Source: an uncultured Alphaproteobacteria bacterium
Lineage (GTDB): Bacteria > Pseudomonadota > Alphaproteobacteria > Sphingomonadales > Sphingomonadaceae
Reading direction: 5' to 3'
NCBI GenBank assembly: GCA_963759895.1
Contig: CAVXBC010000001.1
Span: forward strand, 23,659 to 87,658
Length of the DNA stretch: 64,000 bases
In this document: positions 1 to 64,000 of the stretch, piece by piece
How positions within the stretch are numbered: position 1 is the first letter of the stretch
Layout: each line of letters begins with the position of its first letter
Translations under genes and position numbers: made by a program
The notes under the pieces: generated by a model
Databases searched by the model: none
Seen by the model: the letters and a program-made list of their open reading frames with translations, nothing else
What the model was told of the DNA's origin: nothing

Positions 1-160
1 CCTTTTGCCGCCGCGCAAGGTCGAGCAGCAGATCGAGCGGGCCTTCCCACCCGTCGAGTTCGAGATAGAGCGAAGTGTCGTCGGTGGGTGCAGAGGCGGG
101 GCCGGACCAGTCGTCGGCGGGCGGATCGCCCAGATCGAGAACCAGTGCGTTGTCGCTCAC
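1..160 (-). CDS. scpA: Segregation and condensation protein A (ScpA), N-terminal fragment; the gene runs off the left edge
   Basis: Hand translation of the minus strand from GTG at 160 gives VSDNALVLDLGDPPADDWSGPASAPTDDTSLYLELDGWEGPLDLLLDLARRQK. The [FW]-EGPLDLLL-x-L-x-R motif is the ScpA N-terminal signature. GTGA start/stop overlap with nagZ. Too short for the ORF track. Confidence 0.6.
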   Translation of the reverse strand, partial: MSDNALVLDLGDPPADDWSGPASAPTDDTSLYLELDGWEGPLDLLLDLARRQK

Positions 161-1173
161 GCCGACGCCCCGGCGATCGCCAACAGCGTATCGCGCTGCG
201 CGAGCAATTCGGCCTTGTCGCCCTGCGGTTCCCCGCCAGTGCCCTCTAGCGCCCTGTCGAGCCGTGCGGCGGTCTGGGCCGACATGGACGGCAGGCGCCG
301 CACGATTTCGGACATGTCGTCCATCTTCGCCCAGCAATTGAGCGCCAGATCGCAGCCCGCTGCTATCGCCAGTTCGGCGCGTTCGGGGACCGTGCCAGAC
401 AACGCCTCCATGTCGAGATCGTCGGTCAACAGGAGACCGTCGAATCCGATCCGGCCACGGATCACCTCGCGGATCACGGTCGGGGACTGGGTCGCCGGGC
501 GATCCGCGTCCCATGCGGTAAACACCAGGTGGCCCGTCATGCCGATCAGCGCATCATTCAGAGCGCGAAACGGCGCGAGATCGACCTCGAGCGCTTCTAC
601 CCCTTCGGTGACGGTAGGGAGCTGCTTGTGTGTGTCGACCGAAGTGCGGCCGTGGCCGGGCATATGCTTGATGCAACCCGCGACCCCGGCAGCCGCGAGG
701 CCTTCGAGAATCGCGCGCCCCAACGCCGCCACCCGCAATGGCTCGAAGCCCAGGGCGCGATCACCGATCACATCGTGTGCGCCATGCTGGCGCACGTCGA
801 GCGAGGGATAGTAATCGACCGTGACGCCCGCTTCGGCCAGTTCGATCCCCATCGCGTGGGCGTTCATCCGCGCCGCCGCGATCGCCGATGACGGCGCAAT
901 CTCGTACAGCGCGTCGAACGCAGCACCGGCGGGGAAGGCGCTGAACTGTGGCGGACGCATGCGGGCTACGCGGCCGCCTTCCTGGTCGATCGACACCAGC
1001 AGCTTGTCGCGACCGTGGATGGATCGCAGATCATCGGTCAGCGCCCGCACCTGCGCGGGCGTATCGATGTTGCGGCCGAACAGGATGTATCCCGCAGGAT
1101 CGCATTCGCGAAAAAACGCGCGTTCGTCGTCGGTCAGTTCGAGGCCGGCAAGGCCGAAAATCGCGGGCGTCAT
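157..1173 (-). CDS. nagZ: Beta-N-acetylhexosaminidase NagZ (glycoside hydrolase family 3)
   Basis: ORF 157..1227(-). GH3/NagZ hallmarks: ILFGRNI, SIDQEGGRVARM, KHMPGHGRTSVDTH. Start moved to ATG 1173 (MTPAIFGLAGLELTDDE), which matches NagZ N-termini; 1227 is the longest alternative. Confidence 0.85.
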   Translation of the reverse strand: MTPAIFGLAGLELTDDERAFFRECDPAGYILFGRNIDTPAQVRALTDDLRSIHGRDKLLVSIDQEGGRVARMRPPQFSAFPAGAAFDALYEIAPSSAIAAARMNAHAMGIELAEAGVTVDYYPSLDVRQHGAHDVIGDRALGFEPLRVAALGRAILEGLAAAGVAGCIKHMPGHGRTSVDTHKQLPTVTEGVEALEVDLAPFRALNDALIGMTGHLVFTAWDADRPATQSPTVIREVIRGRIGFDGLLLTDDLDMEALSGTVPERAELAIAAGCDLALNCWAKMDDMSEIVRRLPSMSAQTAARLDRALEGTGGEPQGDKAELLAQRDTLLAIAGASA

Positions 1174-1251
1174 GGCCACGAGATTCGCACGGAACGCGCG
1201 CGCGCTGCAAGCGTCACGCCGGGGCAATCCCCTGCGGTCTGCCGTGTCAGG

Positions 1252-1950
1252 CTAGCGCTTGACCTGACAATCGACCCCGTCGCCCGCCAAGGCATGGCAG
1301 AGCGCGCTCGCCGCAGCGGCGTTGCCGGCCATGGCCTGGAGGCGATAGACGGTGCCCATGTCGGCCTGGCCTACGACCACGCGATGGCTGACGCCGGCGA
1401 GCTTGTCGGTCCGCGCGAGCAGCTTCTGCCACCCGGCCTCGGCGGTTTCCTTGCTGGTATAGGCGCCAACCTGGACCGCCACGCCGCCGGACGCCGCCGC
1501 AGGAGAGGGGGTCTCGCCAGGTTTGGGCGCGTCGACAGTGGGCTTCGGCATTTCGTCCGCGATGCGGCCCTCGGTCGTCTTGCCCTCGCCCACCGCGGGT
1601 GCGAGATTGCCTGTGCCTTCGAACGTCTTGCCGCCCGGGTCCGCCGGCTTTTCCTTGTACGGACCTACCGGCGCGGGGATCGTGCTGCCGTCGGCGACCA
1701 TCTCGGCATCGGGCGCGCGCTGGCCAAACCACCAGATGCCGCCCACCAGCGCGGCGAGCGCGAGCGCGGCGAACAAAGCGAAGCCGACGATGCGGCCGGT
1801 ATCGACCCCGCCGTCGTCGTCGTCATCCTCGTCACCCGATTCGAGCCACGGCAACCGCTCGTCATCGTCGGCCAGAGCAAGCTGCTCGTCGGCCACATAA
1901 TCGTCGTCGGGCATCCCGTCCCTGCTGTCCGCGCCGCCAATCATGGTCAC
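1252..1950 (-). CDS. SPOR domain-containing membrane protein
   Basis: ORF 1252..1950(-). Acidic N-terminus, one TM helix ([22 protein letters not shown]) and a C-terminal SPOR-type repeat ([21 protein letters not shown]...VYRLQA). GTG at 1950 overlaps the argS stop (GTGA); ATG at 1944 is an alternative start. Confidence 0.75.
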
Positions 1951-3692
1951 ATCTCCTCGACCGCCTCGACCCCCAATAGTGCAAGACCGTTACGGATGAC
2001 TTGCCCGATCTGAGTCGCGAGGAAAAGTCTCGCCTGGGTCAAAGCCGGGTCGTGTGCCACGATGATGCGCTTGTCCGGCGCATCGTTGCCGGCATTCCAG
2101 AACGCATGGAACGCCCCAGCAAGATCATAGAGGAAGAAGGCCACCCGGTGCGGCTCGCGCGCCGATGCGGCCGCCTCTACCAGCCGTGGGAACTGCGCCG
2201 CCTGGCGAATCAGTGTGAATTCGTCCGTGCCCAGCCGGTCGAGCGCCGCGGGATCGGGCGCCAGCCCTTCCGCCGCCGCCTTGCGGAGCGTCGAATGGAT
2301 GCGCGCGCTGGCGTACTGAACGTAGAATACCGGGTTGTCTTTCGACGCCTCGACGACCTTGGCGAAGTCGAACTCCATCTGCGCTTCGGGCTTGCGGGTC
2401 AGCATGGTGAAGCGGACCACGTCCTTGCCCACCTCGTTGACCACTTCGGCAAGGGTCACGAACGTTCCTGAACGCTTCGACATCTTGACCGGTTCGCCGC
2501 CGCGCAAAAGCTGGACCATCTGCACCAGCTTGACGTCGAACGGAATCTCGCGCCCTTCACCCTGCGCGAGCGCGGCGACCGCGGCCTTGATCCGCTTGAC
2601 AGTACCCGAATGGTCGGCGCCCCAGATGTCGATCAGCTCGTCGGCGTGGGTGGCCTTCTGCATGTGGTACGCAAGGTCGGCGCCGAAGTAAGTCCAGTTG
2701 CCGTCGGACTTGCGGATCGGACGGTCCTGGTCGTCGCCAAATCTGGTGGAGCGGAACAGGGGCAGTTCCACCGGCTCCCAATCTTCAGGGGTCTTGCCCT
2801 TCGGGGCCTCGAGCACCCCGTCATAGACGAGGTCATGCGCGCGCATCCACGCTTCGGCCTCGGCCGGTTTGCCTTCGCTTTGCAGCACCGCCTCGGACGC
2901 GAATACGTCGTGCTCGATGCCGAGCAACGCGAGATCGGCGCGGATCATGTCCATCATCGCGTGGACGACGACAGGCTTGAAGGCGGGCAGCCAGTCGCGT
3001 TCCGGCGCATCGACGAAGCGATCGCCGAACTGGGCGGCGAGCACTTTGCCTACGGGGATCAGGTAATCGCCCGGATAGAGACCTTCGGGTATTTCGCCGA
3101 TCAACTCACCCAAGGCCTCGCGATACCGCAGGTGCGCCGAGCGAGCGAGCACGTCGACCTGCGCCCCGGCATCGTTGACGTAGTATTCGCGGGTAACCGG
3201 ATGACCGGTGTATTCGAGCAGGCTCGCAAGAGCATCGCCGACCACCGCACCGCGGCAATGGCCCATGTGCATCGGGCCGGTGGGATTGGCCGAGACGTAT
3301 TCGACGTTGACTCGCCGTCCGGCCCCGGCTGCCGAGCGGCCGTAATCGGGTCCCAGCGCGGCAATCACGCGCAATTCGTCCAGCCACACGTCGTCGGCCA
3401 GCCGCAGATTGATGAACCCCGGCCCGGCGATTTCGGCGGAGGCGACCGCGGGTTCACGCTGCAAATGCGCGACGATTTTCTCGGCCAGCGCCCGTGGGTT
3501 GGTCGCGGCGTGTTTGGCAAGCGCCATCGCGGCGTTGGTCGCCAGGTCGCCGTGCGACGGATCGCGCGGCGGCTCGACCGTAACAGCGGCTTCGGACGCG
3601 CCAGGCGGCAGCGCACCTTCCATCTCGAGCGCGCGCAAAACCGCGCCGATCCGTTCGGCAAACGCCGCGTGCAAGGTCTGGGTATCCGACAT
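1947..3692 (-). CDS. argS: Arginine--tRNA ligase
   Basis: ORF 1947..3728(-). Class I aaRS motifs: PTGPMHMGH (HIGH-type) and VKMSKRSG (KMSKS-type), with a typical ArgS anticodon-binding C-terminus ending in M. Start set to ATG 3692 ([11 protein letters not shown]). Confidence 0.92.
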
Positions 3693-3755
3693 GGCCGCGC
3701 GGGTTACCGATTGTGCGCGAAAGCGCAAGCCGCGGACCGCTTGCGGAAGCGCCCC

Positions 3756-4406
3756 TTAGCGGGTCGCGTTGTACGCCAGCTGCTGCTCGGTCAGCTGAAA
3801 GCCGATCAGCAGTTCGAACGTTGCACGCGCCACAGCCGCCTTGACGGCGGGATCAGTCAGCGGATCGATCGCCGCGTCGTCCTCGCCCGCCTTGCGCTTG
3901 CGGGTGATCTGGCTGCGGACGTCGGCCGGCAGGGTCGCCTCGGCCCGATCGACATAGGCACCGGCCTGGGCGCGGGCCTGGGCGCGTTCCTGGCCGTCGG
4001 CAAAGTTCACCGTCACCTGCCCGACACGCTTGGTCACCACCGATGTACCGGCGCGCAGGACCACCGAGTAATAGGGCAGTGTCACCTGACGCGCGCCGCG
4101 CGTATCGGTGCGCCGCGCAAGCACATCGAAGGTGGCGTTGGTATAGACCCGCTCGCTGGTGTCATCGCAGGTCGACCGAAGATTGGTGATCGACGCGGTC
4201 ACGTCGAGATTGGCCGCAGACGTATCGCCCGGGACACGGAAGGTGGTGATGTCACCAGTGTAGTCGGGCACCCCGACCGCAGGGCAGACCGTGCGAACAG
4301 CCGAAATGCCGACACCTTCCTGGATTACCAGTTCGCCGCTACGCTTGCAGCCGGCGAGAGCGGCCCCCATCATCAAGAGAACGGTGAGGCGCACAGGCAT
4401 TGTCAT
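3756..4406 (-). CDS. Hypothetical lipoprotein
   Basis: ORF 3756..4499(-). Internal ATG at 4406 gives MTMPVRLTVLLMMGAALAGCKRSG, a signal peptide with an LAGC lipobox. No recognisable family. Confidence 0.6.
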   Translation of the reverse strand: MTMPVRLTVLLMMGAALAGCKRSGELVIQEGVGISAVRTVCPAVGVPDYTGDITTFRVPGDTSAANLDVTASITNLRSTCDDTSERVYTNATFDVLARRTDTRGARQVTLPYYSVVLRAGTSVVTKRVGQVTVNFADGQERAQARAQAGAYVDRAEATLPADVRSQITRKRKAGEDDAAIDPLTDPAVKAAVARATFELLIGFQLTEQQLAYNATR

Positions 4407-4481
4407 GGCAGGGTTGGTCCCGATAGTCGAAGTCAGCGGCCGCCCTAGCGGCGCGCGCGGGGAAGCGCTAGAGGCGCGCGC

Positions 4482-5456
4482 ATGAACGCCCCCTTGCAAC
4501 CGCTGCGCCCCGCCAGCGAGCGCCTGCCGCTGACACTGCTAATCGCCGCGCCGCGCGGTTTCTGCGCTGGGGTCGACCGCGCGATCGAGATCGTCGAGCG
4601 TGCAATCGAACGCTACGGCGCGCCCGTGTACGTGCGCCACGAAATCGTCCACAACCGCTTCGTAGTCGACGCATTGAAGGCGCAAGGGGCAATCTTCGTC
4701 GAGGAGCTTGACGAAGTGCCGCACGGCGCCCCGGTCGTTTTCAGCGCCCACGGGGTGCCCAAGTCGGTCCCCGCCGAAGCCGAGCGGCGCGAAATGATCT
4801 GGGTGGACGCGACCTGCCCTCTGGTCAGCAAGGTCCACCGCCAGGCCGAACGGCAGATCGAGGCCGGTCGGCACATCGTTTTTATCGGCCATCGCGGCCA
4901 CCCCGAAGTGATTGGTACCATGGGGCAGGTCCCCGCTGGATCGATTACGCTGGTCGAGACCGTTGCCGACATCGACCTGCTCGATTTTGCCGTCGACGAG
5001 CCGCTGGCGTTCCTGACCCAGACCACTCTGTCGGTCGACGATACCCGCGCAATCGTAGCCGCGCTGCAGGCCAGGTATCCGCACGTGGTTGGGCCCAAGG
5101 CGGAAGATATCTGCTACGCCACCTCGAACCGGCAGGCCGCGGTCAAGGTGATCGCGCCGGGCAGCGATCTGGTGCTGGTGATCGGCTCGCCGGCCTCGTC
5201 CAACTCGCTGCGGCTGGTCGAAGTGGCCGAGCGGATGGGCACCGACGCAAAGCTGATCGAGCGCGCAAGCGACATCGACCCGGCGTGGCTCGACGGTGTC
5301 GGCACGATCGGACTTACCGCAGGCGCATCGGCACCCGAGAAGCTTGTACGCGAGGTGGTCGACCGCTTGGCGGAGTGGCGCGAGGTCGAGGAGCATACGT
5401 TGGTCAGCGCCGAGGAGAAGATGATCTTCAAGCTGCCCCGCCAACTGATCGATTGA
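4482..5456 (+). CDS. ispH: 4-hydroxy-3-methylbut-2-enyl diphosphate reductase (IspH/LytB)
   Basis: ORF 4482..5456(+). IspH pattern: [41 protein letters not shown] (the three Fe-S Cys contexts). Confidence 0.92.
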
Positions 5457-6430
5457 TGGCGGTCTATACTCACCTCGGCGCCGAGGATCTTTCGGCGCTG
5501 ATCGACGAGTACGACGTCGGATCGCTGATTTCTGCCAAGGGGATCGCCGAAGGGATCTCGAATTCGAACTGGCTGATCGAGACCACCGGCACCGGCGGAG
5601 CGGGGAGTCGCTTCATCCTGACGATGTACGAGCGGCGGATCGAGAAACGCGATCTCCCGTTCTTCCTCGGCCTGCTCGACCACCTTTCGGCCAAGGGATG
5701 CGCCGTTCCACGCACGATTCATGACCGGACCGGGGCGGGATGGCGCGAGATAGAGGGTAAGGCGGTTGCCTTGATCGAGTACCTCCCAGGTGTTTCGCTC
5801 GATCGGCCGACCCCCGCCCAGGCGCGCGCGGTCGGTGCTGCGCTCGCCCGCGCGCATCTGGCTGCACAGGATTTCGGCCTTCACCGCGCCAACGCTCTGG
5901 GCGTTGGTGCAAACGCACAAACTCTCGGCCAGTGCGGCGCATCCGCGCTGGCGACGATCGACCCGGCGCTGCCCGACGCTATCGACCGCGCCTGCCACCT
6001 GCTCGACCGCTGGCCGGAGGGTCTGCCGCGATCCATCTGTCACACTGACCTGTTCCCCGACAACGTGCTGATGCTGGGCGAGCGGGTCGGTGCGATGATC
6101 GACTTCTATTTCGCCTGCGACGAGGCGATGGCCTATGACCTGGCAGTCACGCACGCCGCGTGGAGCTTCACGCTTGAAGGGCGCCGGTTCGCGCCAGCGG
6201 TCGGCGCGGCGATGGTCGCGGGATACGAATCGATCCGCCCGCTCGGAGCGGACGAACGCGCGGCGTTGCCGCTGCTGGCACAGGGAGCATGCATGCGCTT
6301 CGTCGCCAGCCGGGCGGAGGACTGGCTCGATACTCCGTCCGACGCACTGGTGACCCGCAAGGACCCGATGGACTTCATGCGGCGCTTGCATTTCTATGCC
6401 GAGGCTGGCGAAAGCGCTTTTGAATCATGA
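5456..6430 (+). CDS. thrB: Homoserine kinase, ThrB type II (aminoglycoside-phosphotransferase fold)
   Basis: In-frame ATG at 5456 within ORF 5285..6430. [43 protein letters not shown] is the typical non-GHMP ThrB N-terminus; [10 protein letters not shown] is the APH catalytic loop. 1-nt overlap with the ispH stop (TGATG). Confidence 0.85.
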
Positions 6431-6870
6431 AGACAGTCCAGATTTTCACCGACGGGGCGTGCAAGGGCAATCCCGGCCCCGGAGGCTGGGGTGCGTTGCT
6501 GCGCGTCGGCCGGCACGAAAAAGAGCTGTCGGGCGGCGATCCGGCGACTACCAACAACCGGATGGAACTGACCGCTGCGATCAAGGCGCTCGAGGCGCTG
6601 ATCGAGCCGTGCACGGTGGCGCTGCATTCGGACAGCAAGTACGTGCTCGACGGGATCACCAAGTGGGTCCACGGCTGGCAGAAGAACGGTTGGAAGAACG
6701 CCAGCAAGCAACCGGTCCGTAACGCCGACTTGTGGCACGAACTGATCGCGGCGGCCAAGCCGCACAAGGTCGAATGGGTGTGGGTCAAGGGCCATTCCGG
6801 CCACGCAGAGAATGATCGGGTCGATGCGCTTGCCTGCGCCGCTGCCGAATCAGTGGCAGCCGCGCGTTAG
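6427..6870 (+). CDS. rnhA: Ribonuclease HI
   Basis: ORF 6427..6870(+). [54 protein letters not shown] overlap with thrB. Confidence 0.93.
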
Positions 6871-7967
6871 AAGCGGTCCGGTGAGTACAGCGCGGCGTCG
6901 AGCGGCTCGGTCATGGCGTCGCGCGGGGCATCTAGTACCAGTTGCGCCGCCAATCGCGCCGCAGCGGGCGCGGTCTGGATGCCGAACCCGCCCTGGCCTG
7001 CGAACCAGAACAACCCCTCGACCGCTGGATCGTAGCCATAGACCGGGAGCCGGTCGGGTGCGAACGAGCGCAATCCGGCCCATTTGCGTTCGACCGCGGC
7101 GACCCGCCAATCGACAACCTTTTCGAAGCGGTCGATCGCTTCGGCCACTGCCAGTTCCTCCGGAGCAGCATCGCACGGCGGGCTCGGCTCCTCATCGTGC
7201 GGACTGAGCCACAGGCGGCCGCTCTCGGGCTTGAAATAGAAACGCCCGGCGATGTCGAGCACCAGTGGGAGATCGGCAGGAGGCGGCGGGTCGGTGCGCA
7301 CTTGCGCCACCGTGCGTCGAAGCGGCTGGATGCCCAGCGCGCGGGCGCCCGCCAGCTCCGCGAAGCTATCGGCCCATGCACCGGCTGCGTTGACGAGTAC
7401 GCGCGCCTCGAACTGCTCCCCTCTTTCGCTCGTCAGCCGCCAACCGTTCGCGCCCCGGTCGGCGGAAACAATCCGCGCCCGCGTCACCAGGGTGACCGCG
7501 CCGCGGCTGGCTGAGACGAGATAGTGCTGGTGCAGCGCGGCGACATCGATATCGGCGCACGCGGGTTCCCACACAGCCCCGGTCCACTCCGGGCGCAGGC
7601 CCGGCAAGTGCTGCTCGACTTGGGCGCGATCGAGCCGCTCGATATGCGCGCCGCTGCCAGCGAACCGGTCCATGAAGGCATCAAGCGCCGGTTCGTCGGA
7701 CGTGCGGCCGACATAGAGCGCGCCGCGCGGACTGAGAAAGCCGTTCTCGCGCAGCCACGGTCCCGATGCGAGCGTCAGCGGAACCACGTCCGGCCCGCCA
7801 TAGCATTCTTCCCAGAACGCCGCCGACCGGCCGGTTGTGTGGTAGCCCGGCCGGTCCTCACCCTCGACCAACAGCACGCGCGCGGCGCCCAGCGCAGCGA
7901 GTTCGGCCGCAAGGCTTGCGCCGGCGATTCCTGCGCCGACGATCGCGATATCCCACGGCTCGCTCAT
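6867..7967 (-). CDS. FAD-dependent oxidoreductase (DAO family)
   Basis: ORF 6867..7967(-). N-terminal dinucleotide fold [19 protein letters not shown]; length and C-terminal [12 protein letters not shown] are typical of the D-amino-acid-oxidase-like family. Substrate unknown. Confidence 0.8.
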
Positions 7968-8989
7968 CGACCCGAAGCGATCCTGTCAAGGAACGCGTCG
8001 ATCGCACCGAGCGCCTTCAACCGGGCCGGATCGGCTTCTCGCAGGATTTCATGGCGCGCCTCGCTGCCGAACGTCACCAGTTCCGCGTGCGGCAGACGGG
8101 CGGCCGCCTCGGCGATGGCGCGATATGACACCAGCTTGTCTGCCGTCGTCGCGAGGATCAACGTCGGCGCTTTCACGGATTCCAGCACCCCCGACGCGGC
8201 CAATCCGCGCATCGAGGCATAGCCGCGCTCGACCCAGCCCCAGCTGCCGGGTCCCATGACCAGCTCCGGGCGGGTTCGACGCCACCACAATTCGTCTTCG
8301 TAACGCTCCCCGTCGTACGTGAGAAGATGGGCCCGAGATGCCGGTGGCTCGCCCGGCTTTTCGCTCCATTTCCAGGCCGGTCGACGTGGATCGCCCAGAG
8401 CCTTCATCACGCGCGCAGCACCGTGCATCAGGGCAGGCGGCAGGATGCTGTCAAATCCGAGCATCGGCGCCGACAACACCAGTCCGTCGGGTAGCACCCT
8501 ACCCTCGGCCACGGCGCGCAGGATCAGGTGCCCGCCCATCGAGTGACCCACCAGGACGTGCGGCGCGGGAGTTTCGGCGGTCCATGTCGCCCACAATGCG
8601 GAAAGATCGTCGACCCACTGCGCATAGTCGGCGATGTGACCCGTCACTGGATCTGATCCAAGACGCCCCGATCCGGCCTGCCCGCGCCAGTCCGCCGCTG
8701 TCACCCGCCAACCGGCACTGTGCCAATGATCGAACGTCTCGAGATACTTCTCGTAGAAGTCGCCCCGCCCGCCAAGGAACAGGATCGACCCACGCGGTGT
8801 GCCAGGCACCTTCCAATCGAACCGCCGGACGGCGTGACCGTCGTGTGCCGACCAGTGGCTTTCGACGGCCCCGACCGGGATCGCGCGGCGAGAAACAAGG
8901 TTTCCGCCGGTCGCTTCAGCTTGGCTAATGGCGCGCCTCCGGTCTTGGTTACTATTTGGTAAGCACTGCACGTTAGCACCCTGATCCAA
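7964..8989 (-). CDS. Alpha/beta hydrolase (lysophospholipase-like)
   Basis: ORF 7964..8989(-). Nucleophile elbow VGHSMGGH; FLGGRGDFYEKY resembles the lysophospholipase/monoglyceride-lipase family. Start uncertain (no internal ATG near the N-terminus). 4-nt overlap with the downstream FAD oxidoreductase gene. Confidence 0.7.
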   Translation of the reverse strand: MDQGANVQCLPNSNQDRRRAISQAEATGGNLVSRRAIPVGAVESHWSAHDGHAVRRFDWKVPGTPRGSILFLGGRGDFYEKYLETFDHWHSAGWRVTAADWRGQAGSGRLGSDPVTGHIADYAQWVDDLSALWATWTAETPAPHVLVGHSMGGHLILRAVAEGRVLPDGLVLSAPMLGFDSILPPALMHGAARVMKALGDPRRPAWKWSEKPGEPPASRAHLLTYDGERYEDELWWRRTRPELVMGPGSWGWVERGYASMRGLAASGVLESVKAPTLILATTADKLVSYRAIAEAAARLPHAELVTFGSEARHEILREADPARLKALGAIDAFLDRIASGR

Positions 8990-9028
8990 GGGGACCTTGT
9001 TCCAAAGGGACCGTGGGGGCTGTTACCA

Positions 9029-9532
9029 ATGCTGGGCGGATATTTGCACTACGGGCTGGTTGTGGCCTTGGCAATTGCGCTGCTGGTCGCCGCGGCGACT
9101 GACTGGCGCCGCCGCCAGATCGATAACTGGCTCAACGCCGGAATCGCCCTTGCCGCTCCGCTTTACTGGCTGGCCAAGGGCCTGCCCTTGTGGGCCGCCC
9201 CGTGGGCTCCCAGCATCGTCCTGCAAGTCGGCGTGGGCATCGCCGCATTCGCACTGTTTGCAGCTCTTTTCGCGCTCAAGTGGATGGGCGGCGGCGACGT
9301 CAAGCTGCTGACCGCCCTGGCGCTGTGGATCGAACCCGAGTGGTTCCTGCGGCTCTTGATGATGATGGCGCTGGTCGGTGGACTGCTGACCCTCGTCCTG
9401 GGCGCCTGGCACATCGCCCGTCGCCAGAAGGATCGCCTGACCATCCCATACGGCGTCGCCATCGCGATCGCCGGACTGTGGGTGCTGGGCACACATTCTC
9501 TGCCGATCGCACAGCACATGCTGGTGGGGTGA
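9029..9532 (+). CDS. cpaA: Prepilin peptidase CpaA (A24 family, Tad/Flp system)
   Basis: ORF 9029..9532(+). Polytopic membrane protein with the two aspartate contexts of A24 peptidases (ATDWRRRQIDNWL and GGGDVKLL). First gene of the cpa cluster. Confidence 0.8.
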   Translation: MLGGYLHYGLVVALAIALLVAAATDWRRRQIDNWLNAGIALAAPLYWLAKGLPLWAAPWAPSIVLQVGVGIAAFALFAALFALKWMGGGDVKLLTALALWIEPEWFLRLLMMMALVGGLLTLVLGAWHIARRQKDRLTIPYGVAIAIAGLWVLGTHSLPIAQHMLVG

Positions 9533-9619
9533 ACCTGATTTTAACCGTTCGCCGCTTAACCACGGCAACCATTCCCGCCCGTGGGATCGATCGGGCAGTT
9601 TAAGGGGGCTTTGACAGCC

Positions 9620-10708
9620 ATGGACAGGAAGAAGCTGCTGCTGCTGGTGGGTGCGTTGGCGATTGCGATCGTCACCGCCATGATGGCCCGGAGCATGTTC
9701 GCCGGAGCATCGGCTCCCAAGGCCGAGGCCGCGCCGGTGGTGCCGCAAGGCCCCAAGGTGCTGGTCGCTCAGCGCGTGTTGCCGACCGGCACGATCATTA
9801 CCGCCGACGCGATCGGCTTCCAGCCATGGCCCAAGGAACTCGTCAAGGACGCCTACTACATCGACGGCGAATCCGATGTCTCCAAGTTGCTCGGCACCGT
9901 GGTGCGCTTCCCGATCACGGCGGGCGAACCGGTGACCCAGGGGTCGCTGGTCAAGCCAGGCGATCGCGGATTCCTCGCCGCGGCTCTCGGGCCCGGCATG
10001 CGCGCCATCACCGTTCCCGTTTCGGCCAAGACCGGCGTCGGTGGCTTCATTTTCCCGGGTGACCGGGTCGATTTGATGCTGACCCAGACCGTCAAGGGCG
10101 GCGACAACAGCGGGGGCGACCTTAAGGCATCGGAAACGATCCTGCGGAACATCCGCGTTCTCGCGACCGACCAGTCGACCACTCAGTCAAAGGGTGAAAA
10201 CGGCGAAACGATCGTCCGCCAGTTCACCACCGTCACGCTCGAAGTCACGCCCAAGATCGCCGAGAAGGTATCGGTGGCGCAGACGATCGGCACGCTCAGC
10301 CTGTCGCTGCGCTCGATCGCCGACAGCCAGTCCGAGCTCGAGCGCGCGATTGCCCAGGGTGACGTGAAGATCCCTGACGGCGCCACTCCTCAGCAGGAGG
10401 AAAAGATCCTGCACGAGGCGATGAACCGCCCGAATGACGGCGCGACCAGCTACCAGACCGGCGGCGACGTGTCGCGCTTCCAGCGCCGCACCATCCCCGT
10501 TGCCACGGTGGCGGCGGCCCCCGGCGCGCCTGGCGCGCCGCCACAGGGCTCCGTTGCGCAGCCGCCGCGTTCCACGGTCACAGTGACCCGCGGCAAAGCG
10601 TCGACCGTCGTTTCGATCTCGCGCGGGGGCCAGGTTGTCGAGACCCAGGCCGGCGCGATCCAGAACGGCGGCCAGGTAGTTTCCAGCACGCTCGGCGCCT
10701 TCCCATGA
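9620..10708 (+). CDS. cpaB: Flp pilus assembly protein CpaB
   Basis: ORF 9581..10708(+). Start set to ATG 9620 (MDRKKLLLLVGALAIAIVTAMMA, an N-terminal TM anchor). SAF-like segment VLVAQRVLPTGTIITADAI followed by the CpaB/RcpC-type domain. Confidence 0.85.
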   Translation: MDRKKLLLLVGALAIAIVTAMMARSMFAGASAPKAEAAPVVPQGPKVLVAQRVLPTGTIITADAIGFQPWPKELVKDAYYIDGESDVSKLLGTVVRFPITAGEPVTQGSLVKPGDRGFLAAALGPGMRAITVPVSAKTGVGGFIFPGDRVDLMLTQTVKGGDNSGGDLKASETILRNIRVLATDQSTTQSKGENGETIVRQFTTVTLEVTPKIAEKVSVAQTIGTLSLSLRSIADSQSELERAIAQGDVKIPDGATPQQEEKILHEAMNRPNDGATSYQTGGDVSRFQRRTIPVATVAAAPGAPGAPPQGSVAQPPRSTVTVTRGKASTVVSISRGGQVVETQAGAIQNGGQVVSSTLGAFP

Positions 10709-10785
10709 GCGGGATCGCCAACAACGCGCCTCACGCCGCGCATCGCCTTTTCCGCAATCGACCGATCCATTCGAGGGGTCATCGC

Positions 10786-12348
10786 ATGAACCGCCGCCTT
10801 ACTGCCACGCTGCTGCTTGCGGGCATCGCCTTTGCGCCGCTTGCCGGGCTGCCCGCCCTGCCTGCGAACGCTCAGGAGACCGTCGTTCCCAGTCGCGACA
10901 TCGCCCTGTCGATCGGACGCGGAGAGCTGATCAACGTCCCCGGCACGATGGCCGACGTGTTCGTCGCCAACGACAGCGTCGCCGACGTGCAGATCAAGTC
11001 GGAACACCAGCTGTTTCTGTTCGGCAAGGCCGGCGGGGTGACCACGATCTATGCCAGCAACAAGGCCGGCGCCGTCATCTGGTCTGCCAATGTACGCGTC
11101 GGATCGAACATCGACAGCGTCGACCAGATGCTGAACCTCGCGATGCCCGAGGCGAAGATCAACGTGAACACGATGGGCACCAACACCTTCCTGCTGACCG
11201 GCACCGTTGCCGCGCCCGAAGATGCCGCCGAGGCCGAGCGCCTGGTGCAGGCCTTCGTCGGCGAGGAAGCCAACGTCATCAGCCGGCTGAAGACGGCCAC
11301 TCCGTTGCAGGTCAACCTGCAGGTCAAATTCGCGGAAGTCAGCCGTTCGCTGGTTCGTGCGCTGGGGGCCAACCTCCAGACCGTCGACAACACCGGCGGC
11401 TTCAAGTTCGGTGTGACCACCGGTCGCGGTCCGACTACGGCCTACACGCCTGGCAGCCCCGGCGGCCTCGGCGTGGGCTTCACTGCCGCGCCGCCGAATG
11501 GCAGCCTGGTGACCGGCACCGGTAAAGGCTCGACGCTCGGCCTGTTCGGCAAGCTGCTTGGCCTCGATATCGCCAGCGCGCTCGACATGGCCGAAACGGT
11601 TGGCCTCGTGACCACCCTGTCGCAGCCCAACCTGACCGCACTTTCGGGCGAAACCGCCGACTTCCTTGCCGGCGGCGAATTCCCCATCCCGATCAGCCAG
11701 GGCCTCGGCTCGACCTCGATCGAATACAAGAAGTACGGCGTCAGCCTCGCCTACACTCCGACGGTGCTCGCCAACGGCCGCATCTCGTTGCGGGTGCGCC
11801 CCGAAGTGTCCGAAGTGTCGAGCCAGAACTCGGTCACGCTCAACGGCTTCCAGATCCCCGCGCTGACCACGCGACGCGCCGAAACGACTATCGAGCTTGG
11901 CAGCGGCCAAAGCTTCATGATCGCCGGCTTGCTGAGCAACAACTCGCAGAACGCGATCGACAAGACCCCCGGCGTGGGTGACCTGCCAATCCTGGGCAAC
12001 CTGTTCCGCTCGTCCAACTACCGCAAGGGCGAAACCGAGTTGGTGATCGTTGTCACTCCGTACCTGGTCAACCCGGTCAACGGATCGGACATCAAGCTGC
12101 CGACCGACGGGTTCAATGCGCCGAACGAAGCGGCTCGTCTGTTCGGCATGCAGGAATCGGCCAGCGGGATCAGCAACCAGCCGTTGCCGACCGCTGCGCA
12201 GGGATCCGTGCCCACCGGCCCCGCGATCTCGTACGCCCAGCCCGACGCCGCGCTCCCGAGCCAGGCGGGCATGACCGACAAGAAACGCCGCAAGCAGCAC
12301 CGCGCCAGCAATGACGCGCCTGCCGCCCCCGGCTTCAGCTTCAACTGA
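10786..12348 (+). CDS. cpaC: Tad secretin CpaC (type II/III secretion system secretin family)
   Basis: ORF 10705..12348(+). Start set to ATG 10786 (MNRRLTATLLLAGIAFAPLAG...ANAQ signal peptide). Secretin core: LSQPNLTALSGETADFLAGGEFPIP, TPGVGDLPILGNLFRS, ELVIVVTPYLV. Confidence 0.88.
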   Translation: MNRRLTATLLLAGIAFAPLAGLPALPANAQETVVPSRDIALSIGRGELINVPGTMADVFVANDSVADVQIKSEHQLFLFGKAGGVTTIYASNKAGAVIWSANVRVGSNIDSVDQMLNLAMPEAKINVNTMGTNTFLLTGTVAAPEDAAEAERLVQAFVGEEANVISRLKTATPLQVNLQVKFAEVSRSLVRALGANLQTVDNTGGFKFGVTTGRGPTTAYTPGSPGGLGVGFTAAPPNGSLVTGTGKGSTLGLFGKLLGLDIASALDMAETVGLVTTLSQPNLTALSGETADFLAGGEFPIPISQGLGSTSIEYKKYGVSLAYTPTVLANGRISLRVRPEVSEVSSQNSVTLNGFQIPALTTRRAETTIELGSGQSFMIAGLLSNNSQNAIDKTPGVGDLPILGNLFRSSNYRKGETELVIVVTPYLVNPVNGSDIKLPTDGFNAPNEAARLFGMQESASGISNQPLPTAAQGSVPTGPAISYAQPDAALPSQAGMTDKKRRKQHRASNDAPAAPGFSFN

Positions 12349-12361
12349 GGAAAGGCGAGAG

Positions 12362-13021
12362 ATGATCACCAAACGCAAACTTGCGGGCGCTCTGGCCCTT
12401 TCGCTCGGCATCGCGCTGACTGGGTGCAATTCGCCCGCCTCGGTGAGCAACCGCTCGCTCTATTCGGTGAAGCAGCCGGTGGTTTCGCGGACGAGCTACG
12501 TGCTCGACGTGGCGACCAGCTACGACGGGCTGACGGTCCCCGAACAGCAGCGCCTATCGGGCTGGTTCGACACGATGGACCTTCGCTACGGTGACCGGCT
12601 GTCGATCGAGGATCCCCAGGCCAGCGGCGCGACCCGTGAAACGATCGCACGCATCGCGGCACGCCACGGCTTGCTGCTGTCGGACGGAGCCCCGGTCACC
12701 GAAGGCTTCCTGCAGCCGGGCACCGCACGGGTGGTCATCACCCGCTCGACCGCCAGTGTTCCCGGATGCCCTGACTGGGGCAAGCACAGCGACCTGAATT
12801 ACGCCAATGCCACTTCGCCCGGCTACGGCTGCGCGGTCAACGGCAACCTGGCGGCGATGGTCGCCAATCCGGAAGACCTGCTGGCTGGCCAGGCCGGCAC
12901 CGGCGAAACCGTAATCATGAGCTCGACCAAGGCGATCGAGACATATCGCGAAAAGGCCAACACCGGAGCCGGAGAGCTGAAGGCTTCCGGCACGGCAGCC
13001 GGCGGAAGCGGAGGGAACTGA
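12362..13021 (+). CDS. cpaD: Pilus assembly lipoprotein CpaD
   Basis: ORF 12311..13021(+). Start set to ATG 12362 (MITKRKLAGALALSLGIALTGC lipobox). The CpaD-type C-terminal region VPGCPDWGK...GYGCAVNGNLAAMVANPEDLL is present. Confidence 0.75.
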   Translation: MITKRKLAGALALSLGIALTGCNSPASVSNRSLYSVKQPVVSRTSYVLDVATSYDGLTVPEQQRLSGWFDTMDLRYGDRLSIEDPQASGATRETIARIAARHGLLLSDGAPVTEGFLQPGTARVVITRSTASVPGCPDWGKHSDLNYANATSPGYGCAVNGNLAAMVANPEDLLAGQAGTGETVIMSSTKAIETYREKANTGAGELKASGTAAGGSGGN

Positions 13022-13025
13022 CGTC

Positions 13026-14303
13026 ATGAATGCCCCCTGGAAAACCGGTCTTGGCGGACGCGATCCGTTTGCCGCCTTCATTTGCGACGAAACCGCGCTC
13101 GACACGCTGCGCCCGGTCGTCATCGAAATGGGCTGGCAGCCCGAAAAGTGCGCCAAGGGCGGGCTGCGAAATGCGGTCCAGTCGCTTTCCGTAGCCGCCA
13201 GTCCGAACATTCTGATGGTCGACTTGTCGGAGAGCGGCGATCCGCTGAACGACATCAATGCGCTCGCCGAGGTGTGCGAACCGGGCACGGTGGTGATCGC
13301 CATCGGCCAGGTCAACGACGTGCGCCTCTATCGCGACCTCGTCGCGAGCGGGATCCACGACTACCTGCTCAAGCCGCTGTCTGCGAGCCAGTTGCGCGAT
13401 GCCCTCAACCACGCGCAGGCGGTGTTCGCCGCGCCCAAGGCCAACGATCCGGATGCCGCCAAGCGCCACATCTCGACCGCTGTCGTGGGCACTCGTGGCG
13501 GAGTCGGCGCGTCGACCCTGGCAACCTCGCTGGCGTGGTTGTTTTCGGCCGATCACAAGATGCCGACAGCGCTGCTCGATCTCGACGTCCACTTCGGCAC
13601 CGGCGCGCTGTCGCTCGATCTCGAGCCGGGCCGCGGGTTGACCGATGCGATCGACAACCCGAGCCGCATCGACGGCCTGTTCATCGAACGGGCGATGATC
13701 CGGGCGAACGACAATCTTGCGATCCTGTCGGCCGAGGCACCGATCAATTCACCCCTGATGACCGACGGCAGCGCCTTCGTTCAGCTGGAGGAGGAATTTC
13801 GCCACGCGTTCGAGATGACCGTCATCGATCTTCCGCGCAACATGCTGATCAACTTCCCGCATCTTTTGGCTGACGTCAACGTGGTGGTCCTGGCCACCGA
13901 GATGACGCTGGCTAGCGCGCGCGACACGATCCGCATCCTGAGCTGGCTCAAGACCAACGCCGCGCATGCGCAGCCGGTCATCGTGGCCAACAAGGTCCAG
14001 ACCGGGATCGCCGAGATCAGCAAGGCCGATTTCGAAGCCTCGATCGAGCGCAAGATCGATTTCCAGGTGCCCTACGACCTCAAGGCGGCGGCCAACGCCG
14101 CGAAGCTCGGCCAGACTTTCGCCGACGCCAACCGCGCGAGCAAGGCAAGCCAGGCGATCCGCCAGCTTGCCGAGCGCGTGATCGGAGCCAGCGACGAAGC
14201 GGCGGTCGAGGGTCCGGTGGGCAAGAAGTCGCTTCTGGGCAGCTTCGACCTGAAGTCGCTGCTGGCGAAAAAGGACAAGGCCCCCGCGCGAGCGGATGCC
14301 TGA
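13026..14303 (+). CDS. cpaE: Pilus assembly protein CpaE/TadZ (ParA/MinD-like ATPase with an N-terminal receiver-like domain)
   Basis: ORF 13026..14303(+). Deviant Walker A VVGTRGGVGASTLATSLA. N-terminal pseudo-receiver (ILMVDLSESGDPL...DYLLKPL). Position after cpaD. Confidence 0.85.
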   Translation: MNAPWKTGLGGRDPFAAFICDETALDTLRPVVIEMGWQPEKCAKGGLRNAVQSLSVAASPNILMVDLSESGDPLNDINALAEVCEPGTVVIAIGQVNDVRLYRDLVASGIHDYLLKPLSASQLRDALNHAQAVFAAPKANDPDAAKRHISTAVVGTRGGVGASTLATSLAWLFSADHKMPTALLDLDVHFGTGALSLDLEPGRGLTDAIDNPSRIDGLFIERAMIRANDNLAILSAEAPINSPLMTDGSAFVQLEEEFRHAFEMTVIDLPRNMLINFPHLLADVNVVVLATEMTLASARDTIRILSWLKTNAAHAQPVIVANKVQTGIAEISKADFEASIERKIDFQVPYDLKAAANAAKLGQTFADANRASKASQAIRQLAERVIGASDEAAVEGPVGKKSLLGSFDLKSLLAKKDKAPARADA

Positions 14304-14370
14304 TCGATAGCGTCGCGGCTCCCCCCGGGGCCGCGGCGCTTTCGCGCGATTTGAGGAAGGCGGGAGCGTA

Positions 14371-15342
14371 ATGAGCATTTTCCAGTTGCTGCTGCTTGCC
14401 GGTGGGCTGATGGGCGTCCTGGTGCTCGGCTATGCCGCGCTGTCGGGGCCTTCGGTCGCCAAGGAAGGCAACCGCCGGCTCCAGGCGGTCCGCTATCGTC
14501 ACTCCGAAAGCACGGACACCAAGGTCGAATCCCAGCTCAAGAAGGCCATCGCCGCGCGCAAGCCCAAGACCTTCAAGGTCGCCGGCTCGGGCTCGCGCAT
14601 GGACGCCTTGGCAATTCGCCTGAACCGCAGCGGCAAGCCATGGACGCTGACGCAGTACTTTTACGCCAGCGGCGGCATCGCGCTGGTGTTTGCATTGGTC
14701 ATCTTTCTGCGCACGGGCGCCCCGATGCTATCGCTGGGCATCGGCCTGTTCGTAGGCGCGGGTTTCCCGCACATGGCGGTCAACTTCTTCATCAAGCGGC
14801 GCACCAACAAGTTCAACACCAAGTTCCCGGATGCGATCGAGTTGCTCGTTCGCGGTCTGCGCTCGGGCCTCCCGGTGACCGAGACGCTCACTGTCGTCGC
14901 GACCGAGATCGAGGGTCCGGTGGGCGAGGAATTCAAGTCGATCACCGACCGGATCCGGGTCGGGCGGACGATGGAGGACGCGCTCCAGGCTACCGCAGAC
15001 CGGCTCGGGATTCCGGAATTCAACTTCTTCTGCATCACCCTCGCGATCCAGCGCGAGACCGGCGGCAACCTGGCCGAAACGCTGTCGAACCTCGCCGACG
15101 TGCTGCGCAAGCGTAGCCAGATGAAGCTCAAGATCCGCGCGATGAGTTCGGAATCGAAGGCTTCAGCCTACATCGTGGGGTCGCTGCCGTTCATCGTGTT
15201 CATCATGATCTGGTGGATCAACCCGGGCTACCTGTCGGGCTTCTTCTCCGAAGATCGCCTGATCGTGGCCGGCCTCGGCGGCATGGGCTGGATGGGTCTG
15301 GGCGTGTTCATCATGGCCAAGATGGTCAGCTTCGAAATCTGA
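14371..15342 (+). CDS. tadB: Tad inner-membrane platform protein TadB (type II secretion system F family)
   Basis: ORF 14371..15342(+). T2SS-F domain (FPDAIELLVRGLRSGLPVTETL...) with N- and C-terminal TM helices. Confidence 0.85.
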   Translation: MSIFQLLLLAGGLMGVLVLGYAALSGPSVAKEGNRRLQAVRYRHSESTDTKVESQLKKAIAARKPKTFKVAGSGSRMDALAIRLNRSGKPWTLTQYFYASGGIALVFALVIFLRTGAPMLSLGIGLFVGAGFPHMAVNFFIKRRTNKFNTKFPDAIELLVRGLRSGLPVTETLTVVATEIEGPVGEEFKSITDRIRVGRTMEDALQATADRLGIPEFNFFCITLAIQRETGGNLAETLSNLADVLRKRSQMKLKIRAMSSESKASAYIVGSLPFIVFIMIWWINPGYLSGFFSEDRLIVAGLGGMGWMGLGVFIMAKMVSFEI

Positions 15343-15355
15343 GACGGACGCACCC

Positions 15356-16363
15356 ATGATCAGCAACGCACCCGGACCCACGCTTCTCGGCTTCGACGTC
15401 ATCCTAGTCGGGACGCTGCTGGCCGCCGTCGCCGCCTTTGCGGTGATCATGGCGATCTATGCCGCAGTGACCGTCAAGGACCCCATGGCCAAGCGCGTCA
15501 AGGCGCTTGCCGCGCGACGCGACGAGCTCAAGGCCGGGATCATCAAGACCAACGCGCGCAAGCGCGGCACGCTGATGCGGCGCAGCGATTCGACCGACAA
15601 GGTCAAGGAAACGCTGGCGAGCATGAAGGTGCTCCAGCAGAGCCAGCTGGAAAACATCCAGCAGAAGCTCGCCTGGGCCGGTTACCGCAACAAGGAACTC
15701 GCGGTTTACGTGATCGGCGCGCGCGCCATCCTGCCGATCGTGACCGGGGTGCTCGCAGTCCTCCTCATCTATGTGCTCAACTTCTTTCCCGAATGGGGCA
15801 GCCTGAAGCGCATTTTCGCGCTCTCGGCAGCGGTGGGGCTGGGCTACAAGGGGCCCGAGATCTTCCTCAAGAACAAGGCCAACAAGCGCACCGACCTGGT
15901 TCGCAAGGGCCTGCCTGACGCACTCGACTTGCTGGTGATCTGCGCCGAGGCCGGCCTGACAGTCGATGCGGCATTCAACCGCGTGGCGAAGGAACTGGGC
16001 CGCGCCTACCCCGAGCTGGGCGACGAATTCGCGCTCACCGCGATCGAACTGTCGTTCCTCAACGAACGGCGGATGGCGTTCGAAAATCTCGCCTACCGGG
16101 TGAACCTGGATTCGGTGAAGGGGGTCGTCACCACGATGATCCAGACCGAACGCTACGGTACCCCGCTGGCGAGCGCCTTGCGCGTGTTGTCGGCCGAATT
16201 CCGGAACGAGCGCATGATGCGCGCCGAGGAAAAGGCCGCGCGCCTGCCGGCGATCATGACCGTGCCGCTGATCCTGTTCATTCTGCCGACGCTGTTCATC
16301 GTCATTTTGGGACCGGCGGCCTGCTCGATCAGCGACGCCTTCGCGGCCAAGCCGGGGCAGTAG
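15356..16363 (+). CDS. tadC: Tad inner-membrane platform protein TadC (type II secretion system F family)
   Basis: ORF 15356..16363(+). T2SS-F domain (LPDALDLLVICAEAGLTVDAAF...). A paralogue of the preceding gene. Confidence 0.85.
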   Translation: MISNAPGPTLLGFDVILVGTLLAAVAAFAVIMAIYAAVTVKDPMAKRVKALAARRDELKAGIIKTNARKRGTLMRRSDSTDKVKETLASMKVLQQSQLENIQQKLAWAGYRNKELAVYVIGARAILPIVTGVLAVLLIYVLNFFPEWGSLKRIFALSAAVGLGYKGPEIFLKNKANKRTDLVRKGLPDALDLLVICAEAGLTVDAAFNRVAKELGRAYPELGDEFALTAIELSFLNERRMAFENLAYRVNLDSVKGVVTTMIQTERYGTPLASALRVLSAEFRNERMMRAEEKAARLPAIMTVPLILFILPTLFIVILGPAACSISDAFAAKPGQ

Positions 16364-16384
16364 CCGCACGACCCCGGCGGGCCT

Positions 16385-16870
16385 TCAATCGACCCCGCCG
16401 TCCGTCGCCTCGCCTCCCAGTTCGCCCGCCGCGTCGCGCAGGCGCGCGAGCAGCTGGGCAAAGGTGGTGCGGTCGGCGGCCGAGAAATTCTCGAACAGCT
16501 GTTCTTCCATCGACAGCGCGAGCGGCATGATCTGGGCGTGCATCGCTTTGCCGGCGTCGGTCAGTCCAAGATGGTGCGAGCGGCCGTCGCGCGCGTTCGC
16601 GGTGCGAGCGGCGAGACCGCGATCCTCGAGCCCCTTGCACGCGCGATTGACCGCCACCTTGTCCATCAGCGTCGCGCCGGTCAGCGCACGCTGGGTAAGC
16701 GGACCGGAATCGCCGAGTACCGCCATAACCCGCCATTCGGGAATCCGCAGGCCGAAGCGCGTGCGGTAGACCTCAGCCACCCGCGTACTGACCGCGTTCG
16801 AGGTGACCGACATGAGGTATGGCAGAAAGTCCGCCAGCCGTCCCGGTTTCGCTTGGTTGTCCGTCATCAC
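16385..16870 (-). CDS. MarR family transcriptional regulator
   Basis: ORF 16385..16870(-). Winged-helix region EWRVMAVLGDSGPLTQRALTGATLMDKVAVNRACKGLEDRGLAAR...DGRSHHLGLTDAG is typical MarR. Last gene of the minus-strand thiolase/dehydrogenase/hydratase operon. Confidence 0.85.
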   Translation of the reverse strand: MMTDNQAKPGRLADFLPYLMSVTSNAVSTRVAEVYRTRFGLRIPEWRVMAVLGDSGPLTQRALTGATLMDKVAVNRACKGLEDRGLAARTANARDGRSHHLGLTDAGKAMHAQIMPLALSMEEQLFENFSAADRTTFAQLLARLRDAAGELGGEATDGGVD

Positions 16871-16922
16871 GGAAAGTTTCTACGGTAACCGATGGCCATG
16901 GCAAGCCACTCGCGCTGGCCAA

Positions 16923-17796
16923 TCACTCGTATTCGGGCTGATCCCACCAGGGATAGAAATCGGGCATGTCACGGCTGACCGTGTCGGGATAGGCCGGCGG
17001 GCGCTTCTGCAGGAAACTGTCGATCCCCTCGCGCGCATCTGCGCTGCGGCTGAGACGGTAGATCGCCCGGCTGTCGACCCGGTGCGCCATCATCGGATGC
17101 GCGGCCCCCGGCAGGCGCCACATCATCGCGCGGGTCATCGCGATCGAGACCGCCGAGGTGTTGTCAGCGATCTCCGCCACCTTGGCCAGCGCTGCATCCA
17201 TCAACGCGCCTTGTGCATGGACCTGAGGACCAGCCCCTTGTCGTACGCCTCGGCAGCATCGAATATCCGCCCGGTCATGCACCATTCGAGTGCCGTCGGC
17301 ACGCCGACGATGCGCGGCAGGAACCAGCTCGACGCCGCTTCGGGGACGATCCCGCGCCGCGCGAAGACGAAGCCATAGCGCGCGTTGTCGGACGCCAGGC
17401 GGATATCCATCGGCAGTTGCATGGTCGATGCCGACACCCACCGCGACCCCGTTGCAGGCGGATATCAACGGCTTCTTGCTGTCGAACAGCCGCAAGGTCA
17501 GCCGCCCGCCCCCGTCGCGCACGCGCTCGTCCGACAGGTCCTCGACCGGGTTGAGGATCGGAGAACACATGGCCGCCGCCTTCCGGCGTCAGGTCGGCGC
17601 CGGCGCAGAATGCCCGCTCGCCACTGCCGGTGAACACCACCGCCCGCACCGCGTCGTCAGCATCGGCCTCGTCGATTGCGGCGATGATCTCGTCCATCAT
17701 CGTCCGCGTGAAGGCGTTCATCTTTTCCGGGCGATTGAGCGTGATGACCGCCGCCGGCCCGTGCCGGTCGTACTTGATCTGGCTGTATCCGCTCAT
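16923..17796 (-). pseudogene. Enoyl-CoA hydratase (crotonase family) interrupted by three frameshifts (pseudogene or sequencing errors)
   Basis: One crotonase is split over three minus-strand frames. ORF 17275..17796 gives the N-terminus (ITLNRPEKMNAF...FCAGADL). ORF 16923..17570 gives RDGGGRLTLRLFDSKKPLISACNGVAVGVG and later the C-terminus (AEIADNTSAVSIAMTRAMMWR...). ORF 17201..17437 gives the middle (STMQLPMDIRLASDNARYGFVFARRGIVPEAASSWFLPRIVG). Frame switches lie near 17555-17572, about 17430 and about 17219-17223. Confidence 0.75.
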
Positions 17797-17951
17797 CTCG
17801 TGTCGCCTTCCTCGCGCTCAAAAGTCAGTCAAAGTTCACCCGAAATTCGCATTCACCGCCTACGCGCGTAACACGCCCAAGGTATCGCGCGATCACTCCG
17901 CTCCGGTGCGGGGAGCGGGGTTAGCGTAGGGGCCTCGGTGTAGGAAAGCGC

Positions 17952-18735
17952 TTAGCGCGGCGCCATGCGGATCGCGCCGTCCAGCCGCACGTCCTCGCCG
18001 TTGAAATACCCGCATTCGATCATCGTCATCGCGAGCATGGCGTATTCCTCGGCGTTGCCGAGCCGCTTGGGGAACGGCACGCTGGCGGCCAGCGCTTCCT
18101 TCACGGCGTCGGGCGCCGCGTTCATCAGCGGGGTGTTGAAAATGCCCGGCAGGATCGTGTTGACCCGGATGCCTTCGCTCATCAGATCGCGCGCGATCGG
18201 CAGGGTCATGCCGACCACCCCGCCCTTCGATGCCGAATAGGCGGCCTGGCCCATCTGGCCGTCTTCGGCCGCAACGGACGCAGTGTTGACGATCGCGCCG
18301 CGCTCGCCGTCCTGCCATCGGGTCGAGCGTCAGCATCCCGGCGGCCGACTTGGCGATGCAGCGGAAGGTGCCGACCAGGTTGATCTGGATGATCCAGTTG
18401 AACGCATCGAGCGGGAAATGCTTGATGCTGCCGTCGGTCTTCGAACGGCTGGCGGTCTTGATCGCGTTGCCGGTGCCTGCGCAATTGACCAGGATGCGTT
18501 CCTGCCCGTGCGCGGCGCGCGCCTTTTCGAAGCCGGCGTCGACCGAGGCATCGTCAGTCACGTTGACCTCGCAGAACACCCCGCCGATCTCGCGCGCGAC
18601 TTCCTCGCCCTTTTCGGCCTGCAGGTCGAAGATGGCGACTTTCGCACCCTTGGCGGCGAGCGCGCGGGCGGTCGCCGCGCCAAGGCCCGATGCGCCTCCG
18701 GTGACCACTGCGGCGGTGTTGCTGTCGACGTTCAT
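17952..18735 (-). pseudogene. 3-hydroxyacyl-CoA dehydrogenase, SDR family (HSD17B10-like), interrupted by one frameshift
   Basis: ORF 17893..18735 gives the N-terminal half (VVTGGASGLGAATARAL...NLVGTF). The catalytic half continues in another frame: hand translation gives [31 protein letters not shown], joining ORF 17952..18254 (...[12 protein letters not shown]). The switch is near 18311-18316. Confidence 0.75.
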
Positions 18736-18826
18736 GGATAATCCTCTCGTGATCGTGGTGGGGTCGGACCGTTCTGCTGCCCGGAAGGCTTCGATGCCTG
18801 GAAGGTTGGCCGGAAGGCTTCGATGG

Positions 18827-19999
18827 CTAGAGGGCCTCGATGATGGTGACGTTGGCGACCCCGCCGCCTTCGCACATCGTCTGCAGCCCGTATTTCTTGC
18901 CGCGCGCGTGCAGTGCGTTGAGCAGGGTCGACATCAGTTTGGTGCCGCTGGCACCCAGCGGGTGGCCCAGTGCGATCGCGCCGCCGTTGACGTTGAGCCG
19001 TTCCGGGTCGGCCCCGGTGTGCTTCAGCCAGGCCAGCGGGACGCAGGCGAATGCCTCGTTGACTTCGTAAAGGTCGATATCGCCGATCTTGAGCCCGGCG
19101 CGCGCGAGCGCCTTGTCGGTCGCGAACAGCGGTTCTTCGAGCATGATGACCGGGTCGCCCGCTGTCACCGTCAAGGTATGGATGCGCGCGCGCGGGGTCA
19201 GGCCGAATTCCTTGAGTGCGGTCTCGGAAACGATCAGCGCCGCGCTCGATCCGTCGCAGATCTGGCTGGATGTCGCAGCGGTCAACTTGCCGCCTTCGCG
19301 CAGCAGTTTGACCCCGGCGATGCTTTCCGGCGTCGCGTCGAAGCGGATGCCCTCGTCGACCGTGTGCTGGGCCTCGCCTTCGGATGTCTGGATGGTGACG
19401 GGAACGATCTCGCGTTGAAAGGCCCCGCTTTCGGTGGCCTCGATCGCCTTGCGGTGGCTTTCGTAGGCGAACCGGTCGAGGTCTTCCTTCGAGAAGCCAT
19501 ACTTGTCGGCGATCATCTCCGCGCCGGCGAACTGCGACCACATCACGCCGGGATATTTCGCCTCGAGCCCGGGCGACTTGTAGTGGCCCATACCCTCTTT
19601 CATATGGAAGGTGGCGCTGGTGCCCATGGGCACGCGCGTCATGCTCTCAATCCCGGCCGCGATCACGGCGTCCTGCGTGCCGCTCATCACCGCCTGGGCG
19701 GCGAACTGGATCGCCTGCTGGGAAGATCCGCACTGTCGATCGATAGTCACCGCGGGCGTCGATTGCGGAAGCAGCTTGCTTGCCAGCACCGCCATCCGGC
19801 CGACCTGCATCGCCTGTTCGCCGGCCTGGGTCACACAGCCCATCACCACATCGTCGACCCGCGATGGATCGATACCCGTGCGGCCGACCAGCGCATCGAG
19901 CGAGGCGGCGGCAAGATCGACCGGATGGACACTCGCAAGACGACCGCCGCGGCGGCCCCCGGCGGTGCGAACGGCATCGACGATATAAGCGGCGGACAT
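18827..19999 (-). CDS. Acetyl-CoA C-acyltransferase (thiolase)
   Basis: ORF 18827..20014(-). Thiolase motifs: QCGSSQQAI (active-site Cys), NVNGGAIALGHPLGASG, CEGGGVANVTIIE. Start set to ATG 19999 (MSAAYIVDAVRTA), preceded by GGAAAGA; 20014 is an alternative. Confidence 0.9.
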   Translation of the reverse strand: MSAAYIVDAVRTAGGRRGGRLASVHPVDLAAASLDALVGRTGIDPSRVDDVVMGCVTQAGEQAMQVGRMAVLASKLLPQSTPAVTIDRQCGSSQQAIQFAAQAVMSGTQDAVIAAGIESMTRVPMGTSATFHMKEGMGHYKSPGLEAKYPGVMWSQFAGAEMIADKYGFSKEDLDRFAYESHRKAIEATESGAFQREIVPVTIQTSEGEAQHTVDEGIRFDATPESIAGVKLLREGGKLTAATSSQICDGSSAALIVSETALKEFGLTPRARIHTLTVTAGDPVIMLEEPLFATDKALARAGLKIGDIDLYEVNEAFACVPLAWLKHTGADPERLNVNGGAIALGHPLGASGTKLMSTLLNALHARGKKYGLQTMCEGGGVANVTIIEAL

Positions 20000-20322
20000 C
20001 GCAGTTCTTTCCATTACCCAGGTTGCAGATCGCTACTGGTTTACGCTCGCGTAAGGTGCCGTACGCTGGCAGTCAAGAACCGTGCCCGCTACCACGATAA
20101 TGCCGCTGGCCCGCTTCAAACCCCCAATTTTGCGCTGTGGCACCAGAGCCACATCGACATTCCAATTCCGCCCATCACGCGCTTTACCGTTGCAGCCGGT
20201 AAACGGTTGCCGCATTTCGCCCGAGCCTTCTGAGATGAGCGACCGTGGTCGTGCACCTGCCAGAAGCAAATCTTACAGACGGATGCCGCCAAGGCGTTCG
20301 CTATCAAGGGGACGAAATTCCA

Positions 20323-23300
20323 ATGAAGAATCCCAGCATTCTCAAAGCCAGCGTCGGGCCACTCGCGCTCGCAGTTGCGCTTACAGCATCGCCCGCGTTC
20401 GCGCAGGTCGATCAGAGCACGACCGATACGGCGACGGACGCACCGATTGCGGGCGACGACCAGATCGTCGTCACCGGCACGCTGATCCGTAACCCGAACC
20501 TGGTTCTGTCGAGCCCGGTCATCGTTACCTCGGCCGATCAGATCGAACTCAAGCAGTCGAACGTCGCTGAAGAAGTGCTTCGCGAAATTCCTGGCGTGGT
20601 CGCAAACGTCGGCTCGGCCGTGAACAACGGTAACGGCGGCTCGTCCTACGTCGATCTTCGCGGCCTCGGCGCGAACCGCAACATCGTCCTGCTCGATGGC
20701 AACCGCATCGCGCCGGCCGGTCTGGCCGGTCAGGTCGACCTCAACAACATTCCGCTGGCCCTGATCAGCCGCGTCGACGCCCTGACGGGCGCGGCCGTGA
20801 CCACTTACGGCGCCGACGCCATCACCGGCGTGGTGAACTTTATCACCCGCAAGGACTTCGCCGGCATCGAAGCTTCGGCTGGCTACCAGATCACCGAAAA
20901 GGGCGACGGCGGCTATTTCCGCAGCGACGTCACCATCGGTGCCAATTTCGACGATGGCCGCGGCAACGCCGTGCTCAGCGTCGGCTATCAGGAAGCCGAC
21001 CCGATCTACCAGGGCGATCGCGACTTCTCGGTCAACCAGATCAGTTCGTTCACCGGTGGCGCCGCTGGTTCGGGCACCAGCGTTCCCTCGCGTTTCTCGG
21101 GCACCCGCCCGCTCGATCCGATCACTGGACGTCCCAGCACCGATCCGACGGTTGCGAATGGCGGCGTGCGCCAGATCAACTCCGCGGGCGCCGCGGTGCC
21201 GACTTTCGCCACCTTCAACTTCAACCCGTACAACATCTTCCAGACGCCGTTTAAGCGTTACAACATCTTCGCACAGGCCAACTATCAGGCCAGCGACGCT
21301 GTTGAGGTGTACACACGCGGCCTGTTCTCGAAGAACACGGTTTCGACCATCATCGCGCCTTCGGGCTCGTTCGGTGGTGCGGTCACGATCAACCTGAACA
21401 ACCCGTACCTGCCTGCGACGCTTCGCAATCAGTTCTGCGCGTTCAACACCGCAACCGCTGCAAGCGGCCTGTACACTCCGCGCTTCACTCAGGCGCAGTG
21501 CGATGCCGCGGCGCTCGCGACGGGACCGACCGACCCCAACTATCGTACCGTCACGGCGACGCTTAACCGTCGTTCGGTCGAAGTCGGCCCGCGTATCAGC
21601 GACTACACTTCGACGGTGTTCGATTATCGCCTCGGCCTGCGCGGTGCGATCACCGACACGATCGATTGGGACGTTTCGGGATCCTATGGCGAATCCGAAA
21701 AGATCCAGCAGATCGGTGGCTACACGCTGCAGTCGCGCTTCCGCCAGGCGGCGCTTGTCAACGGTACGCTTGCCAACCCGGTGTGCCAGGACACGTCGAA
21801 CGGCTGCGTTCCGGCCAACCTGTTCGGTCCTGCGGGCTCGATCAGCCAGGAAGCCGCCAACTTCCTGTCGCAGAAGAGCACCAGCACCATCAGCACCAGC
21901 CTCGCGCAGGCCCGTGCGGTCATCTCGGGCGACATGGGCTTCTCCTCGCCCGGCGCTGATGAGCCGATCGGTTTCGCGCTTGGTGCCGAATACCGCAACT
22001 ATGGCGCGCAACAGTCTTCGGACTTGCTCGCCAAGACCCCGGGCGAACTGGGTGGTGCCGGTGGCGCCGCTCCGGACATCGACGGCGGGTACAAGGTCTA
22101 CGAAGGCTTCGCCGAGTTGATCGTTCCGCTGATCGCCGACAAGCCGTTCTTCAAGAGCCTGACTCTCGAAGCCGGCGCCCGGTACTCGGACTACAAGATC
22201 AATGGCGCTGGTTCGAACGACACGTGGACCTACAAGGTCGGCGGTAGCTGGGAACCGATCGACAGCCTGAAGTTCCGCGGCAACTATTCACGGGCCGTCC
22301 GTGCGCCGAACATCGGCGAGTTGTTCACCCCGCAGAACACCGTTCTGACCAACCTGGGCATCGATCCGTGCGCCGGTGCTGCACCGACCACGAACGCCAA
22401 CCTGCGAGCGGTCTGCCTCGCTCAGGGCGCGCCCGCTGGAACCATCGGTTCGATCACCAACCCGACCGCTGGCCAGGCCAACATCACGACTGCCGGCAAC
22501 CTGAACCTGTCGCCCGAAACGGCGACGACCTGGACGGTCGGCGCGGTCGTGCAGCCGACGTTCCTCTCGGGGTTCTCGATGTCGATCGACTACTACAACA
22601 TCCAGGTCAAAGACGTGATCGGTGCGCCGCTCCCGGGCGATCTGGTTGCGGCCTGCTTCGGAGCCATCTCGGCTTCGAGCGCGTCGAACCCGGACTGCAC
22701 GGCCATTCGCCGCAACCCGTTCACCGGCGGGCTTGACGGTGATCCGGCAACCACCCCGGGCCTGTTCGCTCCGTTGAACAACCTGGGAACCCTGCACACG
22801 GATGGCATTGACCTTATCGTCAACTTCAACCGTGACATCGGGTTTGCCCGTCTCGGAATGAACTTCATCGGGAACTGGACGAACAGTTCGCGGTACATGG
22901 CCACTCCGACCAGTCTCGACCGCGAATGCGTTGGCTACTTCAGCGTGAACTGCTCCTTCACCGGATCGCTTCAGCCGGAGTTCCAGTTCTCGCAGCGCAC
23001 CACGCTGTCGTTCGACCAGATCGATCTTTCGCTCCTGTGGCGCTGGATTGACGGGCTGGATCACGAGCCGGCCGATATCGTCGATCAGGGTTCGTTCTAC
23101 TCGGGCACCCTGCCGGCGAACACCGGATCGCTCGCTGGCCGTCAGGTTGACTTCAACCGTATCGGTTCGACGAGCTACTTCGATCTGACCGCGCGCTGGA
23201 ACGTGAGCGACAACTTCACGTTCACGGTCGCCGTCCAGAACCTGCTCGACAACCAGCCGCCGATCGTTGGTAACACTGCCGGTGCGACCACCTTCAACAG

Positions 23301-23373
23301 CGGCAACACCTACCCGGCAACCTATGACTCGCTGGGTCGCCGTTACGCAGTGGGCGCCAAGATCAAGTTCTGA
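20323..23373 (+). CDS. TonB-dependent receptor (TBDR1)
   Basis: ORF 20245..23373(+). Start set to ATG 20323 (MKNPSILKASVGPLALAVALTASPAFAQ signal peptide). Plug domain (IVVTGTLIRNPN..., VDLRGLGANRNIVLLDGNRI), long beta-barrel, C-terminal ...YAVGAKIKF with terminal Phe. Confidence 0.9.
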   Translation: MKNPSILKASVGPLALAVALTASPAFAQVDQSTTDTATDAPIAGDDQIVVTGTLIRNPNLVLSSPVIVTSADQIELKQSNVAEEVLREIPGVVANVGSAVNNGNGGSSYVDLRGLGANRNIVLLDGNRIAPAGLAGQVDLNNIPLALISRVDALTGAAVTTYGADAITGVVNFITRKDFAGIEASAGYQITEKGDGGYFRSDVTIGANFDDGRGNAVLSVGYQEADPIYQGDRDFSVNQISSFTGGAAGSGTSVPSRFSGTRPLDPITGRPSTDPTVANGGVRQINSAGAAVPTFATFNFNPYNIFQTPFKRYNIFAQANYQASDAVEVYTRGLFSKNTVSTIIAPSGSFGGAVTINLNNPYLPATLRNQFCAFNTATAASGLYTPRFTQAQCDAAALATGPTDPNYRTVTATLNRRSVEVGPRISDYTSTVFDYRLGLRGAITDTIDWDVSGSYGESEKIQQIGGYTLQSRFRQAALVNGTLANPVCQDTSNGCVPANLFGPAGSISQEAANFLSQKSTSTISTSLAQARAVISGDMGFSSPGADEPIGFALGAEYRNYGAQQSSDLLAKTPGELGGAGGAAPDIDGGYKVYEGFAELIVPLIADKPFFKSLTLEAGARYSDYKINGAGSNDTWTYKVGGSWEPIDSLKFRGNYSRAVRAPNIGELFTPQNTVLTNLGIDPCAGAAPTTNANLRAVCLAQGAPAGTIGSITNPTAGQANITTAGNLNLSPETATTWTVGAVVQPTFLSGFSMSIDYYNIQVKDVIGAPLPGDLVAACFGAISASSASNPDCTAIRRNPFTGGLDGDPATTPGLFAPLNNLGTLHTDGIDLIVNFNRDIGFARLGMNFIGNWTNSSRYMATPTSLDRECVGYFSVNCSFTGSLQPEFQFSQRTTLSFDQIDLSLLWRWIDGLDHEPADIVDQGSFYSGTLPANTGSLAGRQVDFNRIGSTSYFDLTARWNVSDNFTFTVAVQNLLDNQPPIVGNTAGATTFNSGNTYPATYDSLGRRYAVGAKIKF

Positions 23374-23397
23374 TCAGCGCACATCGCGAACTGAATT

Positions 23398-23431
23398 GGG
23401 GGTGCGCAGCGATGCGCGCCCCCTTTTCTTT
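23398..23431 (+). terminator. Rho-independent terminator after TBDR1
   Basis: GGGGGTGCGCA-GCGA-TGCGCGCCCCC hairpin (11 bp with one G-T pair) followed by TTTTCTTT. Confidence 0.7.
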
Positions 23432-23471
23432 GCGGCCTTGACCCCACGCGCGCTCCGCGCAAGGCAGCCCT

Positions 23472-25052
23472 ATGACCGATCCTTCCGGCCGGGCCGGCAC
23501 GTCAACTGCCAGCGATACCGGTGAAAACACAGGCGACGCCCACGACCAGATGGCGCTTGCGCTCGCCCGCGCCGGTGAAGGTCGCATGGACGAGGCGGAA
23601 GCGCTGCTCGGTCGGGCGCTCGCGCTTGAGCCGCGTAATCCTGCGATCCTCGTCGGGCTGGCGGTCCTCCGCGTTCAGCAAGGGCGTTTGCGCGATGCCG
23701 TGCTTGCCTGCGATGCGGCTATCCGGATTGCGCCGGCCTATGCCGACGCGTGGCGTCAGCGGGGCGCCGTCCTGGCAGCTGGCGGCTCGATGGCCAACGC
23801 GCGCCTGAGCTTTTCCGAAGCAGTCCGCCTCGCCCCTCGGGATGCAGCAGCCCAGGCAGGGCTGGCCGCGCTCGCCGCGCGCGAGGGCGCGTTCGATGAG
23901 GCCAGGGAGCATGCGGAACGCGCGCTCGCCGCCGACCCGTGCAATGTCGTGGCCGCCTGCTCGTTGGGCCGGGCCATGCTGGCAGGGGGCATGGCTGCCG
24001 AAGTGCCCCCGTTGCTCAGCCCACATCTGGGCCGGCTGGAGGGACCGTCATCCGATCGCGTCCTGGCGCTCAACCTGCTCGCAGACGCGGCACACCGTCT
24101 GGGCAACCACGAAGAGGCGTATGCCCATTACGCTGCCTCAAAAGCAGACTTTGCCGATCTCAATGCGCTTGAAGGAGAGCGGCTGACCCACACCCAGTTC
24201 ATCGAGGCAATCCACGAAGGCCTGAGAGTGACCGACACCAGCGCGTGGCCCGCCGCATCGGCTCGTCAGCCCGCGACGGCGATCGATCCGCATGTGTTCC
24301 TGATCGGATATCCCAGATCGGGCACAACGCTGGTGGAAAACGTGCTTGCCTCGCTCGATGGCGTCGCGGCGCTGGAGGAAAGGCCGACACTGGTCGATGC
24401 CGACCTGGCCTATCTCGGCGGCGATCGCGCCGGGATAGTCGAAGCGTTGGCAAGGTTTGGGCAGGCGCCGGAAGACGAATTGCGTGCATTGCGCGAGGCC
24501 TATTGGCGCAAGGTTCACTCGGCCGGGATTGCCGCCAGTGCCAGCGCCTTCGTTGACATGGATCCGCTCAAGGGCACTCGCCTCCCCCTGATCGCCAGGC
24601 TCTTTCCCGAGTCGCGCATCATCATCATGCGCCGCGATCCGCGCGACATTGTCTGGAGTTGCTTCAAGACCAATTTCGCGATGACGAGCGGCACGTTGGA
24701 ATACACCACTCTCGAAGGGGCGGCCCGCCATTACGATGCACTGATGCGCCTTACCGAACTGGCGCTGGAAAAGCTGAAACTCGCGACCCACGTCGTCCAC
24801 TATCACGAGCTTGTGCAGCATTTCGGCTCTACCACCCGGCAAATCTGCGATTTTGCGGGAATTGAATGGAGCGATTGCGTTCATCGCTTCGATACCACTG
24901 CGCAGCGTCGCGGCGTGTCGACCGCGAGCGCGGCCCAGGTTCGACGTGGGCTGTACGACGGCACAGGACAATGGAAGCCCTATGCCAGATGGCTCGAACC
25001 GGTCATGCCGATCCTGTCGCCGTGGATCGAGAAGTTCGGTTATACTCTCTAG
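23472..25052 (+). CDS. TPR repeat-containing sulfotransferase family protein
   Basis: ORF 23472..25052(+). N-terminal half is TPR-like Ala/Leu-rich repeats. C-terminal half carries the PAPS 5'-phosphosulfate loop (IGYPRSGTTLVENVL) and a 3'-phosphate motif (IIIMRRDPRDIVWSCF). No signal peptide. Confidence 0.85.
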   Translation: MTDPSGRAGTSTASDTGENTGDAHDQMALALARAGEGRMDEAEALLGRALALEPRNPAILVGLAVLRVQQGRLRDAVLACDAAIRIAPAYADAWRQRGAVLAAGGSMANARLSFSEAVRLAPRDAAAQAGLAALAAREGAFDEAREHAERALAADPCNVVAACSLGRAMLAGGMAAEVPPLLSPHLGRLEGPSSDRVLALNLLADAAHRLGNHEEAYAHYAASKADFADLNALEGERLTHTQFIEAIHEGLRVTDTSAWPAASARQPATAIDPHVFLIGYPRSGTTLVENVLASLDGVAALEERPTLVDADLAYLGGDRAGIVEALARFGQAPEDELRALREAYWRKVHSAGIAASASAFVDMDPLKGTRLPLIARLFPESRIIIMRRDPRDIVWSCFKTNFAMTSGTLEYTTLEGAARHYDALMRLTELALEKLKLATHVVHYHELVQHFGSTTRQICDFAGIEWSDCVHRFDTTAQRRGVSTASAAQVRRGLYDGTGQWKPYARWLEPVMPILSPWIEKFGYTL

Positions 25053-26071
25053 GCAAGCAGTGCGTTGGGCGCTTCGAACGAAATTCCTGCAAGTTCAGCC
25101 ACCTGCCGCGCCCATGCCACCACCGTCTCGATCTCCTCGCCATAGGCGGCGCGCGCTTGCGCGTAATCGGCCCGGCGCGTCTCGGGGGAATAGGCAACCC
25201 CGGACTTGGAGTGCCGGGTGAATGCCGGTCCGGCCGCGATCGTGGCGGATGCCCGGGTGCTGATATCGATGCCGAAATGCCTTGAGACGGCCGCGATCGC
25301 CTCCGTCGGATCGGCGATCATCCGGTCCGCATCCAGCGAACGAAGACGGTTCCGGCCGAGCGTGGCAGCAAGCCGGGCGAAGTATGCGTGCTGGGCAAGC
25401 CATCCGATCGCGGCGATCTGTAGATCGCTCTGGCGAAAATAGTCTTCTGCACTGAACGGAAAATCGACGAACTTTTCGCGCAAGTATCCTTCCAGAAGTT
25501 CGCGCACCCACAGGCGGCAGGGTAGCCCCTTGCGCGCGACCGAGATCAGGAAGCTTTCCAGCGGCGCGAAAAGGAAGATCGCCGGCGCATCGCGGTTGAG
25601 CGCCAAAAGCAGTTCAGCCAGCGGGTTTACCACGTTGGATGGCTTCACCACCACCGCGGTTTCGTCACCATACGGGCGTCCCAGCAAACGAATGGACCCA
25701 TCGGCCAACCGCGCCACCGCGCGTGCATCGGCTCCCCGGCGCCGAAAACCGACGATATCGTTCAGCAGGACCGGTTCGCTGAGCGAGGATGCGACACCGC
25801 CGATATCAAGGGCTTGCGACAGCATGGTCGAACCGCAGAAAGCAGAATGAAACAACCAGCCCACTCGTGGCGCGCGGAACTGGTTGAGGATCTCATCGGC
25901 ACGGACATCGTACGGCCCAGGACGATCGCCCAGGTTGGCATCGGTCAGAAAGGGCACGCTCCGGCGGTCAGCGCGGGGAACCCGGATAAATCGAAAGGCG
26001 TCTTTGCCTTCGACATATCGATGCGCGAGCCAATCCGGGTCGAGGGGTGAGAATTGAACGCTTCCGGCCAT
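25049..26071 (-). CDS. Uncharacterised protein, paralogue P1 (sulfotransferase-like CGST loop)
   Basis: ORF 25049..26071(-), ATG at 26071. Aligns along its length with the product of 28763..29743 (GW-x-FH-x-A-x-CGST-x-L-x-x-ALD, L-x-EP, VVK, DAP-x-IFL, ...SK). The FH-x-A-x-CGST loop resembles a sulfotransferase P-loop, so function is an inference only. No signal peptide. Confidence 0.7.
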   Translation of the reverse strand: MAGSVQFSPLDPDWLAHRYVEGKDAFRFIRVPRADRRSVPFLTDANLGDRPGPYDVRADEILNQFRAPRVGWLFHSAFCGSTMLSQALDIGGVASSLSEPVLLNDIVGFRRRGADARAVARLADGSIRLLGRPYGDETAVVVKPSNVVNPLAELLLALNRDAPAIFLFAPLESFLISVARKGLPCRLWVRELLEGYLREKFVDFPFSAEDYFRQSDLQIAAIGWLAQHAYFARLAATLGRNRLRSLDADRMIADPTEAIAAVSRHFGIDISTRASATIAAGPAFTRHSKSGVAYSPETRRADYAQARAAYGEEIETVVAWARQVAELAGISFEAPNALLA

Positions 26072-26151
26072 CGTTGCGACTATGGCAGCTTCGCCAATCG
26101 CAGCAACTCGCCACTTGCCGGTTTCCGCACCTCTGCGTAGTCCACCAGGTC

Positions 26152-27315
26152 ATGAACGCGGCCGCTACTGCCCAGCAAGCCAACGCGAGCGGCCTTGCCG
26201 CATTACGCGCGGGAGACCACGCCACCGCAATTCGGGAGTTCAGTCGCGCGACCGCTGCCGATCCGCAGGCCGGTAGCTTGTGGCGAAATCTCGCCCACGC
26301 CTATCGCCTGGCCGGGGACGACGAGGGAGAACGGCGGGCACTTGAAAGTGCGTTGGCCCTCGACCGGCTGGACTTTCCAGCCCAGCTGCGCCGCGCGCAG
26401 CTTTTGCAGCGGCTGGGCGAAGACGTGACGGCGTTGCAGGCATGGGACGGCGTGTTTCAACTGGCCCAGAAGCTGGAGAGCCCCTCACCGGGATTGGAGC
26501 CAGAACTGGAAGCGGGGCGCGCATACTGCGCGGCCCTGCGCGATCGGGTCGCGGAGGCCGCCCAGCGGGCGTTGGCCGACCAGACCGACCGTACCGCAGC
26601 AGAAGATCGGCGCCTCAACGCTTTCGTGGATCTTGCCGTCGGAAAACGCCGGATCTTTCATAATCAGTGCAGCGGCGCGCATTATCCCTTTCTTCCGGAA
26701 GACGAGTTTTTCGATCGGGAGCTGTTCCCGTCATTTGCGGCGATCGAACAGGCTGCGCCCGCGATAAAGGCTGAGTTCCATGATCTGATCGGGACGAGTG
26801 ACGAATTGATCAGGCCCTACGTCCGCATGGACGAAGGGACACCGCAAAATGAATGGTCATCGCTCGACGGCTCGCTCGATTGGGGTGCATGCTTCCTGTG
26901 GGAATACGGCGTCCCGAACCAGCCGGTCCTCGACCGCTGTCCGCAAACCGCCGAGCTGATCGAGAGCCTGCCGCTCGCGCGAATTCCCGGGCGTGCGCCA
27001 AACGTGTTCTTCTCGCTGCTGAAGGCAGGTAGCCGGATCCCCCCGCACACCGGCGTGACGAACACCCGCGCCATCGTCCATCTGGGAATCGAGATACCAC
27101 CGGGCTGCGGCTTTCGAGTAGGCAATGAAACGCGGGAATGGGTCGAAGGAAAGGCCTTTGCGTTCGATGATACCATCGAGCACGAAGCCTGGAACGAGGG
27201 CCGCGAGCCCCGCGCAGTGCTGATCCTCGATTACTGGAACCCGCATCTCACCCACGCCGAGCGCACGGCAATAGCGCGTTATTTCGTCGAGGCTGACCGC
27301 GCTTTAAAGCGCTAA
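26152..27315 (+). CDS. TPR repeat-containing aspartyl/asparaginyl beta-hydroxylase family protein (Fe(II)/2OG cupin)
   Basis: ORF 26047..27315(+). Start set to ATG 26152 (MNAAATAQQANASGLAALRAGDH). N-terminal TPR-like repeats. C-terminal AspH/LpxO-type region (FFSLLKAGSRIPPHTGVTNTRAIVHLGIEIP...FAFDDTIEHEAWN). Confidence 0.8.
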   Translation: MNAAATAQQANASGLAALRAGDHATAIREFSRATAADPQAGSLWRNLAHAYRLAGDDEGERRALESALALDRLDFPAQLRRAQLLQRLGEDVTALQAWDGVFQLAQKLESPSPGLEPELEAGRAYCAALRDRVAEAAQRALADQTDRTAAEDRRLNAFVDLAVGKRRIFHNQCSGAHYPFLPEDEFFDRELFPSFAAIEQAAPAIKAEFHDLIGTSDELIRPYVRMDEGTPQNEWSSLDGSLDWGACFLWEYGVPNQPVLDRCPQTAELIESLPLARIPGRAPNVFFSLLKAGSRIPPHTGVTNTRAIVHLGIEIPPGCGFRVGNETREWVEGKAFAFDDTIEHEAWNEGREPRAVLILDYWNPHLTHAERTAIARYFVEADRALKR

Positions 27316-27398
27316 CTCGGTTAACTGGGCGAGCGTTAAATTGACAAATGATCCCGCGAAGGGCATCATCGCTAGCTGTTCTCACGGGACGAATAGCT

Positions 27399-27740
27399 AT
27401 GTTGAGACCGATCGTGCTCGGCTGCGTTTTGTTCGTGTCTGTTTCCGCCGCGGCGCAGGACGCCTCGGCACCGGATACCCTGACGCTGATGTCGTCGAAG
27501 GAAATTGCTGCGCACAACGCCAGCCTCGACCCTTCCGACAAGACCTTCATCAAGTGCGTTCGCAGCGAACGGCCCGGATCGCTGGTGAAAAAGCGGTACT
27601 GCCGGACCAATGCCGATTGGGACCGGAGAGCCGAAATCGCGAACCGGGACGCGCGCGATATCGTCGACAGGATTTTGACCAGCGGCTCGACACATGGCGA
27701 GGAGCCGGCCGGATCCCTGGTGCCCGCGATTCCCAATTGA
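27399..27740 (+). CDS. Small secreted two-Cys protein, tandem paralogue 1
   Basis: ATG 27399 within ORF 27348..27740 gives MLRPIVLGCVLFVSVSAAAQD (Sec signal). The mature part shares the core MS-x-x-EI-x-A-x-NA...I-x-C-x-RS-x-x-x-GS-x-V-x-x-x-Y-(x)-CRTNA-x-W...RDI-x-D-x-x-TS with the next gene. Confidence 0.65.
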   Translation: MLRPIVLGCVLFVSVSAAAQDASAPDTLTLMSSKEIAAHNASLDPSDKTFIKCVRSERPGSLVKKRYCRTNADWDRRAEIANRDARDIVDRILTSGSTHGEEPAGSLVPAIPN

Positions 27741-27768
27741 AGACCAATTTTCTGAAATGGAGCCTGTA

Positions 27769-28080
27769 ATGATTTTCTTCGCCAACGCTCTTTTGGCGAT
27801 CATCGGTTCTGCGACAGCTGCCAGCGCAGTGGCCGATATCCCCGAGCCCAACCCCAAGGCCATGTCACAGGCCGAGATCCGTGCGTTCAACGCCACTGTC
27901 GACAAGGGGCACAAGTACTACATTCGGTGCAAGCGCAGCGCTCCCACCGGGTCGTTTGTTGCCCGCGAATACAGTTGCCGCACGAATGCCCAGTGGGCCG
28001 CGGCGGATACTCGCGGGAATCAGGAATCGCGCGACATCTTGGACGAGATGACCAGCAAGGCCACGAACACCAGCAACTGA
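27769..28080 (+). CDS. Small secreted two-Cys protein, tandem paralogue 2
   Basis: ATG 27769 (GGAG 6 nt upstream) within ORF 27694..28080 gives MIFFANALLAIIGSATAASAVA (signal-like). Contains YYIRCKRSAPTGSFVAREYSCRTNAQW...SRDILDEMTS, homologous to the preceding gene. ATG 27757 is an alternative start. Confidence 0.65.
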   Translation: MIFFANALLAIIGSATAASAVADIPEPNPKAMSQAEIRAFNATVDKGHKYYIRCKRSAPTGSFVAREYSCRTNAQWAAADTRGNQESRDILDEMTSKATNTSN

Positions 28081-28109
28081 GCGGCGGGCCCGCGACCGCC
28101 GGCTCGCGT

Positions 28110-28634
28110 TCAGTTGGCGAGCCGGACGACGCGGACGCCCGGCTGCTTGTCCACATTGGCCATGAAGCTGCCCATGGCCGCGCGCTTGATGTGAATCGGA
28201 TTGCCGACCTTGGGATAGACGTTGCGTCCCTCGGTCTGCTTCCAGCGCGCGCCGTCCTCCAGCACGAAGATGGGCATGCCGTCGCTGGCTGTCCGGAGGC
28301 CGGTGATCGTGCTGTCGATGGACGTCACCTCTTCGCTGTCGCCGCCGCTGAACAGCTTGAGGCTGGGAAGTCCCAGGCCGAACACTCCCCGCCGTGTCTC
28401 GCGCATGGTCTCCCGGTCGACCACCAGGACCTGGCGATCCTTACTGGCGGAAGCCAGTTCGGCGACCGAACGATCGAAACACGCCAGGCGCGCCTGCGGT
28501 TCGGTTACCGCCTCGCAATCGAGGACCGATTGTAGCACTTGCGGGACAGGAGGTGGCGACCGGTCCGAATCCGCCCAGGCCATCGTGGACCCAGCCGCAA
28601 AGACCCCGGTCAGGGCCATGGTCAACAATCGCAT
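28110..28634 (-). CDS. Hypothetical secreted protein
   Basis: ORF 28110..28697(-). Start set to ATG 28634 (MRLLTMALTGVFAAGSTMAWA signal peptide). Contains a C-x9-RLACFD motif, then a beta-rich C-terminal domain. No family recognised. Confidence 0.6.
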   Translation of the reverse strand: MRLLTMALTGVFAAGSTMAWADSDRSPPPVPQVLQSVLDCEAVTEPQARLACFDRSVAELASASKDRQVLVVDRETMRETRRGVFGLGLPSLKLFSGGDSEEVTSIDSTITGLRTASDGMPIFVLEDGARWKQTEGRNVYPKVGNPIHIKRAAMGSFMANVDKQPGVRVVRLAN

Positions 28635-28762
28635 CTGATTTCCTGTCGTTCGAGTTTTTGTGCGAGGCAAAATGCCTTCCTGCCCGCGACATGGCAAGCT
28701 GCGTTCCCGTCACTCGGCAGAAGCGGGCGTGCGGTTGAAGGCGAAATTCCCGCAATTCTCGC

Positions 28763-29743
28763 TCACGCCATGTGCGTCAAGCTGCGCCCGCTGATCGCGT
28801 CTGCCACGTCCTGGGCATCCGGCGCATTCCGATCAATCCATTCCCCCGCCATATCGATATCGGGAGCCAGATCATGTCGCAGCGCATCGCGTCGCTGCAG
28901 CCGCAGCGAATTGTCGAACGATATCGCCGGATTCTTTGCCGAACGGGAAAACAGAGGCCCGCTGACCAGGCGCTCGATATCGGCGGCTGAACAATCGATC
29001 TCGAGCAAGCCCGCCGCAGCTTCCAGCGTTTTCGCTGGTTCGGCGAAAAAGACCTCGGCGTCCAAGGAAGACGATCGGGGCATTCGCGCAAGACCGGCGT
29101 GAAACAGGCGCATTTGAGCAAGCCACAGCCGCGCGACGCATTCGCCGTCACTCAGCGCGGTGGTGTCACCCAGCACATGGGAGAGTTCGCCCAGAACTCG
29201 GCGTAGCCATGCGCGATGGTTGTCGTTCCGCAGGACCGCCAACAGGTAATCAAGCCAGTTGTGATACAGGAAAATGACTGGTGCATCGGGCGAAGCTGCA
29301 GCGATTTCGGGAATGATGAAATTGACCGGCACATTGGCCTTGACCACCGTCGGGCCAGTGGCGGGATATCGTTTGCCGAGCATCCGTAAAGTCAGCGCCA
29401 GCCGGTTGTCGTTCGGTGTCAGCGCTACTTGTCGAAGCGCCAAAGGCTCGCGCAGGACCAGATTGTCACCCAGCTCGTCCAGTGCCCGGGCCAACAGCGT
29501 CGATCCACAATGGGCGATATGGAAAACCCACCCGGTTTGCAGGGTTTGACCGTTCGCGTCCCCACCCAGCGAAACCGCCGGAATCCGCATCGACCGCTCG
29601 GCCACGGGGCTGATCCGGTCATCCAGGAAGATCGACCGACGGTAGGCCGCCCTGTCCATCGGCACGAAGATGGCATCAGCCTGATCGAAGGAGTGCAGGA
29701 AGTGGTCCGGCGATACGATCAGGTCAGCTAGGGTGATGGGCAT
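28763..29743 (-). CDS. Uncharacterised protein, paralogue P2 (sulfotransferase-like CGST loop)
   Basis: ORF 28763..29743(-), ATG at 29743. Homologous to P1 (GWVFHIAHCGSTLLARALDELG...LREP...VVKANVPVN...DAPVIFLY...SLDAE...SRSAKN). Confidence 0.7.
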   Translation of the reverse strand: MPITLADLIVSPDHFLHSFDQADAIFVPMDRAAYRRSIFLDDRISPVAERSMRIPAVSLGGDANGQTLQTGWVFHIAHCGSTLLARALDELGDNLVLREPLALRQVALTPNDNRLALTLRMLGKRYPATGPTVVKANVPVNFIIPEIAAASPDAPVIFLYHNWLDYLLAVLRNDNHRAWLRRVLGELSHVLGDTTALSDGECVARLWLAQMRLFHAGLARMPRSSSLDAEVFFAEPAKTLEAAAGLLEIDCSAADIERLVSGPLFSRSAKNPAISFDNSLRLQRRDALRHDLAPDIDMAGEWIDRNAPDAQDVADAISGRSLTHMA

Positions 29744-29792
29744 CGCAAAGGATATAGCGACCCAAGTCGGCGGCAGCTATGGGCGACGGGCG

Positions 29793-30767
29793 ATGACTTC
29801 GATCTCCTCTCCCATCATCTCCGCTCCGACCGCCGACTGCCCGCATGCCACGATCCTCGACCATTCCGGAAACCGGCTATCGACGCTGAACCCTGCAGAC
29901 GTACTTGAACCATACCGCGAACATGGAGCTGTGCTCGTGCGGGGGTACGACTATGACCTGGTGGAATTTCGCGCCTTCTGCCGCCGAATCTGCCCTACCG
30001 CGGTGATCAACGAATCGCCCGGCCGCGTGGCGGTCGGCACGACCAATGAGATTCAAAGCGTCAATCTGGGCGAGGATGCGTTCCCGCTCCACCCGGAGTT
30101 GTCCCGCGAACCGTGGAAGCCGGACACCGCCTTCTTTGCCTGCCTATCCCCACCTTCACAGGCGGGGGAAACCACCATCTGCGACGGCATCGCCCTGGCG
30201 GCCAATTTGCCCGATGCTGTAAAAAAGGGCTTCTCCGGGCGGCGTCTGCTGCATTTGATGCCGACTTGGCCCGGCCTGTTCGAATTCTGGTTGGGTACCG
30301 CCAATCCGACAGCCGCGCTGCTGGCCGCCCCCCCGCCCACTTGTCCCTATCGCTTCCTGACCACCCCCGGCGGTCAGGTGGCACGAAGCTTTTCCCGACC
30401 GGCATTGCACCGCCCCATGTTTGCGGACGGACCTGCATTCGGCAATTTTCTCCTGTTTGCCCGTTTCCATGCGGGCAGGCAGGATTTTCCCTTGCTGGAC
30501 GATTTCACGCAGGTGCCGGACGACTGGGCCGAGGCAGCGCGGGCGACCGGGGAGGACCTGACTTACTCGCACCGTTGGCAACAGGGCGACATCCTGATGC
30601 TCGACAATACCCGCTTCATGCATGGCCGCAGGTCCGTGGCGCACGCCCACGAGCGGAAGATCGTGACCTATTTCGGTTATCTGGCAGGCGCCCCGCGCAG
30701 CTCTGAAGAACCGGCCAAACCGATCTGGCGCGAGCGGGATTTCAGGCCTCCGTCGGTCGTCACCTGA
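29793..30767 (+). CDS. TauD/TfdA family Fe(II)/2-oxoglutarate dioxygenase
   Basis: ORF 29733..30767(+). FPLHPELS (H-x-E iron ligands) and WQQGDILMLDNTRFMHGRR are the TauD/TfdA signatures. Start set to ATG 29793 (MTSISSPII) to avoid a divergent overlap with P2; GTG 29733 and ATG 29736 are alternatives. Confidence 0.8.
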   Translation: MTSISSPIISAPTADCPHATILDHSGNRLSTLNPADVLEPYREHGAVLVRGYDYDLVEFRAFCRRICPTAVINESPGRVAVGTTNEIQSVNLGEDAFPLHPELSREPWKPDTAFFACLSPPSQAGETTICDGIALAANLPDAVKKGFSGRRLLHLMPTWPGLFEFWLGTANPTAALLAAPPPTCPYRFLTTPGGQVARSFSRPALHRPMFADGPAFGNFLLFARFHAGRQDFPLLDDFTQVPDDWAEAARATGEDLTYSHRWQQGDILMLDNTRFMHGRRSVAHAHERKIVTYFGYLAGAPRSSEEPAKPIWRERDFRPPSVVT

Positions 30768-31083
30768 CAATCGACCGCGGCACACCACTCCGCAGTTCCC
30801 GGCCCAGGCGGCGTCCAGCGGTGCGAACTTTGACGCAAGCGATCCGAGGACCCATTTCTCGCCGAAACCGTCACTTTTGTATCGCCGTTCGCGCCTTCCG
30901 TGTTGCAAACGAGCAACTATCCAAAGTTAGGTGACGTCTCTAACGGATTATGTCTTTTCTCGTATGACTTAGGTTGCCATGCGAGGGGCAGCGCGCGTCG
31001 TGCATCCACGTGGTGCGAGCGCATTATGGGCTATGAATAGCAACTGGCGGGTCGCGCCAAATTATCTGGGGATTTGGATAGAC

Positions 31084-34000
31084 ATGAGCAAACTGAGCAA
31101 TTCGCGCCGGAAAAGCGGCATGCTGGCAAGCGCCGGCCTCGTGGCGCTGTCCCTGGCCGCTTTGTCCGCTCCCGCGTACGCACAGGATACCGATGATACC
31201 GACCCGGTTGGCGAAGGCGCCGCCGCGACGGTTTCCGACCAGGATACCGATGCCGCCGGCAAGCCGGTGGAAGGCAATGCCATCGTCGTTACCGGTTCGC
31301 GCATCAAGCGCGCCAACTACGATACGATCGAGCCTTCGGTGGTTATCGATTCCGAAAAGATCGAGGCGCGGGGCTTCGAGACGCTTGGCCAGGCGCTCAA
31401 CGAACAGCCTTCCTTTGGCGTCCCCGGGGCATCGCCGGTCGGCGGCCAGTCCGGCTTCGGCCAGGGCCAGAGCTTCGTCAACTTCCTCGGCCTCGGCTCG
31501 CAGCGCACGCTGACTCTGGTCAATTCCAAGCGCTTCGTATCGTCCAACACCGCCTCGATCTTCGGCCCGACCGGCGCCGGCAGCCAGGTCGACCTCAACG
31601 TCATCCCGACCAAACTGGTCGAGCGGATCGAGACGATCGCAGTCGGCGGCGCGCCGATCTACGGTGCGGATGCGATTTCGGGGACCATCAACGTCATCCT
31701 GAAGTCGAACTACGAAGGTCTCGAGATCGACGGGCAGTACGGCATCTCGTCGCGCGGCGACGCGGCCAACTATCGCTTCCGCGGCCTGGCCGGGACCAAC
31801 TTTGCCGGTGGGCGCGGCAACGTGACCATCGCTGGCGAATACAACCGCGGCGAAGGCCTGACCTACACCGATCGCAACCTGCTGAGCCCGGGCCTGTTCT
31901 TCCGCAACGCGAGCGACCCCAACTCGGGCTTCCTGCAGGAACTGTACAGCGATCGCCGGATCCCTTCGATCGCGAACACCGGCATCCCGATCGTCGGGCT
32001 GGCGGATTACGGCCTCGACTTCAACTTCCCCGACAACCAAGGCCCGCTTTTCGGCCTTCCCGCGGGCTTCAACGGCGCGGTGTCCGATGCGAACGGCAAC
32101 CAGCTGAAGTTCGACACCAACGGAAACCTGATCCCGATCGATTTCGGCCGTTACGCCGGCAAGCCGGGCTACCTTCGGCATCGATTTCGCCGGAGGAAAC
32201 GGCTTCAGCCTCAACGATGTCAGCAACCTGCTGAGCCCGAGCGAACGCTACAGCGCGATCGCCATCGGATCGTACGAGCTGACGGATGCCGTCCGCTTCT
32301 CGATGGAGGCGTGGTATTCGCGCTCCAAGGGCACCAACCTGACCGATCAGCCGGTGTACAACAGCGCGCTGTTCGATGCCGCTGGCACGCCTGACGGCAA
32401 CATCATCGTCAGCATCGACAATCCGTTCCTGACCCCGGCCGCACGCGCGTCCATCGTCGATGCGATCAACAACAATCCGTTCTCCGACCAGAACTTCAAC
32501 GGCGTGAACCAGGATTACTTCTATCTTGGCCGGGCCAATACCGATCTGCAGTCGGGTTTCTCGACCGGTACCGTGGAAGTGATGCGCTTCGTCGCCGCGC
32601 TCGACGGCGACTATCAGTTGTTCGGCCGGAACTGGAACTGGGAAGCGTTCGCCAATTACGGCCGTTCGGAAACGAACAGCCGCAGCCGCGAGCTGATCCA
32701 GCAGAATTTCGCCAACGCGGTGGACGCCGTGCTCGATCCCAGCGGCAACATCGTTTGCCGCCCCGGCGTAACCAGCGCGGCCATTCCTTCGATCAATTCC
32801 GCTTGCACTCCGATCAACCTGTTCGGCACCGGCCGCAACAGCCAAGCGGCGCTGGACTATGTAACTGCCATCGCCACGCCGCGTTCGCTCAACGAACTGA
32901 AGGACTTCGTCGTATCGACCGGCGGCGAAGTCTTCGCTCTGCCGGGCGGCGCGTTCTCGGTTTCGGTGGGTTACGAACACCGCGAAGAATCCCAGGATTT
33001 CGATCCGGGCGATTTCTTCCGGGGGGAACTGCAGGCGGACGGAAGCTACGCTTCATACGGCCGTTCGGTGCCGATCCAGCCGGTTTTCGGCAAGTTCAAC
33101 ACCGACGAGTTCTCGGGTGAGTTCCTGGCCGAGATCATCTCGCCCTCGAACAACGCGTTCCTGGACCTGCTCGAGGTCAAGGGTGCGGCGCGCTACGTCG
33201 ACAACTCGATCGCCGGTGGCGACTGGACCTGGACCCTGGGTGGCCGCGTTGGCGTCTTCGGCGTGAGCTTCCGCGGAAACTACACGAAGTCGATCCGCGC
33301 ACCTGCGATCACCGAGGCGTTCAACCCGTCGAGCCAGTTCTTCGGTTTCGCGACCGATCCGTGCGACTCGACAAACATCGGCAACGGAGCCAACGCCGCC
33401 AACCGAGCAGCCAACTGCGCGGCTGCGGGCATCACGCAGCCGTTCAGCTCGCTGTCCGCCAGCCGCTCGTTCAAGCAGGCGGTGGCCGGCAACCCCGACC
33501 TTCTCAACGAGAAGGCGGATAGCTGGACCGTCGGTGCGGTCATCCAACCCAGCTTCATCCCGCGTCTGCGCCTCAGCGTCGATTACGTGGACATCAAGCT
33601 GCGTGACGTGATCTCCGAGCTCACTGCGAGCACGATCGTGGCCAACTGCTATGATTCGGCGGATTTCCCGAACAACCAGTTCTGCGACCGCGTGTCGCGC
33701 GACGGAGCCAACCAGCTCGACTTCATCGAGACCGGTTACTTCAACTCGGCCGAACTGCGTTACAAGGGCATCCTCGGCGCACTCGACTACCGCGTCCCGA
33801 ACGTGTTCGGCGGGCCCGGCGCGCTCAACTTCTCGGCCAGTTACCAGTACCTGGACACGCTGAGCTCGCGCGCCGACAACAACCCGGGCACGGCTGAGAG
33901 CCGCAACGACGATTCGGTCGGCTACTCGAAGCACTCGGCAGTCGCCACGGTGTCTTACAACGAACCGGACTACGGCGTGTTCGTGCAAGCCAACTACACC

Positions 34001-34252
34001 GGCGCGACGCACATCGATTCGCAGGTCGCCGACAACTACTATCCCAATGGCCTGAACGATCTGAAGGCGATCACGTTCATCAACATGGGGGCGAACTTCA
34101 ACGTCAACGACAAGTTCGAATTCCGGCTCGTCGTCGACAACGTGTTCGACAAGAAGCCCCCTTATCCGTTCCCGGCTTCGGGTGGTGTGGTGACATACTT
34201 CCCGGGCGTGCTCGGAACTTTCTTCCGCGCAGGCGCGACCGTTAAGTTCTGA
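31084..34252 (+). pseudogene. TonB-dependent receptor (TBDR2) with one frameshift (pseudogene or sequencing error)
   Basis: ORF 30979..32394 supplies the signal peptide (MSKLSNSRRKSGMLASAGLVALSLAALSAPAYAQ from ATG 31084) and plug. Sense is lost after ...IDFGRYAGKPGY. It resumes in the frame of ORF 32303..34252 (hand translation FGIDFAGGNGFSLNDVSNLLSPSERYSAIAIGSYELTDAVRFSMEAWYSR...), ending ...AGATVKF. The switch is at about 32164-32173. Confidence 0.75.
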
Positions 34253-34277
34253 TCCGACCTTCAAAGGAACTGAAAAA

Positions 34278-34307
34278 GGGTCCCGGGCAACCGGGGCCCT
34301 TTTTTTG
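34278..34307 (+). terminator. Rho-independent terminator after TBDR2
   Basis: GGGTCCCGG-GCAA-CCGGGGCCC hairpin followed by TTTTTTTG. Confidence 0.75.
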
Positions 34308-34586
34308 TTCGGGCCATGGTATGATCGCCGCGACAGTCGCATCGGTGCCCGCTTGGGCATGGGCGCGATTTTCACTGGATTTTTCGCGCTCTATCGAAAG
34401 ATAGGTGTGGCCGTGCCGCCACTTCTCTTAAGCGTCTGCCATAACGATCCAAATTTACGTTGCGAGAGCCCGACGTGCTCGGCATTCGAGAAGTTCGCAC
34501 AAAATCGGGCGCCAAACTGCTCGAACGATGGGCGCCGCATTCAAACTCTTGCCGGCTCGCGCCGGACTTTTGGGGGACTCAACTCA

Positions 34587-37500
34587 ATGAATATGCTTTC
34601 CGCCTTGCGCGGCAAAAGTGGTATGCTGGCCAGCGCCGGCGTTGCCGCGCTTTCGCTCGCCGCCTTTGCTACCCCGGCCTACGCGCAGGACAGCGCCGCC
34701 GCCAATCCGCCTGATTGCCCCGACCAGAACTCGGACGGCGTGTGCGATCCGGATACCACCATCTCCAGTGCAGACGGCAGCACCTCGAGCAGCGGCGCCA
34801 TCGTCGTCACCGGTTCGCGCATTCGCCGCGACGAGTACTCGACGATCGAACCCATCACAGTCGTGACGGCTCAGGAAATTACCCAGTCGGGCTTCAACAG
34901 CGCCACCGATGCGCTGCAGAGCACCGAAGTCACCCAGGGCTCGGGCCAGATCAACAACTATTACGGCGGTTACGTCACCGACGGCGGCACCGGTGCCAAC
35001 ACGCTCGGCCTGCGCGGCCTCGGGCCCGCACGCACGCTCATCCTGCTCAACGGACGCCGGATCGCACCCGCAGGGACGCGCGGTTCGGTTCTCGCAGCCG
35101 ACCTCAACGTCCTGCCGACCGCGATCATCGAGCGCATTGAAATCCTCAAGGCCGGCGCGTCGTCGATCTATGGTTCGGACGCGATTGCGGGCGTCGTCAA
35201 CATCATCACCGACAGCAAGCTGCGCGGCCTGACGATCGACGCCCAAGTCAACGTCCCCGAGATCGGCGCCGGCGTCGACAAGCGTGTTTCGGCCAGCTTC
35301 GGCTTCGGCGATGACCGCTTCGACCTCATCGGCTCGGTCGAGTACCGCAAGCGGAATGCTATCCGCCTGCGCGACGTGGACTTCGCGAAGTGCCCGGTTG
35401 GTGGGTACACCACCAGCGAAGGCGCGCCGTTCGGCTCGGACGACGTCAACGGCTTCGATGGCACGCCCTGCTTCACGCTCGACAACGGGGGCGTGACCAT
35501 CAACACCCTCGGCGTCCCGACCCGCTCGGGTATCGGCCGTACCTCGGGCACGGTTGCCAACTTCAACCGCTTCGTTCCTGCCGGCGCCACCCAGGGTGGT
35601 GCAACTCCCGGGTTCCTGGGTGTCGGCACGTACGATCGCGACACCTTCGATCCCGCGAGCCAGCTCGAGGAAGTGGTGACCCCGGTTGAAACCTACACGG
35701 GCTTCCTGTCCGGCAGCTACAAGCTCGATTCGCTCGGCAATGCCGAGATCTACGGCGAAGTGCTGGCCTCGCGCCGCAAGTCGTCGTCGATCCTCTATCG
35801 CCAGCTCTCGCTGGACTATCTCCAGGGCAGCCCGCTGGTCCCGGCGATCTTCCGCAACGGCGCGTTCCTCGCACCCACCAATACGTCAAGCGGGAAGAAC
35901 ATTGCTGCCCGTGCATTCATCGGCTTCGGCAACACCGATTCCAGCCAGGACGTCGATTACGTCCGCGCCGGCGGCGGTATCCGGGGTGACTTCTTCTTCC
36001 CCGGATGGCGCTATGACGCGTACGCCGGCAAGTCGTGGACTGACGGCACTTACCAGATCGAATCCTTCTTGGTTGACCGCCTGGCCACTTCGCTGAACGT
36101 CGTTCAGAACCAAGACGGTTCGTTCAGCTGCGCCGCCCAGGCTTCGATCGCCAACTGCGTCCCCGCGCCGGTGCTCAACGCTGACACCATCGGTGGCCGA
36201 CTGCCGCAGGCATTCCGCGACTACATTCTGCAGAACACCATCGGCACCACCAAATTCCGCGAGACCACGTTCTCGGTCGGGTTCGACGGTCCGCTGTTCG
36301 CCCTCCCGGGCGGCGACGTCCAGCTGGCGTTGGGTGCGGAATATCGCAAGCAGAGCATCAACGACACGCCCGACATCAATTCGCAGACGGGCAACCTGTT
36401 CGGCCTGACCGCCGGTGTCCCGACGCGTGGTTCGGACAACGTGAAGGAAGTGTTCGGCGAAGTCTTCCTGCCGCTGCTTTCGGACCGTCCGTTCTTCGAA
36501 AACGTCAACATCGACGCGTCGGTTCGCTACACCGACTATGCTTCGTATGGCAGCGACACCACTTACAAGGTGGCGGGCGAATGGGAGTTCTTCCGCGGCT
36601 TCGGTATCCGCGGCAGCTACGGCACTTCGTATCGTGCCCCGGCCCTGTCGGAGCAGTTCCTCGGAGCGACCAGCGGGTTTGGCGCAAGCAGCGGCGACCC
36701 TTGCGACAAGGACAACTTCCCGCGTGCCAACGGTGCCCCCAACCCGGGTGCGTACTCGCCGGCACAGCAGCAGCGGGCAGCCAACTGCGCAGCGATCGGG
36801 ATCAATGTCGCAACGTTCGATCAGAACAGCGGCATCACGATCTTCAACCGTGGTGGCGCAGAAACCGGCCTGTCGGCGGAAACGTCGCGCAACTGGTCGG
36901 CGGGCGTCGTTCTCCAGCCGCGCATCTCGGCAACCACCACGCTCAGCCTCGCGCTCGATTATTTCGACATCAAGGTCAGCAACGGCGTGTCGAGCCTGAG
37001 CAGCGCGACGATCCTGTCGCGTTGCTACGGCGCGGTGGACTTCAGCCCGACGGGTGGTTTCTGCCGCTTCGTGCAGCGTGACAGCAACCAGATCCTGACC
37101 GTCACCAGCGGTTACGTGAACCTGTCGGAAGACATCGTGAAGGGTTACGAATTCAACGGCCGCTTTGCGACCGATGTCTTCGGCGGCCGGTTCACGCTCA
37201 ACGCCAACGTCACGAAGTACACTGAACAGTCGGATCGCCTCTTCCCCGAAGAGTTCCGGCGTGATGCCAACGGCGTGCTGACGGCTCCGGAATGGGTCGG
37301 TTCGTTCGACGCCAACTACCGGATGGACAACGTAACCTTCCGCTACGGCCTGAGCTGGATCGACGGAAGCAAGGGCACCTACGACTTCCTGGCGTTCAAC
37401 CGGACGACCGGCATGCCCAATGCGGCCACTGCCCAGTCCTATCGTGACGCCACGATCCTCGAGGTGGACGACTACTTCCTCCACACCGCTTCGGTTCAGT

Positions 37501-37670
37501 TCGATGTGGCTGACAGGTTCGAGTTCACCATCGGTGTCCGCAACCTGTTCGACAAGCAGCCGCCGACGATCACCAACTTCGGGTTCACCACTACGGCGAA
37601 CGCGCCGGTGTACTCGGGTTACGACTTTGTGGGCCGTACGTTCTTCGCGAACACGACCTTCAAGTTCTAA
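34587..37670 (+). CDS. TonB-dependent receptor (TBDR3), paralogue of TBDR2
   Basis: ORF 34305..37670(+). Start set to ATG 34587 (MNMLSALRGKSGMLASAGVAALSLAAFATPAYAQ, nearly the same signal peptide as TBDR2). Plug (IVVTGSRIRRDEY..., LGLRGLGPARTLILLNGRRI), barrel, terminal ...NTTFKF. Confidence 0.9.
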   Translation: MNMLSALRGKSGMLASAGVAALSLAAFATPAYAQDSAAANPPDCPDQNSDGVCDPDTTISSADGSTSSSGAIVVTGSRIRRDEYSTIEPITVVTAQEITQSGFNSATDALQSTEVTQGSGQINNYYGGYVTDGGTGANTLGLRGLGPARTLILLNGRRIAPAGTRGSVLAADLNVLPTAIIERIEILKAGASSIYGSDAIAGVVNIITDSKLRGLTIDAQVNVPEIGAGVDKRVSASFGFGDDRFDLIGSVEYRKRNAIRLRDVDFAKCPVGGYTTSEGAPFGSDDVNGFDGTPCFTLDNGGVTINTLGVPTRSGIGRTSGTVANFNRFVPAGATQGGATPGFLGVGTYDRDTFDPASQLEEVVTPVETYTGFLSGSYKLDSLGNAEIYGEVLASRRKSSSILYRQLSLDYLQGSPLVPAIFRNGAFLAPTNTSSGKNIAARAFIGFGNTDSSQDVDYVRAGGGIRGDFFFPGWRYDAYAGKSWTDGTYQIESFLVDRLATSLNVVQNQDGSFSCAAQASIANCVPAPVLNADTIGGRLPQAFRDYILQNTIGTTKFRETTFSVGFDGPLFALPGGDVQLALGAEYRKQSINDTPDINSQTGNLFGLTAGVPTRGSDNVKEVFGEVFLPLLSDRPFFENVNIDASVRYTDYASYGSDTTYKVAGEWEFFRGFGIRGSYGTSYRAPALSEQFLGATSGFGASSGDPCDKDNFPRANGAPNPGAYSPAQQQRAANCAAIGINVATFDQNSGITIFNRGGAETGLSAETSRNWSAGVVLQPRISATTTLSLALDYFDIKVSNGVSSLSSATILSRCYGAVDFSPTGGFCRFVQRDSNQILTVTSGYVNLSEDIVKGYEFNGRFATDVFGGRFTLNANVTKYTEQSDRLFPEEFRRDANGVLTAPEWVGSFDANYRMDNVTFRYGLSWIDGSKGTYDFLAFNRTTGMPNAATAQSYRDATILEVDDYFLHTASVQFDVADRFEFTIGVRNLFDKQPPTITNFGFTTTANAPVYSGYDFVGRTFFANTTFKF

Positions 37671-37694
37671 TCGAAGCCTTAAGGCAAAACGAAA

Positions 37695-37723
37695 GGGCCC
37701 CGGGAAACCGGGGCCCTTTTTTT
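37695..37723. terminator. Rho-independent terminator after TBDR3, probably bidirectional (also downstream of clpB)
   Basis: GGGCCCCGG-GAAA-CCGGGGCCC followed by TTTTTTT on the plus strand. On the minus strand the same hairpin is followed by TTTCGTTTTG. It lies between the convergent TBDR3 and clpB genes. Confidence 0.75.
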
Positions 37724-37791
37724 GTCTGCGGTCGCCGAATGGTACTGAACCGGCGACCCCGCGGTGCAGGCGTTCGGCCAGTCCGGCAAAC

Positions 37792-40371
<2,580 letters not shown>

Positions 40372-40530
40372 GGGTGCCCTCAAATCTTTGCGCGCGATCG
40401 GTGTATTAGTCTCGTAGTTGGGTCCAAACCAACCCGCCGACAACCCCCCGCGTTCAGGACCCTGCATCAAGTCCCCGGTTGCAACGGACCTGACCCCCGC
40501 TATGGCCGTTTGGCGGGAGAGAATTACAAC

Positions 40531-42690
40531 ATGCGAAAATGGATGATCAGGTCCGTGGGCCTGCTGCTGTTGCTGGCACTGCTGGTCCTGGTCGGCCTGA
40601 TGGTGTGGGAGCCGCTGCTCGCGCATCCAGGCAAGGCGCCCGCGGCGCGCGCTTATCGCGCGGAAATTGTGCGCGACGAGTGGGGCGTCCCGCACATTTA
40701 TGGCAAGACAGATGCCGACGTCGCCTATGGCGTCGCGCTGGCGCATTCCGAGGACGATTTCCGCACACTGCAGGATGTCGTCGCGATGACCCGTGGGCGC
40801 TATGGCGCACTTGCCGGAGAAGACGGCGCGCAGTTCGACTATGTCCTCGCGCTGCTCGATGCGCGCGGCACGGTGAAGCGCCAGTACGCCAAAGTGCCGC
40901 TGCGCACCCGCGCGCTGCTCGAGGCCTATGCCACCGGTCTCAACGACTATGCCGCAGCGCATCCGGGCGAGGTCCGCCTCGGTAACTTGTTCCCGGTCAA
41001 CGGCGAGGATGTCGCGACGGGTTTCGCGCTGCGCCAGCCGTTCTTCTTTGGCCTCAACAATGTCGTCGGGCCGCTGGTCAAGGGCGACAGCCTGCTGCCT
41101 GATCCTGGCCCGCGCCTTCGCGGAACGCCGCTGCCCGATCGCGAGGCCGCAGCGAACCTCGGCTCCAACGCATTCGCAATCGCGCCGGGCCGATCAGATG
41201 ATGGAGTCACCCGGCTCGTCTCGAACAGCCATCAGCCGTGGGAAGGTGGCGTCGCGTGGTACGAACTGGTGGTCGAGAGCGGCCAAGGCTGGCATTTTGC
41301 CGGGGCGACGTTCCCAGGCAGCCCATTCCCCTTCCTGGGTCACAACGAGGATCTGGGGTGGACCAATACGGTCAACGAGCCCGACATGGTCGACGTCTAC
41401 CAACTGGCGCTCGACAAGGCTGGAACGCATTACCGGATGGACGGCAAATGGCTGCCGCTGGAGGAAACCAGCGTGCGGCTACCGGTACGCTTCGGGCCCG
41501 TGGTGCTGCCGGTCAGCCGCAAGGTCTATCGCAGCGTCCACGGTCCGGTGGTGATCAACGCCAAGGGTGCGTTCGCCTTCCGCTATGGCGGGATGGATTC
41601 GCTGGCCACGCTCGACGCCTATTACGCGCTCAACAAGGCGAAAACGTATGCCGAGTGGCAAGCGATCCTGGCGCGGCAGGCGATCCCGTCGACCAACTTC
41701 ATCTATGCCGACAAGAGTGGCACGATCGCCTATTGGTACAACGCCGCGATACCCGCGCGGCAGCAGGGGCCCGACTGGCGCAGCGTGCTGCCGGGCGATC
41801 GCAGCGACCTGATCTGGCACTCCCTGGTGCCGTTCGGCAGCTTGCCGCACTACGTGAACCCGGCTTCTGGTTTTGTGTTCAATTCGAATAACACGCCGTT
41901 CGTGGCAGCCGGTAAAGCCAGCGACCTCGATCCAGCAAGTTCGCCCCCGGAAATGGGGGTCGAGCTGCGCATGACGAACCGCGCCTACCGCGCCGAAAAA
42001 CTGCTCGACGCGACCAATCCGATCGGCCGTGCAGAGCTTGAGCGGATCAAGTATGACACCGGCTACGAACGCGCCGGCTACATGAAGAAGGTACTCGACG
42101 GGATCGCCGCGCTCGACGTGCGCGACAACCCCCGGCTGCTCGCGGCGCAGCGCCTGATGGGCCAGTGGGACCTGACCGCCGACGGGGCCGGCCGGGCCGA
42201 TGCGCTGGCCGTGCTGCTCCTGCGCAAGCCGATGGGCGACGATTACAACGGCAAACCGCTGACGCCGCCGCGCGAGCTGCTCGATGCCGCCAGCGCACAC
42301 CTGATGAAATACTTCGGCCGGCTTGATCCGCCTTTGCAGGATATCCTGCGTCTGCGCCACGGACCGGGCCGCTACGCGGTCGACCTGCCGCTCGACGGCG
42401 GAAGCGATACGTTGCGCGCATCGACACTGTGGGATGTCGAACCGGACGGTCGGCTCAAGGTGCGTCACGGCGACAGCTACGTAATGTTCGTCGAGTGGGC
42501 TCCGGGCAAACCGGTGATCAGCCAGTCGATCCAGCCGTTCGGGGCGGCGACCACCCGACCCGACAGCGTGCACTTCACCGACCAGTCCGCGCTGTTCGTC
42601 CAGCACAAGCTCAAGCCGGTGCATTTCACCCGCGCCGATACGATGGCGAATGCCGTTAGTCGAAAGGTAGTGACACACCAGCTGCGCTGA
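40531..42690 (+). CDS. Penicillin acylase family protein (Ntn hydrolase; possible acyl-homoserine-lactone/beta-lactam acylase)
   Basis: ORF 40273..42690(+). Start set to ATG 40531 ([26 protein letters not shown]). [14 protein letters not shown] is the alpha-subunit signature. GSNAFAIAP is the autoproteolytic site with the Ser nucleophile. Substrate not inferable. Confidence 0.8.
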
Positions 42691-42744
42691 CTTTAGGCGA
42701 AGGCGGACTGATCTTTCGCGAATTTTTCAAAACCGGGGACTGCC

Positions 42745-45642
42745 ATGATTGTTCGTTTCGCCTCGACCAGCGCGCTGGCGCTTGCGCTCGCTGCCTGTGC
42801 CACGATGCCCGCATCCGATCTGGCAACGGTGCCAGTGGCACAGTCCGGCGCGCCGCTGCAGAAGCCTTCCCCCGCGCCGCTCGGCCAGTTGGTCGACCAG
42901 GTGTCGATTCCCTATGAAACCTTCACGCTTGCGAACGGGCTGACGACGCTTGTCCACACCGACCGCAAAAGTCCGGTCGTCGGGGTTACCCTGTACTATC
43001 GCGTGGGATCGAAAAACGAACCGCGCGGCCGCACCGGGTTCGCGCACCTGTTCGAGCACCTGATGTTCGGCGGCAGCGAGAACGTCGAAAACTTCGACAT
43101 CCCGCTCGAAGCGGTCGGCTCGACCAGCACCAACGGATCGACCTGGTACGATCGCACAAACTATGTCGAGACGGTGCCGACCGGCGCGCTCGACCGCGCG
43201 CTGATGATGGAGGCGGACCGCATGGGTCACCTGCTCGGCGCGGTAACGCAGGACAAGCTCGATAAGCAGCGCGGCGTGGTCCAGAATGAAAAGCGGCAGG
43301 GCGACAACCAGCCCTATGGCCTCACCGAATACGAGATCGGCGACGGGCTGCTGCCAGTCGGCCACCCCTACCGCCACTCGACCATCGGTTCGATGGCGGA
43401 CCTCGACGCCGCCAGCCTGACCGATGTGCGCGCGTGGTTCCGCGATCATTACGCGCCCAACAACGTGGTCATCGCGCTCGCCGGTGACATCGATGCCGCC
43501 ACCGCGCGCGCCAAGGTCGAAAAATGGTTCGGCGCGATCCCGCGCGGGCCCGAAATCGCGCCCGTCGCAGCCCCGGTGGTCGGACTGACCGCGCCGGTGA
43601 CGATCGAGATGGCCGACCAGGTGCCGGTGACCCGCGTTACCCGGGCGTGGGCCGGACCCGGCATCAACGACGCCGACGCGCCCGCGCTGGCGGTCGGCCT
43701 GTATATCCTGGGCGGCCTGGCCAGCTCGCGGCTCGACAACGCGCTGGTGCGCGGCGACGAGTTGGCGGTGCGCGTATCGGCGGGCGACCAGCAGCATGAG
43801 CTGCTCAGCTTCCTTCAGGCGGAAATGGACATCAAGCCGGGCACTGACCGCGTCGCGGCCGAGGCCGCGTTCGACAAGGTGATCTCCGACTTCCTCGCCA
43901 GCGGTCCGAGCGCGGACGAAGTATCCCGCGCCGCGACCAAGATCGTTTCCGGCCAGATCGGCGCGCTCGAGGAAGTCGGCGGGTTCGGCGGCAAGGGTGC
44001 GACGCTGGCCGAGGGGCTGATTTATTCGAACGACCCGTCCGCATACAAGAAGCAGCTGGAGGCGATCGCTGCGCTCACGCCCGATCAGGTCCGCGATGCC
44101 ATGCAGCGCTGGCTGTCCCGGCCCGCGCTCAGACTGGCAGTCGTGCCCGGTGAGCGGACCGCGGACGGTGCGATGCTGGGTGGCTGGGGCGACGAAGGGA
44201 GCGTGCCCGCTCCCAAGCCCGACGCGAAGAAGCCGGTCGCTCCGATCGCCAAGGCCGCCCCGATTGCGATTCCCCCGGTCGCCGACGTCGGCGCGCTGAC
44301 CTTTCCGGCGATCGAGCGGGCGACGCTGGCGAACGGCATCCCGGTCGAACTCGCCCGCCGTACCGCGGTGCCCAAGGTGATCGTCGACTTGCGGTTCGAC
44401 GCCGGATACGCCGCCGACGGTTCGGCCCGCGCAGGCGTCCATTCGCTGATGGTCGATGCGCTCGAGGAGGGTACCACCACCCGCGACGCCACCCGCATCG
44501 CCGAGGATCAGGAACGGCTTGGCGCCGACATCTCGACCGGCACCTCGATCGATTATGACGACGTGTTCCTGTCGGCGTTGTCGACCAACCTCGCCCCGTC
44601 GCTCGACCTGATGGCCGACATCGTGCTCAACCCTGCCTTCCGCGCCGACGACGTGGCCCGGCTCAAGAGCCAGCGGCAGGCCGATATCTCGCAGCAGCTT
44701 GCATCGCCGCAAGGGCTCGCCGCGCGGGCGCTGGCCCCACTGGTCTACGGCGAGGGGCACCCTTATGGCACGGTCGGCTCGCTCGGCAGCGGGGCGGTCA
44801 TCGCCAAGGTGACTCCGCAAGATTTGCAGGCTGAAGCGCAGCGCTGGCTGCGGCCCGATACCGCGCGCATCACGGTGGTTGGCGACGTTACCATGGCGCA
44901 ATTGCTGCCCCAGCTCGAGCGCGCGTTCGGCAGCTGGAAGTCCAATCGCATGGCCCGGCCCGAAAAGGACCTGTCGGCTGCCACCCCGCCGGCGCAAACC
45001 CGGCTGGTGGTGATCGATCGGCCCAATTCTCCGCAGTCGGTGATCTACGCCGGACGGCTGCTGCCGGTGACCGGCGCGACCCCAGACCTCGAATCGCTGG
45101 ACCTGGCGAACGAGGTACTGGGCAGCGGTTTCCTGTCGCGGCTGAACCTGCTGATCCGCGAGGAAAAGGGCTGGAGCTACGGCGTGCGCACCGGGGTTTC
45201 CGCACCCGAAGGGCAGCGCCTGTTCACCTTCAGCGCGCCGGTCCAGTCAGACCGCACGGGCGATTCGATCGCATTGGCGCTGGAGGCCATGAACCAGTTC
45301 GCCGGTGGCAAGAAAGGCGTCGATGCGACCGAGTTCAACCGGGTGACCGACGGCAACATCCGCGGCCTGCCCAACCGGTTCCAGACCAACGCGCAAGTGC
45401 TGCGCGCTCTGCTGGACCTTCAGGCCCGCGGCCGGCCGGACGATTACTACACCAAGCTGCCCGAGACGTACCGCGCGATCCAGACCGGTGCGATCGACAG
45501 CGCGGCCAAGACCTATCTCGGCGGCAACGACCTGACGATCGTGGTGGTCGGCGATCGGAAGGTGATCGACCCGCAACTCGCCAAGCTCGGCCTGCCGATC
45601 ACTTACCTGCCCGTTGACACTGCTGTCAGCAGCGGAGAATAA
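42745..45642 (+). CDS. M16 family (pitrilysin/insulinase-like) zinc peptidase, lipoprotein
   Basis: ORF 42745..45642(+). Lipobox LALALAAC. Inverted zinc motif HLFEHLMFGGSEN (HxxEH). About 960 aa, consistent with a duplicated M16 active/inactive module pair. Confidence 0.85.
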   Translation: MIVRFASTSALALALAACATMPASDLATVPVAQSGAPLQKPSPAPLGQLVDQVSIPYETFTLANGLTTLVHTDRKSPVVGVTLYYRVGSKNEPRGRTGFAHLFEHLMFGGSENVENFDIPLEAVGSTSTNGSTWYDRTNYVETVPTGALDRALMMEADRMGHLLGAVTQDKLDKQRGVVQNEKRQGDNQPYGLTEYEIGDGLLPVGHPYRHSTIGSMADLDAASLTDVRAWFRDHYAPNNVVIALAGDIDAATARAKVEKWFGAIPRGPEIAPVAAPVVGLTAPVTIEMADQVPVTRVTRAWAGPGINDADAPALAVGLYILGGLASSRLDNALVRGDELAVRVSAGDQQHELLSFLQAEMDIKPGTDRVAAEAAFDKVISDFLASGPSADEVSRAATKIVSGQIGALEEVGGFGGKGATLAEGLIYSNDPSAYKKQLEAIAALTPDQVRDAMQRWLSRPALRLAVVPGERTADGAMLGGWGDEGSVPAPKPDAKKPVAPIAKAAPIAIPPVADVGALTFPAIERATLANGIPVELARRTAVPKVIVDLRFDAGYAADGSARAGVHSLMVDALEEGTTTRDATRIAEDQERLGADISTGTSIDYDDVFLSALSTNLAPSLDLMADIVLNPAFRADDVARLKSQRQADISQQLASPQGLAARALAPLVYGEGHPYGTVGSLGSGAVIAKVTPQDLQAEAQRWLRPDTARITVVGDVTMAQLLPQLERAFGSWKSNRMARPEKDLSAATPPAQTRLVVIDRPNSPQSVIYAGRLLPVTGATPDLESLDLANEVLGSGFLSRLNLLIREEKGWSYGVRTGVSAPEGQRLFTFSAPVQSDRTGDSIALALEAMNQFAGGKKGVDATEFNRVTDGNIRGLPNRFQTNAQVLRALLDLQARGRPDDYYTKLPETYRAIQTGAIDSAAKTYLGGNDLTIVVVGDRKVIDPQLAKLGLPITYLPVDTAVSSGE

Positions 45643-45684
45643 CCGGCCCGAACGTTCCAAGTTCGAAACAGAGAGGATTTGCCC

Positions 45685-45987
45685 ATGTCCGTTGCCGGCA
45701 GCTACGATTGCATCACCAAGACTCCGATGGGCGACCAGAAGAGCGTGTTCACCGTCACCGACAACGGCGATGGGACCTTCACCGGCCAGAACGCCGGAGC
45801 GATGGGGTCGATGGAGGTCGAAAATGGCAAGATCGACGGCAACAGCCTGACGTGGACGATGAACATGACCGTGCCGATGCCGATGAAGCTCGAAGGCAGC
45901 GCAACCGTCGATGGCGACACCCTGACCGGCACGATCAACGCCGGAGCGTTCGGCAACATGGCGATGAACGGCACCCGCCAGGGCTGA
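45685..45987 (+). CDS. Hypothetical small protein (100 aa, beta-rich, Gly/Thr/Met-rich)
   Basis: ORF 45679..45987(+). ATG at 45685 is preceded by GAGAGGA at 7-nt spacing and the gene is followed by a terminator. No signal peptide and no recognisable family. Confidence 0.55.
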   Translation: MSVAGSYDCITKTPMGDQKSVFTVTDNGDGTFTGQNAGAMGSMEVENGKIDGNSLTWTMNMTVPMPMKLEGSATVDGDTLTGTINAGAFGNMAMNGTRQG

Positions 45988-46028
45988 TTTTCCAGCCGCC
46001 ACTCTTCGCGAAGTGAGGGATTGGAAAA

Positions 46029-46055
46029 GGCGCCGGAGCGATCCGGCGCCTTTTT
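46029..46055 (+). terminator. Rho-independent terminator
   Basis: GGCGCCGG-AGCGAT-CCGGCGCC hairpin followed by TTTTT. Confidence 0.7.
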
Positions 46056-46298
46056 CGCAACGGCGCGCTGACCGATGAGGCACGAGCGGTCAATCGGTGG
46101 TGTGAGAGCATCTACCGTCCTGGCGAACGGAGCCGATGCGGGGCTAGCGAAGGCTGAGGGCGCAGGAAGATCATTCGCTTGGCAGCCGGTATCGTCGCGC
46201 TAGAACGAGCGACGGGGATGGCCGCGGCAATCGTGACCCATCTCTGCCGGTCAGCGGAAATCCGGCGGCTGGCGGGACGCATTGGGGGACATCGACGC

Positions 46299-48917
46299 AT
46301 GATACGGAAAGCCTTGGCTCTGGCCATCGTCATCGCTTGGACGATTGTCGCCCCAGCCGCGGCCCAATCGGTGCTCGAAGGGCGCTTCGATCCCGCCGTT
46401 CCAACCCTCGAACAGGTGGTCGGCCATCGCACCGGGGCGCAGGTAACGGCGCCCGACGAGATCGTCCGTTACCTCGATGCACTCCACCGCGCTGCGCCCG
46501 ACCGCACGCGATTGGTCGAATATGCGCGCAGCTGGGAAGGACGCCCGCTCTACTATCTCGTGATCAGCAGCGCCGCCAACATGGCGCGGGCCGATGCGAA
46601 TCGCGAGAGCATGGCCCGCTTCGCTGCCGGGGAAGCAGCGCCAACTGCGGGCGTGCTACCGGTGACGTGGCTGTCGTTCGGTGTGCACGGTGACGAGATT
46701 TCTTCATCCGACGCCGCGCTGGCGCTGGCTTACCACTTACTCGCCGCGTCGGGCGATGCCGAGACGGATCGCATCCTCCGCGCCAGCTATGTCGTGATCG
46801 ACCCCAGCCAAAATCCCGACGGCCGCGCGCGCTTCGTGCAAAGTTTCCGCGCGGGCCTGGGGATCGAGCCCAACGGCGACCGCTATTCCGCCGAGCACGA
46901 TCAGCCGTGGCCCGGCGGTCGGGTCAATCACTACCTGTTCGATCTCAATCGCGACTGGTTCGCGCAGACCCAGCCCGAAACCCGCGGCAAGGTCGCCGCG
47001 GTGAACGACTGGCATCCGGTGGTCTATGTCGACGCGCACGAGATGGGCGGCGACGACAGCTATTTCTTCCCGCCCAGCGCGGACCCGTTCAATCCCAACA
47101 TCACCGCCGGCCAGCGCGCCAAGCAGGTGCTGCTCGGCCGCGCCATCGCGCAGCGGTTCGACGAGCGTGGCATCCCCTATTTCACCCGCGAGGTCTACGA
47201 CGCGTTCTATCCCGGCTACGGCGACACCTGGCCGACGCTCACCGGCGCGATCGGGGTGACGTTCGAGCAGGCTTCGGCGCGCGGGCTGGTCTGGGACCGC
47301 AGTGACAAGCAGACCCTCACGTATGCCGATGGGGTGCGCAACCACTTCCTCGCCACGCTCGCCTATGCCGACACGGTCGCGCAGAACGCGGCCAGTTTCG
47401 TGGCCGACTACGCCGCGTTCCGGCGCGCCGCCGCCGCAGAAAAACCGGGTGGCAGTTACCTGATCGACCTTTCGCAGCACCGCTACAACGCCGAGGCGCT
47501 CGGGCGCCGGCTGGCAGGCCAGGGAATTGCCGTCGAACGACTGGACGGTGCGTTCTCGGCCTGTGGCCGAACTTATCCGGCGGGTGCGCTGGCAGTGCCG
47601 CGCGGGCAACCTGCCGGCAAGCTGGTGCGCAGCCTGCTCGACCGCGATACCGCGCTCGACCCCGCGTTCGTCAAACGGCAGGAGGACCGCCGCAGCCGGA
47701 CCCTTCCGCACGAAATCTACGACACCACTGGATGGTCGGTCGGATTGATGAGCGGCGTGGAGGTGGCGTTATGCGGTTCGCCCGGGCGTTCGGGCCCCGC
47801 GCTAGCTGCCGACGCACCGATTGACTCACGCGCCGATGCGCCCGGTAACTATGGCCTGGCGGTGCCGTGGACCGATGGCGGTCAGGCTCGCCTGGTGCTC
47901 GCAGCGTCGCGCGCGGGAGTGACCGGCCGCGCAAGCGACCAGCCGTTCGTGATGGCGGGACGGACCTTTCCGCGCGGATCGGTAATCTTCGCGCGGGGAG
48001 ACAATCCCCCCGAAGCGATCGACAAGCTGGGCCAACTGGCGCGCGAGATCGGGGCCGAAACGGTCGCGCTGGATGAAAGCTGGGTGGAATCCGGGCCTAA
48101 CGTCGGCAGCACCAGCTTTGTCCGTCTCGCCGCGCCGAAGGTCGCGCTTGCCTGGGGCGATGGCGTCTCGCCAACCGATGCGGGCGCGCTGCGCTATGTG
48201 ATCGAGCGTCGGCTGGCGACTCCGGTAGTTCCCATCCGGACACGGACGCTACCTTCGGCGCGCCTGACCGACTACGACGTGCTGATCGTTCCCGATGCCC
48301 GGCTCGACGATTCCACCCGAAAGGCGGTCAAGGCGTTTGCCCAGGGTGGCGGTACCGTGCTTGTCATCGGCTCCTCGATCCCCGGCTTCGCCAAAGGCGA
48401 TAGCGCTCTGTTCGCGACCAAGGTCGAGGCGGCACTTGGCGCCAAGCCCGAGGAGGCGTCCGACGACAAAAAGGACGACGACGGCAACGCGGTGGCGGGC
48501 ACCGAAATCGCCTCGCTGTCCGATTACCGCACCACGATCGGCGACCCCGCGCGGCTGCCCGACGCCCTTCCCGGGGCCCTGCTCAACACGGTGGCGGACA
48601 CCGACAGTTTCCTGTCTTCCGGGTACGATGGCGGTGCAGTGGTCAACGCCGACGGCGATCTCGTGCTGCGCCCGCTGAACGCGGCAGACGGCACCAATGT
48701 GCTGCGCTTCGCCGGCGCCGACGCGCTGGTCGCAAGCGGCTATGTGTGGGACGAGAACAGGCGGCAGATGGCTTTCAAACCGTACATGATGGCGCAGCGG
48801 GTGGGTGACGGGATGGCGATCGGCTTTGCCAGCAATCCCGCTCAGCGGGGTTACCTCGACGGGCTCGACCTGCTGATCGCCAACGCGATCCTGTTCACGC
48901 CGGCACGATTGCGCTGA
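46299..48917 (+). CDS. M14 family zinc carboxypeptidase domain protein, secreted
   Basis: ORF 46179..48917(+). Start set to ATG 46299 (MIRKALALAIVIAWTIVAPAAAQS signal peptide). FGVHGDEISSSDAALALAYHL carries the M14 H-x-x-E zinc motif. Long C-terminal extension of unknown function. Confidence 0.75.
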   Translation: MIRKALALAIVIAWTIVAPAAAQSVLEGRFDPAVPTLEQVVGHRTGAQVTAPDEIVRYLDALHRAAPDRTRLVEYARSWEGRPLYYLVISSAANMARADANRESMARFAAGEAAPTAGVLPVTWLSFGVHGDEISSSDAALALAYHLLAASGDAETDRILRASYVVIDPSQNPDGRARFVQSFRAGLGIEPNGDRYSAEHDQPWPGGRVNHYLFDLNRDWFAQTQPETRGKVAAVNDWHPVVYVDAHEMGGDDSYFFPPSADPFNPNITAGQRAKQVLLGRAIAQRFDERGIPYFTREVYDAFYPGYGDTWPTLTGAIGVTFEQASARGLVWDRSDKQTLTYADGVRNHFLATLAYADTVAQNAASFVADYAAFRRAAAAEKPGGSYLIDLSQHRYNAEALGRRLAGQGIAVERLDGAFSACGRTYPAGALAVPRGQPAGKLVRSLLDRDTALDPAFVKRQEDRRSRTLPHEIYDTTGWSVGLMSGVEVALCGSPGRSGPALAADAPIDSRADAPGNYGLAVPWTDGGQARLVLAASRAGVTGRASDQPFVMAGRTFPRGSVIFARGDNPPEAIDKLGQLAREIGAETVALDESWVESGPNVGSTSFVRLAAPKVALAWGDGVSPTDAGALRYVIERRLATPVVPIRTRTLPSARLTDYDVLIVPDARLDDSTRKAVKAFAQGGGTVLVIGSSIPGFAKGDSALFATKVEAALGAKPEEASDDKKDDDGNAVAGTEIASLSDYRTTIGDPARLPDALPGALLNTVADTDSFLSSGYDGGAVVNADGDLVLRPLNAADGTNVLRFAGADALVASGYVWDENRRQMAFKPYMMAQRVGDGMAIGFASNPAQRGYLDGLDLLIANAILFTPARLR

Positions 48918-48921
48918 ATTC

Positions 48922-50868
48922 TCACCCTGCCGGGTGGTAGAAATCCCAGATCTTCTGCGCCACGCCCTCGCTGATACCGGGCGTGCGCTTGAGATCTTCC
49001 AGCGCGGCCGCCCTCACCTTGCCCGCCGTGCCGAACGCCAGCAACAGCGCCCGTTTGCGGCCAGGGCCGATGCCCGGGATCTCGTCCAGCGGGCTCGCGC
49101 TGATCGCGCGGCTGCGTTTGGCGCGGTGAGCGCCGATGGCGAAGCGGTGGACTTCGTCGCGCAGGGTCTGGAGATAAAACAGCAACGGCGAGTTGGTCGG
49201 CAGGGTTTTCTCGCGTCCGTCGGGGAAGTGGAACACCTCGCGCCCCTCTCGGCCGTGGTGCGGGCCCTTGGCGATCGCGATCAGGTGCACGTCCTCGATC
49301 CCCAGTTCCTCGAGCGCGTCGCGGACGCTCGACATCTGGCCTTTGCCGCCATCGATCAGCACCAGATCGGGCCACATGCCGCCATCGCGATCGGGATCTT
49401 CCTCCAAGGCGCGGGCGAACCGGCGGGTCATCACTTCGCGCATCATCGCAAAATCGTCGTTGGTCTGCGCGGTGCGGATGTTGAACTTGCGATACTGGCC
49501 CTTGCGGTAGCCTTCAGGCCCGGCCACGACCATCGCGCCGACTGCCTTGTCGCCCTGGATGTGGCTGTTGTCGTACACCTCGATCCGGTCGGGCGGCTCG
49601 GGCAGCTCGAGGAATTCGGCCAGCTCGCGCATGATCCTGGCCTTGGTGCCGCTCTCCGCCAGCCGCCGTTCGAGCGATTCGGTGGCGTTGCGCTGTGCCT
49701 GCGCCATCAGCCGGCGGCGGTCTCCGCGCTGGGGCACGCTGATGTCGACCCGGTGCCCGGTCGCCTCGCACAGCGCCTCGGCCAGCAGGTCCTGTTCGGG
49801 TAGGGTGCGGTCGAGCAGGATGGTACGCGGGGGTGGCACTTCCTCGTAGAACTGTGCGAGCACGTCGGCCAGCACGTCGGCCTCGGTTTCACCCTCGGTA
49901 TGACTGGGGAAGAATGCGCGGTGGCCCCAGTTCTGCCCGCCGCGCACGAAGAACGCCTGGATGCCCATTTGCCCGCCCTTGGCGGCAAGCGCGAACACAT
50001 CCGCATCGCCCACCCCTGCGGCGTTGATCGCCTGGCTTCCTTGAATGGCGGTCGCCGCGCGCAAGCGGTCGCGCAGCATCGCCGCGCTTTCGAAATCGAG
50101 GCTGGCCGCCGCTTGCGCCATCTGGGTCTCGATCTTCTTCTGCACCGCAGCCGACTTGCCCGAGAGGAATTCCTTCGCCTCGTGCACCAGCTCGGCGTAG
50201 CCTGTTTCGTCGATCCGGTTAACGCACGGGGCGCTGCAGCGCTTGATCTGGTATAGCAGGCACGGACGGTCGCGGCGTGCGAAGAAGCTATCGGTACAGC
50301 TCCGCAGCAGGAACAGCTTCTGCAGGGCGTTGATGGTGGTGTTGACGCTGCCGGCGCTGGCGAACGGGCCGTAGTAATTGCCCTTGGCGCGCCGCGCGCC
50401 GCGATGCTTCTGGATCCGCGGGAACGCGTGGTCGGCGCGCAGCAGGATGAAAGGGAAGCTTTTGTCGTCGCGCAGCAGCACGTTGTAAGGCGGGCGGAAG
50501 CGCTTGATAAGCTGCGCTTCCAGCAGCAGCGCCTCGGCCTCCGAATTGGTCGTCACGATTTCCATCGTGCGGGTCTGGCTGACCATCCGCTTGAGCCGGG
50601 TCGAGAGCGCCTTGATCTGGGTGTAGTTGGCCACCCGCGCCTTCAGGCTGCGCGCCTTGCCGACGTAGAGCACGTCGCCGCGCGCATCGAGCATGCGATA
50701 GACCCCGGGCCGGGGCCTCAGCGTGCGAACCGTATCGCGGATCGCGGCGACTCCGGCCTCGAGATCGGGCTGCGCGCCAGTTCCCTTGACCGTATACGTC
50801 GCGCGCTCCTCATTGAAGCGTTCGGCGCCTTTGGGGTTGGGCGGGGTTCCGGCTTCGGTACGCGACAT
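48922..50868 (-). CDS. uvrC: Excinuclease ABC subunit C
   Basis: ORF 48922..50868(-). GIY-YIG N-terminus (PGVYRMLDARGDVLYVGKA...), UVR domain, Endo V-like domain and C-terminal (HhH)2 (IPGIGPGRKRALL). Confidence 0.93.
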   Translation of the reverse strand: MSRTEAGTPPNPKGAERFNEERATYTVKGTGAQPDLEAGVAAIRDTVRTLRPRPGVYRMLDARGDVLYVGKARSLKARVANYTQIKALSTRLKRMVSQTRTMEIVTTNSEAEALLLEAQLIKRFRPPYNVLLRDDKSFPFILLRADHAFPRIQKHRGARRAKGNYYGPFASAGSVNTTINALQKLFLLRSCTDSFFARRDRPCLLYQIKRCSAPCVNRIDETGYAELVHEAKEFLSGKSAAVQKKIETQMAQAAASLDFESAAMLRDRLRAATAIQGSQAINAAGVGDADVFALAAKGGQMGIQAFFVRGGQNWGHRAFFPSHTEGETEADVLADVLAQFYEEVPPPRTILLDRTLPEQDLLAEALCEATGHRVDISVPQRGDRRRLMAQAQRNATESLERRLAESGTKARIMRELAEFLELPEPPDRIEVYDNSHIQGDKAVGAMVVAGPEGYRKGQYRKFNIRTAQTNDDFAMMREVMTRRFARALEEDPDRDGGMWPDLVLIDGGKGQMSSVRDALEELGIEDVHLIAIAKGPHHGREGREVFHFPDGREKTLPTNSPLLFYLQTLRDEVHRFAIGAHRAKRSRAISASPLDEIPGIGPGRKRALLLAFGTAGKVRAAALEDLKRTPGISEGVAQKIWDFYHPAG

Positions 50869-50895
50869 GGCAATGCAGCTAGGAGTTGCCAGGGC

Positions 50896-50934
50896 GAAAG
50901 GAAAGGGCCGGCCTCCGCTGTCGGAGACCGGCCC
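50896..50934 (-). terminator. Rho-independent terminator downstream of the glycine-zipper lipoprotein gene
   Basis: Minus strand: GGGCCGGTCTCCG-ACAG-CGGAGGCCGGCCC (13-bp stem with one G-T pair) followed by TTTCCTTTC. Confidence 0.7.
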
Positions 50935-50954
50935 TGATCACCTTGGGTGAATAA

Positions 50955-51425
50955 TTACCGGCAGCGCGCCGAATCGTTCGCGTTGCCCGCGGCCGCAGCG
51001 CCCAGCGCACCACCGGCGATTGCACCGATAATCGTACCCAGCGTGCGGGAATCGCCTGGCGCGATGATGTTGCCCGCGACACCGCCCACGACTGCTCCGC
51101 CTACCACCAGCAGACCGGTCGAACCATCCGAACGGCGGCAATACAGGCGCCCGTCGCGGCCGCGATAGACGCGGTCGCTGTCGGACAGCGTGCGTTCCCG
51201 GTAGCGGCTGTCGTTACGGTAGTAGTTATCCGCATAGTAGCCGCCATAGCGCGGATCGGGCCGGTTATAATCGTACTGGCCATAGCGGTTGTAATAATCC
51301 CGGTCGTAGTAACCGTAATCGTTGCTGGCATAGCGATCGCCGGCATAACCGTTTCCGTAACGGTCAGTCGCGCAGCCTGCGGTAAGCACCGCGGCGGCAA
51401 TCGGGAGAAGCATCAGCTTGTTCAT
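50955..51425 (-). CDS. Glycine-zipper outer-membrane lipoprotein (17-kDa surface-antigen-like) with a Tyr/Arg/Asp-rich linker
   Basis: ORF 50955..51485(-). Start set to ATG 51425 (MNKLMLLPIAAAVLTAGC lipobox). C-terminal glycine zipper GLLVVGGAVVGGVAGNII...GTIIGAIAGGALGAAAAG. Confidence 0.75.
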   Translation of the reverse strand: MNKLMLLPIAAAVLTAGCATDRYGNGYAGDRYASNDYGYYDRDYYNRYGQYDYNRPDPRYGGYYADNYYRNDSRYRERTLSDSDRVYRGRDGRLYCRRSDGSTGLLVVGGAVVGGVAGNIIAPGDSRTLGTIIGAIAGGALGAAAAGNANDSARCR

Positions 51426-51580
51426 GGCGGCGTTCCACTCTGCGAATGAGGAAGCCGCCTGCGTGAATTGGGTTATGGGCGGCAAGGTATAGCAAGCTAA
51501 TGCCTCGGGCGCGGCGAAAGTTCCCGGCGCGCGGCGGTGCTTGCACCGCGCGACAATCGACCTAAGCGGGCCGCCACACG

Positions 51581-52738
51581 ATGCAGTACGATGCGATCAT
51601 TCTCGGCGGGGGCGCCGCAGGCCTGATGTGCGCCGCGGTCGCGGGCCAGCGGGGCAAGCGGGTGGTGGTGCTCGAGCGGACCGAGGCGGTGGGGAAGAAA
51701 ATCCTCATCTCGGGCGGCGGGCGGTGCAATTTCACCAACCTCCACACCGCTGCTGACCGCTATATCTCTGCCAACCCGCACTTCGCAAAATCGGCGCTGG
51801 CCCGCTACACTCCGCGCGATTTTCTCGACCTGGTCGAGAGTTACCACATAGCGTGGCACGAAAAGACGCTTGGCCAGCTGTTCTGTGACGGGTCGGCAAA
51901 GCAGATCGTAGCGATGTTGCTTGCCGAAGCCGATAAGTCCGGTGCGGAGGTGCGCTGTGGGGTTTCGACAGACCAGGTCAGCCACGGCGACGGCCTGTTC
52001 CGAGTCGGCGACGTCGCTGCGCCCGCGCTGGTGATCGCCACTGGCGGGCCATCGATCCCCAAGATGGGTGCGACGGGGTTCGCCTATGATCTCGCGCGCC
52101 GGTTCGGCTTGAAAGTGGTCGAGCCGCGCCCGGCACTGGTGCCGCTGACGCTGGGCGGTGACGACGTGCTGTTCCGCGACATTTCCGGGGTCTCGGCCGA
52201 GGTGGTAGCCACAGCGGGCACGGTGAGTTTCCGCGAGGCGGCACTGTTCACGCATCGCGGGCTGTCCGGCCCGGCGATACTCCAGGTTTCATCGTACTGG
52301 CACCCTGGCGAGGATGTGCGGATCGATTTCCTGCCCGATTGGGCACCCGGCTGGCTGACCGAGGCCAAGCGTGCGGCGCCGCGGGGAACCGTGCGCGGCG
52401 TCTTGCGCGACACGCTGCCCGAACGGCTGGCCACGATCCTTGCCGAACGGCTCATGCTCGACGGCGAACTGGTCGGAATGTCGGACAAGGCACTGCACGC
52501 AGCCGAAGCGCAGCTGGCGCGTTGGCCTTTCCGCCCCAATGGCAGCGAAGGGTTCGCCAAGGCAGAAGTAACCGTCGGCGGCATTTCCACCGCCGAACTG
52601 TCGTCGAAAACAATGGAGGCCCGCCGCGTGCCGGGGCTCTATGCGATCGGCGAAGCGGTCGACGTGACCGGCTGGCTGGGCGGCTACAACTTCCAGTGGG
52701 CATGGGCGAGCGGGGTGGCCGCAGGGGAGGCGATCTAG
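51581..52738 (+). CDS. NAD(P)/FAD-dependent oxidoreductase, HI0933/BaiN family
   Basis: ORF 51581..52738(+). MQYDAIILGGGAAGLMCAA...KILISGGGRCNFTN and C-terminal VTGWLGGYNFQWAWASG are characteristic of the HI0933-like flavoprotein family. Confidence 0.85.
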   Translation: MQYDAIILGGGAAGLMCAAVAGQRGKRVVVLERTEAVGKKILISGGGRCNFTNLHTAADRYISANPHFAKSALARYTPRDFLDLVESYHIAWHEKTLGQLFCDGSAKQIVAMLLAEADKSGAEVRCGVSTDQVSHGDGLFRVGDVAAPALVIATGGPSIPKMGATGFAYDLARRFGLKVVEPRPALVPLTLGGDDVLFRDISGVSAEVVATAGTVSFREAALFTHRGLSGPAILQVSSYWHPGEDVRIDFLPDWAPGWLTEAKRAAPRGTVRGVLRDTLPERLATILAERLMLDGELVGMSDKALHAAEAQLARWPFRPNGSEGFAKAEVTVGGISTAELSSKTMEARRVPGLYAIGEAVDVTGWLGGYNFQWAWASGVAAGEAI

Positions 52739-52819
52739 CGGCGCGATTGCCAAGCGAATCGCTTGTGTTACTCTCGCGCAGTCGGACCTAGCGCAATGCA
52801 GGCCGCAGGGGAGAACCGG

Positions 52820-54413
52820 ATGCGCCAGCTCCAAGGCATGGACGCCAGCTTCGTCGCGCTGGAGACGAAGAACTCGCCGATGCACATCGGCAGCCTGCTG
52901 ATCTACAATCCCGCAACCGCGCCCGGCGGGTTTCGTCCGTTTCAAGGATATCCTGGCGTTCTATGAAAGCCGGCTGCAGCTGTCGAAGACGGTGCGCCAG
53001 CGGCTCGTGCGGGTGCCGTTCGACCTCGACTACCCCTATTGGATCGAGGACCCGGATTTCGATCTCGAGTACCACGTCCGCCACGTCGCGCTGCCAGAAC
53101 CCGGCGACTGGCGCCAGTTGTGCATCCAGGCGGCGCGCATCTTCGCACGTCCGCTCGATCTGACCCGCCCGCCGTGGGAATTCACCGTTATCGAGGGAAT
53201 CGACGGCGTCGAAGGCGTGCCCAAGGGCAGCTACGCGATGGTCACCAAGGTGCACCACGCGGCAATCGACGGGATGAGCGGCATCGATCTGATGGAGGCG
53301 CTGCACACACTGACCGCCGATGCGCCCCCGCCGGAAACGCCGGATACATGGAAACCGGAGAAAGTGCCCAATCCGGCCGAACTGCTGGGCAAGAGTTACT
53401 TCAACGCGCTGACCAATCCGATGAAACAGCTGCAGGTCGCGGCAAAGGCAGCGCCGGGGATCGCCAAGGCGATCAAGGGGCTGGCGGCCAAGGAATTCAG
53501 CGTATCGGGCGAGATGGTCGGCCCCAAGACCCGTTTCAACAAGGTAATCTCGGCACACCGCGTGGTCGAGGGGCGCAGCGTGCCGCTGGCCGATATCAAG
53601 GCAATCCGGCTCGCTGTGCCGGGTGCCAAAGTCAACGACGTGTTCCTCGCGATCATCGGAGGAGCGTTGCGCAAGTACCTCGAATCCAAGAATGATCTTC
53701 CCGACAAGTCGCTCACCGCGATGGCTCCGATCTCGGTCCGCTCGCAGGGCGAGAAGGGCGACATGGGCAACCAGGTCGCGGCGATGATCGCCCCGCTCGG
53801 GACGCAGATCGAAGACCCGACCGAACGTCTGGCGTTCGTTCACGCAAAAACGATCAATTCCAAGGCGATGACCGATGCGATCGGCGCACGCAACATGACC
53901 GAGGTGAGCAAGGTCAGCCCAGCCCTCTACATGTCGCTCGGCGCGCAGCTCTACACGCGTCTCGGCCTCGCCAATCGCATGGGACCGCCCTTCACCACCG
54001 TGGTGACCAACGTTCCGGGCCCGCCAGTGCCGATCTATTCGGCCGGTGCGCGGCTTGAAAGCATGATGGGGCTCGTCTGCCTGACCGACGGGATGGGCCT
54101 CGCTCACGTCGTCCAGTCGTACACCGACGAGGCCACTATCGCCTTCACCGCCTGCCGCGAGCTGATGCCTGATCCGGAATTCTACGCGCAGTGCATCGAG
54201 GACAGCTTCCAGCAACTGCGCGACGCGGCTGCAAGGGCGCAGCCGGCTCCGGCGCGCTCAAAATCGCCCGCCAAGCCGACTCCCAAGAGCATGAGCAAGG
54301 CCAAGGCCGGCACGACTCCAACAAAAGGCAATCGCGGCACCAAGAAGGCCGCCGGCCGTTCCTCTTCCAAACCGGCGCCCAAACGCGTTGCCAAAAGGAC
54401 ATCCAGCAAGTGA
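52820..54413 (+). pseudogene. Wax ester synthase/diacylglycerol acyltransferase (WS/DGAT) with one N-terminal frameshift and a Lys/Pro/Ala-rich C-terminal tail
   Basis: ORF 52763..52966 gives the family N-terminus (MRQLQGMDASFVALETKNSPMHIGSLLIYNPATAPGG from ATG 52820). The protein continues in the frame of ORF 52992..54413 (hand translation VRFKDILAFYESRLQLSKTVRQRLVRVPFDLDYPYWIED...), which carries the catalytic motif VHHAAIDGMSG (HHxxxDG). The indel is in the GGGTTTC run at about 52928-52934. Confidence 0.75.
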
Positions 54414-55204
54414 CCGCAACCGCCACCCGTCGCGCCCAGAGTGCGCATCCGCCGAGCGTCCTGCTTTCCCTGACAGAACCCGGCCGCGCGCTGGGCGAGC
54501 TGGCGGCGTTCGTCGCGCTGCGACCGCTGATGTCGCTGCTGCCCAGGGGCGATGGCCATGGCGTGCTCGTGCTTCCGGGGTTCATGGCAAGCGACAGTTC
54601 GACCGGGCCGATGCGCCGACTGCTGACACAGCTTGGCTACGAGGTCGCCGGCTGGGAGCTGGGCCGGAACATCAAGGTCGATAACGTCCGCGTCGAAGCG
54701 ATGGCGAGATGCGTCGACGCGCTTGCCCGGCGCACCGGCGGAACGATCTCGATCGTCGGCTGGAGCCTGGGCGGCGTGTTCGCGCGCGAACTGGCCAAGC
54801 AGATGCCCGACAAGGTTCGCGGGGTGATCACCCTGGGCAGCCCGATCAGCGACGACCGCGATCATTCGAATGCGCGGCGCCTGTTCGAGATGCTCAACGG
54901 GCGCGAGCCCGAGCCGATGCGGAGCGGAAAGTTTCGCCAGCTGGCCGAGGCGCCTCCTGTGCCAACTACCTCTATCCTGACGAAGGCCGATGGCGTGGTC
55001 CACTGGCGCGGATCGGTCCAGCATCCCGGCAAGAACGCCCAGACCGAGAATATCGAGGTGTTCGCCAGCCACGTGGGACTGGGCGTCAATCCGGCTGTGA
55101 TGCTGGCGATCGCCGACCGGCTCGCCCAACCGGAAGGCCAGTGGCGGCCGTTCGAGGCGAGCGGCTGCGCGGCCTTTGCGTTTCCGAAGACCGCGCTGAA
55201 CTAG
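54410..55204 (+). CDS. Alpha/beta hydrolase (esterase/lipase-like)
   Basis: ORF 54191..55204(+). The homologous part begins around LPRGDGHGVLVLPGFMASD. Nucleophile elbow IVGWSLGG. Start proposed at GTG 54410, overlapping the WS/DGAT stop (GTGA); the start is uncertain. Confidence 0.65.
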   Translation: MTATATRRAQSAHPPSVLLSLTEPGRALGELAAFVALRPLMSLLPRGDGHGVLVLPGFMASDSSTGPMRRLLTQLGYEVAGWELGRNIKVDNVRVEAMARCVDALARRTGGTISIVGWSLGGVFARELAKQMPDKVRGVITLGSPISDDRDHSNARRLFEMLNGREPEPMRSGKFRQLAEAPPVPTTSILTKADGVVHWRGSVQHPGKNAQTENIEVFASHVGLGVNPAVMLAIADRLAQPEGQWRPFEASGCAAFAFPKTALN

Positions 55205-55656
55205 AGCGCCAGCGCTACCCCGAGCAGCACCAGCGCGAACACGCCCGATATGACCAGTCCCGTTTTCGACGGAGCGTCGATCTGTAGGACGCTGTCGGCC
55301 GGATCCGATGGATCGAACCATACCGTCGCGGGACCCGTCGGGACGGTTCCGTGCCACTTGTTTGCTTCATCCGAGCTATCGAACTTGATCCGCGACAGGA
55401 AGGCGCGGGTGCCCTCGAAATCTCGCCCGCCAACCCTGTAGGAATAGCGCACGACCGGCAGGTATTCGCTGACCTGATCGTTCTGCGCATCCCAGGTGAC
55501 GTCTTCCTTGACCGAGGATTCGTGGATCGTGCCCGGCACGCTGTTCCAGGTTCGCGAGGCGCGATCGGCCAAGACAGCCTTTCGCCGATAGAGCCACCAT
55601 CCCAGTACCGCGATCGCCACCGCTGCTGCGATGAGCCCCAAAGCTATCGGATCCAT
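55201..55656 (-). CDS. DUF3592-like membrane protein
   Basis: ORF 55201..55656(-). N- and C-terminal TM helices flank a beta-rich domain with VVRYSYRVGGRDFEG, the pattern I associate with DUF3592. 4-nt stop overlap with the convergent hydrolase gene. Confidence 0.55.
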   Translation of the reverse strand: MDPIALGLIAAAVAIAVLGWWLYRRKAVLADRASRTWNSVPGTIHESSVKEDVTWDAQNDQVSEYLPVVRYSYRVGGRDFEGTRAFLSRIKFDSSDEANKWHGTVPTGPATVWFDPSDPADSVLQIDAPSKTGLVISGVFALVLLGVALAL

Positions 55657-55732
55657 GCGCTTTCCCCCTTGCCTGGGCCAGATAGCGGCGGTGCCCGGGA
55701 AATCGCTGTAAGGACGCGACAGCGCTGAAAAA

Positions 55733-58700
55733 TCAGAACATCTTGCGGAACTCGATGGAGAACGACCGTCCGGTGGGATCGATCAGGCCGGGCTGGTAGC
55801 GCAGTGGCACCAACCCGTTCTCGTCGGTCACCCGCTGGTGCGCATCAAGCAGGTTGTTTACCTTGATGCTCACCCGCGCGCCCTTCCAGAAGCCCGGGTC
55901 GCCGCTGCCGGTGAGCCACTTCTGCTGTTCGAGGTTGGCGAACAGGCGCAAGTCGAACGTCGCCAGATCGCCGAATTTGAGATCGCTCGATCCGGGAAGG
56001 CCGCTGCCACGCACCGTGGTGCCAGACAGGTAGTTGCCCGACAGGCGGGCGCCCAAACCCTTGATGAACACCCCACCTTCGAGCTCGACCTTGTGGCGCG
56101 ACACGCCGCCGTCGCTCAGGCCGTCGCCATTGAGGAGGTCCAGCTCTGGGCCTCCCGCGGCGACCAGCGCACGGTTGCTCAATTCGATCGTGTGGTAGAG
56201 CGACAGATTCCAGCGCCCCTGGCCGTCCCCACCACCGCCAAAGCCACCGCCACCGCCGCCGCCGGAGCGCCCGCCCCGTCCACTACCGCCCTCGCCGCCG
56301 CCCTGAGGCGCAGCGGAGGCTTGCCGCGTGCCCGCGGCGGGAGCGTCACCCGCGCCGCCGGGCCCGCGCCGTCCGCGACCGCCGAAGCCACCACTTCCGT
56401 CGGCCGGAAGCGCGCACATGCGGGTGCGGAATTCAGCGAGCCGCGCGGGATCGATCGTGCCGTCGGGCCCCTTGAGCCGGTCTGCGATTTCGGGCGGCAG
56501 CGCGGCGATGTCGGCCTCTTTACCGTCGACCCCGCAATTAAGCGCGGCGCGGATCGCGGCGAACCGCGCGGGATCGAACGTGCGCGGGGCACCGCCGTCG
56601 GCCGAACAGACCCGCGCCTTCAACGCCGCGACCTTGGCCGGATCGAGTTGTCCGTCCTCGCCCTTCAGCCGCTCGAGCATGCGATCGGGCACACCGCTGA
56701 GATCGGGCATCTGGCCTTCGGGCACGTTGCAGAACCGGGCCCGCATTTCCGCCATGCGCGCGGGATCGAACCGACCCTGGCCCGGTGTACCAGCCGGCGC
56801 CGCGCCGGGCGCGTTGTCGGCAGTTGCCGATGGCGCAGCCGGTGTCGGTGCAGGGGCCTGGGACGGGCGGGCAGCCGCCATCAGCGCGCCAAAGCCGCCG
56901 CGGCCGCCGCCTGACTGCGCGTCGGGGGACGGCTTGCCGAGCCTGCCGAACACGTTGATCCCGTAACGGATGCGCGACGAGCTGCGCTCGGCGAAGGTCA
57001 CCGGCCGACGATCGATCGCCAGCAGCGTGCCATCGCCCGCGCGCGTCACCCGCCCGGGAAACGCCGCCTCGATCGCCGGGGTCAGCAGCGGGAAACTCTC
57101 GGTCGTGTTGCTCGAGCTGTTATGGAAGTATTCGACCAGCAGGTTAGCCCGGTCGAACAGGTCGATATCGTAGTTGGCCGACAGCTTGAAATCGCGTTGG
57201 GTCTCTTCGAGCAGGTCCGGATTGCCACCGGTGGTGACGTTGGCGAGAACGGTCTGTCCGACCGTGAAATCGTACACCGGCACGTTGACGTCGACGATCT
57301 GCGGCCCGCCGAGCTGACTGAGGCCGGGCGCAACCTTGCGCACGATGTAGCTGCCCTTGAGCGCGAGCTTGTCGACTGGCTTCCACGACAGGCCGGCGTT
57401 CCAGTCGGTCAGCGTGCCGAAGTCGGACAGATGATCGATGCCCGCACCGAAGTTGACCGAGATGTCGCCTATGGCGTCGAGAAAACCCTCGCGGGTGCTG
57501 GTGACGGGCACGCTCAGGTTGATGCCGGCATTGAGATCACCGCGGGTGAGCGGGATCGCCCCCAGCGTCGAGCGCGAATCCTCGCTTTCAATGCGGGTCC
57601 AGTCGTAGCCTGCGTCGAAAGTCAGGTTGACCTCACCGCCCGGCAACCGCAGCGGCGATCCCGACAGGGTGTTCTTTTGCGAGGCCGACCACACGCGGCT
57701 CAGCGTGCGATCGATGCCGCCTCCCGACACGCTCGGCAACGGCCCGTCGATGGCCAGCGTTCCGGCGGCGGCGGCGGCCACCAGCGCGCCGGTATCGCGC
57801 CGGCTGTCGCGCCGGCTGTCGCTATCGGTCCGGTTGGCATCGAGCGTGCCCGAGTAAAGCCAGTCGCCCACCGGCATGTTGAGCGACCCGCCGAGCGCAT
57901 AGGTATCGGTCGCGGTGCGGCGGGTGATGGGATCGGCATCGATCGCGCGCAAAGCCTGTGCGCCGCCCGGAGCGGTCAACAGAACCGTGTCGAGGCCCGA
58001 CAGTGAGGTGCGCACGTCGCGGCTGACATTGCCGTTGAGGGTCAATTGCTTGCCTGAACCCATTGCGCCCAGCCCGGTGGTGAACGTCAGATTGCCCTCG
58101 ATACTCTCGTCGCGGGAGATCAGCGTGCGGAAGTCCGCGGGATCGGGATCGCCAGCCACGGTGGGGTCGGTCACCGGGGTCTGGATGACCCCGCGTTCGG
58201 CTTCGGTCAGCGGGCTGGTTCGCTTGTAGTCGACGCTGCCGTTGATCCGCCGCGGCCCTGTGATGTTAAGCAGCGATGCCTGCGCCTCGGCGGTCGAATT
58301 GCCGCCCCGGGTCGGCATGCCGAATTCGCCTTCGACGGTGCGCGAGGCGAAATTGTCCTTGAGAATGAAGTTGATCACCCGCGCATCGGCCGGATAGCCG
58401 AACTGAAGCGCGACTTCTTCGGGCAGCACCTCGACCTTGCGGATCGCTTCGGGCGGGAAGCGGCTGAATTCGCGGAAGCCCGAGACCCGCTGGCCGTTGA
58501 CAAGAAACACCGGCCGTCCGCCGCGCCCGCGTCCCGAACCGGTTTGCGGAGCAAGTTGTGCGACCAGGTCTGCGATCGAGGTCGCGCCGTATGCGGCGAT
58601 TTCCTGTTCGTTCAGTTCAAGGATCGGCGGGCTATCGGTCACCACCTGGCCGGGCAGGCGGGTCGCGGTGACCACGATCTGGTCATCATCGGCCGCCTGG

Positions 58701-58861
58701 TCGGTCGACGCCGCGTCATCGGCGGCCTGCGCGACCGGCGCGGCCTGTGCTTCGGGCGCGGCGTCCTGCGCGGCTGCCGGACTGGTCAGAGCGGGGGTGG
58801 CCAGCGCAAGCGCCAGCAACGAAACGGGGTAGAGGGACTTCACGACCTGGTATCCTTGCAA
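55733..58861 (-). CDS. TonB-dependent receptor-like outer-membrane protein with a large repeat-bearing, Gly-rich insertion
   Basis: ORF 55733..58861(-). Signal peptide ...LALALATPALTSPAAAQ. Plug-like region (IVVTATRLPGQ..., FLVNGQRVSGFREFSRFPPEAIRKVEVLPEE). Barrel-like C-terminus ending ...SIEFRKMF. Residues about 641-883 are an atypical insert (see findings). Start is TTG 58861 or GTG 58843. Confidence 0.75.
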   Translation of the reverse strand: MQGYQVVKSLYPVSLLALALATPALTSPAAAQDAAPEAQAAPVAQAADDAASTDQAADDDQIVVTATRLPGQVVTDSPPILELNEQEIAAYGATSIADLVAQLAPQTGSGRGRGGRPVFLVNGQRVSGFREFSRFPPEAIRKVEVLPEEVALQFGYPADARVINFILKDNFASRTVEGEFGMPTRGGNSTAEAQASLLNITGPRRINGSVDYKRTSPLTEAERGVIQTPVTDPTVAGDPDPADFRTLISRDESIEGNLTFTTGLGAMGSGKQLTLNGNVSRDVRTSLSGLDTVLLTAPGGAQALRAIDADPITRRTATDTYALGGSLNMPVGDWLYSGTLDANRTDSDSRRDSRRDTGALVAAAAAGTLAIDGPLPSVSGGGIDRTLSRVWSASQKNTLSGSPLRLPGGEVNLTFDAGYDWTRIESEDSRSTLGAIPLTRGDLNAGINLSVPVTSTREGFLDAIGDISVNFGAGIDHLSDFGTLTDWNAGLSWKPVDKLALKGSYIVRKVAPGLSQLGGPQIVDVNVPVYDFTVGQTVLANVTTGGNPDLLEETQRDFKLSANYDIDLFDRANLLVEYFHNSSSNTTESFPLLTPAIEAAFPGRVTRAGDGTLLAIDRRPVTFAERSSSRIRYGINVFGRLGKPSPDAQSGGGRGGFGALMAAARPSQAPAPTPAAPSATADNAPGAAPAGTPGQGRFDPARMAEMRARFCNVPEGQMPDLSGVPDRMLERLKGEDGQLDPAKVAALKARVCSADGGAPRTFDPARFAAIRAALNCGVDGKEADIAALPPEIADRLKGPDGTIDPARLAEFRTRMCALPADGSGGFGGRGRRGPGGAGDAPAAGTRQASAAPQGGGEGGSGRGGRSGGGGGGGFGGGGDGQGRWNLSLYHTIELSNRALVAAGGPELDLLNGDGLSDGGVSRHKVELEGGVFIKGLGARLSGNYLSGTTVRGSGLPGSSDLKFGDLATFDLRLFANLEQQKWLTGSGDPGFWKGARVSIKVNNLLDAHQRVTDENGLVPLRYQPGLIDPTGRSFSIEFRKMF

Positions 58862-59049
58862 ATTCTAGTCCGGCTCCCCCGGATGGCCTGCCTTGCGGAA
58901 GGGGGAAGCCGACGCAACCCGCGCTCGGGTAACTTTTTGTCGCGCAAAGCTTTCCCGCAGATGACTCGCCATGCTTCCCTTTTGCTGCGCTGCCGTATAT
59001 GGGGCGCCTCCAATTCGACCAATCACTGACCGGGATATCGACAAACCGC

Positions 59050-59295
59050 ATGGCCAAAGAAGAACTCCTCGAAATGCGTGGCAAAGTGGTCGAACTGCTG
59101 CCCAACGCGATGTTCCGGGTGGAGCTCGAAAACGGTCATGAGATTCTCGGCCACACCGCCGGCAAGATGCGGAAGAACCGAATCCGCGTGCTGACGGGCG
59201 ACGAAGTGCTGGTCGAACTGACCCCGTACGACCTGACCAAGGGGCGGATCACCTACCGCTTCATGCCCGGGCGCGGTGGCCCCGGCCCGCAATAA
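59050..59295 (+). CDS. infA: Translation initiation factor IF-1
   Basis: ATG 59050 within ORF 58999..59295. [70 protein letters not shown] is canonical IF-1 (S1 fold). Confidence 0.95.
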
Positions 59296-59321
59296 GCGGC
59301 CGGTCCGGCGTAGGGCCCACC

Positions 59322-59903
59322 ATGCCCGCGATCGCCCCCCAGCTCATCCTTGCGTCTGCCAGTCCGCGCCGCCGCGAATTGCTCGCGCGGCTCGGCTTGT
59401 CCGACGTCGCGGTATTTCCCGCCGACATCGACGAGACTCCGCGCAAGGCCGAGCTGCCGCGCGATTATGCGGCCCGCATGGCGCGCGAGAAGGCGCTCGC
59501 GGCAGCTTCGGCAGATACATTCGTGCTTGCTGGCGACACCGTGGTTGCAGCCGGACGCCGGATCCTGCCCAAGGCCGAAGATGCGGCGACCGCGCGTACT
59601 TGCCTCGAACTGCTGTCCGGCAGACGCCACCGGGTGCTTTCGGCGATCGCCCTTCGCGCGCCTGACGGCACCGTGCGCGAACGGCTGAGCGAAACGCAAG
59701 TGCGCTTCAAGCGCCTGTCGCCCGATGAGATCACCGCCTATCTGGCGGGCGGCGAGTGGCACGGAAAGGCCGGCGGATATGCCATCCAGGGCGCCGCCGA
59801 AGGGCTGATCGCATGGATCGGCGGGAGCCATTCGGGCGTGGTCGGCCTGCCGCTGTTCGAAACCCGCGCGCTGCTCAAGGCGGCCGGGTTCGCGATACCC
59901 TGA
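59322..59903 (+). CDS. maf: Maf family nucleoside triphosphate pyrophosphatase
   Basis: ORF 59322..59903(+). LILASASPRRRELLARLGL, GKAGGYAIQG and GSHSGVVGLPL are Maf signatures. Confidence 0.9.
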   Translation: MPAIAPQLILASASPRRRELLARLGLSDVAVFPADIDETPRKAELPRDYAARMAREKALAAASADTFVLAGDTVVAAGRRILPKAEDAATARTCLELLSGRRHRVLSAIALRAPDGTVRERLSETQVRFKRLSPDEITAYLAGGEWHGKAGGYAIQGAAEGLIAWIGGSHSGVVGLPLFETRALLKAAGFAIP

Positions 59904-59905
59904 CA

Positions 59906-60862
59906 ATGGGCTGGCTGGTCGAGCAGGGGATCGGCGAGGAACGCGCGCTGCGCTACGAAGGCGGGCACGCGGTGGCTGCGCAGTTGCGCTGGCCGGGCAC
60001 GCTAGAGGCCGGGATGATCGCCGATGCGATGCTGATCGAGCGGGCGCAGGGATCGCAGCGCGGGCGTGCCCGCTTTGCCAGCGGAGAAGATGCGCTGGTC
60101 GACCGGCTACCGCGCGATGCCAGCGAAGGCGCGCCGCTCCGGCTTGAAGTGACTCGCGCCGCCGCGCGCGAGCATCGGCGGGCCAAACCGGCGCAGGCGC
60201 GGCCCACTACGATGGATCCATGCGCAGCCCCCACCCTTGCGGACACGCTCGACGCCGAAATCGTTCGCCGCTTTCCCGACGGTGCATGGGACGAACTGTG
60301 GGCCGAGGCAGCCGACGGTATGGTCGCCTTCCCCGGCGGCCTGCTGCACTTCGCGCCGACCGCGGCGATGACGCTGATCGACGTCGACGGCGGACTGCCA
60401 CCGCGTGCATTGGCACTGGCAGCGGTCGAACCACTCGCCGCCGCGCTCGACCGGTTCGGGCTGGGTGGTTCGATCGGGATCGACTTTCCCACGCTGCCCG
60501 CGCGCGAGGATCGCAAGGCGGTCGACTCCGCGCTGGGCGAAGCGCTGGCGCGGTGGGACCACGAGCGCACCGCGATGAACGGCTTCGGATTCGTTCAGCT
60601 GGTCGCGCGCGTTACGCGCCCCTCCCTGCTCCACCGCGTGCAGTTCGAGCCATTCGCCGCGGCTGCCCGGCTGCTATTGCGGCGAGCCGAGACCCTCGAT
60701 CGCGCGGGGACGTTGCTGCTGACCGCGCATTCGCGGGTGCTGGCCGAGATCGGCCCCGAATGGGTGGCCCAGCTGGCCCGGAGGACCGGGCGCACGATCG
60801 AGCTTGCACCCGACCAGTCGCTTGCAACCCACGCCGGCCATGCCCAGATCGTCGCCCGATGA
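59906..60862 (+). CDS. Ribonuclease E/G family protein (short, RNase G-like)
   Basis: ATG 59906 within ORF 59756..60862 (MGWLVEQGIGEERAL...). TLIDVDG and SIGIDFP resemble the RNase E/G catalytic-core motifs. The conserved alphaproteobacterial infA-maf-rng-yacG context supports the call. Confidence 0.65.
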   Translation: MGWLVEQGIGEERALRYEGGHAVAAQLRWPGTLEAGMIADAMLIERAQGSQRGRARFASGEDALVDRLPRDASEGAPLRLEVTRAAAREHRRAKPAQARPTTMDPCAAPTLADTLDAEIVRRFPDGAWDELWAEAADGMVAFPGGLLHFAPTAAMTLIDVDGGLPPRALALAAVEPLAAALDRFGLGGSIGIDFPTLPAREDRKAVDSALGEALARWDHERTAMNGFGFVQLVARVTRPSLLHRVQFEPFAAAARLLLRRAETLDRAGTLLLTAHSRVLAEIGPEWVAQLARRTGRTIELAPDQSLATHAGHAQIVAR

Positions 60863-61032
60863 CGACGACGCCCCGCCCCTGCCCGATCTGCCGCAAGCCG
60901 CGTAGCGCAGTCCATGCGCCGTTCTGTTCGACCCGCTGCAAGGACCGCGACCTGGTTCGCTGGTTCTCCGATGGCTACAGCGTGCCCGGCCCGCCGGCCG
61001 ATCCGGAAGAGATCGACCGCACTCTCGACTGA
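60859..61032 (+). CDS. yacG: DNA gyrase inhibitor YacG (zinc finger)
   Basis: ATG 60859 (ATGA overlap with the previous gene) gives MTTTPRPCPICRKPRSAVHAPFCSTRCKDRDLVRWFSDGYSVPG. CPxC...C-x-x-RC zinc ribbon plus DL-x-x-W is the YacG pattern. Confidence 0.85.
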   Translation: MTTTPRPCPICRKPRSAVHAPFCSTRCKDRDLVRWFSDGYSVPGPPADPEEIDRTLD

Positions 61033-61129
61033 CGGGGCCGATTGACCCCCTTGCCAAGCGCGGCGCCCTTGGCCATAGCGCCGCCTCGCCAACCGCCCCG
61101 GTCATGCTGACCATGGGCGAGCAGTGCCT

Positions 61130-61205
61130 GCCTCGGTAGCTCAGTTGGTAGAGCATGCGACTGAAAATCGCAGTGTCGGTGGTTCGAATCCGCCCCGAGG
61201 CACCA
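61130..61205 (+). tRNA. tRNA-Phe (anticodon GAA)
   Basis: 76-nt cloverleaf: acceptor GCCTCGG/CCGAGGC, D-arm AGCTCAGTTGGTAGAGC, anticodon stem TGCGA/TCGCA with loop CTGAAAA (GAA), T-loop GGTTCGAATCC, encoded CCA end. Confidence 0.95.
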
Positions 61206-61268
61206 CTGTTGCCGCTGGCCTGCCCTGCGACTGGCGAACCCGCGATTCAATTGCTGACACCTGGAATA

Positions 61269-62513
61269 TCAGTGGGCGCTAGCCGTCGGCTGAACCTGGG
61301 CGAAGCTACGCGCCAGCAAAGCAATCGCCGCCAGCACCACCACCGCCCACCCGGCGTGGCTCATCATGCCTTCGAACATGCTCACCACGCCCGCGCCTGC
61401 GCCGGTCGCGCGGTTGACGATCCAGCCGCACGACGCGGCCACCGCGAACCCGGCGAGGCCGATCCGGAGCGGTGTGTACCACGAGCCACGCGACAGGATC
61501 AGCAAGCTGGGAGCGACTGCGAGCACCACGCCGAGCTGGACAAGCTCGATGCCCAGATTGAAGCCGAGCAGGCTGGCGGCCGAACTGGCGGCGCCGGCAT
61601 CGGCCTGCAACACCAGCGTCGCGAAGGCGAGTCCATGAACCAGGCCGAACCCGGCGGCGATCAACGGTTCGCGTCCCGGCACCAGCGGCCGGATAGCGTG
61701 GATCGCCGACACCAGCACCGAAACCGCGATGGCGATCTCGACCGGCGCGGTGGGCAGCTTCCAGCCCCCCAGCGTGGCCCCGATCAGGGTCAGACTGTGG
61801 CCGATGGTAAAAGCGGTGACAATCCGCGCGAGCTTGCCGATGGTGTCGCGCCACCCGCGCGGATCGGCCCACCGCCCCCCGCGCGCGATCAGCGGCGCTG
61901 GCAGTAGCAGCGCGAGCAGGAACAGCAGGTGATCATAACCGCCGGCGATATGCTGCATTCCCAGCGCAATCGCGCTCGATAGCAGCGCGACCGTGCTGTT
62001 GTCCTTCAGCTTGACCGCGAGCCGTGTCTGGCCTTGACGGACCGCGCCCAGGATGACCCGCTCCTCGCCCTTGCCCGACATGACGAACAGCGCGAAGTGG
62101 CTCGGCAGCCGATCGACCACCACCCGCCAGTCGATGGTGAAGTTGCGCGGTTCAGCGCCCCTTGGCGGGATCAGCCGGGCGGTCGCGTGCAGATCGGGCG
62201 GGCCTGCGATCCGAACGAATTCGGCCGTGTCGATCGCTATTGTCCAGCGCTCGCCTCCGGGCCCGAAAACCGCGAACCGGTCGAGCAGGTAGGCGCGCGC
62301 GCGATCGAGCGAGGCACGCGAACCATCGATCGGATTGCCGGTGGCATAGGCATATTCGCCCTGGGGTACGATGATGTCGGCCGCGACGATGCCGTCACGC
62401 GGATCGAGCACCACTTCCGAATTGGGCGTCAGGTGCGCGGCGGCGGGGAGCGGGGCACACGCCATCGCGAACATCCAAGCCGCCGCCAGCGCGCGGAACA
62501 GCCGTCGGCTCAT
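61269..62513 (-). CDS. HupE/UreJ family membrane protein with an N-terminal periplasmic domain
   Basis: ORF 61269..62663(-). Start set to ATG 62513 (MSRRLFRALAAAWMFAMACAPLPAAAH signal; ATGA overlap with the upstream TPR gene stop). C-terminal half GYDHLLFLLALLL...FTIGHSLTL...GLVHGLAFA is the HupE/UreJ (Ni/Co transporter-like) pattern. Confidence 0.7.
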   Translation of the reverse strand: MSRRLFRALAAAWMFAMACAPLPAAAHLTPNSEVVLDPRDGIVAADIIVPQGEYAYATGNPIDGSRASLDRARAYLLDRFAVFGPGGERWTIAIDTAEFVRIAGPPDLHATARLIPPRGAEPRNFTIDWRVVVDRLPSHFALFVMSGKGEERVILGAVRQGQTRLAVKLKDNSTVALLSSAIALGMQHIAGGYDHLLFLLALLLPAPLIARGGRWADPRGWRDTIGKLARIVTAFTIGHSLTLIGATLGGWKLPTAPVEIAIAVSVLVSAIHAIRPLVPGREPLIAAGFGLVHGLAFATLVLQADAGAASSAASLLGFNLGIELVQLGVVLAVAPSLLILSRGSWYTPLRIGLAGFAVAASCGWIVNRATGAGAGVVSMFEGMMSHAGWAVVVLAAIALLARSFAQVQPTASAH

Positions 62514-63874
62514 CCGTGCGAAAACCACACCAGCGTGGTGGCGGGATCGAACATTCGCGGGTTGAGCGCGATCGCCGCGTCGCGCGCCGAACGAGCCTCG
62601 TCCCCGCGCCCGGCCAATTCGAGCGCCTGTGCGCGCAGGGCGAAGAGCGGCGCGCTCTTCCAACCGCTGCGTTCCGCCAGTGCGAGCTGGTGCAGTGCGG
62701 GATCGGTCTGTCCCCTCATCAGCAGCGCAGACGCCATCAGCAGCCGCGATTCACCAAACGGACGCGCGGCGAGGTTGGCGCGCGCAAGCTGTAACGCCCG
62801 CTGAGGCGTGCCGAACACCAGTTCATGTTCGAGCGCATGGCCGTATGCGGCCTCGGGAACCTGCTTCAGGCGCTTGGCCCACAGCGTACCCGCCCGGTCC
62901 GCCCATTGCCGGCTTTCGACAGCCTGGCCGTCGGTCCGCAGCAGCATCGCGAGCGCATCCATCACTTCGGCCGAAGGCACCCTCTGCGCGATCTTGCGCA
63001 TGGCGGCGATGCCGCCTGCCATGTCGCCCGCGATCGCGAGCGACTGCGCGCGATGCGCCTGAAACAGCCAGAAGCCGGGAAACTGGCGGTCCGCCACCGC
63101 GAACCACTGGGCGGCCGCAGGGTAGTTCCCACGAGCCTGTTCGACCGCGCCGATCTGCAGCGCGGTATTGGCGTGCTGGAACGGGGTCGCCTTGCGCGGA
63201 GCCGGGTCGGCGGCCTGGAACCGGCGGATGGCATCGTCGAAATCGCCCGATGCCTTAGCCAGGTTGGCCCGCCGATAAGCGACGCCGGCGCCAGGCTCGA
63301 CCAGTTCGGCGCGATCGTACCAGGTCCGCGCGCCCGCGAAATCGCCGCGGTAAAACGCGATGTCCCCGTGCAATCCGGCAAGTTCGGCCTGCTCGGCCAT
63401 GTCGGGCGGAACCACCGACGCATCCGCGATCGCCAGCGCGGCCTCGCTCTTGCCGAGCCGGTGGCTCATCATTCCCAGCACCGCAGCGGTCAGCGACGGT
63501 CCAGCGTTGGGGGGTGCGAGCGCTTGGGCGGTGTCGATCACCTTGCCGGCTTCGGCGAGGTCGTCAAAATCGGGGCTCAGCCGCGATCGTGCCATCCATG
63601 CGCGGGCCAGGCTTTCCTGGCGAAGCCATTCGTCGGGGGCATAGCGCACGCGCTCGCGGCCCAGTTCAAGCTGATCGTCTGCGCGCTTCATACCGTCGGA
63701 GTAGGAAGCCGGGCCAAAGCCGGCTTGCCCCCATTCGGCGGCGCTGGCGATCGCAGGGGCGGGTGGCGACCGCGACCAGTCAAGACCGATCGCGGCCGCC
63801 GCCCCCAGCAGCGGAATGACGATGTAGCGGGCCCGGCTCCAGCGGGAAGGTTTCTGGATCCGGGTTTCGTTCAT
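62510..63874 (-). CDS. TPR repeat-containing membrane-anchored protein
   Basis: ORF 62510..63931(-). Start set to ATG 63874 (MNETRIQKPSRWSRARYIVIPLLGAAAAIG, a TM anchor). The remainder is TPR-like repeats (AxxxYxxA/G patterns). Confidence 0.65.
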   Translation of the reverse strand: MNETRIQKPSRWSRARYIVIPLLGAAAAIGLDWSRSPPAPAIASAAEWGQAGFGPASYSDGMKRADDQLELGRERVRYAPDEWLRQESLARAWMARSRLSPDFDDLAEAGKVIDTAQALAPPNAGPSLTAAVLGMMSHRLGKSEAALAIADASVVPPDMAEQAELAGLHGDIAFYRGDFAGARTWYDRAELVEPGAGVAYRRANLAKASGDFDDAIRRFQAADPAPRKATPFQHANTALQIGAVEQARGNYPAAAQWFAVADRQFPGFWLFQAHRAQSLAIAGDMAGGIAAMRKIAQRVPSAEVMDALAMLLRTDGQAVESRQWADRAGTLWAKRLKQVPEAAYGHALEHELVFGTPQRALQLARANLAARPFGESRLLMASALLMRGQTDPALHQLALAERSGWKSAPLFALRAQALELAGRGDEARSARDAAIALNPRMFDPATTLVWFSHG

Positions 63875-64000
63875 CGCCGTTATTCGCCGCCTAGTCGGTT
63901 GCCGGACGCCCACCGCCCGGCAACCCGACACTTATCACGTTTTCGGCGTGGCACACGGGCTAAGGCCCGCCTTCGTCAGATCGTCGGCCAGCGCGTTGGT

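Follow-up and report, generated by a model that had tools for sequence, protein, structure and literature searches.

Bacterial operons that combine a beta-hydroxylase with a sulfotransferase have been predicted to modify secreted proteins encoded alongside them, first by hydroxylation and next by sulfation (Iyer et al. 2010, PMC2938197). The functions given to these operons (PMC2938197) are predictions only. In Xanthomonas, the RaxX precursor is reported to be sulfated by RaxST ahead of export (PMC4646787, PMC6637879). Here we describe a cassette that joins relatives of two eukaryote-type protein-modifying enzymes, an Asp/Asn hydroxylase and a tyrosine-sulfotransferase-like enzyme, with a family of small exported proteins (sm) and a TonB-dependent receptor. 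Our literature searches found no published description of this cassette.

Gene content of the region

The region is flanked by a thiolase gene (18827-20014) on one side and by ClpB (37792-40962, minus strand) on the other. Its features are as follows.

20323-23373, plus: TBDR1, TonB-dependent receptor, 1016 aa (Plug 5e-19, barrel 1e-33)
23398-23423, plus: strong terminator-like hairpin 3' of TBDR1 (11-bp stem, 9 of its pairs GC, followed by a T run)
23472-25052, plus: TPR-ST, TPR and PAPS-type sulfotransferase, 526 aa (Sulfotransfer_3 2e-29 and TPR families, Pfam)
25049-26071, minus: P1, predicted divergent sulfotransferase-fold protein, 340 aa, head-to-head with TPR-AspH
26152-27315, plus: TPR-AspH, TPR and AspH-family Fe(II)/2OG hydroxylase (Asp_Arg_Hydrox 6e-41; ORF open from 26047)
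27399-27740, plus: sm1, small exported two-Cys protein (alternative ATG 27348; promoter-like hexamers 27341-27369)
27769-28080, plus: sm2, small exported two-Cys protein, 103 aa, with the sm family invariants
28110-28634, minus: sec174, exported protein, 174 aa (signal-peptide-like N-terminus ending AWA)
28763-29743, minus: P2, P1 paralogue, transcribed divergently from the TauD gene
29793-30767, plus: TauD/TfdA-family Fe(II)/2OG oxygenase (PF02668 2e-27; ORF open from 29733)
31084-34252, plus: TBDR2, frameshifted (break near 32170-32185)
34587-37670, plus: TBDR3 (Plug 2e-20, barrel 4e-28; start set at MNMLSALRGK)
37691-37720, both strands: bidirectional terminator-like hairpin in the TBDR3/ClpB gap (13-bp stem), the right edge of the region

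Overall, terminator-like sites showed no excess over shuffled sequences. The ORFs and profile matches agreed with the original prediction, which had placed nine genes between TBDR1 and a TBDR2/TBDR3 pair, among them a TPR-sulfotransferase fusion, a TPR-AspH fusion, a TauD/TfdA-type dioxygenase and a 174-aa secreted protein. It had also noted the absence of genes for PAPS synthesis, an exporter, a protease or a regulator, and we found none either in the region or in the rest of the window (the whole 64-kb stretch of DNA analysed). The window holds three receptors. Both receptors of the pair predicted at 31084-37670 are there, but TBDR2 is not intact: it is split over two frames, with the Plug at 31084-~32175 (ORF 30979-32394) and the barrel at ~32180-34252 (ORF 32132-34252). 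TBDR3 is 38-40% identical to the N-terminal part of TBDR2.

A cassette conserved across Sphingomonadales

We mapped conservation by tblastn over 80 Sphingomonadales loci/genomes, anchored on P1. The recurrent order in these loci was TBDR1, TPR-ST, P1 divergent from TPR-AspH, one to four sm genes following TPR-AspH, and sec174. TPR-AspH was present in 65 of 67 P1-anchored loci, sm in 62 of 67 (with 4 more recovered via motif) and a sec174 homologue in 61 of 67. A TBDR1 orthologue (49-73% identity) was found in 59/62. TPR-ST was found in just 46 of 62 loci and missing from 16, and is therefore optional.

The set also recurred, rearranged, in loci anchored on P2 or on sm, with P1 identity down to 36%. 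In L082-L084 the order was a TonB_C-sm fusion, TauD head-to-head with P2, AspH, three to four sm', ST, TBDR and sec174; L086 kept the set in changed order but without AspH. Around distant sm relatives, TBDR1-like and P1-like genes adjoined in L090/L091, TPR-AspH in L092 and the whole set in L094, while a TBDR1-like gene was the sole cassette neighbour in L096. AspH and sm were always neighbours on the same strand, with AspH before sm in the main map and sm' before AspH elsewhere. The co-occurrence test set beforehand was thus positive in Sphingomonadales, the rearranged loci included. The cassette is a real gene set, inherited by descent across many Sphingomonadales, and its recurrence in the 80 P1-anchored loci supports the earlier proposal of a tailoring module of several enzymes with a genetic link to TonB-dependent transport.

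The chromosomal position of the locus is kept across the order Sphingomonadales, with housekeeping neighbours such as ClpB, XseA and PurD, and the region is therefore not a mobile island. The linkage that had been read as a single TonB-receptor island holds, but the region consists of two modules at a conserved position rather than one island. Module 1, the core cassette, comprises TBDR1, the optional TPR-ST, P1, TPR-AspH, one to four sm and sec174. Module 2 is P2 head-to-head with the TauD-type oxygenase, adjoining further TonB-dependent receptors. TBDR1 is the cognate receptor of the cassette; it reached no NCBIfam subfamily cut-off, and in the distant variants L090 and L096 the sm gene lies directly 3' of it.

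Enzymes and sulfotransferase-fold proteins

The sulfotransferase domain of TPR-ST carries the motifs YPRSGTT and RRDPRD, as predicted, and is closer in sequence to human TPST2 (2e-10) than to any other solved protein. PRSG.T and RDPRD....S were invariant or nearly so among 43 orthologues. For the oxygenase domain of TPR-AspH the nearest solved relative is human AspH (4e-28), with both Fe-binding His and the 2OG-binding Arg aligned; H300, H345, R355 and S289 were invariant in 50/50 orthologues. Both enzymes thus retain their catalytic residues, and their nearest solved relatives are protein-modifying enzymes. The top NCBIfam name for TPR-AspH was OlsC (2e-23), far under cut-off (83 vs 450 bits), as was its LpxO score (40 vs 500). 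None of the enzymes reached the equivalog cut-off of a characterised pathway among the NCBIfam profiles, and the literature searches gave no description, in line with the first statement that the locus could not be assigned to any characterised pathway. Signal peptides and cytoplasmic location were called by eye; by this inspection TPR-ST, TPR-AspH, P1/P2 and the TauD-type protein have no signal peptide.

P1 and P2 had been described as mutually homologous with a sulfotransferase-like loop, which the comparison bears out (32% identity, E 5e-22; FH.A.CGST common to both). Neither matched a Pfam or NCBIfam family. In the AF2 model of P1 (pLDDT 91), all 29 of the 29 top Foldseek PDB matches were sulfotransferases, the best being TPSTs (TM 0.4-0.5). 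The two proteins are paralogues, and the model indicates a sulfotransferase fold. However, the P1 loop FHSAFCGST lacks the canonical Lys/Arg (5'-PSB) and profile comparison found no significant match between the P family and the sulfotransferase domain; sulfotransfer by P1/P2 is therefore putative. Relatives number at least 1279 for P1, each of them annotated as hypothetical or left without a name, and at least 1420 for P2.

P2 and TauD stood head-to-head in 7/7 contexts. In Allosphingosinicella-type genomes the pair is joined to the cassette; other genomes carry it at a different locus. In L087 the pair had no sm or receptor neighbours; in L088 and L089 a receptor adjoined it. The TauD-type protein carries the expected HPE...FMHGRR, reached no equivalog, and has DfmD as its nearest solved chain (7e-9, partial).

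The small exported proteins

The prediction of two tandem small Sec-signal proteins with a two-Cys core was correct: sm1 and sm2 share 44% identity (E 2e-16) and both begin with a hydrophobic stretch, and distant members have typical Sec signal peptides. In the family alignment that includes both, M, I, N, I, C, G, C, T and W are invariant. The AF2 model of sm2 (pLDDT 81.5) shows a beta-hairpin bearing both Cys, then a long helix, with no fold match in the PDB. The family is small: a search of 5.8e9 sequences gave 422 matches, and 308 of 1.84e9 representative clusters belong to it. Every relative with a retrieved neighbourhood adjoined at least one cassette gene. In L082 a periplasmic TonB_C-domain protein ends, at its C-terminus, in an sm-like core, which ties this core to the TonB/receptor machinery. 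Because sm is private to the cassette and co-directional with AspH, it is the leading substrate candidate.

No modification site was identified in sm; neither the EGF-type AspH consensus nor a conserved Asp-Tyr site is present. The Asn of EIRAxN is the only invariant Asn of Novosphingobium-type sm and is absent in Sphingomonas- and Allosphingosinicella-type sm. The Tyr before Cys1 is replaced by Phe in several ST-positive loci. The exported sec174 matched no family and no PDB entry. It stays beside the receptor in the rearranged L082, L084, L086 and L094 and in Sphingomonas-type loci, and is likely a receptor partner.

What the enzymes may modify

We tentatively favour, at somewhat short of even odds, a reading in which the cytoplasmic TPR enzymes modify sm pre-proteins before Sec export and the products then work with the receptor. 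The TPR domains would dock on unfolded sm pre-proteins, and TPR-AspH (with TauD where present) would hydroxylate Asp/Asn or another side chain. Sulfate would then be added by TPR-ST, by the P-family partner of each oxygenase, or by both, still ahead of export. In the periplasm the modified sm would fold around one disulfide and might act with TBDR1 and sec174 as a ligand-capturing or receptor-binding partner. Conservation of the set through rearrangements, TPST-/AspH-like enzymes with invariant residues, the P1 fold, the small sm family and the two precedents named at the outset (the predicted operons and RaxST) all count in its favour. On the other side are the missing site, the stand-alone TauD-P2 pair of L087, L086 without AspH and the lack of nearby PAPS-synthesis genes. 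Moreover, sm would meet the enzymes only before export, and chaperone- or leader-type recognition is putative.

It is rather unlikely that the enzymes instead tailor a small molecule or envelope lipid by hydroxylation and then sulfation, with sm, sec174 and TBDR1 as binding, export or re-import partners rather than substrates. Two lipid hydroxylases, OlsC and LpxO, belong to the AspH family, OlsC being the top NCBIfam name here, and most TauD-family enzymes act on small molecules; siderophore and methanobactin loci classically place a receptor beside the biosynthetic enzymes. The absence of a found site in sm and the ability of TauD-P2 to stand apart from sm point the same way. Against this, the OlsC and LpxO scores fall far under cut-off, protein-modifying enzymes are the nearest relatives of both TPR enzymes, TPR domains usually dock proteins or peptides, and no cassette variant contains an NRPS, PKS, lipid synthase, exporter or inner-membrane importer. 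We doubt still more that another cassette export (TBDR1, sec174 or a TonB-like protein) is modified before export and sm proteins are mere receptor accessories. TBDR1 and sec174 do match sm in cassette conservation, and the L082 fusion would fit. Nevertheless, AspH is transcriptionally coupled to sm rather than to TBDR1, which has a terminator-like hairpin behind it, or to sec174, which is read from the other strand; tandem sm amplification also suits a substrate or product role.

Module 2, perhaps the whole region, could alternatively serve to scavenge or catabolise imported compounds, organosulfur or other, which we consider improbable. The receptors would import, the TauD-type enzyme would cleave sulfonate or sulfate esters, and the sulfotransferase-fold proteins would bind sulfated ligands. 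The TauD family does contain taurine/sulfonate dioxygenases, and alkylsulfatases encoded beside TonB receptors, such as P. putida atsK; the three receptors and the receptor adjoining TauD-P2 in L088 and L089 fit as well. However, the protein has no TauD/AtsK equivalog match and resembles unrelated hydroxylases only weakly, in its C-terminal part, an inner-membrane transporter and a regulator are absent, PAPS-type sulfotransferases are anabolic, and the private sm family and AspH would be left unexplained. Finally, since the position amid ClpB, XseA and PurD is conserved, simple vertical synteny could hold unrelated neighbours together. Such chance co-inheritance is highly improbable and already disfavoured: the set survives changed order, strand and flanks and P1 divergence to 36% identity, and cassette genes lie beside all sm relatives with a retrieved neighbourhood.

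Comparison with known systems

The lipid hydroxylases LpxO and OlsC share Pfam PF05118 with TPR-AspH, but TPR-AspH scores far below their equivalog cut-offs and no lipid-synthesis genes are nearby. To our knowledge, LpxO and OlsC lack the TPR domain that TPR-AspH has. The neighbourhoods of a TonB receptor with SapC, JmjC/cupin and tryptophan halogenase in alpha- and gamma-proteobacteria likewise link uncharacterised tailoring enzymes, 2OG oxygenases included, to a TonB-dependent receptor in Sphingomonas/Xanthomonas-type bacteria. They lack a small exported protein family, whereas our cassette lacks halogenase, SapC and JmjC.

The operons of Iyer, Abhiman, de Souza and Aravind (2010, PMC2938197) resemble the cassette in placing an AspH-family hydroxylase and a P-loop sulfotransferase beside small secreted non-enzymatic proteins, with hydroxylation and then O-sulfation as the proposed logic. 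Theirs contain phytanoyl-CoA hydroxylase-methyltransferase fusions, PAPS synthetases and collagen-like/phage tail-collar proteins; ours has TPR fusions, the P1/P2 family, two-Cys mini-proteins and a TonB-dependent receptor. The RaxX-RaxST-RaxAB system of Xanthomonas, which makes a tyrosine-sulfated RiPP, also uses a cytoplasmic TPST-like sulfotransferase on a ribosomal precursor before export, and the TPR-ST domain is nearest to TPSTs. In that system, however, a peptidase-containing ABC transporter cleaves off the RaxX leader peptide and carries out the export. The present cassette lacks an exporter and a protease, its candidate substrates are ~75-aa folded proteins with Sec signal peptides and no conserved Asp-Tyr site, and it has a hydroxylase and a receptor in addition.

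The targets of human AspH, an enzyme of the ER lumen, are disulfide-bonded EGF domains that contain C-x-[DN]-x4-[FY]-x-C, a consensus not seen in sm, and the bacterial TPR-AspH has no signal peptide by inspection. Nevertheless, the two enzymes share the TPR-then-oxygenase layout, an iron site of two His and the Arg/Ser that bind 2OG, and in both cases the substrate, here a candidate, is a small disulfide-bonded secreted domain.

Gene content of the region

Between a thiolase gene and clpB, all genes of the original prediction were found, and the domains stated for them were borne out. P1 and P2, which had been described as mutually homologous, were 32% identical (E 5e-22), and the two small proteins said to be related, sm1 and sm2, were 44% identical (E 2e-16). 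Also as predicted, no PAPS-synthesis, exporter, protease or regulator gene was found in the region, and the same held for the whole window.

Genes of the region (window coordinates, strand, assignment)
18827-20014, minus: thiolase gene, left boundary of the region
20323-23373, plus: TBDR1, TonB-dependent receptor, Plug and barrel
23472-25052, plus: TPR-sulfotransferase (TPR-ST), Sulfotransfer_3 2e-29 and several TPR families
25049-26071, minus: P1, no Pfam or NCBIfam match
26152-27315, plus: TPR-AspH hydroxylase, Asp_Arg_Hydrox 6e-41
27399-27740, plus: sm1, small protein with hydrophobic N-terminus
27769-28080, plus: sm2, small protein with hydrophobic N-terminus
28110-28634, minus: sec174, 174-aa protein with signal-peptide-like N-terminus
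28763-29743, minus: P2, no Pfam or NCBIfam match
29793-30767, plus: TauD-family oxygenase, PF02668 2e-27
31084-34252, plus: TBDR2, receptor split over two frames
34587-37670, plus: TBDR3, receptor, Plug and barrel
37792-40962, minus: clpB, right boundary of the region

The frame of TBDR2 changes near 32170-32185 (window 32130-32400), with ...AGKPGY in one frame and FGIDFAGGNGFSL in the next, so the gene is either a pseudogene or carries a one-base assembly error. Compared with the NCBIfam subfamilies, the receptors reached no cut-off and gave generic sub-threshold matches only. A strong hairpin with a T-run lies 3' of TBDR1 and another hairpin 3' of TBDR3; no Rfam match, riboswitches included, was found in the region. 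Third-position GC was 0.70-0.74 for the enzyme and small-protein genes, 0.78 for sec174 and approximately 0.80-0.85 for the receptors and flanking genes. The lower values across 23472-30767 contrast with inheritance of the locus by descent.

The remainder of the window consists of housekeeping genes and a Tad/Flp pilus locus. The latter (9560-16363) encodes RcpC/CpaB, the CpaC secretin, CpaD, a weak ParA-like CpaE and two TadB/C genes, and a CpaF/TadA ATPase gene is missing from the interval between CpaE and TadB. Elsewhere, a 1043-aa ORF on the minus strand (55733-58864) with high third-position GC matched Plug only below threshold (1e-3) and could encode a fourth, highly diverged TonB-receptor-like protein.

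Conservation of the cassette

We scanned one genome per species with patterns derived from the P1 alignment, which yielded 102 relatives and 80 loci that were kept. All 80 came from Sphingomonadales, mostly Novosphingobium, or from unclassified alphaproteobacterial or Pseudomonadota MAGs. The window proteins were mapped onto these loci by tblastn, and each component was counted in loci with enough flank only. The genetic tie proposed in the original prediction held: the arrangement TBDR1, TPR-ST, P1 divergent from TPR-AspH, co-directional sm copies and sec174 recurred nearly everywhere, which shows that one conserved system exists.

Occurrence of cassette components in loci with enough flank
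TPR-AspH: 65/67 loci
sm: 62/67 loci, and 4 more by the motif C..TGSL..C.T...W
sec174: 61/67 loci
TBDR1: 59/62 loci
TPR-ST: 46/62 loci

The number of sm copies per locus was one in 38 loci, two in 15, three in 6 and four in 3. In most loci the flanks are housekeeping genes (L28, M23 peptidase, XseA, PurD), with ClpB or thiolase in the window and in one other locus, L003. These flanks mark the cassette as an old chromosomal locus rather than a mobile island.

A conserved 5' leader lies about 100 nt upstream of the TBDR1 orthologue in loci L024, L031, L034, L035, L037, L042, L058, L062 and L067, among others. In many Novosphingobium loci it reads CATCTATCC...GATCAGGAATCC-hairpin-GGATCTACAGAGGGAC-GTG. 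The hairpin precedes the ribosome-binding site and keeps its pairing through two-sided changes at 5 pairs, with weak RNAalifold support (-1.7 kcal/mol). No such element was apparent ahead of TBDR1 in the window (20015-20322).

Rearranged variants

In each of the seven contexts read, the P2 relative and a TauD gene stood head-to-head. The gene order around this pair varied, but the rearranged variants retain the gene set. In three Allosphingosinicella-type loci (L082-L084), P2 occupies the position of P1: ClpB and a periplasmic TonB_C-domain protein are followed by TauD head-to-head with P2, TPR-AspH with 3-4 co-directional small proteins, TPR-ST, a receptor divergent from a sec174 homologue, and XseA and PurD. 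The small proteins there form a divergent sm branch that keeps C-x5-[TI]GSL-x5-6-C-[RK]-T-x3-W. Locus L086 carries the TauD and P2 pair, sec174, a receptor, TPR-ST, sm and a P1-like gene, without AspH. Next to this variant, at L086 17890-20633, are genes encoding a further TonB receptor, an ECF sigma factor and a FecR-type anti-sigma factor, which may amount to a regulatory link. At locus L087 the TauD and P2 pair stands alone. Loci L089 and L016 belong to the same MAG, in which ClpB, the TauD and P2 pair and a receptor share a contig different from that of the core cassette, so the core cassette and the TauD-P2 module can separate.

The TPR-fused enzymes and the P1/P2 family

TPR-ST belongs to Sulfotransfer_3, scoring 103.7 bits against the curated family HMM PF13469 (cut-off 27), and the nearest solved structure to its catalytic domain is human tyrosylprotein sulfotransferase 2 (TPST2, 2e-10). 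PAPS sulfotransferases were recognized by a 5'-PSB loop P-K/R-S-G-T/S-T and a 3'-PB motif R-x7-S; TPR-ST carries YPRSGTT and RRDPRDIVWS at these places, and R282, S283, G284, T286, R388 and S396 are kept in 43/43 orthologues. TPR-AspH in turn belongs to the AspH family (PF05118, 140 bits against a cut-off of 22.6), and the nearest solved structure to its oxygenase domain is human AspH (4e-28); the alignment matches the iron ligands in PHTG and EHE and the Arg that binds 2OG. H300, H345, R355 and S289, which represent the two-His Fe(II) site and the 2OG-binding Arg/Ser, are kept in 50/50 orthologues. Judged by sequence, both enzymes thus have intact active sites, and their nearest solved relatives are protein-modifying enzymes. 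An OlsC or LpxO identity for TPR-AspH was rejected, as both equivalog scores lay far below the cut-offs (OlsC 82.8 bits against 450, LpxO 40.2 against 500).

Clustering at 90% left more than 1,200 relatives for each of P1 and P2, none of them named, and neither protein matched anything in Pfam or NCBIfam. An AF2 model of P1 (pLDDT 91) has the sulfotransferase fold: its top 29 Foldseek matches in the PDB were sulfotransferases only, TPSTs first, with E down to 9e-6 and TM-scores of just 0.4-0.5. The nucleotide loop, aligned by eye, is FHSAFCGST, with Phe and Cys at the expected K/R-S and no usual catalytic Lys/Arg. When P1/P2 were compared by profile with the cassette's canonical sulfotransferase domain, no significant similarity emerged (hhalign probability 0.2%), and only the C-terminal strand-helix motif aligned. 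Because the fold match stands against the missing Lys/Arg and the non-significant profile comparison, we regard P1/P2 as a predicted, very divergent sulfotransferase-fold family with unproven chemistry; they may not be sulfotransferases at all.

The small exported proteins

A profile search with sm returned 422 proteins among 5.8 billion, and 308 clusters among 1.84 billion representatives. Nearly all of the latter have 85-135 residues, and none of the 308 clusters carries a Pfam domain. A model of sm2 (pLDDT 81.5) has a short helix, a beta-hairpin with both Cys on strands and a long C-terminal helix; against the PDB this fold gave no match with E below 0.3. The 174-aa protein had no match at all among families or in the PDB.

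At least one cassette gene adjoins every sm relative whose neighbourhood was retrieved; in these neighbourhoods the family has thus turned up beside cassette genes only. Among the loci found through sm, L090/L091 have a TBDR1-like gene followed by sm and a convergent P1-like gene (36% identity), L092 has TPR-AspH followed by sm, and L094 has M23, sec174-like, receptor, P1-like, TPR-AspH, sm and ClpB genes. The order of AspH and sm flips between variants, yet the two always lie side by side in the same direction.

Two composite proteins were also seen. On L096, a contig of 45% GC, a 235-aa lipoprotein-like protein with two sm cores (540-1247) lies directly 3' of a TBDR1-like gene, which extends the sm family past the sampled high-GC sphingomonads. 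In L082 (8355-8921; also L083 and L084), a 188-aa protein combines a signal peptide, a TonB_C domain and a C-terminal sm-like core (KKICRRRVKTGSLANYERLCATQADW). This is a natural fusion tying the small-protein core to the TonB/receptor machinery.

No modified residue could be named in sm. The consensus expected in the disulfide-bonded substrate domains of protein Asp/Asn beta-hydroxylases, C-x-[DN]-x4-[FY]-x-C, was absent from sm; the nearest motif is C-[RKM]-T-N-x-x-W, the Asn of which is not invariant. The Tyr before Cys1 is not an obligate sulfation site, since Phe is common there (70 Tyr and 22 Phe in the sm copies from loci with ST) and some such loci have Phe only. The invariant Asn (EIRAxN) of Novosphingobium-type sm was rejected as a hydroxylation site, being missing in Sphingomonas- and Allosphingosinicella-type sm. 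Many alignment columns differ between ST-positive and ST-negative copies; as 10/13 ST-negative copies come from a single clade, this signal is phylogenetic and cannot single out residues that track ST loss.

A model of modification before export

On inspection, TPR-AspH, TPR-ST, P1/P2 and TauD have no signal peptides. PAPS, 2OG and Fe(II) are cytoplasmic. Therefore, the enzymes can meet sm only before Sec export, which led us to propose that the TPR domains would dock unfolded sm pre-proteins in the cytoplasm. The oxygenases would hydroxylate an sm side chain, and sulfate would then be added by TPR-ST and/or the P-family protein paired with each oxygenase. After Sec export, the modified mini-protein would fold round its disulfide in the periplasm and, together with TBDR1 and sec174, serve to carry a ligand or to partner the receptor. 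We put the chance of this sequence of cytoplasmic hydroxylation and sulfation, export and function with the receptor a little under even. Formylglycine formation in sulfatases is a precedent for cytoplasmic modification of Sec substrates.

Weak points of the model are the residue results for sm described above, the doubt over P1/P2 as sulfotransferases, and the absence of AspH or ST from some loci. The enzymes might instead tailor a small molecule or lipid, which we consider unlikely. Modification of the receptor or of sec174 seems distinctly improbable. We give equally little credence to organosulfur scavenging by the TauD, P2 and receptor module. The oxygenase of that module belongs to the TauD family (PF02668, 97.4 bits, cut-off 27), with the H-x-D/E...H triad visible as HPE and FMHGRR, and it matched no equivalog model and has no close characterised relative. 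That these genes are neighbours by chance is barely credible.

A more specific form of the sm-modification model, which we regard as doubtful, would start from a ribosomal, Sec-exported mini-protein with side chains that TPR-guided AspH- and TPST-like enzymes beta-hydroxylate and/or sulfate in the cytoplasm. This product might serve its own TonB-dependent receptor as a dedicated ligand or ligand-carrier, a protein counterpart of siderophores or hemophores, and P1/P2 would be a new group-transferase class partnering 2OG oxygenases. If true, this reading would provide the first bacterial protein substrate of an AspH-type hydroxylase and a new coupling of post-translational modification to TonB-dependent transport.

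Comparison with known systems

AspH-type protein hydroxylation and TPST-type sulfation are regarded as eukaryotic secretory-pathway chemistry, and RaxST is the sole bacterial example of such sulfation that, to our knowledge, has been studied well. Here, a widespread bacterial cassette joins both enzyme types to private exported mini-proteins and a TonB receptor. It is a testable system (+16 and +80 Da mass shifts on a protein of about 75 residues), it could show what the large orphan TonB receptors of sphingomonads recognise, and at least three protein families that neither Pfam nor NCBIfam covers emerge from it: P1/P2, sm and the 174-aa protein.

An LpxO/OlsC locus was ruled out by equivalog scores below cut-off, and a siderophore or carbohydrate-utilisation TonB locus by the lack of NRPS/NIS genes, glycoside hydrolases, an inner-membrane transporter and a regulator in the stretch from thiolase to ClpB. 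Literature searches found no published description of this cassette. In a 2005 survey, the TPR~sulfotransferase architecture of Xanthomonas XAC3051 and Mesorhizobium Mlr4028 is only listed as novel. A paper on Pontixanthobacter genomes (PMC10040529) places an aspartyl beta-hydroxylase next to two sulfotransferases in a lasso-peptide gene set, so ribosomal peptides of related Erythrobacteraceae may be tailored by this enzyme pair too.

For other bacterial operons, Iyer et al. (PMC2938197) predicted that secreted proteins encoded in them are first hydroxylated and then sulfated, and RaxST-RaxX is the characterised case of precursor sulfation. The cassette resembles these two most and belongs to neither. 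A RaxX/RaxST-type RiPP has a leader-bearing precursor and a peptidase/ABC exporter, whereas no exporter or protease occurs in the window region or any variant locus, and the candidate substrates of the cassette have signal-peptide-like N-termini instead. The predicted hydroxylase and sulfotransferase operons have collagen-like or tail-collar substrates and PAPS genes, both absent from the cassette. In contrast to both systems, the cassette adds the TPR fusions, the P family, a Sec-exported mini-protein and a TonB receptor.
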